Shown here: one piece after another, positions 1-64,000 of the stretch
Layout of the letters: each line of letters starts with the position of its first letter
How positions within the stretch are numbered: position 1 is the stretch's first letter
Assembly (NCBI RefSeq): GCF_901765095.1
Contig: NW_021963017.1
Coordinates: 174,253 to 238,252, forward strand
Length of the DNA: 64,000 nt
Direction: 5' to 3'
Source of the DNA: Microcaecilia unicolor
Lineage: Eukaryota
Made by a program: the position numbers and the translations under genes
Notes under the pieces: model-generated
What the model saw: the letters and a program-made list of their open reading frames with translations, nothing else
The model's database searches: none
What the model was told of the DNA's origin: nothing

Positions 1-2289
1 TAATACAGATGACTGAATACGGGAAATGAGCATACAGGCCTGATACATCTTAAGGACAAAAGAGTCCAGGGTCCTAGCTTCTCTGCCCTGAGGCACCAAA
101 GCATAGTCCCTAGAACTCCTGGCCCCTTTGAGTGTGGATTCCACCACCATGGAGTGATAAGGCAACTAGGGCCTATCAAACCCAGGGGTACCCTGAATCA
201 GGTACATGGTGTCAATTTTCTCGGGGTGTACTAGGACAGACAGAGAACACTCCTAGTTCTTCACCAGACAGTCAAAGCCTCTCTAGGAGGACAGTCGTAG
301 TCTAGGTCCTCAAACATCTTAACCCTGGGCTCATCCTCCACTTACAAATGAATGGAAATAGCAGCAGCCATTTCCCTAGCAAAAGAGGGAAAAGAGAGAC
401 TTTCCGGGAGAGACTTCCACCTCTCTTCAGGAGGGAAGGGATCAGAGGGTACACCATAGAACTCTCCTCCAAGGAGTACTGTGGGTCCTCATCCGATACC
501 CATGAGCGCTCCTCATCAGTGTCAGCAAAGAACTCCTCAGGGAGACCAAGCCTGCCTCAACATAGAGGAGCCATGCCCTGGGCATCAAGGAGTCAGCTCC
601 AGCCTCAACTCCAGCAAAGCTTCCTCCACCAACGTCGAGGGGGTGACAACCTGGGCGGCAGTCAATACCAGATTCCTCACCTTGGACTAAGGGCCATGCA
701 GGGCTGAAGAGAGAGGCATGGCAGGAGAAAGCACCCCAGACACTGATGCACTCTTCTGGAAATAGCCCAACAGCTGCTCAAGGAGCAATGCCCAGATGCG
801 CTCGACGGCCAACACCGGGAAAGGCTGGGGCATCAGGTCTGAGACAGACTACTGAACCGTCAGTGTCTGCTGTTCCCAGCTGCAAGAAGACCTGTGCACC
901 AGCACTTCCTAGATAGAGGGGAGCAGTCCTCCCGGCACCGATGCTTCTCAGGTACCAGGTATTCTCTTGGTGCTTTGGAGTTCCCAGTACCATGTGTAGG
1001 AGATCGATGCCAATACTTCTTGACCTTTGCCTAAGGCACAACAATCGAGGCTCCTCGGTACTGACAAGGATGATGTCACATCCTCACGTTGCCTTGGTGT
1101 CGGGTCCAATGCAGACCAGTCTTGGAGGAAGTCAGCAATGAGGCAGGTAGAGACTCACTCGATGCACAATCACTCCCAGAATGGGTAAAGAAGACAGTCA
1201 GAAGGAGAATGATCAGGCTCCAATCAATTAAGATACTAAGAATGGGTGTCTTTGCCAGAGATGGTCCGATTCCACTAGAAACAATGCTTGAAGCCACTGG
1301 GCACCTTCAAGGACATGGAAGGGAATACAGCCATGGCCGAATCAAATGACGCGAGGGTGTCGGGAAAAAAAAGGGAAAAAGCAGCCGAATAAAAGAGAGA
1401 GGCAAGCACAACCGGAGCCCATGCCTAAAAACTGCATACCAAGCACCATAAAAAAAATTAAAAAAAAACTTAAAAGCACGCAAAAAAAAAAAAAGAAAGA
1501 AAACAAAAATACAGGGAAAGACTGAAAAAGAAAAACAGGGAAGGCACAAAAAAAAAAAAAAATCACAGCCAGCATGGAGCAGGAGAAAATGGCATCCTTT
1601 CCTAACAGTGGGAAAAAAGTAACTGCAGGACCCGCTCTCCCGCAGCGAGCAGGAAGGCATTCACACATGCGCGATGGGAGTGCTGCACAAGCTCAAAGAC
1701 ATTTTAAACTGTCTATAATCTTCGGACGAGGTACTGCAGATTGCGATACCCACACAAGAGAGATTATAGCTTGCTTGTCCTCAGAGGATGCTATTTAACT
1801 ATTCCATCCCTCCCAATTGGTTCTTCTCTAAACTGAAGAGCCGTAATCTGTTTAACCTTTATTCTTAAGGACACACACACACAAAAGAGTAAACAGAATA
1901 AACCTAGGAGGAAAAATTGCTATATCCACAACAAACCTCCAAATAAAGAAAAGTATGTATATATGAAACTTATACAGAAATTCCCAATACATTTATATAA
2001 CAAGATTTTTTTGCTCATAACCTTTGACAGTATGAAAAACTTCAATGGGATTCATTATAAAACTTTGTTGCTCATGTGGACTGAGGAATAAAATTACAGC
2101 TCTTTCAGACGAAGAATAGAAATTGGACTGTAATCCAGATTGCTCATCATAACTCACAAGCACCTTATATTTTCATCAGAAAAATTTTTTTTTTTTTGTT
2201 TCAATTTTGATTCTTTTCAATAAATAACTTGGACAGATACAAGAATTACAAATATGAGAGATGGCTGTGTGTGACACTGTATGGTGCCA

Positions 2290-2410
2290 ACACCATCCTT
2301 GCTCCCCTGTTTACTAAGCTGCGCTAGCGGCTGCTGTGTGCAAATGCCGGCACAGCCCATTCACTTTGAATGGGATGTATCAACACTGCTGCGTGGCTTA
2401 GTAAACAGGG
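2290..2410. mobile_element. MITE-like hairpin element (family also at 36480-36620 and 37190-37300)
   Basis: The ends are inverted repeats: tttactaagctgcgctagcggctg ... cagctgctagcgc...cttagtaaa. The window holds three copies of ~120 bp. Confidence 0.5.
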
Positions 2411-3299
2411 GGACTGGTTATAAGAACAAAAAATCTTTATATAAGTGTATTGTGAATTTCTGTATAAGTTATATAAGCATACTTTCCCTTATTTGGAGGT
2501 TGGTTTGTTGTAGGTTATTAAGGAGTCATTCATCCCTTTTATTATTTTTAATCACCCTTCTCTGCATACATGGTCAAAATCTAAGCAGTTTGATATTCTT
2601 CCTTTTATTCATCACTCATTTCTGACTGATTTTTAACATTCTACTTGATTTTTTGATTATTGTAGCAAACTGAATTTAGGATTTCAGCATATTGCCCCTT
2701 TTATTATTTTTGTTGCCCTTGTAATGCTATCACGCTTTTCTTGAAATGGGGCAAACAAAACTACAGTACACTTGGTATTCACAATGCGCTTGCAGCATAC
2801 ATTATTACATGCTTCTCTTTTAGGACCCGATGCACAAAGCTTACCGAACTGGGAACTTTTGCTTTAGACTGGTTGTAGCTAGTCTAAAGCAAACAACATT
2901 AAGTGAGTAATACACAAAGGGGTTTTTTGTGGCTCTAACGTGTGCCATTAATAGCCACCAAGAACCTCATGCAACTACATTCTAATTAGTTTATCAGACA
3001 ATACACAACTCCAGAGCACCTAGCTTTAACGAGATAATTTTATGGCTGCTCTGGAGCTGGCGGAGAGAAGGGAAGCACAAGCTGGTAGCTGTAAAGGCTT
3101 CCAGCGTGTGCTCTCTACTTCTCTGCTCCCAACCCTCACCCTGGCAATCCCCACTCCCCCCATTTTGAAGATTCCCTAAATATATCGGGCAGGGGCTGGG
3201 CACCACCATTTTTGAAGCAGCAGGGCCCGAAGCAGGAGGGAGGGGTTGCTCCTGCCTAGAACTTTATAAGATAGAAGCAGGAGAGAAGAGAGGGGAGAT

Positions 3300-3615
3300 C
3301 ACTAGACCACTAAGGTAGATCTTTGCGGGGGTGCAGGGGAGCCGGGTCCACTGGCGCACCAGGGTGATTTTGCTAGGGGGACTGGGGGTGTGGACCACAA
3401 GGGAATTGTTTCAGGGGGGTCAGAATGGGGATAGTTTGGAGGGGGAGGTGGTGGACTCCCCCTTGGATGTTTTTCAAGTTTGGGGGGTTCACTAGACCCC
3501 CCACCCAAGGAAAGTCTCAAGTTTAGAGAGGGTAAGGGGTCCACTGGCCCACCAGGTGCTTTTTGTGTTGGGGGGTCAGAGGTGGTCCACTAGACCATCA
3601 GGGATTTTTATGCTT
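3300..3615. repeat. Tandem repeat with ~40-45 bp units (ggtccactagaccaycagggatttt...)
   Basis: Direct tandem reiteration is visible in the sequence, which is G-rich. Confidence 0.7.
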
Positions 3616-4039
3616 TGAGTCACAAACAGCAACTGATGCACAAAGGGGGATTCATGCATCTCATTTGCATGCAATCTCTTTTGTGCATCGGTCCCTGTTT
3701 GCAATTCGGTAAGTTTTATCAAGGCAGCCATATTTTATGGCTGCCTTTGTGCACTGGGCATTCTATTGTTTTTGAGTACCACCACACTAAGTATCAAATT
3801 ATATATCATCAAATTTTATACTACTTTTCTGGAACAATCCATTCAGAGCCAAACACAACTGATAAAGAAAAAACAAATGCAAATTCACTATTTAATACCC
3901 ATTATGCAGTAACAAAGCAGTTTTAATCCATTCATGTTACAAATGCAGGGGTAAAATAAAGATCCAAAAGATCTCATTCTGCAAAAGCGTAGGATAAAGG
4001 GAAATAGTTTGTAGTTGAAAGTAGTTTTTAAGATGCATT

Positions 4040-4078
4040 GACCCCTAATGGCAACCCCCCCCCCCCCCCCCCCCCCCG
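4040..4078. repeat. poly(C) homopolymer tract
   Basis: A run of more than 25 C. Confidence 0.95.
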
Positions 4079-5616
4079 ACTACTACTAGGAGTCCCAGAT
4101 GCCCATTTTGAACCCATCATCAGAAGGAACAGGCTGTGACTCACTCCATCTCCAACCCCAATACAACCCCTGGGATACCACAGGTTTAGTCACTCCAGCA
4201 GGAAATTAAGGTGCAATGAAAGCCCAACTTTTACATCACATTAATAATTCTCCCCTTAACATGTAGTGTGCTCAGAACAAACCAATATATACGTTTAGAA
4301 TTTGGAACGTCCCACTACAAACTACTTCTCAACCAAACATTCTTTGTTTAATTAAAAACATTTTGTTACACTTTGATGCAATTTCTCAGCGAGGTCCAAT
4401 GACCTCAACTGACATAAAAAAATTACTGTACAATTTAAACTAAATCTTTTAACCCACTTTTTGCATTACCAAAAAAAAAAAAAAAAAGCTGATAATGGCC
4501 GATCAGCCTATTATTACAGTGTACAATTGCACCTGGATTTTTAAAGGCTTTTCGCCTTACACACATAACGCGAGAAACGTCTCAGTGAATCAAGCGTAGC
4601 TACCTACAGATCAAAAACAACACAACCCACTTAAAAAGGAACAAGGCAAGAAGAACAATGTGCAGACATTTTACAGAGCAACAGGAAAGCCAATAACGCC
4701 AGTGAGGGCTGAATGACTATGAAAGTAAAGTGGAAATCACGTTACCAGGGATACCAAGTCACACCCTTACATACATTTTAGGACCAGTCTTCCCTCCCCA
4801 TCTACCATCTCTCTCTTTCTCTCCCCGATCTAGGATGCCCCCCCCCCTTCCCTGTCCGCGATAAGGCACCCCCACCCTCTTATCCTACCGTCAAACTGAC
4901 ACCAGCCGTGAGTAGTGATTACCCACCACCAGCCCCAACTTCCTTGCTTTAGAGCGCTACCATCCCAGTATTCATGCAACGTCTCTCCTTCGAATGTCCC
5001 GCCTCACCGGAATCAGGAAATTGCGTCAGATGAGGGCAGGAGCCACCCGGAGGACGCTGTAGATTGAAAGAATTGCGCACCAGAAGCAGAACCTGAAGAG
5101 AGCGAGATCCATTCTTGACTCTGGAGAACGGGGTGATTTACTGGAATGGAAGTAATTCCTTTGGGTCATGTGGGAATATACGAGCCTCTCAGTGACCAAC
5201 TACATATGCAGGGTCCTTCCTTCAGTAATTCAGCGCAGCAATTGCTCTCTACCCGGGCTAAGGCAGACAAGGACTTTTAATAAAATATGAGATAGCAGGA
5301 ACGTGCTTGGCCCATTATCTGGGCTGAAGCCAGTAGGCGGAGCTTGCCGCCATATTGAGTTACCCAAGGCAATAGAAATCAAACAAAATAGAACATGGAA
5401 AAGAAAATAAGATGATACCTTTTTTTATTAGACATAACTTAATACATTTCTTGATTGGCTTTCGAAGGTTGCCCTTTTTTGTCAGATCGGAAATAAGCAA
5501 ATGTGGTAGCAGATGTATATATAAGTGAAACATCCAAGCATTTCTTTGACAGTCTGATAGGGTGGGGGTGGGTAGGAGGTGTGCATGGGGACATCAAAGC
5601 ATTTCATTGATAGTCT

Positions 5617-5883
5617 TGGAATAAACTCCCTGAGCCCATATGCCAAGCCCCCTCCCTGCTCATCTTCAAATCCTTGCTTAAAGCCCACCTGTTCAATGTC
5701 GCTTTCGGCACCTAACCATTGTACCTCTATCTGTGAGAAATCCAAATTGCCCCAATTTGATTTACTGCATTTTTGTCCATAGATTGTAAGCTCCTTTGAG
5801 CAGGGACTGTCCTTCTTTGTTAAATTGTACAGCGCTACGTAACCCTGGCAGCGCTTTAGAAATGTTAAATAGTAGTAGTAGTA
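5617..5883 (-). mobile_element. SINE, minus orientation, with an (ACT)n/(TAG)n tail
   Basis: The core gcgctacgtaaccctggcagcgc...cctgctcaaaggagcttacaatctatgg recurs at 15095-15140 and 22440-22700. A (TAG)5 run sits at 5868-5883. An 8-bp gatagtct on both sides is a candidate target-site duplication. Confidence 0.55.
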
Positions 5884-5943
5884 GATAGTCTAACAGGATG
5901 GGTGTGGGTAGGTGAGAGGGGGGTGATAAACAGAGAAATACAA

Positions 5944-6130
5944 CTTCCATATCATCAAGCTGATCAATCCATAGACTGGTGGGTTGTGTCCATCTACCAG
6001 CAGGTGGAGATAGAGAGCAAACTTTTGCCTCCCTATATGTGGTCATGTGCTGCCGGAAACTCCCCAGTATGTTCTCTATCTCAGCAGGTGGTGGTCACAC
6101 ACAGCAGCAGCTCTGGCTAGGCCTCCAAGC
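5944..6130 (+). repeat. DIRS left inverted terminal repeat
   Basis: The reverse complement of 11655-11755 matches it over more than 100 bp. Its first 36 nt are complementary to part of the internal complementary region at 11042-11077. Confidence 0.6.
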
Positions 6131-6411
6131 CTAATCCTTAGGTTTTGTTGAGGCCTGGGGTTGAGGGCTCTTTTGAGCAAGTGCAAACCTGGTGGTGCCA
6201 GGTCCCTCCTTTTCTCCCCCCTCCCGCTGGCTCCGTTAAAAAAAAAAAAAAAATTTTAAACGTCCTTAAAGGCGTTTATTTCGACGTTTATTTAAACGTT
6301 CATTGCAGCTACTCACTGGGACACCAGTTCGTTACAGCTCGGAGCGGCAAGCAGGTAATTTTACCTTTTTATAGCGGGCAGGGGGTTCCCCGATTCTTCT
6401 CCTCGTGGCAT

Positions 6412-8078
6412 ATGGCGTCGGAGGGCGAGGGCGCAAAGGGTCGCTCCCCGGATCGCTGGAGCGCTTCTAGAGGGGATGCGGGGGTTTTACAGCCTGATTC
6501 GCCCTTGATGGGTGACAGTTTAGTGACCGATGAATGTCCCGGTCCTTCCTCCGGCGTGGCGGTTTTTCCCGCCATAAACGCCCATCCCCCGCTCCTCGCC
6601 TCCGCCATCTTGGCCGGCCACGCGGCTCGGACGGCTTCTTCGTGGGCCGCCCTTGAGGTTGGAGACATTAATGCCATGAACGCCCTTAATTTGGGCGACG
6701 GCACAAAAGCGGCTAAAGTTAAGCGCCGTTCTTCCCGCGCGGCTCCTTCGCGGAGTTTCACACCGGACGCCATTTTGGATGTGCAGCATGTCTCTCCCCC
6801 GCTATTGCGAGCGCCGGTTGAGAGTGCGTCTAGGGCTGTTGCCCAGGCTGCAGAAGTGCACAGTCTGGGGGGTTTCTCCCCCGAGTTTGTTTTGCTGCTG
6901 CATCAGGCTTTCCTCATGCAAAACGCTGCCCCTGCTCCCTCGTCTGGTAAAGAGGTTGAGGTTCCCAGAGGTAACGCCCTCGGGTTGATTCCCAGGCCTT
7001 GGAGGACTTTGTCTCCTCCGATGTAGATGAGGGCAGCGTGTCTGAGGTCTCCCAACGGTCCTTTGCGGATTCCTTGGAGGAGATAGATCCCCGCTCGGAT
7101 GGAGCGGATGACCCCTCTGCAGCGCGGCTTTTTAGCCCAGAGGATTTGCCCAACCTGTTGTTACAGGCCATGGACACTTTGAAGATTTCCTCTCCGGAGG
7201 ACGTCTCTCCCTCAGCCCCTGTTGGCTCTGCCATTATGCTGGGGACGAAGCGCCCGCCTAGAACCTTCCACGTGCATGATGCCATGCACACCTTAATTTC
7301 GGCTCAATGGGATGTCCCGGAAGCGAGCCTTAAAGTGGCTAGGGCTATGTCCCGCCTCTATCCTTTGGCTGTGAGTGAACGTGAGGCCTATCTGTGGCCT
7401 ACCGTGGATTCTTTAATCACTGCGGTGACTAAGAAAACGGCTTTGCCGGTGGAAGGTGGCACGGCCCTGAAGGACGCCCAAGACAGAAGATTGGAGGCGG
7501 CCTTAAGGTCGTCCTTTGAGGCGGCTGCTTTAAGTTTGCAGGCCTCAGTTTGCGGCTCCTATGTGGCCAGGGCGTGCCTGACTATGGTGCAGCGGGCTTC
7601 CCCCTCGGATCATTCCTTGAGGGCTGATTGGCCGGCCCTGGAATCGGGCTTAGCCTATTTGGCAGACTTGCTGTATGATGTCTTGAGGGCCTCAGCTAAA
7701 GGTATGGCTCAGACAATCTCTGCGCGGCGGTGGCTTTGGCTGAAACATTGGTCTGCTGACCACGCCTCTAAATCCCGCCTGGCTGGATTGCCTTTTAAAG
7801 GCAAGCTGCTCTTTGGGGTCGAGCTGGACAAAATCGTGACCGATCTCGGCACGTCTAAGGGCAAGAAATTACCAGAGGTCAGGGCTCGGGCTAGTACTCG
7901 TCCCGGTACCTTCAGAGGACGGTTGCAGGAAGCCCGTCGGTACCGCCCGGGCAAGTCGGGCTCCTCTGCCCCTTCTTCCTTCAAGAGGAATTTCTCCCCC
8001 AAGCAGCATTCCTTTCGCAGAGACCGCCGTCCCGGAGGTGCTCCCTCCGGTCCTCCCCCAGGGTCTCGTACCCAATGA
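6412..8078 (+). CDS. DIRS ORF1, Gag-like, in two overlapping frames (6145/6412-7026 and 6999-8078)
   Basis: Long ORFs immediately upstream of RT. The frames overlap at ~7000 and the downstream end overlaps the pol frame at 8038-8078. There is no recognisable catalytic motif. Confidence 0.45.
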
Positions 8079-9978
8079 CGGGGCCTTGGTCCACGCCCCA
8101 GTGCAGATTGGAGGACGGCTGTCCTCGTTTCTGGGCGAGTGGACCACAATAACTTCAGACGCGTGGGTGCTGGAAGTCATCAGAGACGGCTACAAGCTAG
8201 AGTTCTGCCGACCCTTAAAAGACGGGTTCGTACTCTCTCCCTGCAAGTCTCCGGTCAAAGCTGTGGCAGTGCAGCAGACCTTGGACAATCTGATCCGCCT
8301 GGGCGCGGTCGTTCCGGTGCCAGAAAGTCAGCTTGGCAAGGGACGTTACTCCATTTACTTTGTGGTACCAAAGAAAGGAGGTTCTGTCCGGCCTATCCTC
8401 GACCTCAAAGGGGTCAATCGGGCCTTGAAAGTGTGGCACTTTCGCATGGAGACTCTCCGGTCTGTTATAGCGGCAGTGAAGGCAGGAGAGTTCCTGGCAT
8501 CCTTGGACATCAAGGAAGCGTACCTGCATATTCCCATCTGGCCTCCTCATCAACGCTTTCTGCGTTTTGCAGTCCTGGGACGACACTTCCAGTTCAGAGC
8601 CCTCCCATTCGGGTTGGCTACTGCTCCGCGGACCTTTTCCAAAGTAATGTTGGTCATCGCGGCCTTCCTACGAAAGGAAGGGGTACAAGTCCATCCTTAT
8701 CTGGACGACTGGTTGATCCGAGCCCCCTCTTATGCAGAGTGCGGCAAAGCTGTGAACCGGGTAGTTGCTCTTTTGAGCTCCCTGGGATGGATCATCAACT
8801 GGGAGTAGAGCCAGCTGCGCCCGACTCAGTCCCTGGAGTACCTGGGAGTTCGATTCGACACCCAAGTGGGCAGAGTGTTCCTGCCAGACAATCGGATTGT
8901 CAAACTTCAGGCTCAAGTGGACCAGTTCCTAGTAGCCTCTCCTCCTCGGGCTTGGGACTATGTGCAGCTGTTGGGCTCTATGACGGCCACGATGGAAGTA
9001 GTGCCCTGGGCCAGGGCTCATATGAGACCACTTCAACAATCTTTGCTGCGGCGCTGGACTCCGATGTCGGAGGATTATGCTGTGCGCCTTCCCTTTGACC
9101 CAGCAGTGCGCAAGGCGCTGAGCTGGTGGATGCAGACAGACAAGTTGTCTGCGGGAATGCCTCTGGTGACCCCAGAGTGGATTGTCGTCACGACGGACGC
9201 CTCTTTGTCGGGCTGGGGAGCCCACTGCTTGGGAAGGACAGCGCAGGGGCTCTGGTCTCCTGCAGAGGCAAAGTGGTCTATCAACCTCCTGGAACTCAGA
9301 GCCATTCGGTTGGCGCTTTTGGAGTTCATCCCGGTACTGGTGTTGAAGCCTGTACGGGTCCTGTCAGACAATGCCACGGCTGTGGCCTATGTCAACCGCC
9401 AGGGAGGTACCAAGAGCGCCCCTCTAGCCAAGGAGGCTATGAATCTTTGCCAGTGGGCGGAAGCGAACCTGGAGCAGCTTTCAGCGGCCCACATTGCCGG
9501 AGTCATGAATGTCAAGGCGGTCTTTCTCAGTCGCCATACCTTGGAGCCCGGAGAGTGGCAACTATCTGCTCAGGCGTTCTTGGACATCACGAAGCGCTGG
9601 GGCCAGCCGAGCCTAGATCTGATGGCGTCATCGGCCAATTGCCAAGTGCCGCGCTTTTTCAGCAGAGGACAGGACCCTCGATCCCTGGGAGTAGATGCTC
9701 TTCTCCAACAGTGGCCGACACAAGAGCTCCTCTATGTGTTCCCGCCCTGGCCCATGTTGGGCAGGGTGCTAGACCGGGTGGCAAAGCATCCCGGCAGGGT
9801 AATCCTGGTGGGTCCGGATTGGCCCAGACGTCCCTGGTATGCGGACTTGATCAGGCTCTCAGTCGACGATCCTCTGCGGCTGTCAGTGGAGCAGGGCCTG
9901 TTACATCAGGGTCCCGTGGTGATGGAGGATCCCTCCCCCTTTGGTCTTACGGCCTGGCTATTGAGCGGCAGCGTCTGA
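8038..9978 (+). CDS. DIRS pol, one reading frame interrupted by an in-frame TAG: reverse transcriptase at 8038-8808 and an RNase H-containing region at 8866-9978
   Basis: RT motifs FRALPFGLATAPRTFSKVM and YLDDWLI are present. The RNase H motif VTTDASLSGWGAHC is present. Both ORFs sit in frame 1 and are separated only by the TAG at 8806-8808. Confidence 0.75.
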
Positions 9979-11018
9979 GGAAGAAGGGCTTCTCAGACAA
10001 GGTCATCGCCACTATGCTAAGAGCGAGGAAGCGCTCTACTTCTACTGCTTACGCCAGGGTTTGGCGTATCTTTGCAGCGTGGTGTGAAGCAGGCTCACTT
10101 TCTCCCTTCACTGCTCCAATTTCTTCAGTGTTGGCGTTCCTGCAAGAAGGTCTGGAGGAAGGCCTGTCGCTCAGTTCCCTTAAAGTCCAGGTAGCGGCTC
10201 TGGCTTGCTTCAGGGGCCGCCTGAAGGGTGCTTCCCTGGCTTCGCAGCCAGATGTGGTGCGCTTTCTCAAGGGAGTTAATCACCTGCGCCCTCCTCTGCA
10301 CTCAGTGGTGCCTGCGTGGAATCTCAACCTGGTGCTAAGAGCATTGCAGAAGCCACCTTTTGAACCCTTGTCAAGGGCATCTCTGAAAGACCTGACGTGG
10401 AAAGCAGTCTTTTTGGTGGCTATCACTTCAGCCAGAAGAGTTTCCGAGCTCCAGGCGCTCTCATGTCGAGAGCCTTTTCTGCAGTTCACTGAGGCAGGAG
10501 TGACTATTCGCACAGTGCCTTCCTTTCTGCCCAAGATTGTTTCTCGCTTCCATGTGAATCAGCAGCTCTGTCTCCCTTCCTTTCGTAGGGAGGACTACCC
10601 AGAGGAGTACTCTGCTCTTAAATATCTGGATGTGAGGCGAGTCATCATCAGATACTTGGAAGTGACCAATGATTTCCGGAAATCGGATCATCTGTTTGTC
10701 CTGTTTGCAGGTCCTCGTAAGGGTCTGCAGGCTGCTAAGCCTACAGTGGCAAGATGGGTCAAGGAAGCCATTGCAGCGGCTTATGTGGCCGCAAGGAAGG
10801 TGCCGCCTATCCAGCTGAAGGCTCACTCCACGAGAGCTCAGGCGGCCTCGATGGCAGAGGCCGGATCCGTCTCCTTGGAAGAGATATGCAAGGCGGCAAC
10901 TTGGGCTTCGGCTCATACATTCTCCAAGCATTACCGTTTGACGGTGGCTGCACGGGCAGAGGCCCGGTTTGGAGCTTCAGTGTTGAGGTCAGGGATTTCA
11001 ATGTCCCGCCCTGGGTGA
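9930..11018 (+). CDS. DIRS tyrosine recombinase (YR)
   Basis: The C-terminal catalytic region reads AHSTRAQAAS...ATWASAHTFSKHYRL, giving an R..H..R..Y arrangement. The frame differs from pol and overlaps its end. Upstream of ~9930, ORF 9126-11018 is an alternate-frame artefact of the RNase H region. Confidence 0.75.
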   Translation, partial: SLPLWSYGLAIERQRLRKKGFSDKVIATMLRARKRSTSTAYARVWRIFAAWCEAGSLSPFTAPISSVLAFLQEGLEEGLSLSSLKVQVAALACFRGRLKGASLASQPDVVRFLKGVNHLRPPLHSVVPAWNLNLVLRALQKPPFEPLSRASLKDLTWKAVFLVAITSARRVSELQALSCREPFLQFTEAGVTIRTVPSFLPKIVSRFHVNQQLCLPSFRREDYPEEYSALKYLDVRRVIIRYLEVTNDFRKSDHLFVLFAGPRKGLQAAKPTVARWVKEAIAAAYVAARKVPPIQLKAHSTRAQAASMAEAGSVSLEEICKAATWASAHTFSKHYRLTVAARAEARFGASVLRSGISMSRPG

Positions 11019-11035
11019 GTACTGCTTCGGTACAT

Positions 11036-11140
11036 CCCACCAGTCTATGGATTGATCAGCTTGATGATATGGAAGGTAAAATTATGTATAATCATACCTG
11101 ATAATTTTCTTTCCATTAATCATAGCTGATCAATCCATAG
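11036..11140 (+). repeat. DIRS internal complementary region (ICR)
   Basis: It joins the complement of the left-repeat start to the complement of the right-repeat end, meeting at a TA: ...cagcttgatgatatggaag|gtaaaattatgtataatcatacctgataattttctttccattaatcaTAgctgatcaatccatag. Confidence 0.65.
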
Positions 11141-11599
11141 CCCCTCCCAGATATCTGTACTGTTTTTATTCTGGTTGCATTTCAGGTTCAAGTTTAGTCT
11201 TCAGTTACTTCAGAAAGACTTCGTGTTCAAGTTTTTTCACTTGGATTCTTCAAGAGTTGAGACGAGTTTGTGTTACAGTGAGCTGCTGCATTCCTCTCCC
11301 CCCGGTTTTACGGGGCTGGATTGAGACATAAATTCTGCCGGCACTCCCTCCCGCTTCGTGCGGCTGTAGGGCAGCTTTGTACCCCTCCCGCTTCGGCGGT
11401 GTTAGGGTCAGTCAGCTCCTCCCGCGGTTGCAGGATAAGCCAGATCCCCCCGCATCGGCGGGTGTGGTGTCCCTCCCCCGCTCCGCGGGGATGAGCTGGA
11501 CGGATTCCCCTCCCCCACTTGTGTGGGGATGAGCTGGGTTAATTCCCCTCCCCCGTTTCGGCGGTGGTGAGCTGGGCAGAGTGTCCCTTCGTGGGTGTA

Positions 11600-11755
11600 A
11601 TTCTCTAAGTGCTGAGTCCTGCGGATGGAGCTTTGATATCGACATACTGAGGAGTTTCCGGCAGCACATGACCACATATAGGGAGGCAAAAGTTTGCTCT
11701 CTATCTCCACCTGCTGGTAGATGGACACAACCCACCAGTCTATGGATTGATCAGC
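11600..11755 (+). repeat. DIRS right inverted terminal repeat, proximal part (the distal part at 13353-13400 is separated by the Tc1 insertion)
   Basis: Reverse complement of the left repeat. Its continuity across the Tc1 is inferred from the ICR. Confidence 0.6.
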
Positions 11756-11757
11756 TA

Positions 11758-11965
11758 CAGTGGGGGAAATAAGTATTTGATCCCTTGCTGATTTTGTAAG
11801 TGTGCCCACTGACAAAGACATGAGCAGCCCATAATTGAAGGGTAGGTTATTGGTAACAGTGAGAGATAGCACATCACAAATTAAATCCGGAAAATCACAT
11901 TGTGGAAAGTATATGAATTTATTTGCATTCTGCAGAGGGAAATAAGTATTTGATCCCTCTCGCAA
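11758..11965. repeat. Tc1 left IR/DR (the right IR/DR is at 13143-13350)
   Basis: The two ends are reverse complements. Over the ~165 bp I compared by eye (outer, inner and intervening segments) I saw no mismatch. Each holds two copies of the gggaaataagtatttgatccc transposase-binding-like direct repeat. Confidence 0.85.
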
Positions 11966-11972
11966 ACAAGAC

Positions 11973-13079
<1,107 letters not shown>

Positions 13080-13875
13080 TCATGCAGGTAACGAGTTGAT
13101 TTGGAGCATCTACCTGGTCTGTAGGGGCCAGATCTCTTACTGGTTGGTGGGGGATCAAATACTTATTTCCCTCTGCAGAATGCAAATAAATTCATATACT
13201 TTCCACAATGTGATTTTCCGGATTTAATTTGTGATGTGCTATCTCTCACTGTTACCAATAACCTACCCTTCAATTATGGGCTGCTCATGTCTTTGTCAGT
13301 GGGCACACTTACAAAATCAGCAAGGGATCAAATACTTATTTCCCCCACTGTATGATTAATGGAAAGAAAATTATCAGGTATGATTATACATAATTTTACC
13401 TTTATGGTTTATAATGGGCTGGGAAACCCAGATCCAATAAAAAAAAAAAAAGGTATCATCTTATTTTCTTTTTCATGTTTTATTTTGTTTGATTTCTATG
13501 GATAACCTTTAAGAGTGGACTAACACGGCTACCACACCTCTCTACCCAAGGCAATAGCAAACGTGATTTTTTTGCATTCTTTCCGTTAGGAGGGGATAGT
13601 GGGAATTGGAGAGTTTTCCAGAGGTCTGTGAAGGAGGTGAAGGGTTATATGAAAAATGTTTGACGTTGCTCAACAGCTTCATTATTTCCAATGCTGTATT
13701 GTAGATTTGTGCTGTGCTATATGCCTTTAGTTTTTTTTTATGTCAATAAAGATATTTCTTCACAAAAACACTAGCAAACTCCTCGTATGACTGCCTATTT
13801 GTAGCACATCTGTAAAAAGTCTAAAGCTGTTCCACTTGGCTAGGCGCTGTCTTAAAAAGCACAGGATAAATTATT

Positions 13876-14603
13876 TTATTTTAAAGCTTCCATTGTGTGT
13901 GTATGTATACATATGTATATGTAGGCGCATATCTCGACATCAGTGCTGTCATCAGCTGTTTGTAGATCATAATCAATAGCTACGTAGTGATGAAACGCCT
14001 CTTCAGTAACACCGGCTGGGATGTCAATAGCCTGTTCATCTGGCGCGTTTGCAACAGCTGCATCTGTTTCGTCCCTCTCCACATCCTTAAGAATGCTTGA
14101 CTGCTTGTAGCAGTTCACAATGGTTGCCTGTGTAATATGATTCCAGGCTTCTTTCTGCATATGTAGGGAATCCAACATTGACAGATCACGAGCCAGTTCA
14201 ACAGCACGTTTATCCTTGCCAGTCTAGTCATCCATAACGCTCATCAGACGACGTAGCACGAGAGCCCGATAATGTTTTTTGAAATTGGCTATTATGCCCT
14301 GATCCATAGATTGGATCAGAGAGGTAGTGTTTGGTGGCAGGAAGACTACCTTAATGTTAGACAGCCTGACATCATCACTGTGTGCAGCACAATTATCACA
14401 AAGCAACAAATCTGACACTTTTGTGCCCGCATTCTAGTGTCTAACTTCTTTAGCCGCTGCCTCCAAATTTCCCCAGTCATCCATGAATCTGCGTTAGCCT
14501 CGAATGACACAGGAAGTCGCTTAACTTTCTTGAAGCAACGGAGCTGTTTGCTCTTTCCAATGACAAGTGGTTCCAACTTCTCACTCCCATCCATATTGCA
14601 CAT
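13876..14603 (-). pseudogene. pogo/Tigger-like DDE transposase remnant, covering the C-terminal half and degraded
   Basis: Three adjacent minus-strand ORFs read KLEPLVIGKSK..CFKKVKRLPV..ANADSWMTGEIW, then LLLCDNCAAHS...NIKVVFLPPNTTSLIQSMDQGIIANFKKHYR, then a C-terminal AW..ITQATIVNCYKQS. Stops and frameshifts separate them. Confidence 0.6.
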
Positions 14604-15534
14604 TAAATCATATCTTCACTTCATCTCTTCTGTAGAAGTTTACATTTTAGATATACAAATGGATTATTCTGTTTCAAGCATGTTTCAGTGACAACTGGTT
14701 TTATAAGTCAAAATAATAATAAATATTTTGTTTCATGCAGATCTCATTTGTTTCAACATAATTAAATGGCCTATAAGACCTATAAGATGCTGGACAGAAG
14801 GGGGTGAGAGAAAGAAGATACTGTTAAGAGGAGTGGAAATAAAGATAGAGGGTGCTGTACAGAAGGGAGGAAATAGAATGAGAAGGAGAATTAGAACGAG
14901 AAAGGGCTGGAAGAGGGGAGAGTTAGCAAAACAACAAAAATCAGTAACAGGATGAAGAATGGGATGGTTGGGGTGAGGGAAATTATGTATACTAAGAACA
15001 AATTAAGTCTGAGCAGATTGAGAGACAGAAAACTACATTAAGGAAAGCTGAAGGGAAAAGATCAAAGTCAGAGATGGATCTATGAGAAGTGAAGAACTAC
15101 TACTACTATTTAGCATTTCTATAGCGCTACAAGAAGACAGAAAGGGAGAAAAGTAGGAGATGAACTGGAGATCTTGTAAAGAAAGTTAAGATAGAGGGAA
15201 GCAGAAATTGGAGATTGGGACATACATGGTTGGACAAAAACAAACAAAAAAAAAACAATCAGACAACAAAGGTAGAAAGAATAATTTTATTCTTAATTTA
15301 GTGAGTGGAAAATGTGAGCTTCACTGTAAATTTACACTGTTTTCTTTATAATTTGAAGAGAGCAAGGTGCTGTTTTTCTCTAGTGTTGCACTGCCTGCAG
15401 AGTGTGGCTTCTTGGGATTTAAGTTTAATTTTTGTCTATGTATCCACATTTTAAGTTTATGGTTGTTACTGTTTTCATCTCCACCACCTCTCGCAGGAGG
15501 GCATTCCAAGTATTCACCTGTCACGATGGTGACT

Positions 15535-16990
15535 GTTTCCTTGTCTATGCTCACCTCGCCCTCTGGTGGCCAGAACCGGTGGCTGCTATGGACTGTCACC
15601 CGTTCCAGACTTCAGCCGTGTCCGGTCCGGATCTTCCGGGCTGCCAGACTTGCTTCTCTTGTTTGTGCCTGAACAGCACCCGCAGCTGCTTTGTGATTCC
15701 TGCAGCTAAACTTCTGCAGCTGATGGGCTTTATTAATCACCTGGAAACTTCTGTGTTTGCCTTTACATTGTCTAAGGTCCCTGGTTTGTTTTGTGGCACT
15801 TCTGCCTAGTCTGGTTTCTTGTATAGTTCCTTGTCTGATTCTAGTTAGTCTGTGTGTACTTTAGCTTAGGTTTATTGCTTATTTCTTAGTCTTGTTTCTG
15901 GTTAGTATTCTTGGTCTAGTTTCTGTTTGTCTGTGTCTCTTGCTTAGTGGCTGCTCTGCGGCTTTCAGTCCTGTCTCTTGTCTGTCAGTATTTGTACCCT
16001 GTTTCAGTGGCTGCTTGGCAGCTTTCAGTTCCTGTCCTTTAGCTTGTTCCATTTCCTGCTTTGTGTAGTATTGTCTGTCTGTGAGTCCTAGCCCAGTTTC
16101 CTGCCTTGCTGTCCATGTATATTCCTTTCCCCTCTGACCCTCAGACTCTGTTCAGCCTAGTTGGTATCCAGTTCCTGCCCTGTCCGGTAAGTCCTGCCGG
16201 CCGCCTGCACCCAGGGGCTCAACTCCTGAGGAACGGCGGTCAAGTGCAGGTGAATTCTAGCTGTCCCTGTCAGAGTTCTGCCATGTCTCTGGTGTGGGGT
16301 GGTTTTGCTTGCCACTGCTGCTCCACGGCAGTGGCCCAAGGGCTCACGAACCTAGTTTCTGCTTTGGTGTTAGGTTTTCTAAGCAAGAAACTGGATTGTG
16401 AGCCCTTGGACCACTGCCGAGGAGCGGCAGTGGCAGGCAAAACCACCCCACACCAGAAGCAAGGCAGAACAGACGTACCAGCAAATCCAGGCTAGGTCTC
16501 TAGGCAGTCAGCCAGCAAACAGAAGACAGGTCCAGGCAAAGGTTCAAAAGGCAGGCGGCAAGCAAAGTCCAGGTCCAGGCAAAGGTTCAAAAGGCAGGTG
16601 GCAAGCAAAGCAAAGTCCAGGTCCAGGCAAAGGGTCAAAAGGCAGGCGGCAAGCAAAGTAAAGTCCAGGATCAGGCAAGGCTCAAAAGGCAGGAAACCAG
16701 CAAAAGCAGAATCGGGTCCAGACAAAGTCTCTCAGGCAGAAGTGCACAAGCACCCACGTACCAGGGCCTAAGGCAATGCAAAGGCAACCAGAAATGTTTC
16801 AAGATGGCTAATAAGCCCAGAAGCAGTTGAAACTCAGCTGCGGCAATCACCAGGCAGCTACGGGTGCTGTGCAGGCTCAAACAACACAAGCAAACCTGGC
16901 AGCCTGGAAGATCCGGATCGGACTAAGCTAAAATCTGGAACGAGTGATGGTCCATAGCAGCCACCCGCTCTGGCCACCAGAGGGCGAGGA
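15535..16990. mobile_element. Non-autonomous element with ~50-bp terminal inverted repeats and internal tandem repeats
   Basis: The terminal repeat ctcgccctctggtggccagaaccggtggctgctatggac at 15560-15600 reappears reverse-complemented at 16940-16985. Inside are ~60-bp tandem units at 15840-16100 and 42-bp units at 16500-16690. Related copies lie at 52525-53430, 39550-40340 and 54230-55200. Confidence 0.4.
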
Positions 16991-17149
16991 AAGCACAGAC
17001 GTAACATTTGGAAAACCTGACAGTTTCCTTTTTTTGTTATTTAATGTTGAGTAAAGCCATCTTTTTGGCATTGGTAAAATGCTCTCTATGTACTGTCGGT
17101 ATTAGAAGCTAGGGAGGGTTGATTTGGGAAGGATATATTGAAAATGTAT

Positions 17150-17512
17150 GTTTGTACCTGATAATTCTTTCCTTTAGTCACAGCAGATTAATCCAGAGAT
17201 TTATGGGCTATAACCATCTACCAGCAGGTGGAGATAGTTCAGTTCAGTGCTCCTTGCTCAGGCAGTATTTATCATAACTAAGCAGAAGGAAACAGAATTC
17301 TAACATTTCTCCTTTCCCACAGGGAAAAACGTGACAAAGCAGGAACTGCAAAACATGTAAACCAATGACAACAGTCCACCTAAAATGTAAAAATGCAACA
17401 ATACGTTCCAACAGAGAAGTAACTGATAGAAACTGCCGGAAAACAGGGTAGGGCCTCTAGATTAATTTGCTGTGAATAAAGGAAAGAAAAGTATCAGGTA
17501 AGACCAAGGAGG
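17150..17512. mobile_element. Short (~360 bp) non-autonomous element bounded by DIRS-type terminal repeats
   Basis: The left end is cctgataattctttcctttagtcacagcagattaatcca...ctaccagcaggtggagatag. The right end is ctagattaatttgctgtgaataaaggaaagaaaagtatcaggtaag, its reverse complement. There is no coding capacity. Confidence 0.45.
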
Positions 17513-17924
17513 TTTAATAGACAGGAGTAGAAGTGAGCCAAGTAAGCAAGGAAGCCAATTTGGTTAATCTCTGTTTCCACACCCCTACGCAGCCGTCATT
17601 GCCATATACTCAAAACAAAGCAAGTAAACAAACAAACCTATGAGCTGCTGAATCCACGTTATCATTCTTTATTGTTGGTTCACCTGTAACAAGTCTAAAG
17701 CTGTTTCAGTTGGATAGGCTGTGCCTTAAAAGTGGAGGAGACAAGAAATAACAATTGAATATAATTCAAACAGCTTCAAAAATTATTGTAGCTGGTAGAA
17801 ACTGCAATTCTAAACTCTGTAGTTTTGTACTAATTTTTCTTCACTGTTCTTCTATACAATACAGATGGCCAGATTTCAGTGAAGATATCCTGTTTCCTGA
17901 TGGGTTCATCTTAACTGTTGTTGT

Positions 17925-19250
17925 AATCTAACTTGGGAAGCCTGGAGGGACATAATCGAAAAGGATGCCCAAGTTTTGCTGAGGACGTCCTCGCAAAACG
18001 TCCCGATGGAGGGGCGGGGAAACCCCATATTATCGAAACAAGATGGACGCCCATCTTTAATTTCGATAATACGGTCGAGGACGCCCAAAACCAGAAATTT
18101 AGGTTGTCCTTACAGATGGTCATCCCTAGACTTGGTTGTTTCTGATTTTCGGCGATAATGGAAACCAAGGACACCCATCTCAGAAATGACCAAATGCAAG
18201 CCCTTTGGTCGTGGGAGGAGCCAGCATTCATGGTGCACTGGTCCCCCTCACATACCAGGACACCAACCGGGCACCCTAGGGGGCACTGCAGTGGACTTCA
18301 TAAAATGCTCCCAGGTACATAGCTCCCTTACCTTGTGTGCTGAGCCCCCCAAAACCCACTACCCCCAACTGTACAACACTACCATAGCCCTTACGGGTGA
18401 AGGGGGCACCTACATGTGGGTACAGTGGGTTTCTGGTGGGTTTTAGAGGGCTCTATTTTTAACACCACAAATGTAACAGGTGGGGGGGGGATGGGCCTGG
18501 GTCCGCCTGCCTGAAGTGCACTGCACCCACTAAAACTGCTGTCATGGACCTGAGTATGACATTTGAGGCTGGCATAAAATATTTTTAAAGATGTTTTTGA
18601 GGGTGGGAGGGGTTAGTGACCACTGGGGGAGTAAGGGGAGGTCATCCCCAATTCTCTCCGGTGGTCATCTGGTCAGTTCGGGCACCTTTTTCTGGCTTGG
18701 TTGTAAGAAAAACAGGATCAGGTAAAGTCGTCCAAGTGCTCGTCAGGGACGCCCTTTTTTTCCATTATGGGTCGAGGATGCCCATGTGTTAGGCACGCCC
18801 ATCCCGCCTTTGCTACGCCTCCAACACGCCCCTGGGAACTTTGGTTTTCCCCGTGATGGCTGACAAAAAATATTTTTAAAGATGTTTTTTGAGGGTGGGA
18901 GGGGGTTAGTGACCACTGGGGAAGTAAGGGGAGGTCATCCCCAATTCTCTCCGGTGGTCATCTGGTCAGTTCGGGCACCTTTTTCTGGCTTGGTCGTAAG
19001 AAAAACAGGATCAGGTAAAGTCGTCCAAGTGCTCGTCAGGAACACCCTTTTTTTCCATTATGGGTCGAAGACACCCATGTGTTAGGCACGCCCAAGTCCC
19101 GCCTTTGCTACACCTCCAACACGCCCCCGGGAACTTTGGTTGTCCCCGTGACGGAAAGCAGTTGAGGATGCCCAAAATTGGCTTGCGATTATACCGATTT
19201 GAGTGACCCTGTGAGAAGGATGCCTTCTCTTTCGAAAATAAGCCTGCTGG
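17925..19250. repeat. Unclassified interspersed repeat family with GGACGYCC and TTCGAAAAT motifs, with an internal ~295-bp tandem duplication at 18576-19160
   Basis: Homologous copies lie at 46370-46600 and 55560-56060. The two tandem units at 18576-18865 and 18866-19160 are nearly identical. Confidence 0.45.
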
Positions 19251-20029
19251 TGTTATAAAGATGATAGTGTTCTGCTGCATGCATTTGGCTATGCCATTCT
19301 ATAACTACAGAAAAAAAAAAAGTTATACGGCAATCAGAAAGAGGAAATGTCTTTTATTACTCACCAGCACAGGATCAGATATCAGCAGCAAGTTGTGGAA
19401 AGATAATAGCAAAGTTAGAAAATCTAACATCAGTAGCTTTGGTAATTAGAACAAGTCAGGTTAATTACATAAAAACAAAAAAAAGATTAAAAAAATTAAA
19501 AAAAATAGAGAAAAGAGCAAATGACAGGAAATATCACTGATTCTGAAGCGAAATAAAATATAAAGAGAAAAGCAAATAGTTGTTTGTTGTAAAGAAATAG
19601 TTCTCACCAGGAGCAAACACAGGAAAAGTATATTTCTTGGATAATTCACCATTAAGCAAAGACAACGCCCTGAGTCAGGAGAGAAAACTCTCTTGCAAGA
19701 AGCTCATTCCAAAGAACTACTTGTCTGCAGTGTATTTTGATAGTACTAATGATGCAGTCACCTCTCCCCTCCCCTACACCAATCATAGGTTCTGCATATG
19801 GGCTGGAGACTTGTAATAGGATCCTTAAAGTCCTTGCTACACCTCTTCTCAGTAAATGATATTTGTATTTTGCATTTCTTATCCCTGTATCATTATAAAT
19901 TAATAAAAAATTTAAAGATGGATATTTGTAACAAGTTATACCAGACAGTTGAGTTGCCCTAGCAAGAGGAGGTCTTTTCAGAGTTCGTGATCAGCCAGGA
20001 ATTCCTGCATGTGACTGATGGGAAAATTA

Positions 20030-20962
20030 GGTTCTTACCTTGATAATTTTCTTTCCTTTAGTCACAGCAGATTAATCCATTAACTGATGGATTGTATCTG
20101 CCTACCAGCAGGTGGAGATAGAGAACACTGAAAGCACATGGTGTTCTAGGACGCCCAAAGCAGAGTGAATAAAAAAGGCAATCAAACATATAAATGGCGA
20201 GTGACCGTACTCACTCGCAAATGCGCAGACTTCCCTCTCTGTCCCGCCCCTGCATCAATACGTGATGACGGGGGGGCGGGACAGAGAGGGAAACTGCGCG
20301 AAGGGGAGGGAACCGCCGAGGTCACCACCACTCCCCCTCCCCCCCCTGAGGTCGCTGCCACTGGTACACCCCCCCCCCCCCCGGAGTCGCTGCCGCCGCC
20401 GCCACCCCTCCACCCAGCCCATCTCTTCGCTATTCAACTTACATCTCCGGAGCAGGCAGATCAGCTGAGCTGCCATTGGCCTTCCTTCCCTGCCTGTGTC
20501 TCGCCCTCGCCGACGTTACGTCACACGAGGGTGGGACACAGGCAGAGAAGGAAGGCCGACGGGAGCTCAGCTGATCTGCCTGCTCCAGAGATGTAAGTTG
20601 AATAGCGAAGAGACGGGGTGGCGGCGGCGGCAACTCAGGGGGAGGGGCCAGCAGCGTCCTCAGGGGGAGGGAGCAGCAGCGACCCAATGGCCCGTTTCAA
20701 CGGGCTCTACGGCTAGTATAACATAAACTTTCCTCACAGAGAACAAACGCCCCAGAACCGGGGCAATAACCAAACAAAGGAGGGATGTTATCAACCTCCC
20801 GCAATAAAAACAGCATGTAGAAACTCTGATAGCTTGTTTTCAAGTACTCCTGATGAGGCACAGTGTCTGTATGCAACATCTGTACAAAAACTAAAGTCAG
20901 TCAGGGAGGGATCATGGATTAATCTGCTGTAACTAAAGGAAAGAAAATTATTCATTTATTTA
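20030..20962. mobile_element. Non-autonomous DIRS-ITR-bounded element of ~930 bp with internal palindromes
   Basis: The same termini as 17150-17512 occur at 20030-20130 and, reverse-complemented, at 20900-20960. Internal hairpins lie at 20230-20290 and 20440-20640. Confidence 0.45.
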
Positions 20963-21798
20963 TTTATTTATTTTTATTTATTGCATTTGTATCCCACCTT
21001 TTCCCACCTATATGCAGGCTCAAAGTGGCTTACAGAGTGTGGTTATGACATAATCATTTCGTGATAACAGGTACAATTCTTATAGTTTGAATGTTGGTAA
21101 GAGAAGATAGGCATAGTCGTTTCATGATAACAAGTACAATTATTACTGTTTAAAGATTAGGTAAGGGAGGATAGACGGAAAGTATTAGGTAAGTTAGAGG
21201 TGAGCTGTGGATTGATGAAGTAGTTTTGTAGGCTATGTATTTTCCTTGTAGGCCTTTTGGAAGAGATGAGTCTTCAGAGATTTGCGGAAGTTAATTATTT
21301 CGTCAATAGCTTTCAGGTCTGTAGGTAGAGCATTCCACAGCTGCGTGCTCAAGTAGGAGAAGGTGGTGGCGTGTGTTAGCTTGTATTTTAGTCCTTTGCA
21401 GCTGGGGAAGTGCAGATTGAGATATTTGCGGGCTGATCTTACAGCGTTTCTGGGAGGCAAGTCCACAAAGTTTAGCATGTAGATTGGGGCGTCTGCGTGT
21501 ATAATTTTGTGTACTATCGTGCAGATCTTGAACTCAACGCGTTCTTTGAGTGGGAGCCAATGGAGTTTCTCTCTTAGGGGTTTAGCACTTTCATATTTAT
21601 TTTTTCCAAATATGAGTCTGGCGGCTATATTCTGGGCTGTTTGGAGTTTTTTTTATAGTTTGTTCTTTGCAGCCGGCGTATAGTGCATTACAGTAGTCCA
21701 GGTGACTTATTACCATTGACTGTACCAGGGTGCAGAAGATATGTCTCGGGAAGAAAGGTTTTACTCTTTTGAGTTTCTACATTGAGTGGAACATTCTC

Positions 21799-22329
21799 TT
21801 AGTTGAGTGTGAGGTTTCGGTCGATAGTCACTCCAAGAATTTTTAGGTTTTGCGCGACGGGAAGAGAACAGTATGGTGTGGTTATTTTGGAGTAGATGTT
21901 TTTGTTGTGTTGTGAGGTTAGTACAAGACATTGTGTTTTCTCTGCGTTGAGTTTCAGTTTGAACGCATTAGCCCAGGAGTGCATGGTTTGGAGGCTTTGG
22001 TTGATCTCGTTGGTGATTTTGTTTAGATCCTGTTTGAATGGGATGTAGATCGTGACATCGTCTGCATATATATAGGGATTGAAGTTTTCGTTGGCTAGGA
22101 GTTTGGCTAGTGGTATCATCATTAGGTTGAAGAGAGTTGGTGATAGGGAGGATCCTTGGGGAACTCCGCATTCAGGTGTCCATGGGGATGATATGTCCGC
22201 GTTGGTTATGACTTGGTATGGTCTTGTGGTCAGGAATCCTTTGAACCATTTGAGAAGTGTGCCTCCTACTCCGAAGTATTCTAGTATATGTAATAGTATT
22301 TCATGGTTAACCATGTCCATAGGAGGCAA
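21799..22329 (-). CDS. LINE ORF2 reverse-transcriptase domain (fragment)
   Basis: PWTPECGVPQGSSLSPTLFNLMM...YIYADDVTIY. Further ORF2 pieces lie at 21233-21478, 23765-24247 and 24359-24916, all on the minus strand. Confidence 0.75.
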   Translation of the reverse strand: MPPMDMVNHEILLHILEYFGVGGTLLKWFKGFLTTRPYQVITNADISSPWTPECGVPQGSSLSPTLFNLMMIPLAKLLANENFNPYIYADDVTIYIPFKQDLNKITNEINQSLQTMHSWANAFKLKLNAEKTQCLVLTSQHNKNIYSKITTPYCSLPVAQNLKILGVTIDRNLTLN

Positions 22330-22439
22330 CTTTTCAAAATGAATGGGGGTGCTGAATTTCTGAAATTTTTTTTTACAGGTGGTGCATTCCCCTCCCCCTC
22401 AATTCCAGGCCCCCCTTCTCACCCTCCCAGTTCCAGAAC

Positions 22440-22700
22440 CCCCATCACTACTACTACTACTACTACTTATCATTTCTATAGCGCTACCGGACGTACGTAG
22501 CGCTTTACACTTGAACATGGAGAGACAGTCCCTGCTCGATAGAGCTTACAATCTAATTAGGACAGACAGATAGAACAAGTAAGGGATAAGGGTTAGGACA
22601 GACAGGTCATATCAGGGATAGGGGACAGTTGAAGGGTTAGGTACAGCTAAAAGGCATTATGTACTGTAGATATGAATAACGTGTCTTAATACTTTATAAG
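22440..22700 (+). mobile_element. SINE copy of the same family as 5617-5883, with an (ACT)n head, nested in the LINE
   Basis: actactactactactacttatcatttctatagcgctaccggacgtacgtagcgctttaca...cctgctcgatagagcttacaatctaa. Confidence 0.5.
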
Positions 22701-23399
22701 TATGTGAAGCAATGATAAAACAACCATCATCAGATTTCACAATTATAAAGTCCATTAGAAAGCTAATGGGGCCAGTGTGGTGGCCTACTGGCAATGCTAT
22801 GTGCTGCCATATAGAGGACACTGGCTTTTCTTAGTGAAAGAAGGCCTGTAACAACTACTTCTGTACCATGCTTGGGTGGTTAAGAGTTAACTATTGCACA
22901 CAACAGAATATCTACTAGCCAGATTTCCGATTAATATGTTATCAGGTTCTAGATGGAGCTGTTGTGGTCTTTAGTCCTGGCTAATTAACCCAATAGTTTG
23001 GCTACGTGGAGGAACATGGGAGTTGTGAATGAAGGAGCATGGCACCCTAGTAAAGAGATCTGATCCATTCTAGTGAACTGCAAGCTTAATGGAGCTATAA
23101 GTGCTGGCTCAATTATGGAAACAAAAATTGTGAATTACATTTACTTGGTTACTAACTAATTTGTCTTAGAAATTAAACTGACCAATGGAAGCCGTGGTTG
23201 TTTTCACTGAGAAAGGTATATTAATTTCTACAGATTTTCTCCTTTTCTTTATACGCAACGGACTGCTTACAGAGTTCTGAGAGTTTGGCTGACACTATAG
23301 AAAAACTGTCTCTGCTTCCTTGCTGGTATAAATTAACAAAATGTACATGATGCTGTTCCGCATGTAGAGATTACCCACCCTCCCTCCCTCTCCCTCCGA

Positions 23400-23720
23400 G
23401 TTTCAGGATGGCCCCCCCATCTCCCTCCCTCCTTCCGAATTTAAAAGTCACTCATCTTACCTCCTCGTCGGAGGAGTTACATCTGCAGCAGCCCAGGAAG
23501 AAGCATGCAGACAGGAGACTCAGAGCTGTTCCGTCTGCTCTCTCTCAGCTCTGGTCCCGCCCTCATTTCCTGTTTACGCAAGGGCGGGACCAGAGCTGAG
23601 AGAGACCAAACGGAACAGCTGAGTCTCCTGCCTGCACGCTTTTTCCGGGGCTGGTGCTGCAGATGTAACTCCTCCGACGAGGAGGTAAGATGAGTGACTT
23701 TTAAATTTCGGAGGGAGGGG
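23400..23720. repeat. Long near-perfect palindrome with ~150-bp arms
   Basis: The arms cctccgaatttaaaagtcactcatcttacctcctcgtcggaggagttacatctgcagcag...gctgagagagac are mirrored around ~23560. The minus-strand ORFs here are artefacts of it. Confidence 0.7.
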
Positions 23721-24939
23721 GGACGCCTTGCAGGGAACTTCCGGTGGGTGACCATTGGGGGTGCTCAAGCACTCACAACACCCACGGAGTTGGCGCCTAT
23801 GACCATGTAGAAAGCGCTAGACATGTCAAATTGTAGGAGGAGTATGTTGTTGTCGGTTGCAATTGCTTGTTTGAAAATGTTCATTGCCGACCATAGTACC
23901 GTTTCGGTGCTGTGATTTGTCCGGAATCCTGACTGAGATTCGTGCAGAATTGAATGTTCGGTTAGGTAATCAGAGAGTTGTTTCGTCACTATGCCCTCCA
24001 TGAGTTTAGTTATGAGTGGGATAGATGCTACTGGGCGATAGTTAGTTAGGTCCGTTGTGCTTTTCTTCGCATCTTTTGGCAGTGGGGTAAGTAGGATGTT
24101 TCCTTTCTGCGTGGGAAAGAGGCCGTTTTGAAGCCTGTAGTTTATGTGCTTCGTAAGGTCTTTTTTTAATTGTTTGGGGGTTGATCTCATTAGGCTATTG
24201 GGCCAAACGTCTAATTTGCATTGTGAATTAGCGATTTTCCGAGCCATTTTGAGAATTAATCAGAAGATATCGTGTCAAACCTGGTCCATGATCGATCTGC
24301 TGGTCATTCCCCTAGTTTTGAGTCTAGGCATTCAAGGATGCTTGTGTACTCAGTTTTATTAGTAGGTATCATGAGTTGTAGCTTTGTGATTTTTTTCGTT
24401 GAAGTACTTTGCAAGATTGGTTGCAGATGGGATGTCTGTGTTGTTAGAGGTGACCGGTGTAGTGTTTAGGAGTTTATTTACGAGTGTGAAGAGTTTGTGT
24501 GTGTCCTTGTAATTTGGTCCTATTGTGGTTTTGAAGTATGTTCTTTTAGTTTGTCTGATAGTGTATTTGTATTTCCTTTGTAGTTTTTTCCAGTCTTTGA
24601 GTGTATGTACGTCTTTTTTCTTGATCCATGCTCGTTCTAATCTTCTGACTTGTGTTTTTAGTTCTTTCAGCTCTTCATTGAACCATGGTATAGAATTTAT
24701 TCTATGTGAGGTTCTGGTTTGTATTGGTGCTATGTTATCTAGTACTGTTTTGCATCTGTTGTCCCCAGGGGCGTATCTGGACTCCGGCGGTAGGGGGGGC
24801 CAGAGCCAGAGGGAGGGGGCACATTTTAGCCCCCCCCGCCGCCACCGACCCCCCCCCGCCATTGTCAGAGCCCCCACCGCCACCAATGACTCTCTCCACC
24901 CCCCTCCTGCCGCCAACCCTCCCCCGCTGCCGTTGCTTA

Positions 24940-25380
24940 CCTTTGCTGGCGGGGGGCCCCAACCCCCGCCAGCCGAGGTCCGCTTCCACCTGCCGCTGCC
25001 TTAAAAACTACTTCTTCAGCCGGTGGGGGACCCCAAACCCCCGCCAGCCGCCCCGAGGTGTTTAAAGTTCATCTTCGGCCTCCGTGGCCGTGCTGCTGTT
25101 GATAGGAGCTGTTGAATCCACTTCGGAGTCTGATGTCGCAGCACGTACAACGTACAACGACGTCAGACTCCGAAGTGGATTCAACAGCTCCTATCAACAG
25201 CAGCACGGCCACGGAGGCCGAAGATGAACTTTAAACACCTCGGGGCGGCTGGCGGGGGTTTGGGGTCCCCCGCCGGCTGAAGAAGTAGTTTTGAAGGCAG
25301 CGGCAGGTGGAAGCGGACCTCAGCTGGCGGGGGTTGGGGCCCCCCACCAGCAAAGGTAAGCAACGGCAGCGGGGGAGGGT
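24940..25380. repeat. Long GC-rich inverted repeat or palindrome with a central hairpin at 25080-25230
   Basis: ccccaaacccccgccagccgccccgaggtgtttaaagttcatcttcggcc...ggccgaagatgaactttaaacacctcggggcggctggcgggggtttgggg. The centre is a hairpin: ggagctgttgaatccacttcggagtctgatgtcgcagcacgtacaacgtacaacgacgtcagactccgaagtggattcaacagctcc. Confidence 0.7.
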
Positions 25381-25614
25381 TGATGGCGGTAGGGGGGTCC
25401 AGGGCAAAATCTGCGGGGACCCAGGCCCCTGAGGCCCCACGCAGATATGCCCCTGGTTGTCCCATTCTTGGAGAAATTGGGGGGAGTCTGTGGGAGTTTT
25501 CCATTCGTCTGTAAAGAATTGTTGCCAGAATGTTTGCGGGTCAATTTTACCTCTCGTACTATATGTTTTATTCACTTGTTTTTGTTGTGTCTTTTTTGTT
25601 TTCCAACGTAAGGA

Positions 25615-27060
25615 GAACCTAATTTTCCCTTCCTTGTAATCAACAGCAGATGAATCCATTAACTAATGGGATGTACCAAAGCACTCCCTAAGTAGGGTGG
25701 GAACAGGCAACTCCGCGAGCAAGCACTTGTGCTCCAAAATGCGCATCCTGCCGCGCTGCCACATCCAGCCTGTAATGCCACACGAAAGAGAGCTGAGAAG
25801 CTAGGTAGCCACACGACAGATATCCTGAAGAGGAAAAACACCCGTTTCAGCCCATGAAGAGGACATTGCCCTGGTAGAGTGTGCTTTAAACGCTTCAGGC
25901 GGCGACCGCCCTGAAAGCAGATAAGCCGAAAAAATTAGTTCCTTAAGCCATCGGGCTATAGTGGCCATAGAAGCCGGAAACCCCCGTTGGGGACCTGCCA
26001 ACAGAACAAATAAATTATCAGAATTCCTAAACTCATTTGACATCTGCAGATACTGCCACAGAGCCCTGCGGACATCCAAAAGGCGCAATTGCTCAAAGGA
26101 GTCCGGAAACGCCTCCTTAGAGAAGGAAGAAAGATGGGCTGGTTGAGGTGAAAAGCTGAAACCACCTTAGGCAGAAAAGAAGGCACCGTACGAACAGTTA
26201 CCCCAGATTCCGAGAACTGTAGAAAAGGATCCTGACAAGAAAGAGCCTGAAGCTCAGACATTCTTCTAGCCGACGTCATTGCCACTAAAAAAAACTGTCT
26301 TGAGAGTCACATCCTTCGCAGAAGCCCGTTTAAGAGGCTCAAACGGAGATCACTGGAGCACCTTCAACACGAGCCCCAGGTTCCAAGCTGGACAAGGCGA
26401 CCGCAAAGGACGACGGAGACGAAGCGCCCCTCTGAGAAAACGGAGAATATCCGGATGAGCAGCAAGGGACAATCTGGAGACTTTCCCCCAGAAGCAGGCC
26501 AACGCTGCCACTTGAACTCGAAGGGAATTGTAGGCCAGGCCCTTTTGTATCCCGTCCTGCAAAAAGTCCAGCAAGAGTGAGACTGTTGCCAGAGTCGGCA
26601 AGATAGACTTTGGCGTACACCACATTTCAAAAGTGCGCCAGATCCGAGCATAAGTCGTAGTCGTAGACCGCGTGCGAGCATGCAAGAGTGTGGCAATAAC
26701 CTTATTAGAATAGCCCTTGTCCCTCAATTGCACCCTCTCAAGAGCCAAGCCGGCCGTAAGACCAAAGCGGCAAGGATCTTCCATAGTCACCGGACCCTGA
26801 ACTAACAGGTTCGGAACCCGAGGCAAAGGAAGAGGCGCGTCCACCAGCATCCGCCCGAGATCCGCGTACCACGGATGCCTTGGCCAATCCAGAGCGATGA
26901 GAATCACCAATCTTCGGTGCAGATGAATCCGAAGTAGTACTCGCTCTATCAAGGGCCAAGGAGGGAACACATACAGGAGGCCCGAGGGCCAAGGTTGAGC
27001 CACAGCATCCAACCCCGCCAAGCGAGGATCACCAGGACCCAAAGCACTCCAAAACAAGTA
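25615..27060 (-). mobile_element. Second DIRS-like copy, 3' portion only
   Basis: The DIRS-type terminus ggagaacctaattttcccttccttgtaatcaacagcagatgaatccat is at 25615-25665. Minus-strand ORFs 25801-26285 read AHSTRAMSS...ICRVAT, a tyrosine recombinase. ORF 26350-27057 reads ...DWPRHPWYADLGRMLVDAPLPLP..., homologous to the pol end at 9800-9950. Confidence 0.7.
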
Positions 27061-27506
27061 AAGTCAGAAACAACACAGTTTATATCTAATTATTCAACCA
27101 TCCTTAGGATTCACCTTTAGGTTTAAAAAGCAAACCATGTGTATGTAAGGTCTGGATAAAAAAATGAAAACAATCAGTTTAAAGCAAATGTCCATATGTA
27201 ATACATGGTAACAATAATGAAACAATGATGGAATATTCACATAGCAGGCAGCCTGGGCAAACAGATGTATTTTCCACTGAATGTAACTAACTTTGTATGA
27301 ATGTGACAGCTAATAGTGTGCCGAACTGGACAATGTTGGCAGATTTACACTGACTCTGAACTTCAATCCACAAAACAAAAGTAGCAAGTTTCCACATGCC
27401 ATCTTTTTCTTTTGATGTAGGCACAGGAAAAAAAAAAGATTGAAAATGCTCTCCGTTTTCAACCTAATTCATGTTTAATGAGGGGTATAAATGTAATAAA
27501 TAAAGA

Positions 27507-27507
27507 A

Positions 27508-27556
<49 letters not shown>
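27507..27556. repeat. (GATA)n microsatellite
   Basis: About 12 perfect units. Confidence 0.95.
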
Positions 27557-27759
27557 ATCTCTGAATGCTGACCTGATTCTCATAACATGATGTCTGTTTT
27601 AATGGCCCTTTACCAGAAGAAAATAAAAATCTCTTAATGAATATAATACGTGCTAGGGTGTCTCTATAACTAGCCCCTTCAAATGACACACTGATTACGA
27701 ATTATAACAAACTAGTAAAAAAAAGGCCCGTTTCTGACACAAATGAAACGGGTGCTAGC

Positions 27760-28200
27760 AGGGTTTTCCTTGGAGTGTGTATGTTTGAGAGAGTGTATGC
27801 GAGAGTTACTGTGTGTGAGAGAGAGAGTGAATGTGCGAGTGTGAGAGAGAGAGAGTGAGTCTGGGTGCGAGTGTGTCTTTGAGAGAGAGAGTGTGTGTGT
27901 GTGTGTGTGAGAATGAGAGTGTGTGCAAGTGCGTATGTGATACACAGTGTGAGAGAGAGTGTGTTTCACACAGATACAGTGTGTGCGAGAGAGAGTGTGT
28001 GTGAGTCACAGTCTCTCTGTGAGACTGAGTGTATGAGACCAAGAGAGTGTGTGACTGTGTGACATAGAGTGAATGCCTCAGCACACAGAGTGTGTGAGAG
28101 CGAGAGAGAAAGACATTGACTGTGTGAGAAAAAGAGTGTGTGTGTGTGTGACAGAGATACCTCCCCCCCCCTCTCTTGTGTCAGCCCCCCCTCCCTCTCT
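27760..28200. repeat. Compound (GT)n/(GA)n low-complexity tract
   Basis: gtgtgtgagagagag reiteration. The overlapping HTHTH-type ORFs are artefacts. Confidence 0.85.
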
Positions 28201-28264
28201 CTCTCTCTCTGGTGTTTGAGCGTTACTGTGCAGGATACTGAGCTCTGGCTATGCTTCAAGGAAC

Positions 28265-28460
28265 TGACCAATCCTATTTAATAGAATGCACCTCCAACAT
28301 TCTGAAGCCAAGAAACCTCGTGTGGTTGGTCACTTCTGCTTGTGACGAACCCGGAAGTACGTGATGTCAATTCAGGAGATGGATACAGAGAGCAGGAATG
28401 CCTCAGCCATGCAGTCAGCTTCAGAATGTTGGAGGTGTGTTTTATTATATAGGATTACTA
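28265..28460. mobile_element. MITE-like element with ~35-bp terminal inverted repeats
   Basis: cctatttaatagaatgcacctccaacattctgaag...cttcagaatgttggaggtgtgttttattatatagg. Confidence 0.4.
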
Positions 28461-29149
28461 CTCCACCTGTGAATAGTTATTCCGTTAATATACTTCCTCT
28501 GTGTACATCCGTACGCTGCACAAGCAGGCATGTTTGAAAATATAAGCGAGATTAAATAGAAATAGAAATGCTACCAACATTCAATAAAGAGCGACAACGT
28601 AGATGCAGCTGCTCATAGGTTTGCTTGCTTTGTTTTGAGAGTACGGCAATGACGGCTGCGCGGGGAAAGGGGAAACTGAGAATGACCAACATGGGGTAAG
28701 ATCAGTGCGCATGCTCTTGGTACATCCGTGGGTGAGGGACCCGGGTGTGCACGTAAGTTCATTGCGTTCTATGGACTGACTCTCGAGCCAGTCCTGAGAG
28801 GGCTGCTGTGCTGATCTTAAAGAATCTTTGTGCTGCGCGAGGTGAGCGCCTCTATTTTTGTGTTCTGCTCAGGTGTCACGTTTGAGTCGAGGTGTATAGG
28901 GGGATCTAGTTTATCTCTCATCTCCCCTTAGTGAAATCACCAACAGCATAGAGATTCCCCGTTGTCCTTATCCTCGTGCATACCTTTTACTTTATATACT
29001 GTTCTTGAGATGTTTTCCACTCATTATAAAAAATTATTCTGAACTGAATTAAGCTATATATATAAACTGCCCCTCGTTTTTATTATTATGTTTTTTTTTA
29101 AGTAAATGCAGTTGTGGTTTTTTTTTTGTCCACTCTGCTTTCGTTTTCT

Positions 29150-30860
29150 TCCTCTTTTTTTTTTTTTTTGTTAAATCATCTTTATTAAGGTTATTTTGAC
29201 ATGACAGTCATACAAAATCATATAGAGCCGAATTATATTCGTTATTAACATGTTATGTATGTAAATATCAAGGAACATTACGCTTAAACTATGAAGCATA
29301 AAAATGAGCAGGCGAGAGGAAACATTCTTACGGTACAGTGGAGATTTTTGAGTGTTTAGGTAAATAATGATAAAACTTAAGCCATTTCCGCTTACATTTA
29401 CAAGTTGGGGAAATGAACTTTAGAGAAATGTCTTCTTATTCTTATTTCCTAAACAATAAAGTATTCCACCGTAAAAAATGGACAAGTTAGAATTATCTTT
29501 CCAATGCTGAATAAACAATTTTAGAGCTATGGAGATAAGAAAATCAGAGAGGCTTCATCTGAATAGAGAGTAAGACATTACTAGAGACACCCAAATAATG
29601 TGTTTAAAAGCTAAGGGTTCTGTAAACTGTATAATATCCTGTATTTTGGACCACATATCAAGCTAAAAGGTGTATACATTGTTACAATCAAATAATATAT
29701 ATTTAAATGAGCCTTTTTGCTTGGAGCAGGACCAAGATAAATTGGTAGAGGAAAAGTAAAACTTTAATATTCAAGTTAGTATGAAAGTATAGGCATTTGT
29801 AATCTGTGTCAGTTGAAAAATTGGGAGTTGGGGAGGGAAAATTCTTGTTGCAATTGTGCAAATGTTTTAAACTTTCCATTAGCTATTAATTGAGAGAGAA
29901 GTCACAGATTATTTTCCTTATACCAAAGGGCCCAATCAAATATCAATCTTTATTAAAGGACTAGTAAAAGAAGCCTGTTTCAGAGCTTTCGAAAATAAGC
30001 CTGATTCTGTTTTATCCCAATTCACTTTGTACCCTGATATGTGGGAAAAATCTTTAAAGTTTAATATATGAGGAATTGAATTGGGGGTAATATAGAGTGG
30101 ATTTTGTCTAAGTCCAATGGCTAAAGGTTCTGTTGCTAAATTAAATAAAGGGGGGCAGGGGGACACCCCTTTCATGTACCCCTGGATACAGAGAAAGCAG
30201 ACGAGCATATTATTGACAGACGATTTTGGTTTGGGGTTTCAAATACAGGATTTTAATCATATTAATAGGAGTGTCAAAACCAAACCAGAATAGAACCTTA
30301 AATAAGTAAGACCACTCTACTGTATCAAGTACCTTCTATGCATCCAGGGATAATGCAATCAAGGGCTGTGAATAATTAGGCGCTAAGGAAAATATATTAC
30401 AAAAAAGTCTTGAGTTATCTGTAGTGGATTTACTTGGTAAAAATCCATTCTGATCTGGATGGATTAATGACTGGAGAATGGAGGACAACCTTAAAGCCAG
30501 CAGTTTGGCATATATTTTACTGTCAAGATTTTATAAGTGAGATAGGTCTGTTATTCGCTACATAAGCAGGATCTTTTCCTGGTTTAGGGAGAATAGCAAT
30601 TTTGGCCTCTACAAAAGAGCCAAAGACTTTTTGATCAGTAATAATATTATAACAGGAATGCAAAAGGGGACAAAGGTCTGAAGAAAAGACTTTGTAAAAT
30701 TCGGCCAAGAGACAGTCGGTTCCTAACGCTTTATTTAATGGACATATTGTAATGGCTGACTTGATTTCTTCTAGCGTAATGGGGAAGTTAAGAGACTCCT
30801 TCTTTCTCTGCGGTGGTATTGCCGGACCCGTTGTCATTCTGGGCCCCGCCGGCATTGTCC
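29150..30860 (-). mobile_element. L1-like LINE fragment, 5'-truncated, with a poly(A) tail that reads as poly-T at 29150-29173
   Basis: Minus-strand ORF 30523-30855 reads ITLEEIKSAI...AEFYKVF...ILPKPGKDP...NNRPISLI, the start of the L1 RT. Minus-strand ORF 29936-30208 contains GVSPCPPLFNLATEPLAIGLRQ. Confidence 0.65.
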
Positions 30861-31180
30861 GCCTCCAGCTGCTGTTGTCTGCCTCTGGTGACCACTACCA
30901 TTCTCCTGGCCACATATTGCTGTTTCGCCTGCGCCTACTGGGTATTGTTACAGCTCCCAATTGTGGATCGCCTTGCCGTGAACTGTTCGAACCACTCTGG
31001 GCCATCTCCACATCTGGATTTCCACAGTCCATCTTAGTCTCTCTTCCCTTTCCCTTTTCCTTCTTACCCTGTTCCTTCTCCCCTATCCAATGTAATTGTA
31101 ATTGATTAATCTGTACATTGTAAGCCACTTTGAGTCTGCTTTAAGTGGAAAAAAGTGGGGTATAAATGTTCATAAATAAA
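30800..31180 (+). mobile_element. SINE with a ...gtggggtataaatgttcataaataaataaat 3' end
   Basis: The 3' end motif gtgggrtataaatgtaa(t/c)aaa recurs at 27465-27506, 33950-33990 and 52440-52490. Confidence 0.4.
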
Positions 31181-31914
31181 TAAATTGAGATTCCGTTAAA
31201 GTGGAATGGGAAAGTTGTGAGAAAAAAAGCATCTAAGTCTTTATCAGAGGTAGAAGACTGAGGAATATAGTGACTGATAGAAGTTTTGGAAAAGATTGGC
31301 AATATAATTTTTATTGACGATACCTTTTGAAGAGTCATTCAGTGAAGTTACTCTACTTTTGGTGCATTTACCTAAGGTAAGAGGCCAGGAGACGACCTGT
31401 CTGCTTTAACTTTCTATTCCATCCAAGGAGTACAATTCAGTTTGGGATGTGTTCTACCAAATTCGATGGGCTCAATCAGTTTCAACATGAGTTACTTAGC
31501 TGGCTTACCAGATTCAGCATGGTATCACTATTTTTCAGTTACAGAGAAATACAATCAAAGAGGTTCGGTAGTTGGTGATGATTCAGAGCTGGCTTAGTTA
31601 CCCTACTAGAAGAAGAAGAAACAAAACAGCAAAGATGACCAAAAAATATAAAAAAAAAAAAATATATATATATAAAATACATCAAAATTTAAAATTAATC
31701 ATAAAATATGTATTTAAAAGATGAATCCATCAAAATCAAAAAATTACATAAAAAAGACGACACTTTGGATGTAAAAATGAAGAATCAACTTTATTAGCCA
31801 AACTGTAGCAGGGAGAAAGGGACTCGACACAGCTGTGTTTCGGCCGTACTGGCCTGCGTTAGGAGTCTTCTCTGCCGTCTGTTGATTATTAATTCTATCC
31901 AAATATAAAAAGAA

Positions 31915-32045
31915 TATGTGTGTCAATAAACTGAAGCTGTAGTGCTCAATTGTACTGGAAACAAAGCTGCTCTGATCTCTGCTCAACAACTTTGTTTCCA
32001 GTACAATTGAGCACTATAGCTTCAGTTTATTGACACACATGCACT
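31915..32045. repeat. Hairpin or inverted repeat of ~130 bp, followed at 32040-32650 by a degenerate tandem array of gcagctg-containing units
   Basis: gtgtgtcaataaactgaagctgtagtgctcaattgtactggaaacaaagctg...cagctttgtttccagtacaattgagcactatagcttcagtttattgacacacat. Confidence 0.6.
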
Positions 32046-33794
32046 TGCCAAAGCTAACGTATTACATGCAGCATCCACAGCTATAACTTCAGCTGCAGGG
32101 GCCAGCTGCATGATGTAGCTGTGGTAACAGACCTTTATCACTCTGCTGCCTGAATAGCACCAGTTACTGCAACTGTTGTATGGTTCCAGCTACTGCAGCT
32201 GCCAGTTTTACACTAGCTTCAATAGCACCTGTATAACACCAGATACCGTGGCCACCTGTATAGACTGACTATATGGCATCATCTACAGTGGACTCCTGTA
32301 TGTATACAGCTGCTCACCTGCCTTTCTAACTCCAACTACAGCGGTGGCCTGGATATCTCCAGTTTTTGGCATCCATGTGTATAGCTCTAGCTGCTGCGGC
32401 TACATGTATTCAACAATGAAGACCCACCATAGCTGATTGTGCAACTGTATAAGAGATTTGATTGTGGCATCCATGAAATACTGGTACTGTGCAACCCAGG
32501 TGGTGGTTGCAGGCAAGGAAAATAGGTGTTTACTTAAGCTGAGTAGTACTGGCAGTTGTTGCAGCTATAGAAGCGACCCAGTTGTTGCAGCTGTGCAAAA
32601 CAGGTGACTATTGCAAGTGCACAACAGAGGTAGTGGTGTATGGCTTTGGTATAAATTATTGCCTTAAATTTTTGGGGATTTATATTTGCAGCTACATGTA
32701 TAGCATATCTTGATGCATTTACTTATGGTGCATGGGTGCTCCAGTAGACTGCCTTCTTTGGTTTTAGTGGCTGACTCTTCTACTCTGCTCAACTATTTAT
32801 TACGGTTTCACCAGTTGCCCATAATGGTTCAGGCTATAGAAACCACATACTTTGTGCGATTCTACAATCTAGATGTTTTTGCACAGCTAACATTTCATTT
32901 GATAGTCCACCAGTTGCCATATGGCAGCTGAATGGTTAACAGTAAAAGTTCAAGAGGAACACAAATAAGGGAGCAAGAATGGGATACAGTCTAAATTAGG
33001 AAGTAAAAAGCCAAGCAGCCACTGCTGTTACACAGCTTCAGGAAGTCTCTAATATTGTAGTTCTATTTTGAACCTAATAGGCTCCCATCTCTGGGTGTCT
33101 CATATTTCATGGCATGTCTCAGGGCCCATATGCTCTCTTCTTGCTCTTATAAAGATATTTGGGGTTTTATGTCTGAATAGGGCATTTTGTGGCACAAGGT
33201 CAGTCGATAGCCATTTTATTTAGACACCGTTGGTCTATCTTCTATATTCTACCAAAAGGGGATTCTTCAATTTGCTAGATTTTCCCTGGTTGTCACAGAT
33301 GTAGACAGGGAAACACATTGGCTTTTCAGCTCCTGATAGCTTGCTTATGTTTCCTTCTCTGGATATTCAATTCCTTCATGACTTCCATTGTAGTTACAAT
33401 ATTCCTTTCATAGATATACTTTGATCTTAGGCTGTCACCTTCAAAGGTCCATTGAAGAAAAACATCAGTTGGGTTTGTTCTCGGTTACACATCTCCTCTA
33501 TGTTCTATCAGTGCTATTTTCTATTATTCCTACTTATCATGGGACTTGATTCCTTCTCCTCTTCTATACTGTCTTTCCAGAGTCCTTCTGATTGATCTTG
33601 GTTCTCTCTACTGGGTACCACTGGAAAGGACCTCTAAAGCTATTCCAATTTCTCTCTATCAGTTACTTATTTATATATATATTTGATTGGGGAGATTTAT
33701 GATGCGTTTGTTTGCAAAATTCTCTCTTTTGAATGTTTCAAACTTTTAGTCCTGGCCTATGTTGAGGCCACTAGTTTACTTACATCTCACTTGT

Positions 33795-34960
33795 CTGGAT
33801 TGGTCTGATAGGATGCTAAGGAACGAAAAATAGTGTCTTGCCTAATAACTTTCTTTCCTTTAGTCCTATCACACCAGTCCAGAATCCCTCCCTGGTTAAC
33901 TTTGTTTTGGTTACAAACTATTTTTCAGATATCAAACTCATTGAACTCAAACTTGTTTGGGAAAAATGTGGGATATAAATGTAACAAAGAAACTATCAAA
34001 CACATCACTCCAATATAGTGTCACAGTGGGGATTCAGATCTGAAAGATAAAATATATTAAATTTTTAAAAATAGCCTTAGTGTAACAGGGAGTCTGACTT
34101 CTATGCTCCACTGTAAATATTACCATCACAGGCTTCCACCACCTTCCGAAAAAAAAAAAAAAAACCACAGAGAAAAACTCCCAGAATATTTAAAAAAAGT
34201 GTAAAGAAGTGGGAGAAAAGTCTGTGTTTAAAAACAGAAGGGAGGGTAACACAATTTAACACAATACAGATCCAAATGCCCACAACACTAAATCTCACTA
34301 TGAATATGAATCACCCAAATAGACACTAATTAACAATCCCTCACTAGACTAAAATCTTAATTCAAAAAGAGAAGCCTTCCTGCAAGTAAAGAGAAAATAG
34401 AGCAAAGACTCTTATAACATTCCTAGAATTGCTTAAACTTACATCCACACTAATGAATGGATTCTAATTCTAACAAAAAGTAAACTTTACTTAGCTCAGA
34501 ACATCCAAATTGTCCTGACAAAGGTACAGTCTCATAAGATTTTCACAGTCTGTGGGGTTTCTCCAAAATTAAAGTGTCCAATTTATATTATCCTTCTGGC
34601 AAAAATGTCCAATTTCCTTGTTTTTCGACAGTAGGAAATCCTTCTGTTTCGCTATCTTCATCAGGAGAAATACATAGCAGTGCATAAAAACTGCTTTACA
34701 AGTTGGATAACCTATGGAACTTTGTAAGTCTAAGTGCTTTGAAAATGAGCCCCTTAGTCTCAAGTTTCAATATTGACTATAAGGTGGATTTTGAGCACCA
34801 TTGCTTTGCTGTTCAAAATAGTGAAATTCTGTGCTGCATGATACACTTAAGGGGCAAATCACTTGAACTATTTTCTTTTTCTGTCTTTGTACGCTGGTAG
34901 ATAACCCCATTTGTCTGGACTGGTCTGATAAGACTAAAGGGAAGAACATTATCAGGTAAG
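33795..34960. mobile_element. Element or elements bounded by a variant DIRS-type terminus
   Basis: The hairpin-paired termini at 33795-33885 read gtctggattggtctgatagga...tcctatcacaccagtccagaa. The matching terminus at 34895-34960 reads gtctggactggtctgataagactaaagggaagaacattatcaggtaag. Confidence 0.35.
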
Positions 34961-35489
34961 ACATAACTTTTCCGTACATGTGCATGGGACAGCAGTTTTC
35001 AAAGGCCATGTATCTGATGAAATGTCAATTTAACCAGATAAAAGGGCTGTCTGACAACTGCCAACCATAAAGGTGGCCAGAGGTATGTGTGATGTTCCTC
35101 AACACACATATTTTTGGCCTAATTTGAAGACTGCAGTCCCAGCAGAGGAAAATAATGTACGCGGATTCCATGTAGAAAGCATCACAAAAAAATCAAGTAC
35201 ATACATCCATGACTACTTTGTACCCATGGCAATACACGAGTACATTGATTGTACCCATTGCAGTTTTAAAAGTGAAAGTATACAACTACTTTCAGTCGGA
35301 AAATTGTGCAGAGACTGGGTAAAAGTTTGAGAATTGGCTGCTTTCTGATGCTAAAAGTTTCTTGAGTCTGAGACCTGGAAAGATGAGAGACTGAATGAGT
35401 TTTTTTGGGTAGGATTAAAAATACAAAGGAAAAGGCTCTTAACAGAAAGTGAACTTCCTTATTCCTCTAGCCTAAATTTCTGCATTCAT

Positions 35490-36230
35490 AGTATAGTAAC
35501 ATAGTAGATGACGGCAGAAAAAGACCTGCACGGTCCATCCAGTCTGCCCAAGAAGATAAATTCATATGTGCTACTTTTTTATTTGTACTGTCCTCTTCAG
35601 GGCACAGACCGTATAAGTCTGGCCAGCCCTATTCCTGCCTCCCAACCACCAACCCCGCCTCCCACCACCAGCTCTGGCATAGACTATATAAGTCTGCCCA
35701 GCACTATCCTCGCCTCCCAACTACCAGTCCCGCCTCCCACTACCAGCTCTGGCACAGACCGTATAAGTCTGCCCAGCACTAGTCCCGCCTCCCAACCACC
35801 AGCCCCAGCACAGACTGTATATGTCTGCCCAGCACTAGCTCCGCCTCCCAACCACCAGCTCTGCCACCCATTCTAGGCTAAGCTCCTGAGGATCCCTTCC
35901 TTCTGCACAGGATTCCTTTATGTTTATCCCATGCATGTTTGAATTCCGTTACCGTTTTCATCTCCACCACCTCCCGCGGGAGGGCATTCCAAGCATCCAC
36001 CACCCTCTCCGTGAAAAAATACTTCCTGACATTCTTTTTGAGTCTGCCCCCCTTCAAATACTTCCTGACATTCTTCTTGAGTCTGCCCCCTTCAAATACT
36101 TCCTGACATTCTTCTTGAGTGTGCCCCCCTTCATGCAACAGAAAGTTTATATAGGTAGACAGAAGATGGATAAAGAGGTGAGTTAACAGCAAAAGGAAAA
36201 GAAGAAATTGCAGAGAAATTCTTAACAAGG
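35490..36230 (-). mobile_element. LINE-like 3' region with internal tandem repeats
   Basis: Minus-strand ORF 35878-36228 ends ...FFTERVVDAWNALPREVVEMKTVTEFKHAWDKHKGIL*. A ~61-bp tandem unit repeats 4.5 times at 35590-35870 and a ~38-bp unit 3 times at 36020-36130. Related copies lie at 43795-44160 and 44800-45125. Confidence 0.4.
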
Positions 36231-37961
36231 TGCTTTTTTTATCCTCATGTTATTGGTATGTGCTGCAGTATTCACAATGACCATACGATATCAGTGTAAT
36301 CTATTACAATACTTTACCTTTTGGCCATTCCTGGAACTGCAGTGAAAAAAGTGATTTTATTTGTCTGCAATTTTGCATTCAGTCTGTAAGTTTTCCAAAA
36401 ATATTTCCAGGTTTTATATGGACCTGTATTCTGATAATTTGGTTCCTGTAAGTTCAGTGGTTCAGAAAAAAAACATTTTTTCCCCAGCTAAATCCCTAAG
36501 GGGCCATTTTATTAAAACTTAGCTGTGCTAGCGGCTGTTGTGCGGTAATGCATTTTGAATGAGCTTTGTCAGCATTACCGCACTGGCAGCTGCTAGCACG
36601 GCTTGGTAAAAGGGGGCCTTAGCGTGCACTAACAGACATTAATGTACACAGAGTCATGTGGTCCTGGTCTCTTTACCATTTCTTCTTGTTTTAGCTTTCT
36701 TCTAAGTCTTCCATTTTCTCTTTCTTCACTCTCCCTGTTTTATTCCGTTTCTTCCTACATCTGTTTCTAACGTTGATCCTTCTTTCATCTTTTTTTCTTT
36801 CCTTTTCTGTCATCTGACTTTTTAACTACCTATAGCTTGATTTTATTACATCTTCTGCCCCCTCCTGTCTTTAGTCTCCTCCTTTTCACCTTTCAGATAG
36901 TTACCAGCTTTCTATTTCCTCTTCTTATCCCTTTGTCCTTCCATTCCCTATCTCTCTCTCATCCCTTCACCAGCCATGCCACTCATCCCTTGTACACATC
37001 TAGACCCTTTCTTATGCCTTGCCTCTATGCAGACTACCATCTTTCCTCATTTTCACTGTCTCTCACCTTTCAGTTGCCTTCCAACCCCTCCCCACACCCT
37101 CCAGGTCCTTCAAAAGTTTCACCCCCATTTATCTGCACTCAGTCTCATAGCCCTCACCTGATCACCATTGCCCTTCCTTTCTTTGCTCAATGTCTTACTC
37201 CCCTGTTTGCTAAGCTGCGCGGCAATGCCGACACAGCTCATTCAAAGTGAATGGACTGTGTCGGCATTATCGCACCAGCAGCCACTGGCATAGCTTAATA
37301 AATGGGGGTGGGGGGGGGTGTTAGTCCCCACTATCCCCCCATGTAATCCGTAAGTTCTTGCACTTCAATCCTACCCAAATCATGAGTCTTCACATTCGCA
37401 GTACCCATCCACTCTTAGTCTGTCTTCTTCTTCTGATCTCCCACACAATCTTAGAGTCTCTGCTAAGTCTGAGTTCCTGCTCTCCTACATCCCTGTGCCC
37501 TTAGTATTTGCCATCCTGTCTCTTTACATCCATTACCTCTGCCTTTACCCCATACTTATCTATTCTTCCCTAGTGTTTCCCCTGCATATGTCCTTGTTTC
37601 TTCCTCTCCTTTCTCCCAGTATAACCATTGGCCGTGGTCCCCATCTCCCAGCCTCGGCCATCTTCTCTCAACATTACCTCAGCCCCTGCTCTCTTGCTCC
37701 AGCTCCATCATTGGCATTGGTCCCAGCATCGGCATCAGTCCCTACCCCCCAACATTAACGGTGCCTGTCGTTTGACCCACACCCTGCTCCATGCTCAACA
37801 CTAGCAGTGCTGGTCAATCTGTTCTTGTTATCTAACTACTCTCACGCTTGACTCTGTGGTCTGCTCTGAGGACTAGGACAGTACGCTGCTGAGAAGCCCT
37901 AATCTTTGGAGTCACTCACTTAATGCCTGACTCGGTCCTACTTGTTGATGGAAAAAGAAAT

Positions 37962-38225
37962 GTTGCTCACCTGTAACAAATGTTTTCCATAGACAGCAGG
38001 ATTGATAAGGCAAGCAATCATTCCCATCTCCCCGAGAGTTGTCTAACCCTAATGAGCTTAGTAGCTGAGGAGACCACTGTGTGTGAGAGGGGCTGTGCAT
38101 ACTCAGAATTTTGCACTAAAGTTCTAAGCTATTTTTTAAATAATTCTGTCCCAGCACCTTTGGATGATGTCACCCATTTATCAATCCTGCTGTCTATGGA
38201 AAATCACGTGTTACAGGTGAGCACC
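37962..38225. mobile_element. MITE with ~45-bp terminal inverted repeats, immediately upstream of the PARP4 start-codon exon
   Basis: tgctcacctgtaacaaatgttttccatagacagcaggattgataag ... ttatcaatcctgctgtctatggaaaatcacgtgttacaggtgagca. Confidence 0.5.
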
Positions 38226-38269
38226 ATTGTTATTTAACAATTAAAATGTTTTGATTTTGTTTTGACAGG

Positions 38270-38401
38270 ATGGCTGTGGGAATCTTTGCAAACTGTGTGT
38301 TCTTTCTGAAAGTGACCCGTTTATCTGTTCTGGACAAGAAAAAGATTAAAAGTCACATACAAGAAAATGGGGGAGTCATTTCTTTTGTGCTAAATAAAAA
38401 G
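38270..38401 (+). CDS. PARP4: PARP4 (vault poly(ADP-ribose) polymerase) first coding exon, holding the start codon
   Basis: The acceptor ttttgacag|G precedes the ATG. The peptide MAVGIFANCVFFLKVTRLSVLDKKKIKSHIQENGGVISFVLNKK aligns with the human PARP4 N-terminus MVMGIFANCIFCLKVKYLPQQQKKKLQTDIKENGGKFSFSLNPQ, quoted from memory. The donor is AAG|gtattg. Confidence 0.8.
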
Positions 38402-38919
38402 GTATTGAAACTGTTTTTCTCTTTTTTTCTAGATAACTTTTATAAATAAAACAAATCCAGAGTAGTGTGCTACTTAAACCAGTTCAATTTATGCAAGTGT
38501 ACAATAAAAAGAAGAGGTTTAGTGTTTGTCAAAGGGAAATTGTATTGCATTAAATAACTGAAAGGTTAAAATTAGCTTGTGAGCAGGAGAGCGCATGAGC
38601 ATCTGGCTTCAGGTGATATGTAACAAATGAGTCAGGCAAATGGGGTCATTCATACCTGCAAACAGAACCACAGGTAAAAAGAGGCAAATAGCATTCTTCC
38701 AGAAAAGTCTTAAATATCACAATGTCTTTGCTATACATTTTAATGTGTGTGTGTTTTTTTTAAATATTTATTGAGGTACAAGACATTCACATTCATGCAA
38801 CAAAATGAAAAGACATAGTCCTAAACCACAATTCACAGCAAATGAACAGATTGAAATATAAACAACAACAAAAGACAGTACCCTCAGCTGAGTACTATTT
38901 TAACATCCTGCCCAATTTT

Positions 38920-39480
38920 AATTACCCAACAGACAGCCCCCTCCCCACTCCTGGAACATCTGCAGGTCCCTGAAATAGTGCAACATAAAGTTGCCAAAGG
39001 GAACGATAAGCCTGATTCATCAGCTTTTGGTTAGACTTAAGCTGTTCCTGCTCCCAACGAGCCATCTGAAGCATCTGTGCATTCCAGTGTTGCAAGGGTG
39101 GCGGGCTTTCAGCAACCCAGTGTACCAGTGTGGTCTTCCTGGCCAACATTAATGCTACACAGATAAAACGACCCTGAGAATCAAGTATACCCTGTCCACG
39201 TAAAGCAGATTCATCCCCAAAAGTAACACTCGGTAAGACCATTCAATGGTTAAATTAATCACTCGCCCCGAAGATGCAAGATCCAAAAGTCCCGTATTTT
39301 CATACATTCAAGGAAGTGATTGACAAGAGTGCCCACCGCACAATGGCATATCACACAGGTATCATCAGCCCAAAGACCCATCTGCTTCCCCCTAGAGCTA
39401 GTGATAAAAGCTCTGTACAATAGCTTGAACTGCACCTCATGCAGACTAGCACTGGGAATGGCCTTGAAGGCCAACACAAA
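38920..39480 (-). mobile_element. LINE (CR1/L2/RTE-like) ORF2 C-terminal fragment
   Basis: The minus-strand ORFs read ...LHEVQFKLLYRAFITSSRGKQMGLWADDTCVICHCAVGTLVNHFLECMKIRDFW, then ...ICVALMLARKTTLVHWVAESPPPLQHW. That is the usual C-terminal Cys/His domain of LINE ORF2. Confidence 0.5.
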
Positions 39481-39549
39481 GCAAGCAGCCAGTTCTGACT
39501 CAGATAAGTCCTCTCCCAGCTGCCCAGTCCACCATGAGGCCAAATGAGA

Positions 39550-40340
39550 GGGTCGATGTTCCCTGCCTACGGTGTACCACGCCGCCAATTTATTTGCTGT
39601 CACGTCCCTTACCTCTGGGCCGGCGAGGCCTCCGGCAGCATGAGGACACCCCGCTGTCTTGATGCCGTAGCGCTTTCCACCGGTGCGGCCAGGTCCTCTG
39701 GCGGTGCGGGGTCGTCCGCTCTCTTGACGTCCGACGCACCGTTGGCGGTGGTTCGGCGTTCCGTCTCGTAGCGCCGAAGGTACTCCGGGGCTGTTCGGGT
39801 CCATGGGCCCACCTCCCTGCTCCGCAGGGATTGGTCTTCCTGCGGGCAGACTCCTGCGCTCCTCCCCCCTCGGCATTCCAGCCTATAGCAGCGCTCCTTT
39901 CCAGCTGATCTCTCTCAGCTACAATGATCTGCTCAACTTCAGGGCGCTGCCTCCCTGCCTCATCGTTTCGGCTTTTACTAAGGTAGGCGATTCACTCTCT
40001 CTGTTCGTTGCTGTATTACTTGCTCCTGCCTCTGACCCTTGCTCGGACCCAGACTACTCTCTGCCTGCTGCCAGTCTCTGACCCTTGCTCGGACTTGGAT
40101 TACCTTCGGCCTGCTTCTGACTTCTGCCTGTGCCTGGGAACATCGCTCACTTACTTTTGGCCGATTCCTCTGCATCCTTTTTTCCCAACCTACTGAAGTC
40201 CTGCCGGCCGGCCGGCCGGCCGCACCTGGGGGCTCAACCCCCAGGGACCGGCGGTCACCGCAGGTGAAGTTTCGGGGTTGCTCGGCTGCCTAGCAGAGCC
40301 CAGGTTCGAGTCTCTCTCATCTGTGCTCCGCTTGGCACAG
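39550..40340. mobile_element. CpG-rich non-autonomous repeat (homologous copy at 54230-55200) with ~45-bp tandem units and a cacctggg.gctcaaccc..ggcggtcacc.caggtgaa hairpin module
   Basis: The two regions are co-linear with each other. The hairpin module is also shared with 16190-16260. It includes a (ccgg)n run at 40205-40222. Confidence 0.4.
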
Positions 40341-41825
40341 GGACTCACAAGGGCGACATTTGCTGACAGAAAAGTTTATCCAATGTGGCAAAAGAATGTC
40401 CCCGGACACCAGAAGGGACAAGGGATACACAGTAAAGCCGTAGCTGAAAGAAAGCTAAGAAGTCAGAATGAGAAAGCTGCCATTGTGCTTGTGCAAACGA
40501 AGGGAAGACAGCCCCCTCTGGATCTGTAAAATGTCCAACATAGTGACAGCTCCCCTTCGCCTATGCCCTAAAACAGGTTGCACCCTGCTCCTCCAGGAAG
40601 TGAGGGTTGTCAACCGTTGCTAGAAAAGGGGAGGAACCAGATGCTTCCCTGGAACGGAGTCTCCAACACATCCACACCCGACGAAGTGGGTGGAGCAGAG
40701 GGTGCAGCCCCCCACCCCATCATGGGCACCTGTAAAAGGTTAAAAGCCGAATAAGGATAAGAGCAGTCCGCTCATACATAACGTGGTGCATAGTTGTAAA
40801 CGCCAGTATAAAGCTCATGTATCCACCTGATCAGCGCTGTAACATTGTAAAGACGTAAATCTGGTAGATGAGGGCCTCCCCCCGTGACTGGGAGTGAATG
40901 AATTTAGTGTAGCTAATCTGTGCCCTACATCTGGCCCAGAGAAATGATCCTACAGTCCCTTTATATAATGCTTCCTCCTTTATAGCAATCAAGGAGGGGC
41001 AACATCTGCAAAGGGTACAGTATTTTGGGGGGCATGACCATTTTTTCCAGCACCACTCTGCCCAATAATTGCTTATATGTGCTTTTATAGAATAGGCTCA
41101 CAGACCGTGTTCTTTATGCGCCCATCTTGTAGCTAGGACTGGCACGCCCGTAGCCAACTTTTTGCACTGGCACCGATGCCCCCTTCACTCCACTACAGCC
41201 TGTAATCCAGTATCTCCCTTTGTCGCTCAAGCCCTGCCCCCCTCCCCCACTGGACCAGGTGAGGCACTGGCTCAAGATGCTGGTGATAAAGGGCACCAGA
41301 ATCCCAATTAGACATCTATCCCTCTAAGAGTTTGAAGGTAGGCTGGACTGGGATTTTGACGGCCTTGATCTTCAGTGCCCTGAGCCAGTGCCTCAACTGA
41401 TCCATAGGTTGAGCTGGCCCTGCTTGTAGCACCCAGTTGTAGAATTGTCCCCTTTAATGTATGACATCTGATACAGGTGGGAAGCCTAAACATAGCTAAT
41501 GTTGAGTCCTTCCAAAGCAAGACATTTTTTTTTCTGTGTGGAATAAAGTTGTTGGTTTTTGTTTTTTTTTTTAATCTGGCAACTTTGCTCCTTTTTGATC
41601 GTCTGCTATTTGACTATGAAGGCTTTTCCTCTTCTTTTTTTTTGTGATTAATACTACAATTGAATTCCTTCAAAAAGGCAGTAAATAAATCCTAATTAAT
41701 AAATAATAAATTGCAGTGTGCTGTGTCTCAGAAAATGTTCATGATCTCTGTCCCTAAGTACAGTTATCGCCAGCAGTTAAACATTTAGAGAAGTATAATG
41801 ATTGCAGTTATTTTATATTTTCCAG

Positions 41826-42021
41826 TGCTCTCACATCATTGTGGATAATATTGATGCATTAAGTTCTTATCAGCTGAAAACCATTCAGAAGTATCAAATC
41901 CCCGTTTTACTCAGTGACTTCATCCAGAATTGTGTTGAAGAAAGGCGGCTCCTACAAGCTGATGATTACGTTGCTAAAAAATCAGTTCAGATAGATCCAA
42001 AGAAAGGGACAGAAAGTCAAG
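41826..42021 (+). CDS. PARP4: PARP4 coding exon 2 (BRCT domain)
   Basis: The acceptor is tttatattttccag| and the donor CAAG|gtaaag. CSHIIVDNIDALSSYQLKTIQKYQIPVLLSDFIQNCVEERRLLQADDYVAKK aligns with human CTHIILDNADVLSQYQLNSIQKNHVHIANPDFIWKSIREKRLLDVKNYDPYK. Confidence 0.8.
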
Positions 42022-42399
42022 GTAAAGGTATTTGGTACTCTTCTCAGCAGACAGCTAAGATATTTTAGTAATGCTAACTTTTTAGAAAATCAGTTAATAA
42101 ATCAAAAGAGATGAATGATTGGCATATATGATGTCAAAATATGTCTTTATTCAAAATGATTTATGGAGTTCATTTTGGAATTAAATCATCATATTTTGAA
42201 AATCCAGGGCGGCTGACCACATAACTTGTCTGAATATCTTGATGGCTGGTTAAACGTAATGTGGTTAAGGTTGGGAGGGATTGGGTATGTTCCATGGTGG
42301 GGCTAAAAGATGAGCAGATAGTGCCAATATTCAGCACAATCCACTTTATTCCCTTAAGCAAGACTACATAAACAGCTGTCCTAAACCTAGTAGAAAGCT

Positions 42400-42560
42400 T
42401 ATTTTTATTTTTAATTTATTTCAGCATTTGTATCCCACATTTCCAGTCAGGTTGATGATTCAGTGTGACTTACAGTTTAGTAAAGTTACAGGTGGTTTAC
42501 AGTTTGATATAGTTAGATATTTAGCATTATTATATGTATCATTATCATTAGTATATGGCA
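42400..42560 (-). mobile_element. Solo 3'-tail fragment of the CR1/L2-like LINE family
   Basis: ttatttttatttttaatttatttcagcatttgtatcccacatttcc...gtgacttacag matches 20940-21045. Confidence 0.35.
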
Positions 42561-45500
42561 TGTGTCATTTTTTTTCTGCTTAAGGTTTTTCTGATTAAGG
42601 TTAGGACTACATATTAGCAGGTAAATCAGCTGAAAAATAACCAAATAAGCAATCTTGTTAATTTTTAGATGGATGTGTTAACTGTATGTCAACCCCATAT
42701 TTAAAAGACATATGAAAATGATTTGAATCATAAATCTACAAAGATCAGTATTTGTATTGATCAAATATGTGAACACTATAGTGTATGTATTTTATGTTTA
42801 GAGTATATTTCATAGAAAGGTAACCTACAAATGTGGATAAATACATTTATATAAGAAGATACTACATATGTATGACTATAATTTCTTATAATGTCATATA
42901 TATAGTGAATCCTTCTATAATAAATTGACTTTTGAGGACAGGTTATATTTATGCTTTGGAGGAGTGTGAGGGGAACCAGCCGAGACCTAAGCAGCCACAA
43001 AGGATTGGTCCCGTGGTAAAAGGCAGTGCACATCACAGTAAGTTCATGGCAGTTTAATATGTACTAGCCTCATAATACACAGGTTAAATATATACAGGTA
43101 CAATGAGTAAATTTCCTCACTTGTCCCTTTGCAGTAGCCTGTAGGTAGGCATAGTACATAAAGCATAATCCATAGGCAGGAGCACTGACAAGGAATCAAA
43201 GGATACATGATATTTGGCCAGCTGGAATGGAGATTTAAACTGGGAACACAAGAGTATGAGCGCAGGCATAGAAAACAGGGATCCTAGCCAGCTGGAAATC
43301 AGGAGATGGGCAAGGATCAAGAAGGTACCACAGATAATGATCTAGTGCTGATGTAGCCTAGGAGTAGGGCATATAAACCTCTACTGTCTGGTCTGTGCTA
43401 GAGATTTGGCACGGGGACAGAAATCTTACCCATCCTTGCTCTAATTTTACCCATCTCCACTGAATCTTAGCCATCTTCGCAAGAATTTAACCCGTTCCCA
43501 CCCTGCCCGCATGAATTTAACCTGTCCGCACTCAGTCCTGCAAGAATTTAATGGTACATAAAAAAAAAAAATTCTAGTCTGTCTATCTCTGGGTTCGAGC
43601 TACAGCACTGCAGGCAAGGAAGGAACAGAAGTTGGAACACTCTGATGCACACATATAAAACTTATCTCTGATTCACTAGCACTGGCTGTGAGGTCGCCAA
43701 ATACACATGCCAGTAGGTCAGGTGACATCTGATGCTTGTGCCTGTGTCAGAGCTGAGGTCCATGCATCAGCCTGGGAGTAGAGAGGATTAATAGTAACAT
43801 AGTAAGTGACATCAGAAAAAGACCTGAAAGGTCCATCCAGTGTGCCCAATTGTCACACTCATTATCAATTCATGATACAATGAACATGATATTATATACT
43901 TGGTTATTGTCTTTCTTTGGCTTTTATGGGATATAGACCATAGAAGTCCGCCCAGCCCTATTCTTATGTTCCAACTGCTGGGGTTGCTGTCGAAGCCCAC
44001 TCCAGGCTGTTTGTCTTCTCGTTTGCGGGACACAGACCGTAAAAGTCTGTCCAGCACTGTCCTCATGTTACATCCACTAAAATTGCTGTCTAAGCCCTTT
44101 CCAGCCCATCTTAAACCAGATTGCCATATATGAGACACAGATCATACAAGTCTGCCATGGTATCTGTCCTAGTTTATCACAGCCGGAGTTGCATCTAAGC
44201 GTCTCTCGACACGTCCACACACATGCAGCTATTTAAGTTTAGGTTTTTTATAACTTCCATTTTCTAATTAGAGATTGTCACAAAATACGCAGCCACTTAG
44301 AGAGTCTATCCCCAGCATAGCGCAGCTCAGGTCAACCTGTACCTGCCTCTTGTGCTCTACACTAGCACCCACTCCCACCGACTGAGTCGCAGCCGCCTCT
44401 GGGCAAGTCACAGTGGAACAATGAAGTAAAAAAAAGTGCAATCAGCAAACAATAACAGGTAATTGAAATATGGATCAATTACAACATTAACTAGACATTT
44501 GTATACTTCCTAGAAAGTACCTGGGAAGATCAGGACGCAAAATTCACCGAGCCTCAACAAAAAAATCTGTGTCTCTTTTCTTCTGGGCTGAAGCAGTACT
44601 ACGGGGTAATTTTTCAAACTCTAGCCAGTCAGAGCCCAGTCAGCAAGTTTTAAAAGTATATTGCTTCTTGCTTGTGTTAAAGAAAAAGAACATTCAGTTC
44701 CTTATAACAATTTTACAGCAAAGAAAGACCACCTGCTGGCCAAATAGGAGAAATACACTTCAGGAAAATATCTAGTACATTTTACAGGCTTAAAACATAC
44801 TGTTTGTTCAAAGAGATTCTCTGTGTTCATCCCATGCCTTTTTGAATTTCGTCACCATTTGTGACTGTATCACCTTCTTAATGGAGACTTTCCGCATCTG
44901 TGCTGTTAAAGCAAGGAGGAAGAGATGGCACTCAAAGAACTTGGCACTCGGTGGGTGAGAGGCTGGTGCAAGTGCATTGTACACTTCCATGGGAACGCCG
45001 CAGGAACGCCCCGTGGGAACCCTGCAAACCCCGATCCCGTGCAGGACTTTAGTCTGGGCCCTGCCAAGAACAGGCAAGACAGACAGAACCAGAAACAGGA
45101 GGACCATCCTACAAAGAAACACAAGGCATGGGGAATATGGCTCCTCCTATAGATGGGGGGGGGGGGGGGGGCTCATGCCCAGTGCAGCAGTGGCTCAGAC
45201 AAGGAGCTGCAGTTTGGAATAATACTTACAGCAGTATCACAGACCCTAATCTGATTTTCAGTTTTGCCTTTATTTTGTTACCGCTGTCATCTGTTTATCT
45301 CTTCCTTTTTAAAGTTCCATTACCATAATGTACACATTCAGATTTTGCTTCTGTTTTATATTTATGCTTTGGAGGGGATTATGGAGATAATTTCAGGAAC
45401 TAAGTGTTTGGTTTTGTGGCTCAGTGCAGAATTGTGTGGTGGTTTGGGTTTGGTTGCAAGATACGGTTTCTGCTTTCTTGACCATCTAGGGATTAAAGAT

Positions 45501-46200
45501 GTCTCCATAGCTTAACAGTGACATTTGCTAACCACATTTTGAGTATTTACGTTTCAAATTCATATAAGAGCTGTGGTCTCTGACTCTTAATCAAGGACTG
45601 TCACTGAAATGGCTAGCCTGGGTGGTGGGTTATAAAATGATGGGTGGGGGACGCCCCTGGGTCACTGTAAATGAAGGTTCATGGAACCATGGTCTAGTAG
45701 AGGCAGATTTGATTAAGCTGGCTCCCCAGAAAATGAGAGACTGTCGGAGAGAGAGAGGATCTAGGAATTTTAACCTGTGACCTATCTGTTCCAAAACAAG
45801 ATATTCTCTGCCTTTTGAGCTTCTATAATCCATTCCTGCTTAGATTTTCACAATACCCAGACTGAACATAGATGAAATAATCTTCTGATGTCACATTTAA
45901 ATCAGAATGTAATTGAATGAAATTTGCTTTAGTTAATCTGGATATCCAGGCCAGTATCTGCCCCCAAACAACCTGATTTGCTGACTGTAAAGGTAAGTTT
46001 GAGATAACCTTTCAATTATGTAAGAAAATGTAGTGACTCTTCTGTGTAGAGAAAAGTAAAGCCACTGCTGTGCCTTCTGACAAGGATATTCTATGTTATT
46101 AACAGGATGAAAGGAAGGTGAAGAGAATATGCAGGTTCAACTTATTTTGTAGGTCTCAGCATAGTTTATTAATCTTTAAATCTCTGTAAATTTCTTGTAG

Positions 46201-46267
46201 ACCAAGAAAAGAGCCAGGTTTTTGAGACTCCTAAAGACTGGAAAGAAAAAGACACTGACAGCAACAG
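46201..46267 (+). CDS. PARP4: PARP4 coding exon 3, in the divergent acidic linker
   Basis: The acceptor is ttcttgtag| and the donor AG|gtattg. The splice phase fits exon 2 (1) and exon 4 (2). The peptide is DQEKSQVFETPKDWKEKDTDSN(R). Confidence 0.55.
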
Positions 46268-46734
46268 GTATTGTTCTGTGTCAATAGTAAAATAAGTGAC
46301 TCTTAGAGGGGCATAATTGAATGCAAACGCCCATGTGTAAAAACATCCATCACTGAGAATGGGTCCATGAAGGGGCGGGCCGAACCGTATTTTCGAAAAA
46401 GATGGACGTTTATCTTTAGTTTCGAAAATATGGCTTGTGCCGGCCAAATGCATTGGATGTGGGTGTTTTTTGAGCTGGGCGTTTTCGTTTTTCAGCGATA
46501 ATCGAAACCGCTGCCGGCCATTTCAAAAATGGACCAAATCCAAGACATTTGGTCGTGGGAGAGGCCAGCATTCGTGGTGCACTGGTCCCCCTGAGATGCC
46601 TCTCTGCCAGCCTCAAATATCATACCTAGCTCCATGACAGCAGCATGCAGGTCCCCGGAGCAATTTTAGTTTAGTTGGTGCTGTGCGGGACCCATGCAGA
46701 GAGCAAAAATCTGAAGAAAAAAAAAACATGCAAG

Positions 46735-46860
46735 TGCAGTCAGGGACGTCCAAATTAAAACAATAGTAATAGGGGGATTCAAACCAGCCACCCTCTGATT
46801 ACAAGACCTGTGCTCTAACCACTGCACCACTTATTCAGTTGTTTAAACTCCCTTCCCTTT
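46735..46860 (-). mobile_element. tRNA-derived SINE fragment
   Basis: The reverse complement reads gtggtgcagtggttagagcacaggtcttgtaatcagagggtggctggtttgaatccccc, with A and B boxes and a T-arm. The acceptor stem is incomplete, so this is not a genuine tRNA gene. Confidence 0.45.
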
Positions 46861-47692
46861 CCATTAAGTCCCTCCAAGTTTCTGTCAGCCAATCACAGCT
46901 CATTTAGTTGGAAGTTGAGTGGGGACAAGAGTGTGAGGTTGAAAAGGGCTATAAATGTGAAATAGATGGAAGGATCAAAAATCTATTGATCTTTAAAGTT
47001 TGTCAGGATCCTTTCTACTTTCCTGGTTATCTTCAGAGTCTGTTGAGATGATATTTGTGTTCAAGAAATGCAAGTTTACTACTTTTCCTTTCTTTGTCAT
47101 GTAAAGTTATCATTGACCTGCATTGAGCTGAATGTAATTTGTTGCAATTTAGGAGGCTGCTGTAGACTTCTTTATTGAAACTTTCCATTAGGTCTTTTTA
47201 TTGGAAGAAGCTGGCTGCATATTTTTATCCTGTCAGTGTTTTGTAATGTTTTATTTATCTATTTTATCTGATTACTTATGTTTTGGTTGTTTGCTTCATA
47301 GCATGGTCTTGATCAGTTCTGCAGGGTATAAATGTGTTGTGAATAATTAAATATCTTGTTTAGTATAAGAAGAATGTATTTCTATATCTTTTTCCAGTAT
47401 TGCACTCTAATTTATACAAAGGTTGATTTAGTTCAGTTTTTATGTGCATACTTCTATTTTTAACTTGTTTATTTTTGGTGAGGGTTGGTGTGTGATTTGT
47501 GTATGTGACTATGTTTAAAAATACTTTAAAAGGCTAGGTATACTGGGAGGAAGTGACGTCATGAGGCTGAATGGCCACTTAATCCTTTAGCTCCTGCGCT
47601 TCCCTACCTTTTATACAGCACCATTCGTGGTAATGTCCCTCTCCTTCATTTTGCAAAGGGCTGCAGAGACTTGGTGGGTGTTTCTCTACAAG

Positions 47693-48596
47693 ATGAGTAA
47701 AAAATGTTTTGCGCCACTTCGGGAAAGCGAACGCCTTTCCACGAGGCAGATGGTGCGGGGCTTGTCTCGCCATGCTTCCCCTAAGCCGCGGAGATCGTCT
47801 GAGTCGGACTCGGCTTCTTCCCGTGAGGAGCAGAGCGACCCTGTTCCTAAGAAAACTCTTCCGCAGGACCTGACTAAGTGTCTTGAGGCGATCAGGGCTG
47901 AAATTCTGGCCTCAAAAGAAGAAATCCTGGAACATGTGGATGCGTTAAGCGTCGACCTGCGGGAGTTGGGGGGCAGGGTGGAAGCATTAGAAGAGCGGGC
48001 GGACGAGCAGACGGAGAAGAACGAGGCAGTGGATCTGCGTTTGGCCAAGTTGGATGAGCAGGCAGAGCAGCTTCAGTATAAGTTGGATGACCTCGAGAAC
48101 TGGGGTCGCAGACAAAATCTTCGGTTTTGAGGTGTCCCAGAGAATGGGTGAGAGTTTCGCGGCTGGAGCCAGAGACAACAGACCAGGAGATACTGTTGTG
48201 AGATTCACTACTTATGCTTGTAAAGATCAGTTATGGCAAAAGGCTCGTCAGAATCCTGCTCTGCAGTATAATGGGGCACGTGTTTCGATATATCAAGATC
48301 TTTCCCTGTTTACCTTGAATCAGAGGCGAGCTATGAAACCAGTTCTTGAGATCCTGGCCAAAGAAAAAATAGCCTATCGATGGGCTTTCCCTTTTGCTGT
48401 GTGTTTTGAACTTAAAGGGGAGCAGTTTCGCTGCCGAAATGTGGGGGCTGCATGGAAGTGTCTGCATGAGGCTGGTTTGACCCTAACTGAGGCCCTGCCG
48501 GTGGGGTGGCCTCCTCTACGAAAGCCCGGCTTCAGAAGTGGAAAAGAGTGGCAAAGACAGCAAAGAAGCATGGGATTCAGACATGAGAAACTGTAG
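47693..48596 (+). CDS. L1 ORF1p-like protein: coiled coil, RRM and C-terminal domain, interrupted at ~48128
   Basis: The heptad-rich segment reads LTKCLEAIRAEILASKEEILEHVDALSVDLRELGGRVEALEERADEQTEKNEAVDLRLAKLDEQAEQLQYKLDDLENWGRRQNLRF. The next frame then reads ...RFTTYACKDQLWQKARQNPALQYNGARVSIYQDLSLFTLNQRRAMKPVLEILAKEKIAYRWAFPF. Confidence 0.7.
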
Positions 48597-49041
48597 CCTG
48601 GACTGGTTTGGTTGCTGTTGGGATTGATTTCTGTTGACATAATGTGATTTCTGTAGGGAGATTGTTCTTGTGTGAGCTGACGTGTGTTTAGATTGGTGGA
48701 AGGTGAAGGGTGAATTATTGTTTGTGATATTTGCAGGTGGGGTAAGAGTGAGGGGTTGAGGGGTATTTTATTTGTTTTGGGGTTTTTTTTTCTTGTTTGG
48801 CCCGTGAGGTCTTTTTCCTTCTGCTTCCCATGTGGTGCTGTGTGGCACTGTTTGGTGGGTGGATGAGAGGGGGAAGGAATGTGGGAGTGTGTGAGGGGGA
48901 GAGGGAAGGGTTGGGGGGGAGGATTGGGGTGCTTTGGGTTGGGGGATAGGAGGAGGTTGGGGGGGGGGGAAGTTTGGGTTCTTGGGGATTAGGGGACTGT
49001 AGGCTCCTTTCACCAATCGTGTTCTGGACAGAGAATGTCGG

Positions 49042-51700
49042 ATGGCAGACTTTAAGGTTTTCATTTATAATCTAAAGGGTCTGAATTCTCCATACAAAAG
49101 GCATTCTTTACTGCGTGAGTTATGTTTGATGCCTCCACATGTGGTTTTCCTGCAGGAAACTGATTTTTTAAAGAAACATGAGGGTTTATTATCTTCTTCG
49201 CAGTACCCGACTGTGTATTATGCTTCTGATGCAAAGGGAGCTAAGAAAAGAGGGGTGGCTATTATGTTTCATAAGGATGTGCAGGTACAACTTGTGCATT
49301 TAAAGAGAGACACTGAGGGTCGCTATCTTTTTCTGCACGTTATGTTGGGGCAGGAGGAGTACACTTTGGCTAGTGTTTACGCCCCAAATGAGCGGCAAGA
49401 GAGTTTTTTTGTGCGCCTCCAGAAGGAGTTGCAGAATTTTGCTTGGGATAAAGTGCTGGTGGCAGGAGATTTTAATGCTACTATGCAGCCCGGGACGGAC
49501 AGATCTGCTCCTCCTGCTTCGACTGACTATAGAATTTCTAAGGCTTTGAGGAATTTTGTAGATGCTATGGGTCTTTATGATGTGTGGAGACTGGGACACC
49601 CTAGAGGGTGGGACTATACCTTTTATTTTCCTGTGCATCTCTCTTATTCCAGATTAGACTGTTTGGTTTTTTTTTTTTTCATAAAACCTTGTCAGAGGAG
49701 GGGGGGTGACTCTTACATAGGTCATATTACTATCTCAGACCATGCTTCGGTCAGGGCAGTTATTCCTTCTTTGAAGATGGACATTCAATAACTGTTTGTT
49801 ACAGGACCCGGATATTGTTGCTAATTTTCTTCCTGTCTTAAAAGACTATTTTGCTATTAATATGGAGTCGGGACCGACATTGGGTACAGTGTGGGATGCC
49901 TTTAAGACAGTATCGAGAGGTTATTTTATTAAGTGTGGTAGTCCGCGGTTCAGGGTTCATAAAGTGCTTTGGAGGACAGGTACAGGGCCTCAGGCTCTGT
50001 GTCTGACTTTCGGAAGCTTCAAGCGGTACGATTGAAGCTGGCTGCGTTGCATGATGAGAGTTTGCAATTTGTGCATGCACGTTTAAAACAAGTTCATTAC
50101 GAATGTACTAATAAACCTGGGTGGTTGTTGGCTACAAAATTAAGAAAGATGAGAGCAGGTAGGCATATTTTGAGAGTGCGGGATGAAAATGGAGCTATGG
50201 TACATACTTCGGCTCGGATTCGGGAACGTTTTGCCCAATTTTATGAGACTCTGTATGCTGCTGTACAGACTGAGGAAATTGACAATTATTTGGCTGCTCG
50301 GGGTTTGTCGGTTTTATCTGAATTACAGAGAAGGGAACTGGAAGCTCCGGTGACGGTGGACAAGGTGATGCAGGTTATTAAGACATTGCTGACGGGTAAG
50401 GTGCCGGGTTTGGATGGATTTACGAATGAATTTTTTTAAAGACCTTTGTGGGGGAGTTGGCACCCTATTTGATGTTGGTCATTAACTCTGTTAGGGATGG
50501 TGTGTCTTTTCCCAAGTCTATGATGGAGGCCTGGTTGGAGGTAATTCCAAAACCAGACAAAGATAAAACTGAATGTGCATCATATCGCCCTATTTCTATA
50601 CTCAATACTGTTGTTAAAATATTGGCTAAGGTGCTTGCGAATCGTTTGGGCAATGTGCTTCCTAATTTAATCCATCTAGATCAGGTCGGTTTTGGAGCAA
50701 AGTAGCAGGCAATGGATAATATTCGTAAAACTTTGGACTTACTTTATGCATCTCAGTTGAAAGCCTGGCCTGTGGGGTTATTAGGACAGGATGCTGAAAA
50801 GGCCTTTGACAGGGTACATTGGGGATATTTGGATAAGGTTTTACATCGATTTGGGTTGGGACCGTTTTATAGGTCCTGGATTCAGGCGTTCTATTCTTCG
50901 CCGCAGGCTTGTGTGAGAGTAAATGGGGAGAATTTGGGGGCTTTCTTTTTGGGGCGTGGTACCAGACAGGGGTGTCCGTTGTCTCCTCTTCTATTTGCTC
51001 TGGCGATGGAGCCTTTAGCGGCAGCTATTCAAGAAAATGTAGACATCACCGGGGTAAGGGTGGGAGAACAGGAACATAAAATCACATTATTTGTGGGCGA
51101 TGTTCTCCTGTCCTTGACTAAACCGTTAGTTTCTCTTCCTAACTTAATGAAGGAGATGGCGGCGTACTCACAGATATTTGGATACAAGTTGAATGCGAGT
51201 AAGTCCACTGGGATGGCTGTGGGGGTATCACCTAGGCTGATGGAGGCGTTGAAGACTTCCTTTGCTTTTAAATGGTCTGTCAGAGATCTTCGCTGTTTGG
51301 GGGTTCAGATTCCTGGGAACCTGTCAGAGTTGTTTGCTGTTAATTATCCGGCTGTTCAGAAGGCGATGCAAAGAGATTTGGATAGATGGATGTCCATGGG
51401 TCTCACCTGGTTTGGGTGGATTGCTGCGATTAAAATGAATATTTTACCTCGCTTATTGTATTTATTTCAGGTACTTCCCTTTCGTTTGTCTAGGTCATTC
51501 AAGACAGTTTGATTCGTTTTATTTGGTATCATAATAGACCGCGTGCTTTTTTATATAAGAGTAAGCATGCTGGGGGATTAGGGGTACCTAACTTGTTCTG
51601 GTATTATTGTGCTGCGCAGTCTAGATCGGCTCTTGAGTGGTTTCAGAGGGAGGATCATAAATTGTGGGTACATATTGAGCAATCTTTGGTTTCTCCATGC
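49042..51700 (+). pseudogene. L1 ORF2 (APE endonuclease, reverse transcriptase, post-RT domain), split into six ORFs by frameshifts
   Basis: The endonuclease reads MADFKVFIYNLKGLNSPYKRHSLLRELC...VVFLQETDF...LVAGDFNAT. The RT reads ...YRPISILNTVVKILAKVLANRL...QVGFGAK / FDRVHWGYL...RQGCPLSPLLFALAMEPLA...FVGDVLL. The post-RT domain reads IRFIWYHNRPRAFLYKSKHAGGLGVPNLFWYYCAAQ. Confidence 0.75.
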
Positions 51701-52290
51701 AGGAGAAAGAGACGTCAGAATCTCAACCTTTGTCTGTATTGTGGTGATACTGGACATTATGCGGCCAGGTGCCCTCTTAAACCGGCACCCCTGGATCAGG
51801 GTTTGACAGCAGGCACTATAGTAAGTCTATCTTCTGACATTCTTCGTACTCAATTCTAGGTGCCAGCTGTGCTCGATCTTGGTCACAGAAAGGAACAGAC
51901 TGAAGTTTTCCTGGACTCTGGGGCTGGTGGAAACTTTATAACCGAGGCCCTGGTTCATCAGTTAAACATTCCTATACAAGAACTACCTAAGACCATGCGG
52001 CTTTTTTCAGTTTATGGACGCATTCAAGGTTATGTAAACACCCAGACGGGTCCGGTGAGCTTATGTATTGGGGATCACAGAGAAGACATTTCCTTTTACG
52101 TCCTCCAGTCAGCCGTGCAACCCATTGTGTTGGGTCTACCGTGGATACAGAGCCACAATCCGATCTTAGACTGGGAAAAGGGTGAGATTTTGGACTGGGG
52201 TGAGTCCTGCAGGAAGGATTGCCTCGTGTCGGATCATGGTGAGATTGACAGCGAACGGCAAGACCAAGAATCAGATGCCTGGACTGACAT
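51700..52290 (+). mobile_element. Gypsy/Ty3-like LTR-retrotransposon fragment: Gag zinc knuckle and aspartic protease
   Basis: CLYCGDTGHYAARCP is a CCHC knuckle. FLDSGAGGNFITEALVHQLNIP...QPIVLGLPWIQSHNPILDW is a retropepsin-type DSG protease. Its frame runs straight on from the L1 post-RT sequence. Confidence 0.6.
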
Positions 52291-52490
52291 GAAGTGGAAG
52301 AGTGGCCTAGTGGTTAGGGTGGTGGACTTTGGTCCTGGGGAACTGAGGAACTGAGTTCGATTCCCGGCATAGGCAGCTCCTTGTGACTCTGGGCAAGTCA
52401 CTTAACCCTCCATTGCCTGCCGCATAGAGCCTGCCATGAGTGGGAAAGCGCGGGGTACAAATGTAATAAAAATAAAATAAATAAACATTA
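52290..52490 (+). mobile_element. tRNA-derived SINE
   Basis: agtggcctagtggttagggtggtggactttggtcctgg...gagttcgattcccggcataggcagctccttgtgactctgggcaagtcacttaaccc...gggtacaaatgtaataaaaataaaataaataaa. A fragment of the same family lies on the minus strand at 55740-55860. Confidence 0.5.
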
Positions 52491-52524
52491 GTGACTCACA
52501 GTCCCAGGACTTGGATGTTGCTGC

Positions 52525-53430
52525 AATGGGTCTGAACTGTGTCTGCATGGCACCCCCGATCAGTCAGTCCCAAGCTGGAGTCGGCAAGGCGTCCAAACCC
52601 CAGAGTTCCGCCATCAGGAGCTCTAAGAAGATCCCTTGAGGCGGGTTACCCTACACCTCCCCTTGAAGACAGGATTCAGGTCTTAAGGCTCGGGATCGCC
52701 ATGATGTTCGGAAGTATCAAGGCTCGCAGAGGAGTCCCCAGCGAATCATGGCGGGTAGCCCTGCTTCGGTGCTGGGCACTCGGGCCAACTCGGTGTACAA
52801 GCTCCAGCCCGGTCGACAACCGACCGTCTCACGACCCATGCCTAGTACGGGGATTATGGATCACTCGCTTAAACTCACCAACAGATTCCATCAGAGATAT
52901 CCATGGAGACCTAGATCACCCGAGAGGTCCGGGGGGGCCTTGAGAGGGAGGAACTGTTATGACTCTGCCCCGGTATCATGCTCTCATTCATCTCGCCCCT
53001 TGGTGGTCGCAATGGACTGTCTGTCTGTGGTTTTCCCGGTTCCAGAAGTCATTCCGGTCCGGTCCGGATTTTCTAGGCTGCCAGTTGGTCTTGAGACTTT
53101 TTGGAACTAAGCTGTTTCCGTACCTGGTGAACTCCCTGGCTGTTGGCCTTTATTAACCACCTGGAAGTTTCACTAGTTTGCCTTACAACAGAGGTCCTCG
53201 GAGGTGTGTCTTCTGCGATTGTTTGTTGCTGTGCTTCCCTTGCTACTTTCAGTTTTTGCCTTTGAACCTTGTGCCTGGACTTGGACTTTATTTTGCCTGC
53301 CCACGGTCCTGCTGGGTTTGTGGACTATCTTCCTGCTCTCTGCTGTGGCTTCTGTTCCGGTGGGTGTTCCTCCTGCCGCTGCCGCCCTCGGCAGTAGCCC
53401 AAGGGCTCACTATCCAGTGTTTCATGTGAA
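52525..53430. mobile_element. Copy of the non-autonomous TIR-element family seen at 15535-16990
   Basis: 52985-53100 is co-linear with 15520-15640 (...tggtggtcgcaatggactgtc...ttccggtccggtccgg). The ORFs are spurious. Confidence 0.35.
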
Positions 53431-54729
53431 GCCTGACAGTGAGGGAGTGTTTCTAAGGAAACCCTATCTTGAATCACCCACTCCCTTACATACCTTTTGG
53501 GATGTATTATTGCCAACCAGGAATTAAATTAACAGATATGAATGAGATAAGGTTGAGGTATTCAGCACACTATCAAAAAAAGCAATCAAGGAGTGGAAAA
53601 TCAAATTTTTTTTTACAGTTTCTTTAGAGTAAAATTATGTTAGGATTAATTTTTGTTCAAGTTCTTACAATACCTTAGCAAGCTAAAAGAATCATCAATG
53701 TATGTTTACTTCCCTCTATTTGCTAAGAACAAATACTAAAAACATGAATTTTTAGCCATCAATTTGCTTGTTCATCTGCAGGATACCCTTATTTGACTCT
53801 AACCATGTCACAGTGACTAGCAAGTCACAATAACACTCCTAATTCCAGCCAGTTTGTAGAAGAAGAATCCAAGCTGGGCATTACACTTGTGTATGACTTG
53901 GGGAAACTTAGAATAAAAATAACTGAAGGGAGAGTTCACATCCTTGGGTGTGAGAAATCACTTACGGCTTGCCTATGAAGTGGGAGAGGCCGTAAGGAAT
54001 GTAAATAACCACTCTATTCTGTACCTGGCAGTTGATATGTGTACTTAAGACTCATGCTAAAAGAATTTTAATGTGCAACTTGGTAAAATTTATTGCACAC
54101 GTTAAAACAGGTCTTAACATGCTGCCCAAGGGCATTGTAAAACTTCATCCATCTACATATCTCAGTTTCACTTGCACCCTCGGCTATGTATTAAGATTCC
54201 TTATTGTATTGTAAAAACAGTGTTACCATATCTTTGTTATTTGAATGTTCTAATGTCTGCCTATTAGTTGTTGTTATGCCCCTCACCTCCGGTTCGGCGG
54301 GATGCTCCAGGGAACCAGGAACACCCACCGTTGTAGCGGGCCCGGTGCTCTCTTCAGCAGCACTGAGCTGGACCGACGCTCCTGTCGGCCACGCTGCCTT
54401 CACGCTGATGTTGCCGCCGTTCCCACAGGTACTGGGAGCACCGCTGTCCTTCCTGTGCCCCGTTCTGCGGCCTGCCCTGGGCCGTAACCATGCCTTCTTG
54501 CTTCACAAGGATTGGCTTCCTCCGCGGGCAGGCTTCTGACTCTCTCCCTCATTTGCCATTGGTCCTCGACTGGTCTCCCCCCCCCCCAGCTGGTCCCGGC
54601 TGACATCAGACGCCAACACTATTTCAGGGAAGCTCTTCCTCTGCTGCTTTGCTTCGGCTTCTAATTGGTGAGCTTTCTTCTTCACTGTATTTTGTGTGCA
54701 TTTCTGGTTCTGGACCCTGCTAGTTCCTG

Positions 54730-54960
54730 GTATACTCTCTTGTCTGCTGCCTGCCTGTGATACGTCGCCTGGACCTGGTCTACTCTCTTGTCTGCTGCCT
54801 GCCTGTGATACGTTGCCTACTCTCTTGTCTGCTGCCTGCCTGTGATACGTTCGCTAGAACCTGGTCTACGCTCTCTTGTCTGCTGCCTGCCTGTGATACG
54901 TTCGCTAGAACCTGGTCTACGCACTCTTGTTTGCTGCCTGCCTGTAATTAATGGACTGTA
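54730..54960. repeat. Tandem repeat of ~50-bp units, about 4.5 copies
   Basis: The unit tctcttgtctgctgcctgcctgtgatacgttcgctagaacctggtctacgc is repeated directly. Confidence 0.75.
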
Positions 54961-57596
54961 CCTGGACCTGTTCCTTCTGCTCTCCATCAGCTGGCTCCTC
55001 ATGGCACCCCGCTTCTTGCCTCTCAGTATAAGTCCTGTCTGCCGCCCACACCTGGGTGCTCAACCCTCAGGGAACGGCGGTCACCACAGGTGAAATTCGG
55101 GGTTGTCTGGGAATCCGGGTCCGAATTCCTCGCATCCGGCAGCCCACTGCTCAGCACAGGAACTCACAAAGCTGACAGGTGTTTCATTGATCTTGTGCTG
55201 GCATTGTATCATATCTGTTATGTGAATTGTATTCCTTGCTGTCTGAAAAACGAAAGAGAGGAAAAGACTGTGCAGAGTAAACACAGGAAACCAAAGAACG
55301 GAGGTGGTCAAATGAAACAGAGACGTGAATCACAGTTGCAAATAGGAAGTCAGCCATTAATAAAGACTTCCTATTTGCACCTGTGATTTAACGCCTCCAT
55401 TTTTTTTGGCCACCTCTGCTCTTTGGTTTCCTGCTGTCTGCCATAGCTTTGTTTGTATTGCACTGACTTTACCAGAACACAGTGCTTTTACCACACTTAG
55501 AACATGTGAATGGTTTCACTTTATTTTGGATTTTCTTGTGTATTTTGTACATTTTGCATTTGGCTGTATTTGTTTGAAAATGGATCAAGAAATAAAACAT
55601 CCAAATCACAAAACATTTTTCCAAACAGCATTTTCAAAAGGAAAAGAAACTTTTTTTTGTAGAAAATGACCTTTCCTGTTCTGATTTTGGACGTTTTAGA
55701 AAAGACGTCCAAATTCAGACTTAGATGTCGTATCCAAAAATGCTGCTGGCGCATTTGACTTGCCCAGAGTCACAAGGAGCAGCAGTGGGAATTGAACCCA
55801 TGCTACCAGGATCAAAGCCCGCTGCACTAACTGTTAAGCCACTCCTCCTCTGTTTTAGATGTCTTGCATTTGGATGTCTTTTGTTCGAAAATGGACCAAA
55901 AAAAAGGACGTCCAAAACATCCAAATCACAGGACGTCCATAGTATTTTTGAACACAAAAGAAAGAAGTCCATCTTTTTCTAAAATAACCTTCTTTCCTGT
56001 TCGGAATTTGGACGTCTTTGTAAAACGACTACATTCTGATCTAGACATTTCTTTCGAAAATGCCCCTCCACTTGACCTGCCCAGTGTTGCAAGGAATGTC
56101 AATGAGAGGAGGATTTGAACCGTGCATTGTCTGGTTCTCATATCACTAGACTTCTTTTCCACTCAAAATAACACACTGCTTCTTTAGTTGTACTCTGTAC
56201 GTAGTATAACCAGAGGGAAATGTGTGAACCAGAAACTTGAAATCCAGTCATACATTTTTTTTTAAAGTTACATTTTGGATAGGGTCAAAGCCAAGTGAAA
56301 CTATGTTGAATTAATTTGTATTGTGACCAAGGGTACAGTTAAGTTTTGGAAGCCAAGCAATTCCAGATATCCGTATTTGAAAGTTACAGTTTTGATTATC
56401 CGACCTTCACTGATCCGACCATTCAGCATATCCGACAGACCCCCGGTGACATCATGCATCTTTTCTTTCTGTTTTCCAATAGTGCAGGACCCTATTTTTA
56501 TAGCAAAACAGCACCGTTGTGAGCCGAGACCCTTCTTTTACTGCCTTTGTTTCTGCATTGTTTGAGTGGTTACCGTTGTTTTCTGTATTATCCATCTATT
56601 CATTTATCCAACAACTGGTTTGGTCCCGTTTAGGTCGGATAATCGAGATTTGACTGTATTTATGTTTTTGCAAGTTAAAGTAAGATCCCTATATTTTAAA
56701 GAAAAACAATTGAGTATGCTTGAAAGCTAAATGTCTGTCTTCTGATGTTTGAAGGTTTTGGCATAATTTCTTGGATGCAGAATAGCTTTTTAAATGAGAA
56801 TGAATTGAAAGCCTGTCAGGGATGTTCAACAACAAAACTGCATGTCTGGTTATTAACTTGCCCTAGCTCTGGGACCATCTACAGCATGAGGCAAAAGAAA
56901 AGTAACCCTCTAGAGCTTTTTTGCCATTTTCTCAGCAACTGCTTTGAATTTCAGTGAGAAATTTTACATACTTTTGTAGTCATCATACTTGCATATTACT
57001 ATTAAACAACATTTAATTATCTTAAGCTGTGTTGATGTTGCTGACATTTTAGCATTACTACCTAGTGATTTTTGTGCATTAAAAATGTTCAAACTAAAAC
57101 ACGGTAAAATAACATCATCCAAACGATACAGTTAACAGTGTGTCAGAATTTCACAGTCACCATGAATGCTCAAAGTGTTCACCCCCCAGCTTTAACATAG
57201 TTCCTTGGGGAAGTTCTAACAGCCTTGTTGATTGGTCCTTGTGGCAGGCTATCCGAGATCATCTGCAACAGTTTCCTTGAGTTCACCAATTGTTTGCAGA
57301 GGGTGGAGCTTGTGATAGGCCTCCAACATTGCTCCCCAGACAAAAGTCTACATCACTCTGATGTCATTAACAGTAAGCTGGTACCCCGGTTTGTTTTTCA
57401 AAGTCTGTAACTTTGTGTTTAAAGATAATCTCATTCCACTCGATACATAAACGTAGAGAGTTACAACAAATAAAGTTGTAAAATTTCAAGTTGAAATTCC
57501 AAGCGGTTGCTGAGAAAATACCAGAAAACTTCAGGGGATTACACCCTGTAGATATTCTGGGGTTAACAGTCTACCAATTTATCTTGTTTATTTCAG

Positions 57597-57672
57597 AATT
57601 TATACCAAAGATAATCTGGATCCTACCAATCTTCAAGATGTCGAAATTGCAAAGTATGCTGTTCTTGAAAAA
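57597..57672 (+). CDS. PARP4: PARP4 coding exon 4
   Basis: The acceptor is ttgtttatttcag| and the donor GAAAAA|gtaagag. (R)IYTKDNLDPTNLQDVEIAKYAVLEK aligns with human ...PQDFEVAKYNTLEK. Confidence 0.7.
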
Positions 57673-59029
57673 GTAAGAGTTGGATCAGCTGAATTATTTT
57701 GCAGTTGCAGTTCTCTATCTTGTAAATCAATTAAAGTATTTTACTGACCTTTGCCTGATTTAAGTTTGTTAGTGCTACTGCTAGGGTCAAAGCCATCAGC
57801 ACATGCAAATCCCGTGAGAGGTAAAGGACAAGCAGAGTGAGAGGAGGAGTAGTGATATACTAGAGCTTTGTGCAGTGATGACCTTGAACAGTAAGGCCCT
57901 CTATTAACTTATTAGGCAGCAGGACCAGTAAAGCGGCTGAGGTGGCAAGAGCTGTTCACTGTTGAAGGTCCCCAGTTCAGTTGCTTAACTGAGCCTTCCA
58001 TTACCCAGATTGGCTGAGAGGGTGTTGAGGCGGCAGTGTTCAGTTTCCATGGCCATTGCTTATGAGCAGCACCAAGTTACCAGATTTAGGGCCTATGGTT
58101 TCAGAGTCTTAGTCTTTTTTTTTGTTTGTTTAGCTCATAGAATAATGCCCCTGTTTATGAAATGTCATTAGGTTTCAATAGAGGCACTAGCCATTTTAAG
58201 TTGTGTACAGAGATTTTTTACCATCTTAGGTGGGCAAGTTCCTCAGTATTGTAGTTGTGCCAGAAACAAGTAGAAGTTGTTCATTTTGACATCAGCAGAC
58301 ACTTTACTTTCCCAGTCCAAAAATGGTAAGGTATAAAATGGTATTGAAGTCAACTTTTGCTTATCAAACCACTAATACATGGAATACTTCAACGGAAGAT
58401 ATTAGAGCTATGACTAATTATAAGTTCTTTTAGAAATCTTGAAAAACGTTTTTATTCTGCAAATATGTGTCTTTGAAATCTTAAAATGGGTTATTGGTTA
58501 TTTAATAATGTTGTAATACATAGGTTTATCTAGTTATCATCTCTGGAAACCTGCATTGAATTGTTAGATATGTCATTTACAAGTACTGTAATGTAAGAGT
58601 TCAAGAACGAGCCCTGGTGCATGGCCCTTGGCTGAGCATTTGCATTGTAGTGACCTGATCAGCTATACAGGGTGGGGTGGGATTGGGGCTGAGTGGGGGG
58701 GAAGGGGGGTTAAGAAGGTGAAAAGGAAGGTTAATTGCTAGGGAGTAGGTAATAAAGGCTTATGGCACCAGATTCTAGCCCTCATTTCAGTTGAGCTGGA
58801 AGTATTAAGGAATAAAAAGAAAAATGTTAATATCATAAGTGAGTTTTTTGTTCAAATGCTTTTCTTCTACCATTTTTTATCTTGCTTGCTATAGTGGAAT
58901 GCTTCTGCTGGGTGCACCAAGAGATAGAGATGTTAGCATGCCTGCCAGTCAGGCAATTTGATTAATGAAATGGCCACTGCTGACTGGTGCTGTCTTATTT
59001 AGTACCATTACATGTAGGCTTATAGGACC

Positions 59030-60740
59030 TTAAAAATATGATGGGAGGGAATAGGGTTACCATATGGCCAGTTTTACCCGGTCATGTCCTCTTTGTGAGG
59101 ACATGGCCAGGCATCTGGGCAGGTTTTGCCAGCCTGCCCATTTGTCTGGACTTGCTGACGAACGGGTAGGGTGGTGGGCTTCAGGGTGTCCTCCCCTCCC
59201 CTCCTTTACTTTATTGTAGTGTTCTGGTGGTCTAGTGACCTCTACGGGGCAGTAAAAAGCCCATCTTTCCTGCCTGGCGTGGCTGTAGACGGCCTTACTT
59301 CTGGCGCTGCTTCAAAATGCCTGCTGAGAGTTCAAGTGATGGCCTCATGAGACTTTCACAGAAGTCTTGCAAGGTCACTGCTTGAACTGTCGGCAGCCAT
59401 TTTGAATTGGCGCCAGGCGCAAGACAGTGTAGCCATGCCAGGCCCCATCTTTCCTGGCCCAAAGAGGCCACCAGGGCACTACAATAAGGTACAGGAGGGG
59501 TAGTGAACGAATGGAGTCGTGGGTGGGGGGAGACAGGAAAATTGGGGAGAGGATGTACATGGGGGGGGAGAGAGAGGGAATCTGGCTTTCTTTCAGGCAG
59601 ATGATCAAAAGCAAACGCCGGCATGCCGGCGTTTGCTACCGCCCCATAATCAGAGCCCTCGAGCGAGTGAAACAACGCGCTCGAGGGCTCTTTGCGCAAG
59701 TAGCATGCAAATGCATGTTAAACAGGGCTTAGCGCATTCATCGCCGATGATCAGCGGTCAGCGTGCCAAAATTTGGGTTGCTGGCCGTGGCAAACCCTAC
59801 GGCAGTTCCGAGCTGGCGTTAGGGTTTACAGATCATTGGGGAGGAATGGTGAGCCCTGTGTCCAGCATGCAGTTGCATGCTAGCAGGCCCCCGTTGCCCC
59901 CAAAGCAAACCTGCCAACAGGGGGCAGGAGGTCTGGCGGACCTCTGTTCCCCCTCCCCCCCCCGACGATCCCACCCCCCCAGGTTCAGGGAGGGCTGGCA
60001 GTCCGGTGGATCTCCAGCCCCCCCAAACCCCCAGAAAATGGTCCCTGGTGGCCGCTGGCTAACCCCCCCCCCCCCAGCAAGCGACAGGGGTGGGCTGGAG
60101 GTCCGGCGGACCTCCAGCCCACCCCAGCTCGCCCTCCCCCAGCGTTTTCAAGAATCCCTGGTGGTCCAGCATAAAAAAGAACCCCCTCCCAGCGAGCGAC
60201 CGGGGGGGGGGGCTGGAGATCCGGCGGACCTCCAGCCCACCCCAACTCCCCCCCCCCCACAACGTCTGAAGAATCCCTGGTGGTCCAGTGTAAAAAAGAA
60301 CCCCCTCCTGCCCCCCCCTACCTTAGTTGGAGGAGGGAGGTAGGTAGCCTGCCTCCTTCCTCTTCCATGGGATGACGCTGCCGCCGCAAAATGGTTGATG
60401 ACGTTGCTCGGGACAGGGGTAGTCATGGCCTGGTGGTCCCATGGACCTCCAGCCCCTGTGTTTGACAGGTTTGGGCTTTTGACAGCCCAGATCTGTCAAA
60501 CAAGTGCGGGAGGATTGTGCTGAGCGCATGCTCGGCACAATTTGCCCGCACTTCTACCCCATGATCAGAGATAATTGCGCTGTTTAAATTTGCATGCATT
60601 ATCTATGATCATAGGTCTAATAGGGCTCCACACTGTTCCAGCGCTATTTTAGAGCGCTGTTGGAACAGCGCAGGGCTTTTGATCATCTGCCTGTTTGGGA
60701 GGGTGGAGGTGTGACAGGGGCCAGGGCATGTTTCCTCTTT
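59030..60740. repeat. GC- and CpG-rich segment dense in palindromes, with ~120-bp tandem units at 60060-60305
   Basis: There is an imperfect ~300-bp palindrome at 59200-59500. Perfect hairpins include gcaaacgccggcatgccggcgtttgc and gagccctcgagcgagtgaaacaacgcgctcgagggctc at 59620-59700. Further hairpins sit at 60480-60560 and 60600-60680. The tandem units read gctggaggtccggcggacctccagcccacccc. Confidence 0.55.
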
Positions 60741-60909
60741 TTCCTTAGGGCAAATACGATAACCCTAGTAGGGAATCCTTTATTTCTGAAAGAAAGAGTG
60801 GCTCACTGAGTGGAGCAGAGCTGGTGAGCATCCATTAAAACTTGGTAGCATATCACTGAGGGTGTGAGGTCTATGTAGAAATGTATTAAACTGGAAAACG
60901 TTTTTTCAG

Positions 60910-61020
60910 ATTCTAACAGATTTAAAAGAAATGGCAGTTGTTGAGCTGCAGCAACTATCGGAAAATTATGCATTTCCATTTCGCATTTCAGCAAACTTTG
61001 GTTTATCAAATGGATCTCAG
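60910..61020 (+). CDS. PARP4: PARP4 coding exon 5
   Basis: The acceptor is ttttttcag| and the donor CAG|gtaattt. ILTDLKEMAVVELQQLSENYAFPFRISANFGLSNGSQ aligns with human VGMEGGQEAVVVELQCSRDSRDCPFLISSHFLLDDGMETRRQ. Confidence 0.75.
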
Positions 61021-61534
61021 GTAATTTTTATTGCCTTAAAAATCTTTTCACCAGTCTCTTAAAAATATTCTGTACAGATCTAAGTGATAAATAATTGGTA
61101 TGATATGGACCGGCTACACTAAGCACGACACGAGTAAAAAACTTTAGTTAGTACATCGGGCTCTAAATGAGCATCTGACATTCTTTTTCTCTTTCCATTT
61201 CCCAAGGCAAAAGAGAACAGGAGAATATACTTCAGTTGTATTAACTGCACAACAGTGCATAGTAAATACTCTTCATATTTTGTGGTGGTCCATTTTTTCA
61301 TGAATTTAAGGCACATGCCCCCAATTTGGGCTCGGGTCCACCCAAAATTAGACATCTCCCTTGCTGTGGCTGGTGGATATCCTCAAGCTCCGCCAACTGA
61401 AGATCTCCTCTTCCTGTTTAGTGACCAGAACTCTTCAAGCTCTGCAGCCAGTGTCAGTGTTCCTGGGGAGGTCTTCAGCTGTCAAGGCTTGGGGATCCCC
61501 ACCAGCTCAGGTATTTTATATTTTGTATTTGGAC

Positions 61535-61562
61535 GGGGGGGGGGGGGGGGGGGGGGGGGAGG
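61535..61562. repeat. poly(G) homopolymer of ~28 G, flanked by ~45-bp direct repeats at 61310-61355 and 61590-61630
   Basis: gggggggggggggggggggggggggg. The flanking repeats read cccaatttgggctcgggtccacccaaaattagacatctcc and cccacgtttggctcaggctcacccaaaatcagctatctgg. Confidence 0.9.
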
Positions 61563-62154
61563 GCAGAGGGGTGGGGAGATAATTGTGTGCCCACGTTTGG
61601 CTCAGGCTCACCCAAAATCAGCTATCTGGCGACGCCACTGATGTGTTCGATGCATTTTTAGAAGGTTTCCCAATATAGTTAAAGTAATTGGTAACACTGT
61701 GACAGTGTATTTCACTGAGGCAGCAAGTCAGCACAAAAGCATGAAAATATTTTCTGAATATAAATTTGTAGCACTGTCACCATCTATAGTAGATTGGTTT
61801 TAATGACACAGTAGAGAAAACATAACTCTTAGTAACAGACTTCAAAATATTTTAAATGGAAAACACATAATATTCTCTCTTTCTCTGTGAGTTTATGCTG
61901 ATTTGTCTAATCATGAGCTGACCTTGAGGCTTATTTTCAAAGCACTTAGCCTCCCAAAGTTCCATAGAAACCTATGGAACTTAGCCTCCCAAAGTGCTTT
62001 GAAAATATGCCTCCTTATATAGTAATGGAATCTGTAGAAAGCAAGTTCAGTGATATAAGTGTTTCTTTTATCACCAAACTGTGAAAGAGAAGAGAGTGTG
62101 AGGCATCATTAGTCCAGCCTGTTCATTAAAACATGGTGGTTTTGTGATTAACAG

Positions 62155-62304
62155 AAAGAAACACAGTTTCTACAGGTGAAAACTTCGAAAGAGGCTTGCG
62201 AAAGTTATGATGTCTATCTTGAAGATCTCAAGAAGAAAGATTTCACATTAAAAGAAGATGTCCCCCAAGAAGCAATCCGGTTTGCTTCTGAGATGCTGCA
62301 GGAG
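62155..62304 (+). CDS. PARP4: PARP4 coding exon 6
   Basis: The acceptor is tgattaacag| and the donor GAG|gtttct. KETQFLQVKTSKEACESYDVYLEDLKKKDFTLKEDVPQEAIRFASEMLQE aligns with human FAIKKTSEDASEYFENYIEELKKQGFLLREHFTPEATQLASEQLQA. Confidence 0.8.
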
Positions 62305-62699
62305 GTTTCTACTGGTTTTGATTTCATATGCTTTCAGTTTTACTTCTTTAGAGCAGTACTATGCTTTCTCTAGCTTTACAAGTTATTACAGTATATGAGA
62401 GATTTTTAGCAGTCAGTGGAAGCAGGAAAAGACAACGGGGGCTTAAGTGACTTGGTAGTAATGCGGAGCAGGAGAGAGAGTGTTGGATTGCCCAGATTTT
62501 ATGAGCAGTGTTCTGAAAGGAGAGACATGAGTAGCACTTATGATCTTTTTTTGAACGTAAAGTTATTCAGCTCCTATTAGGCCTGATGCCAAAACACAGT
62601 AACTGTTGAGAATGTAAATATGAGAAAAAGTAAAACAAAAAACAATTTCTTTGAATAAATCCCTTGACCAAAACTAATACAGTACTGTGTTCTGGCTTA

Positions 62700-63076
62700 A
62701 CATATCTCCCATATATCAAGAGATACTATGTTTTGGACTTTTGTTACAGGCTTGAAAATGCATTCAAAATATTAAATGACTACCATGTTAAAAAATACAG
62801 GAACTTTATGCGGGAGGTGTGGGTCCCAGACAGGTTCTTTCCTACACATTTGGTGGACCTGTCCTAGGGTGGTCCCTTTTTGGCAGGCTACTATAGAAGC
62901 ATTAGTAACTATGACGGACACATCCTTGGTGTGCAGTCCCTTGGTGTGCCTATTGGGTTTGCACAATGAAAGCGACTTTTGGGAGAAGAGCAAACTGATG
63001 TGATGGGGGTTGGCGGCAGCTAAGTGCCTCATAGCGCAACGCTGGAAAACGATAGACCCCCCCCCCCCCCCCCCCG
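62700..63076 (+). mobile_element. L1 ORF2 C-terminal (Cys-rich) fragment, followed by a poly(C) run
   Basis: ORF 62776-63003 reads ...GTLCGRCGSQTGSFLHIWWTCPRVVPFWQATIEAL, the C-x2-C...H...C tail of L1 ORF2. A C16 run sits at 63058-63076. Confidence 0.55.
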
Positions 63077-64000
63077 ACACTGGGTGAATGGAAGTGTAAA
63101 TTGGGACAGCTTCTACATATGGAACGCCTCACGGCGTATTGTAGAGATGGAGGCCTACGACGCAATGGGGGGTGGATTCGACTTCAACAATGTCTAGCAA
63201 GTGTATAAGATGGGTGGGATCTGGGAGTACGATTGGGGCTCGGAAAGAATGGGAGGGGAGGAAGGGATAGGGGGAAAGGGAGTTTGTCCCCAAGAACCAG
63301 GGGACAATCTCAAGTTATGTTGGGGATGACTATGGAAGGGGAAAATGTTTCATGTTCACATAAAGGTTACCTGCAGAGTGGATAATGTTAGGAGGGGTAT
63401 GGTTAGTAAGCTCAAAGAAGAAGAGTATGCATGGGCAATATGTATTTTCATTTGGTGCAAAAATGTTAGCAATTGTTTGCTTTAGTGAAGTTTATAGTGA
63501 ATAAGCTGTTTACCATACTTTGTGTAAGTTGTTTGCTTAAAATTTAACAAAAAAAATATAAAGAAAAAATACAGGAACTACAGGACATCTGGCTAGTTAA
63601 CTCAAAATTTTTTCAAAACTAAGTAACTGTTATGTTTTTTTCAGGGAAGTATAGTGCAGGGGGAAACTTCAGGAGGTGATGTTTATCGAGGGGTCGGGGT
63701 TTGACTGGTTGCAATGCAGTTTTTGCTGCATTGTAGTCCCTTTTGCATAATTTTGCACGGCAGGGGGTTTCTGCACAAATCCTGCAATGGTACTGTTGAA
63801 GAATTCCCCCAGGACTAAGGATTGAGAAACAGTATTTTTTATTATGTAATTACAATATAGCAAACTCTATCTGCCATACAGTGACTTGAACCAAAAACCA
63901 TATAAAATATTAAGGGTCTAATTGTTTCAAGAATGTTTTTGCTTTTTAGTACTATTTCACGTGTGTATTGGGACTCAGTTACCCCACTGGATACACACCT

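What the first reader, a model, noticed from the sequence alone, without database searches (positions are those of the whole stretch)
38270..62304. 5' end of a PARP4 (vault PARP) orthologue whose introns are packed with transposons
Six phase-consistent exons with canonical GT-AG boundaries encode the PARP4 N-terminus, including the BRCT domain. The introns are long, at least 3.4, 4.2, 11.3, 3.2 and 1.1 kb. They are made almost entirely of L1, Gypsy, SINE, MITE and unclassified repeats. Exon 3 (DQEKSQVFETPKDWKEKDTDSN) is very diverged from the human linker and may be lineage-specific. A MITE at 37962-38225 ends about 45 bp upstream of the acceptor of the ATG-containing exon, where it could affect splicing of the 5'-UTR exon.
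Basis: partly seen in the sequence, partly recalled or inferred. Interest (0 to 1): 0.5.

Follow-up and report, generated by a model that had tools for sequence, protein, structure and literature searches.

The report
Start of a caecilian PARP4 gene

Summary
Six co-linear, phase-consistent GT-AG exons on the + strand (38270-62304) encode 244 aa. These match human PARP4 residues 1-246 (E=3.8e-46). Per exon they are 92-100% identical to the RefSeq PARP4 of the caecilian Microcaecilia unicolor. Overall identity is 82% to Geotrypetes and 68% to Rhinatrema.

Three secondary claims need correcting.
1. Exon 3 (46201-46267) is not lineage-specific. It is present in all three caecilian families and sits at the position of the BRCT-WGR linker found in every vertebrate PARP4 aligned.
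2. "Intron 2" holds another intact 96-nt in-frame exon (42942-43037, AG/GTAAGT). It is identical to a 32-aa segment of the M. unicolor model and absent from the ten other PARP4s aligned. This exon is the real lineage-restricted candidate.
3. Transposon content is demonstrable only for intron 3, which has a decayed L1-like element and a gag-protease fragment. About 26% of intronic bases have any repeat evidence. No SINE signature was found.

The 270-bp inverted-repeat element just upstream of exon 1 is real, but any effect on splicing is speculation. Caecilian genomes are about 70% repeats, so this is an ordinary, already-known gene in an expected setting.

The parts
37959..38228 (.). MITE-like 270-bp non-coding element with terminal inverted repeats of about 50 nt. 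Its right arm carries a consensus donor-like CAG|GTGAGC, with GT at 38217-38218. It ends about 40 nt before the exon-1 acceptor.
   Evidence: Inverted repeats. The core occurs only as these two arms in the window, with 0 expected by chance. The donor-like motif is located. No target-site duplication was recognised and no other copy is in the window.
38269..38401 (+). Coding exon 1. Acceptor ttttgacag|G, ATG at 38270, 44 codons, ends in phase 0. It encodes the first half of the BRCT domain.
   Evidence: tblastn hits (95% aa identity to M. unicolor). The acceptor scores highest of 1822 AGs in my rough PWM. Pfam BRCT covers aa 4-81.
41826..42021 (+). Coding exon 2, 196 nt, phase 0 to 1. It encodes the second half of the BRCT domain and the start of the linker. 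Donor is AAG|gtaaag.
   Evidence: (97% identity to M. unicolor).
42942..43037 (+). Candidate cassette exon 'E2b', 96 nt, phase 1 to 1. It encodes GYIYALEECEGNQPRPKQPQRIGPVVKGSAHH. Acceptor is gaggacag|GTT (weak polypyrimidine tract) and donor is ACA|gtaagt (consensus).
   Evidence: The M. unicolor RefSeq PARP4 (P0116) carries this 32-aa segment between E2 and E3, and the window matches it 32/32. It is absent from Geotrypetes, Rhinatrema and 8 other vertebrate PARP4s.
46201..46267 (+). Coding exon 3, 67 nt, phase 1 to 2. It encodes (D)QEKSQVFETPKDWKEKDTDSN(R), part of the disordered BRCT-WGR linker.
47591..51509 (+). Decayed L1-like non-LTR retrotransposon in intron 3, in sense orientation. It has a coiled-coil ORF1-like ORF, an APE endonuclease (49042-49788) and a reverse transcriptase (50430-50702 and 50712-51509), broken by frameshifts.
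   Evidence: Pfam Exo_endo_phos 1.5e-10 and RVT_1 2.4e-20. An RVT_1 N-terminal piece is.
51494..52351 (+). LTR-retrotransposon (Ty3/Gypsy-like) gag-protease fragment abutting the L1 remnant.
   Evidence: Pfam zf-CCHC 9.5e-4, gag-asp_proteas 4.5e-6 and RVP_2 8e-4. No RT, integrase or LTRs were found.
57597..57672 (+). Coding exon 4, 76 nt, phase 2 to 0. Donor is AAA|gtaaga. A weak in-frame alternative donor 6 nt downstream (57678, AGA|gttgga) is the one used in the M. unicolor model ('LEKVR').
60910..61020 (+). Coding exon 5, 111 nt, phase 0 to 0. Donor is CAG|gtaatt.
62155..62304 (+). Coding exon 6, 150 nt, phase 0 to 0. Donor is GAG|gtttct (weak). Homology to orthologues stops exactly here, and the next exon lies beyond the window.
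   Evidence: 100% aa identity to M. unicolor over 51 aa, ending at ...EMLQE. There is no hit for the next exon in 62305-64000.

Best explanation
Window 38269-62304 (+ strand) is the 5' coding part of the single-copy PARP4 (vault poly/mono-ADP-ribosyltransferase) gene. The source is a caecilian amphibian very close to, but not identical with, Microcaecilia unicolor.

Exons 1-2 encode the BRCT domain, which binds nucleic acid and vault RNA. Exon 3, and the optional 96-nt exon at 42942-43037, encode the disordered acidic/lysine-rich linker. Exons 4-6 encode the block that lies where the WGR-like domain precedes the helical and catalytic domains. The rest of the gene lies beyond the window.

The ATG exon begins at a strong 3' splice site, so a non-coding 5'-UTR exon should lie upstream (inferred). 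The long introns carry decayed retrotransposons and other repeats as passive cargo, as expected in a genome that is about 70% repeats. Nothing indicates that these repeats or the upstream MITE-like element have a function.
For: - phmmer against PDB hits human PARP4 (11jf_P, 9bw6) over residues 1-246 with E=3.8e-46, and the BRCT crystal constructs with E about 1e-25.
- Pfam finds BRCT at aa 4-81.
- An exhaustive HMMER search gives Rhinatrema PARP4 at E=6.5e-94. Every hit for which a source name was looked up is PARP4.
- The search seeded with the Rhinatrema protein returns PARP4 orthologues from Geotrypetes and M. unicolor. blastp identities to the window protein are 82% and 86%; the 86% includes the insert gap.
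- tblastn gives six co-linear HSPs whose ends coincide with AG/GT sites. Per-exon identity to M. unicolor is 92-100%.
- The CDS has no stop codons in either the 6-exon or the 7-exon form.
- The domain order BRCT-WGR-HD-ART is described in PMC10711553.
- Caecilian genomes are 68-72% repeats, with LINEs more abundant than DIRS (PMC10195157).
Against: - Only the first ~244 of roughly 1800-2000 codons are in the window, so the integrity of the whole gene is not shown.
- There are no transcript data. The 5'-UTR exon, the promoter, use of E2b and use of the alternative E4 donor are all inferred.
- No CpG island lies directly upstream of exon 1.
- Pfam WGR did not hit exons 4-6. Assigning them to the WGR-like domain rests on their position and on the literature.
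- The species is not identified. There are 5 aa differences from M. unicolor in the shared exons.
Confidence: 0.93

Rival explanations
1. In this lineage the gene has seven coding exons in this interval, not six. The 96-nt exon at 42942-43037 is a real, expressed, Microcaecilia-clade-specific insertion into the BRCT-WGR linker, newly recruited from intronic (possibly repeat-derived) sequence.
For: - It is included in the only RefSeq PARP4 model of M. unicolor.
- The window keeps it 32/32 identical, with an open frame, an AG acceptor and a consensus GTAAGT donor at the 97th percentile.
- Its length is a multiple of 3 and it preserves phase 1.
- It is absent from the ten other PARP4s aligned.
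Against: - The acceptor has a poor polypyrimidine tract, at the 68th percentile of all AGs.
- At 1-2% divergence, identity to M. unicolor does not separate exon from intron.
- The same RefSeq model also uses a very weak alternative donor at E4, so it may be a minor or artefactual isoform.
- No other protein with this peptide was retrievable (sparse index).
- No repeat evidence covers it.
Confidence: 0.4
2. The segment is a non-functional partial duplicate or pseudogene of the PARP4 5' end, not the functional gene.
For: Only the 5' end is visible, and the region is saturated with mobile elements.
Against: - All exons are open.
- All splice sites are canonical.
- Per-exon identity to the M. unicolor functional model is 92-100%.
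- Introns are retained.
Nothing in the window suggests duplication.
Confidence: 0.03
3. The MITE-like element upstream of exon 1 alters splicing of the 5'-UTR intron. It could do so through its CAG|GTGAGC donor-like site or by forming a hairpin near the branch point.
For: - The element ends about 40 nt from the acceptor.
- Its right arm has a consensus 5' splice site at 38217.
- Its arms can pair over about 50 nt.
Against: - Using that donor would make a 52-nt intron. From general knowledge, this is below the usual vertebrate minimum.
- The polypyrimidine tract and the best-scoring acceptor are intact and lie outside the element.
- No transcript data are available.
Confidence: 0.05

Closest known systems
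Microcaecilia unicolor PARP4
   Same: The exon order and boundaries are the same, and aa identity per exon is 92-100%. Its extra 32-aa linker segment is also present, intact, in the window.
   Different: There are five amino-acid substitutions in the shared exons (N16T, E43K, K60Q, P->S and L->P in exon 5). The window is therefore from a close relative or a divergent haplotype, not the same sequence. The RefSeq model also uses a donor 6 nt downstream at exon 4, adding 'VR'.
Geotrypetes seraphini and Rhinatrema bivittatum PARP4 (A0A6P8R189; XP_029458356.1)
   Same: Both have the same six-exon N-terminal layout, including the exon-3 linker peptide. Overall identity is 82% and 68%.
   Different: They lack the 32-aa insert. 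Rhinatrema has a 2-aa insertion in the BRCT domain.
Human PARP4 / vault PARP (PDB 11jf, 9bw6, 9bw7; BRCT crystal structures 9dfo and others)
   Same: The window protein is co-linear with human residues 1-246, with E=3.8e-46. The BRCT domain is clearly conserved.
   Different: Identity is about 45%. The linker corresponding to exon 3 is unalignable in sequence but equivalent in position and length. The positive selection known in PARP4 concerns exon 30, not this region (PMC4038475).

Membership tests
PARP4 (vault PARP) orthologue | N-terminal BRCT domain | tested here: met
   Pfam BRCT PF00533 E=2.4e-11 and BRCT_2 E=6.7e-10, at aa 4-92. PDB PARP4 BRCT constructs hit with E about 1e-25.
PARP4 (vault PARP) orthologue | Co-linear similarity to PARP4, rather than to other BRCT or PARP proteins, across the BRCT, linker and WGR-like region | tested here: met
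   Human PARP4 residues 1-246 hit with E=3.8e-46, and the only PDB hits are PARP4. The best database hit is Rhinatrema PARP4 at E=6.5e-94, and the named top hits are all PARP4.
PARP4 (vault PARP) orthologue | Helical and ART catalytic domains, VIT and vWA domains, and the MVP-interaction region | not testable with these tools
   These are encoded downstream of residue ~245. The next exon is not within 62305-64000.
PARP4 (vault PARP) orthologue | Single-copy orthology and conserved synteny | not tested
   No host gene was recognised in the upstream 38 kb (only transposon ORFs). Caecilian genomic loci could not be fetched.
L1-type non-LTR retrotransposon (intron 3) | APE endonuclease followed by reverse transcriptase on one strand | tested here: met
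   Exo_endo_phos at 49042-49788 and RVT_1 at 50430-51509, both on the + strand.
L1-type non-LTR retrotransposon (intron 3) | ORF1, a 3' poly-A tail and target-site duplication | tested here: inconclusive
   The upstream ORF 47627-48127 gives only weak coiled-coil-type hits. The 3' end is replaced by an LTR-element fragment. Target-site duplications were not searched for.
Ty3/Gypsy LTR retrotransposon (intron 3) | gag zinc knuckle and aspartic protease | tested here: met
   zf-CCHC, gag-asp_proteas and RVP_2 at 51509-52351.
Ty3/Gypsy LTR retrotransposon (intron 3) | RT-RNaseH-integrase order and flanking LTRs | tested here: not met
   There are no further Pfam hits in ORFs of 75 aa or more downstream. 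No direct-repeat pair flanks the fragment. It is only a fragment, so the superfamily assignment is tentative.
MITE (element at 37959-38228) | Short non-coding element with terminal inverted repeats | tested here: met
   270 bp, with arms of about 50 nt at 92% identity and a 26-nt perfect core.
MITE (element at 37959-38228) | Target-site duplication and a multi-copy family | tested here: not met
   No flanking duplication was recognisable by eye in the sequence. No other copy is in the 64-kb window. Genome-wide copy number is not testable here.
SINE (claimed in the introns) | tRNA-, 7SL- or 5S-derived head | tested here: not met
   ARAGORN finds no tRNA-like sequence and Rfam gives no hit at gathering threshold anywhere in the window. 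Decayed SINEs could escape both tools.

The most novel reading that the evidence does not exclude
The 96-nt exon at 42942-43037 may be a genuinely new, Microcaecilia-lineage-specific coding exon. It would add 32 residues to the disordered linker between the vault-RNA-binding BRCT domain and the WGR-like domain of PARP4. That would be an example of recent exon birth from intronic sequence in an immunity-linked, fast-evolving gene.
Probability: 0.35. Interest if true: 0.25.

Novelty: already known. Interest (0 to 1): 0.1.

Why it matters
It matters little. PARP4 is a well-studied vertebrate gene, and its caecilian orthologues are already annotated with the same exon structure. Repeat-rich introns are the norm in genomes that are about 70% repeats.

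The result is useful mainly as a validated gene-structure annotation for an apparently unannotated close relative of M. unicolor. It also gives a small lead: a possibly young in-frame exon in the BRCT-WGR linker.

Tried and rejected
1. I first misread the exon-3 acceptor as 'tag|GAC' and thought E2 (phase 1) and E3 were out of phase. Re-indexing showed that the AG is at 46199-46200 and the D codon is split G|AC, so the phases agree.
2. The first word-indexed protein search found only a tuatara fragment. The exhaustive HMMER search was needed to reach caecilian PARP4.
3. Fetching genomic loci for the M. unicolor and Rhinatrema proteins failed, with no exact product on record. So I could not compare orthologous introns, the MITE or the 5'-UTR.
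4. The 32-aa E2b peptide was too short to search. Its 42-aa ORF found no candidates. The index did not return even the M. unicolor protein, so this negative carries no information.
5. A Pfam scan of all remaining intronic ORFs of 75 aa or more (84 ORFs) added only one RT fragment.
6. Rfam and tRNA scans were empty.
7. A CpG-island scan gave no promoter candidate next to exon 1.
It was superseded by database sequences.
9. The splice-site PWMs are rough frequencies from memory and were used only for ranking.
Full report
**What is there.** The window is vertebrate genomic DNA with 45% GC and a CpG observed/expected ratio of 0.45. On the + strand between 38270 and 62304 lie six short open segments. 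Joined at canonical AG...GT sites, they give a 732-nt reading frame of 244 codons with no stop.

| Exon | Coordinates | Length | Phase |
|---|---|---|---|
| E1 | 38269-38401 (ATG at 38270) | 133 nt | ends 0 |
| E2 | 41826-42021 | 196 nt | 0 to 1 |
| E3 | 46201-46267 | 67 nt | 1 to 2 |
| E4 | 57597-57672 | 76 nt | 2 to 0 |
| E5 | 60910-61020 | 111 nt | 0 to 0 |
| E6 | 62155-62304 | 150 nt | 0 to 0 |

At first I thought E2 and E3 were out of phase.

**Identity.**
- The 244-aa product hits full-length human PARP4 in the PDB (11jf, 9bw6, 9bw7) over residues 1-246 with E=3.8e-46. It hits the PARP4 BRCT crystal constructs at about 1e-25. Nothing else in the PDB matches.
- Pfam finds a BRCT domain at aa 4-81/92, which is E1 plus E2.
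- An exhaustive HMMER search of 1.8 billion representatives puts Rhinatrema bivittatum PARP4 first, at E=6.5e-94 and 69% identity. The other hits I looked up by name (turtle, frog, coelacanth, shark) are all PARP4.
- A search seeded with the Rhinatrema protein retrieved the other two annotated caecilian orthologues. The window protein is 82% identical to Geotrypetes seraphini PARP4.
- Exon by exon, it is 92-100% identical to Microcaecilia unicolor PARP4.
- Five substitutions in the shared exons show that the source is a very close relative of M. unicolor, or a divergent haplotype, and not that reference itself. The M. unicolor 90%-identity cluster has a single member, and no other caecilian PARP4 appeared among the 120 best hits listed.
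- tblastn HSPs from all three caecilian proteins end at the proposed splice sites, and homology stops exactly at ...EMLQE (62304).
- The next exon (QLLEEARN...) is not in the remaining 1.7 kb.

**Function of the encoded part.** This comes from the literature and was not tested here. PARP4 has the domain order BRCT-WGR-HD-ART. The BRCT domain is the main vault-RNA and nucleic-acid binding module (PMC10711553; PMC12212138, listed). E1-E2 encode the BRCT domain and E3 encodes the disordered linker. E4-E6 encode the conserved block (QD.E.AKY..LEK...VVELQ...PF.IS...) that lies where the WGR-like domain is. That last assignment is inferred from position, because Pfam WGR did not hit.

**Exon 3 is not lineage-specific.** Its peptide is 96% identical in Microcaecilia, 67% in Geotrypetes and 55% in Rhinatrema. 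That is no worse than E1 (61%) or E2 (59%) against Rhinatrema. In a 12-species alignment it occupies the same slot as a linker segment of similar length in frog, salamanders, lemur, coelacanth and shark. Turtle and ostrich have a longer linker at that position. It is a fast-evolving linker exon common to vertebrates, not a caecilian novelty. The documented positive selection in PARP4 concerns exon 30, far downstream (PMC4038475).

**A missed exon.** The M. unicolor RefSeq protein carries 32 extra residues (GYIYALEECEGNQPRPKQPQRIGPVVKGSAHH) between E2 and E3. The segment is 96 nt and keeps phase 1 on both sides. It is bounded by ...gaggacag| and |gtaagt.

Including it, together with the alternative E4 donor, gives an open 278-codon CDS that reproduces the layout of the M. 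unicolor model. None of the other ten PARP4s aligned has this insert. Its donor is consensus, but its acceptor has a poor pyrimidine tract, at the 68th percentile of all AGs by my rough matrix. The same RefSeq model also uses a very weak donor 6 nt past the strong E4 donor, adding 'VR'. That model may therefore reflect a minor isoform.

I rate this at about 0.35-0.4 as a real, lineage-restricted cassette exon. It is the only mildly novel element here. I could not show a transposon origin for it.

**Transposons.** Intron 3 contains a decayed L1-like element in sense orientation. It has an APE domain at 49042-49788 and a reverse transcriptase at 50430-51509, split over several frames. Directly after it comes an LTR-retrotransposon gag-protease fragment, with a CCHC knuckle and an aspartic protease at 51509-52351.

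Scanning every other intronic ORF of 75 aa or more against Pfam added nothing. I combined three kinds of evidence: ORF hits, intra-window repeat matches (five small families shared between the introns and the upstream region) and palindromes. Together they cover 49% of intron 3 but only 1-8% of introns 1, 2, 4 and 5, or 26% overall.

No tRNA-like or Rfam signal supports a SINE. 'Made almost entirely of repeats' is therefore unverified, though not refuted, because I had no repeat library. It is also exactly what is expected: caecilian genomes are 68-72% repeats, with LINEs the most abundant type, followed by DIRS (PMC10195157).

**The MITE-like element.** A 270-bp non-coding element at about 37959-38228 has arms of about 50 nt at 92% identity, with a 26-nt perfect core. 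It ends about 40 nt before the E1 acceptor. I saw no target-site duplication, and there is no second copy in the window. It meets the structural criteria for a MITE, but neither the target-site duplication nor the multi-copy criterion was met.

Its right arm contains CAG|GTGAGC, with GT at 38217. Using that as a donor would leave a 52-nt intron, which is implausibly short. The E1 acceptor is the best-scoring of 1822 AGs in the region, and its pyrimidine tract lies outside the element. A splicing effect is speculation.

**Surroundings.** The 38 kb upstream holds no recognisable host gene. It holds the following:
- A DIRS-like retroelement at about 5944-11756, with 99%-identical 115-nt inverted termini.
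- A Tc1/mariner element with an intact transposase and perfect 202-nt inverted repeats.
- Non-LTR RT fragments on the minus strand.
- Several long palindromes.

No CpG island adjoins E1, so the promoter and 5'-UTR exon remain unlocated.

**Verdict.** The main interpretation is correct, and three secondary claims are corrected. This is an already-known gene in an expected genomic setting, and its interest is low.

Noticed in passing
window 11754-13354 (- strand transposase 11973-13022): A complete Tc1/mariner (Sleeping-Beauty-like) transposon. It has 202-nt terminal inverted repeats that are 100% identical and begin CAGTGGGGGAAATAAG. TA is present on both flanks. The open transposase ORF is about 340 aa (HTH_SB, HTH_Tnp_Tc3_2, DDE_3). 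It looks young and possibly autonomous, and it is inserted at the end of the DIRS-like element.
   Followed up: partly
window ~5944-11756 (+ strand): A GC-rich, CpG-rich retroelement of about 5.8 kb with long ORFs of up to 630 aa. Pfam gives hits to LAP2alpha-like, RT_RNaseH and Dam-methylase-like domains. Its 115-nt inverted termini are 99% identical (5958-6072 versus 11642-11756). The pattern fits a recent DIRS-type element, the second most abundant transposon class reported in caecilians.
   Followed up: partly
window 24898-25398; also 23422-23723, 20414-20621, 16275-16470, 31916-32040, 55281-55437, 61926-62013: A series of segments that are their own reverse complement, with no spacer. They are 88-501 bp long and 77-95% self-complementary. 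The largest is 501 bp at 94.6%, in a 60-64% GC stretch. They could be foldback or MITE-like elements. They remain unclassified.
   Followed up: no
window 21799-22326 and 23765-24244 (- strand): Two reverse-transcriptase fragments (RVT_1, E=3e-21 and 2e-9) of a minus-strand non-LTR element. They appear to be separated by one of the palindromic insertions.
   Followed up: no
window 39251-40250 (intron 1): A stretch of about 1 kb that is CpG-rich and GC-rich (GC 0.55-0.62, CpG observed/expected 0.7-0.83). It has overlapping ORFs of 100-207 aa on both strands and no Pfam hit. It could be an unclassified repeat or an internal CpG island.
   Followed up: partly
window 38213-38224: The right arm of the MITE-like element carries a consensus 5' splice-site motif (CAG|GTGAGC), 52 nt upstream of the exon-1 acceptor.
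   Followed up: partly
window 57673-57678: The M. unicolor RefSeq model reads 'LEKVR|ILTD', so it uses AGA|gttgga, 6 nt beyond the strong AAA|gtaaga donor. Geotrypetes and Rhinatrema models use the strong site. This is either a tandem-donor isoform or an annotation quirk.
   Followed up: partly
window 59951-60308 and 61535-61563 (introns 4 and 5): There are C-rich tracts and a 119-bp tandem repeat containing palindromic GGGCTGGAGGTCCGGCGGACCTCCAGCCC units, plus a 29-nt poly-G run. These may form G-quadruplex or hairpin structures. They are unclassified.
   Followed up: no

Follow-up and report, generated by a model that had tools for sequence, protein, structure and literature searches.

What kind of DNA is the palindrome-dense, CpG-rich block at 59030–60740 in the PARP4 locus of Microcaecilia unicolor? 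All coordinates refer to the 64-kb stretch of DNA that was analysed (the window). The window carries the 5′ part of vertebrate PARP4, which was located on the + strand by tblastn with an approximate human PARP4 query, used only to place exons. The exons lie at 38270–38401, 41823–41999, approximately 60910–61020 and 62164–62307 (+ strand, 43–55% identity to human). The 1711-bp block lies in the intron that immediately precedes the exon at 60910–61020 (+ strand, 37 codons, phase 0), which is the next coding exon, and the distance from the end of the block to the acceptor of this exon is 142 nt. The placement in a PARP4 intron, made from the letters alone in an earlier note on this DNA, is confirmed by these exon positions. 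The same note had seen no coding capacity in the block, which is also borne out: neither the ORF at 59519–60343 (+ strand) nor that at 59295–59699 (− strand) has a Pfam match, and a protein-coding reading was rejected on this ground. The 274-aa product of the + strand ORF has no homologue in the protein database searched, in which a 187-aa concatenate of the PARP4 exons also matched nothing, so vertebrate proteins are effectively out of its reach. Exact-protein look-ups of the block ORF and of a Tc1 transposase encoded elsewhere in the window found nothing on record.

Our answer, given with good confidence, is that the block is a pile-up of relics of non-autonomous class II (DNA) transposons in the PARP4 intron, built by successive insertions. 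Of the origins considered earlier, repeat-derived non-coding DNA stands and a foldback-type element describes one part, a palindrome of 300 bp, but the block as a whole is a composite, in which several elements with terminal inverted repeats (TIRs) are nested.

The hairpins were mapped by a scan for perfect hairpins over the whole 64-kb window (arms of at least 10 nt, loop of at most 12 nt). Only seven were found, and the three longest are all located inside the block. The perfect hairpin at 59610–59637 has arms of 14 + 14 nt, no loop and a GCATGC apex, and overlaps the inner end of the left 19-nt TIR of the inner element described below; that at 60087–60125 has perfect 19-nt arms. The hairpin at 59652–59691 has 17-nt arms at 94% (14 nt perfect) around a loop of 6 nt, or of 12 nt when only perfect pairs are counted. 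Further imperfect structures comprise a palindrome of about 180 bp (59701–59882, in the left arm of the inner element), a hairpin at 60205–60243, and a row of four hairpins in the right arm of that element (60459–60502, 60502–60553, 60561–60612 and 60633–60668). Fold energies were calculated for single-stranded DNA and compared with dinucleotide shuffles, giving z values of −10.2 for 59190–59510, −12.0 for 59594–59900, −6.2 for 59901–60455 and −9.6 for 60456–60693. All folded parts of the block are far more stable than their shuffles; the structures are real and highly non-random. The multiple hairpins of the earlier note, perfect ones among them, are thus present, and the imperfect ones and the 300-bp palindrome were recovered by both the repeat finder and self-BLAST.

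Inverted repeats are common in this stretch of the genome. Elsewhere in the window, 32 inverted-repeat structures were found, among them a 500-bp palindrome and a Tc1 copy that has perfect 202-nt TIRs and an intact Sleeping-Beauty-like transposase. The window also contains a DIRS-like retroelement (6–11 kb), LINE endonuclease and reverse-transcriptase ORFs and an aspartyl protease ORF. Together with the distance of the exons from human PARP4, this set of mobile elements would point to a vertebrate other than a mammal. Because of these 32 other structures, the hairpin block is best read as an ordinary feature of a transposon-rich vertebrate intron and not as a new kind of element. Repetitiveness is the defining property of a transposon family, and high genomic copy number is expected of MITEs; within the 64-kb window, self-BLAST found no second copy of any component of the block, which counts against a transposon origin.

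The boundaries of the elements were sought by pairing every left end between 58900 and 59699 with every right end between 60300 and 60899 (800 × 600 = 480,000 pairs), demanding terminal inverted repeats and an adjacent direct repeat. Exactly two solutions were obtained, 59052/60767 and 59594/60693. The first of these delimits an outer, non-autonomous hAT-like element (59052–60767). Its TIRs, TAGGGTTACCATAT at 59052–59065 and TAGGGTTATCGTAT as the reverse complement of 60754–60767, begin with TAGGG and are identical at 12 of 14 positions. They are flanked by GGAGGGAA on the left (59044–59051) and GTAGGGAA on the right (60768–60775), a target site duplication (TSD) identical at 7 of 8 positions; no other solution of the end scan has an 8-bp TSD. 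In control scans, comparable ends were matched in 1 of 300 composition-preserving shuffles and in 3 of 113 other placements in the window, two of these three being genuine transposon inverted repeats. The backbone that remains when the inserts are removed (59052–59197, 59501–59593 and 60694–60767) is 313 bp long and non-coding, and with its TIR and TSD it has the general features of a MITE. A subterminal imperfect hairpin (59077–59111, 15-nt arms, 87%) is located close to its left end, and the region 59052–59135 folds with a z of −3.3.

The TAGGG-type inverted ends and the 8-bp TSD are the reason for reading the outer element as hAT-like. The hAT TIR consensus, in Ac, hobo, Hermes and Tol2, is YARNG; a TAGGG-type start together with an 8-bp duplication is a hallmark of the superfamily, and about 310 bp is typical of a hAT-type miniature element. 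Both hAT characters, the 8-bp TSD (7/8) and short TIRs starting with YARNG (12/14), are found here. The outer element therefore resembles hAT MITEs in its 8-bp TSD, its short TAGGG TIRs, its backbone of about 310 bp and its lack of an ORF, but differs in that its TIRs are identical at only 12 of 14 positions and in carrying later inserts. The weak points of the assignment are the shortness of the TIR (12/14) and the one mismatch in the TSD. The hAT-type miniature element would have been the first to insert, duplicating the 8-bp target GKAGGGAA.

The outer element is interrupted by the imperfect palindrome of about 300 bp that the earlier note had seen, now placed at 59198–59500 by the repeat finder, by self-BLAST and by its fold energy (z = −10.2). 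It is a foldback or MITE-like insert, with outer arms at 59198–59233 and 59465–59500 that match at 86%. At its centre is a 172-bp palindromic core (59272–59443, ends GCCTGGCRTGGCT), which is bracketed exactly by a perfect 13-bp direct repeat, CCCATCTTTCCTG, at 59260–59272 and 59444–59456. When the core and one copy of the repeat are removed, the remaining arms of the 300-bp palindrome still pair up to a small loop, and for this reason we read it as a palindromic element with a second insertion at its apex. The hAT-type element would thus have received a palindromic miniature element of the foldback kind, and a 172-bp palindromic element would then have inserted at the apex of the latter, leaving the direct repeat of 12–13 bp. 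A direct repeat of this length exceeds the usual duplications made by DDE transposases and counts against the explanation that we prefer. Like the long-hairpin palindromic miniature elements of fish and frogs, the 300-bp part consists almost entirely of two complementary arms that form one long hairpin; the differences are that no TSD is definable at its outer ends and that its core has separate 12–13-bp flanking direct repeats.

The second solution of the end scan delimits an inner non-coding element of 1.1 kb (59594–60693) with TTT at both sides. Its TIRs (CAGGCAGATGATCAAAAGC, 59594–59612 and 60675–60693) are perfect over all 19 positions, and in the window this 19-mer occurs at these two sites only; even with up to three mismatches, chance would give 0.02 matches. 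The flanks read CTTTCTTT and TTTGGGAG, with TTT alone common to both; the lack of a recognisable TSD beyond TTT counts against our preferred explanation. The element consists of a left arm with three hairpins (59594–59900), a central tandem array and a right arm with four hairpins (60456–60693). Complementarity between the arms extends over the 19 nt of the TIRs and no further. Local hairpins in each arm in place of pairing between the arms are unusual for a simple miniature element. Both arms share a module in direct orientation, in which a hairpin with a GCATGC apex is followed by CCCCATRATCAGAG. Short motifs are concentrated in the block: ATGATCA occurs six times, compared with twice in the other 62 kb, and 10 of the 12 occurrences of CTGGWGGYC in the window are in the block, where the motif is common to the 300-bp palindrome and the tandem units. 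Repeated short subterminal motifs are the usual binding sites of transposases, and we infer the same putative role for ATGATCA, CTGGWGGYC and the apical GCATGC.

The central tandem array (59917–60322) contains about four units of 70, 100, 118 and 118 bp, each of which starts with the palindromic core GGGCTGGAGGTCCGGCGGACCTCCAGCCC. This 30-nt core recurs five times, at 59921, 59991, 60091, 60209 and 60426, the fifth copy being isolated from the array (60426–60455, 83%). The TRF result for 60087–60308 is 1.9 copies of a 119-bp unit (87% matches), corresponding to the two clean units, and two more degenerate units lie upstream. The earlier estimate of 2.5 copies of a 120-bp unit was therefore about right. 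Arrays of this type are found in many miniature elements, and the present one probably grew by slippage at the palindrome on each unit boundary.

The inner element was compared with known superfamilies. It lacks the 8-bp TSD of hAT elements, as its flanks share TTT only. The TSD of Harbinger elements is a 3-bp TWA and CACTA elements have CACTA termini; here the possible 3-bp duplication is TTT and not TWA, which does not fit PIF/Harbinger, and the termini are CAGGC and not CACTA. Canonical Helitrons (HLE1) have a 5′-TC, a 3′ hairpin followed by CTRR and an insertion site between A and T. The inner element starts with CA, ends with CCTG, has T at both sides and has TIRs, and it was rejected as a canonical Helitron. 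What the block has in common with HLE1 elements is short GC-rich hairpins in non-coding repeat DNA; it differs in its terminal inverted repeats and in having no 5′-TC, 3′-CTRR or A^T site. With no stem-loop outside the repeats either, the suggestion in the earlier note of a cluster of Helitron termini finds no support.

A rolling-circle origin of another kind deserves closer comparison. The inner element could be a non-autonomous Helentron/HLE2 element (HINE) that was moved as single-stranded DNA by a hairpin-recognising Rep/helicase and inserted between two T residues without a TSD. Helentron/HLE2 elements insert between T and T, their inverted ends are short, and a central tandem array is often present (PMC4067079, PMC7492417, PMC11417382). 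The inner element has T residues at both ends (TTT...TTT), compatible with such a site but equally readable as a 3-bp duplication, together with short terminal inverted repeats and a central tandem array that makes up about half of its length, as in HINEs (PMC4067079, PMC7492417). Its local hairpins, formed within each arm and not by complementarity from arm to arm, and the module of hairpin and CCCCATRATCAGAG in direct orientation in both arms are also in line with this origin. The 3′ side of the comparison does not agree. In HLE2 elements, a stem-loop follows the right repeat and 38–60 nt separate the right repeat from the 3′ end (PMC4067079, PMC11417382). No such stem-loop is found in the inner element in either orientation: the 60 nt on the outer side of either 19-nt repeat stay unfolded (MFE −2.2 and 0 kcal/mol; z = +1.9 and +1.0). 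The inverted repeats of HLE2 elements are short, about 11–18 nt, and terminal or subterminal (PMC11417382, PMC4067079), but those of the inner element are, at 19 nt, outside this range and apparently fully terminal, not subterminal. A Rep/helicase is absent from the window. On balance we regard a Helentron origin as unlikely.

The closest published architecture is that of DTC84 of Donax trunculus, the oyster pearl elements and Cg_HINE/DINE-1 (PMC3879986, PMC7492417, PMC4067079). In common with these, the inner element has left and right flanking modules, short inverted repeats, a central array of units of about 100–120 bp with a palindrome near the unit boundary, terminal T (or A) residues and no coding sequence. 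Published miniature elements that carry tandem repeats have this layout too, with a central array between two flanks and a palindrome in every unit (PMC3879986, PMC7492417), and in those of bivalves and insects a palindrome is located near the junction in each core repeat (PMC3879986). The published elements, however, are now classed as derivatives of Helentrons, and have subterminal repeats together with a stem-loop on the outer, 3′ side of the right repeat, whereas the 19-nt repeats of the inner element are terminal with nothing folding outside them; the inner element is, moreover, in a vertebrate host and has no microsatellite module. In architecture, these elements are the closest analogues. 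The inner element fits none of the superfamily layouts tested (hAT, Helitron, Helentron, Harbinger and CACTA). Within the block, this unclassified, apparently young 1.1-kb element with its hairpin-rich arms is the only mildly unusual item.

The base composition of the block bears on the ages of its parts. The block contains 62 CpGs, compared with 14 and 20 in the 2-kb flanks, and has a GC content of 57.6%, compared with 39% in the flanks. The unusual CpG density claimed for it therefore holds locally, but not as an observed/expected ratio, which is 0.44 for the block and practically the mean of the window (0.45). By part, the ratio is 0.18–0.26 in the flanks, 0.29 in the backbone, 0.32 in the 300-bp palindrome and 0.75 in the arms of the inner element; the value in these arms accounts for the impression of CpG richness. 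The backbone value is like that of old intronic DNA and the value of the inner arms fits a recent insertion. With the high CpG ratio of its arms and its perfect ends and hairpins, the inner element appears to be the youngest layer of the block, and on the CpG partition we read the block as an old host element with a young insert. The extra CpGs would mainly be undecayed CpGs of this youngest element and not a host CpG island.

The same partition bears on another history, in which the block is one composite non-autonomous hAT element that moved as a 1.7-kb unit, with the internal 19-nt repeats and palindromes as part of the family consensus. Such a history would explain why a classical TSD is found at the outer pair of ends only, and the presence of CTGGWGGYC in the tandem units as well as in the 300-bp palindrome may indicate a common origin. 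Against this, the outer ends are degenerate (TIR 12/14, TSD 7/8), but the internal ones match perfectly (19/19). CpGs have also decayed to very different degrees, with ratios of 0.29 in the backbone and 0.75 in the inner arms, and the perfect 13-bp direct repeat around the 172-bp core argues for separate events. We consider a single composite element quite improbable.

A host regulatory element, whether an intronic CpG island, an enhancer or a CTCF insulator, was also weighed. The block is GC- and CpG-dense next to flanks of 39% GC, and one of its segments, 59466–59920, passes loose CpG-island criteria (GC above 50%, CpG observed/expected above 0.6, at least 200 bp). It is the only segment in the block to do so; elsewhere in the window about 29 segments also satisfy these criteria, most of them inside transposons, and the CpG-rich part corresponds exactly to the arms of the youngest element. 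The CpG ratio of the whole block is that of the average window sequence. A single CTCF-like site, with one mismatch, is located in the block at 59914–59927. The window contains three such matches against 0.87 expected, but three were reached in 5 of 100 shuffles, and we take the sites to be no commoner than chance. The regulatory or insulator-like region suggested in the earlier note is not borne out by these data and is very unlikely; we infer that the block has no host function.

Could the hairpins give rise to structured RNAs when the PARP4 pre-mRNA is processed, for instance to an intronic miRNA or a cluster of hairpin RNAs? Several stems in the block are 19–24 bp or longer, and although Rfam gave no match in the block at the gathering score, a relaxed search returned sub-threshold matches to miRNA precursors. 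The best of these scored 45.7 against a gathering score of 100 (MIR7724, 46%) and 37 against 74 bits (mir-7131, 50%). The match to mir-7131 (59314–59405, 37 bits, E = 3e-6) is the best supported, shows some primary-sequence similarity and lies within the 172-bp core; a literature search for mir-7131 found nothing. No match, however, exceeds half of the gathering score of its family, and the matches fall on both strands and belong to many unrelated miRNA-precursor families, as would be the case for any palindrome. The perfect short hairpins (28–40 nt overall, with loops of 0–1 nt, or 6 nt in 59652–59691) are not substrates for Drosha or Dicer. An RNA function of this kind is, in our judgement, very improbable indeed.

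The block might also result from misassembly or be foreign DNA from a bacterium, plasmid or phage, and several hairpins followed by T-runs do resemble bacterial terminators in a block whose GC content is above that of its flanks. The junctions with host sequence are, however, clean TIR and TSD junctions, the copies of the repeats differ by point changes and are not exact duplicates, and the whole block has no blastn match in 72,556 plasmids or 50,697 phages. A search of 185,579 bacterial and archaeal genomes with the 26-nt core (59611–59636) of the perfect 28-nt hairpin gave no match. The 19-mer CAGGCAGATGATCAAAAGC gave 21 single matches in metagenomes, none extending past 25 nt, 18 single matches in unrelated bacteria (longest HSP 29 nt) and none in viral contigs; all the metagenome and bacterial matches are due to chance. 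The probability of this explanation is close to negligible.

The preferred reading, nested relics of DNA transposons, would join these observations as follows. The hairpins would be the terminal and subterminal inverted repeats and the short repeated motifs of the nested elements, and a transposase supplied in trans would bind the motifs and mobilise the elements. The most recent event would be the insertion of the 1.1-kb element with perfect 19-nt TIRs into the T-run at 59591–59593, before which the backbone would have read ...GGCTTTCTTTGGGAGGG.... As a more speculative idea, which we think has only a slim chance of being right, the inner element may belong, as a young member, to a family of vertebrate transposons that has not been described so far and whose ends are recognised by local hairpins and a flanking motif (CCCCATRATCAGAG, ATGATCA) and not by complementarity of the arms. 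Transposition into T-runs, without a classical TSD, would then be expected to follow a single-strand (HUH-type) mechanism guided by hairpins or some other, unclassified one.

The bearing of these results is mainly on annotation: we recommend masking the block as nested relics of DNA transposons, and it should not be annotated as a CpG island, a gene or a regulatory module. Replication, sequencing or splicing could be disturbed by so dense a cluster of hairpins, which ends 142 nt before a PARP4 splice acceptor. If copies of the inner element prove numerous in the genome, it would merit curation. Its perfect ends and undecayed CpGs, together with the perfect 202-nt ends of the Tc1 copy, suggest recent DNA-transposon activity in this genome.

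The palindromic core of the block (172 bp, 59272–59443), a hairpin-rich stretch of probable nested DNA-transposon relics in an intron of PARP4, is flanked by a perfect 13-bp direct repeat, with copies at 59260–59272 and 59444–59456. This repeat exceeds the usual length of the target-site duplications of DDE transposons. Within the core, 59314–59405 matches the mir-7131 precursor family of Rfam below threshold (37 bits, gathering score 74, E ~3e-6), and the two resemble each other to some extent in primary sequence. A possible origin of the match is a related palindromic repeat family from which a miRNA would have arisen in another species. The next intron downstream of the block contains a poly-G run of 29 nt (61535–61563) and a palindrome with 42-nt arms (61926–62013). 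In tblastn with a human PARP4 query, residues ~103–165 had no matching exon in 41999–60910; either these 19 kb hide an exon of low conservation or this species lacks the segment.

Inverted repeats are also found elsewhere in the window. The 500-bp palindrome at 24898–25398 has arms of 249 nt with 95% complementarity and a gap of 3 nt between them; it lies in a stretch rich in GC and CpG, and an additional perfect hairpin with 11-nt arms is located inside it (24945–24973). A long terminal inverted repeat (TIR) element at 15543–17000 (arms of 188 nt, 82%) surrounds a nested palindrome with 90-nt arms (16275–16470), and its own arms hold two CTCF-like sites from the motif scan, at 15556 and 16974. 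Inverted ends of the type TTCTTTCCTTTAGTCACAGCAGATTAATCC are common to 17165–17488, 20043–20951 and 33825–34972, three elements that appear to form one miniature-element family with multiple copies in the window.

The highest CpG richness of the window is found in two regions, 6000–11100 and 26350–27057. The former is a DIRS-like retroelement whose long open frames comprise RVT_1, RNase H and an ORF of 630 aa with no Pfam match; the latter is a second fragment, encoding a similar C-terminal protein. At 49042–52354, LINE-type endonuclease and reverse-transcriptase ORFs are followed by an aspartyl-protease ORF. A Tc1/mariner copy (11756–13352) is bounded by perfect 202-nt TIRs and carries on the minus strand an intact 350-aa Sleeping-Beauty-like transposase ORF (11973–13025) with the Pfam domains HTH_SB, HTH_Tnp_Tc3_2 and DDE_3. 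This copy looks very young and may still be active.
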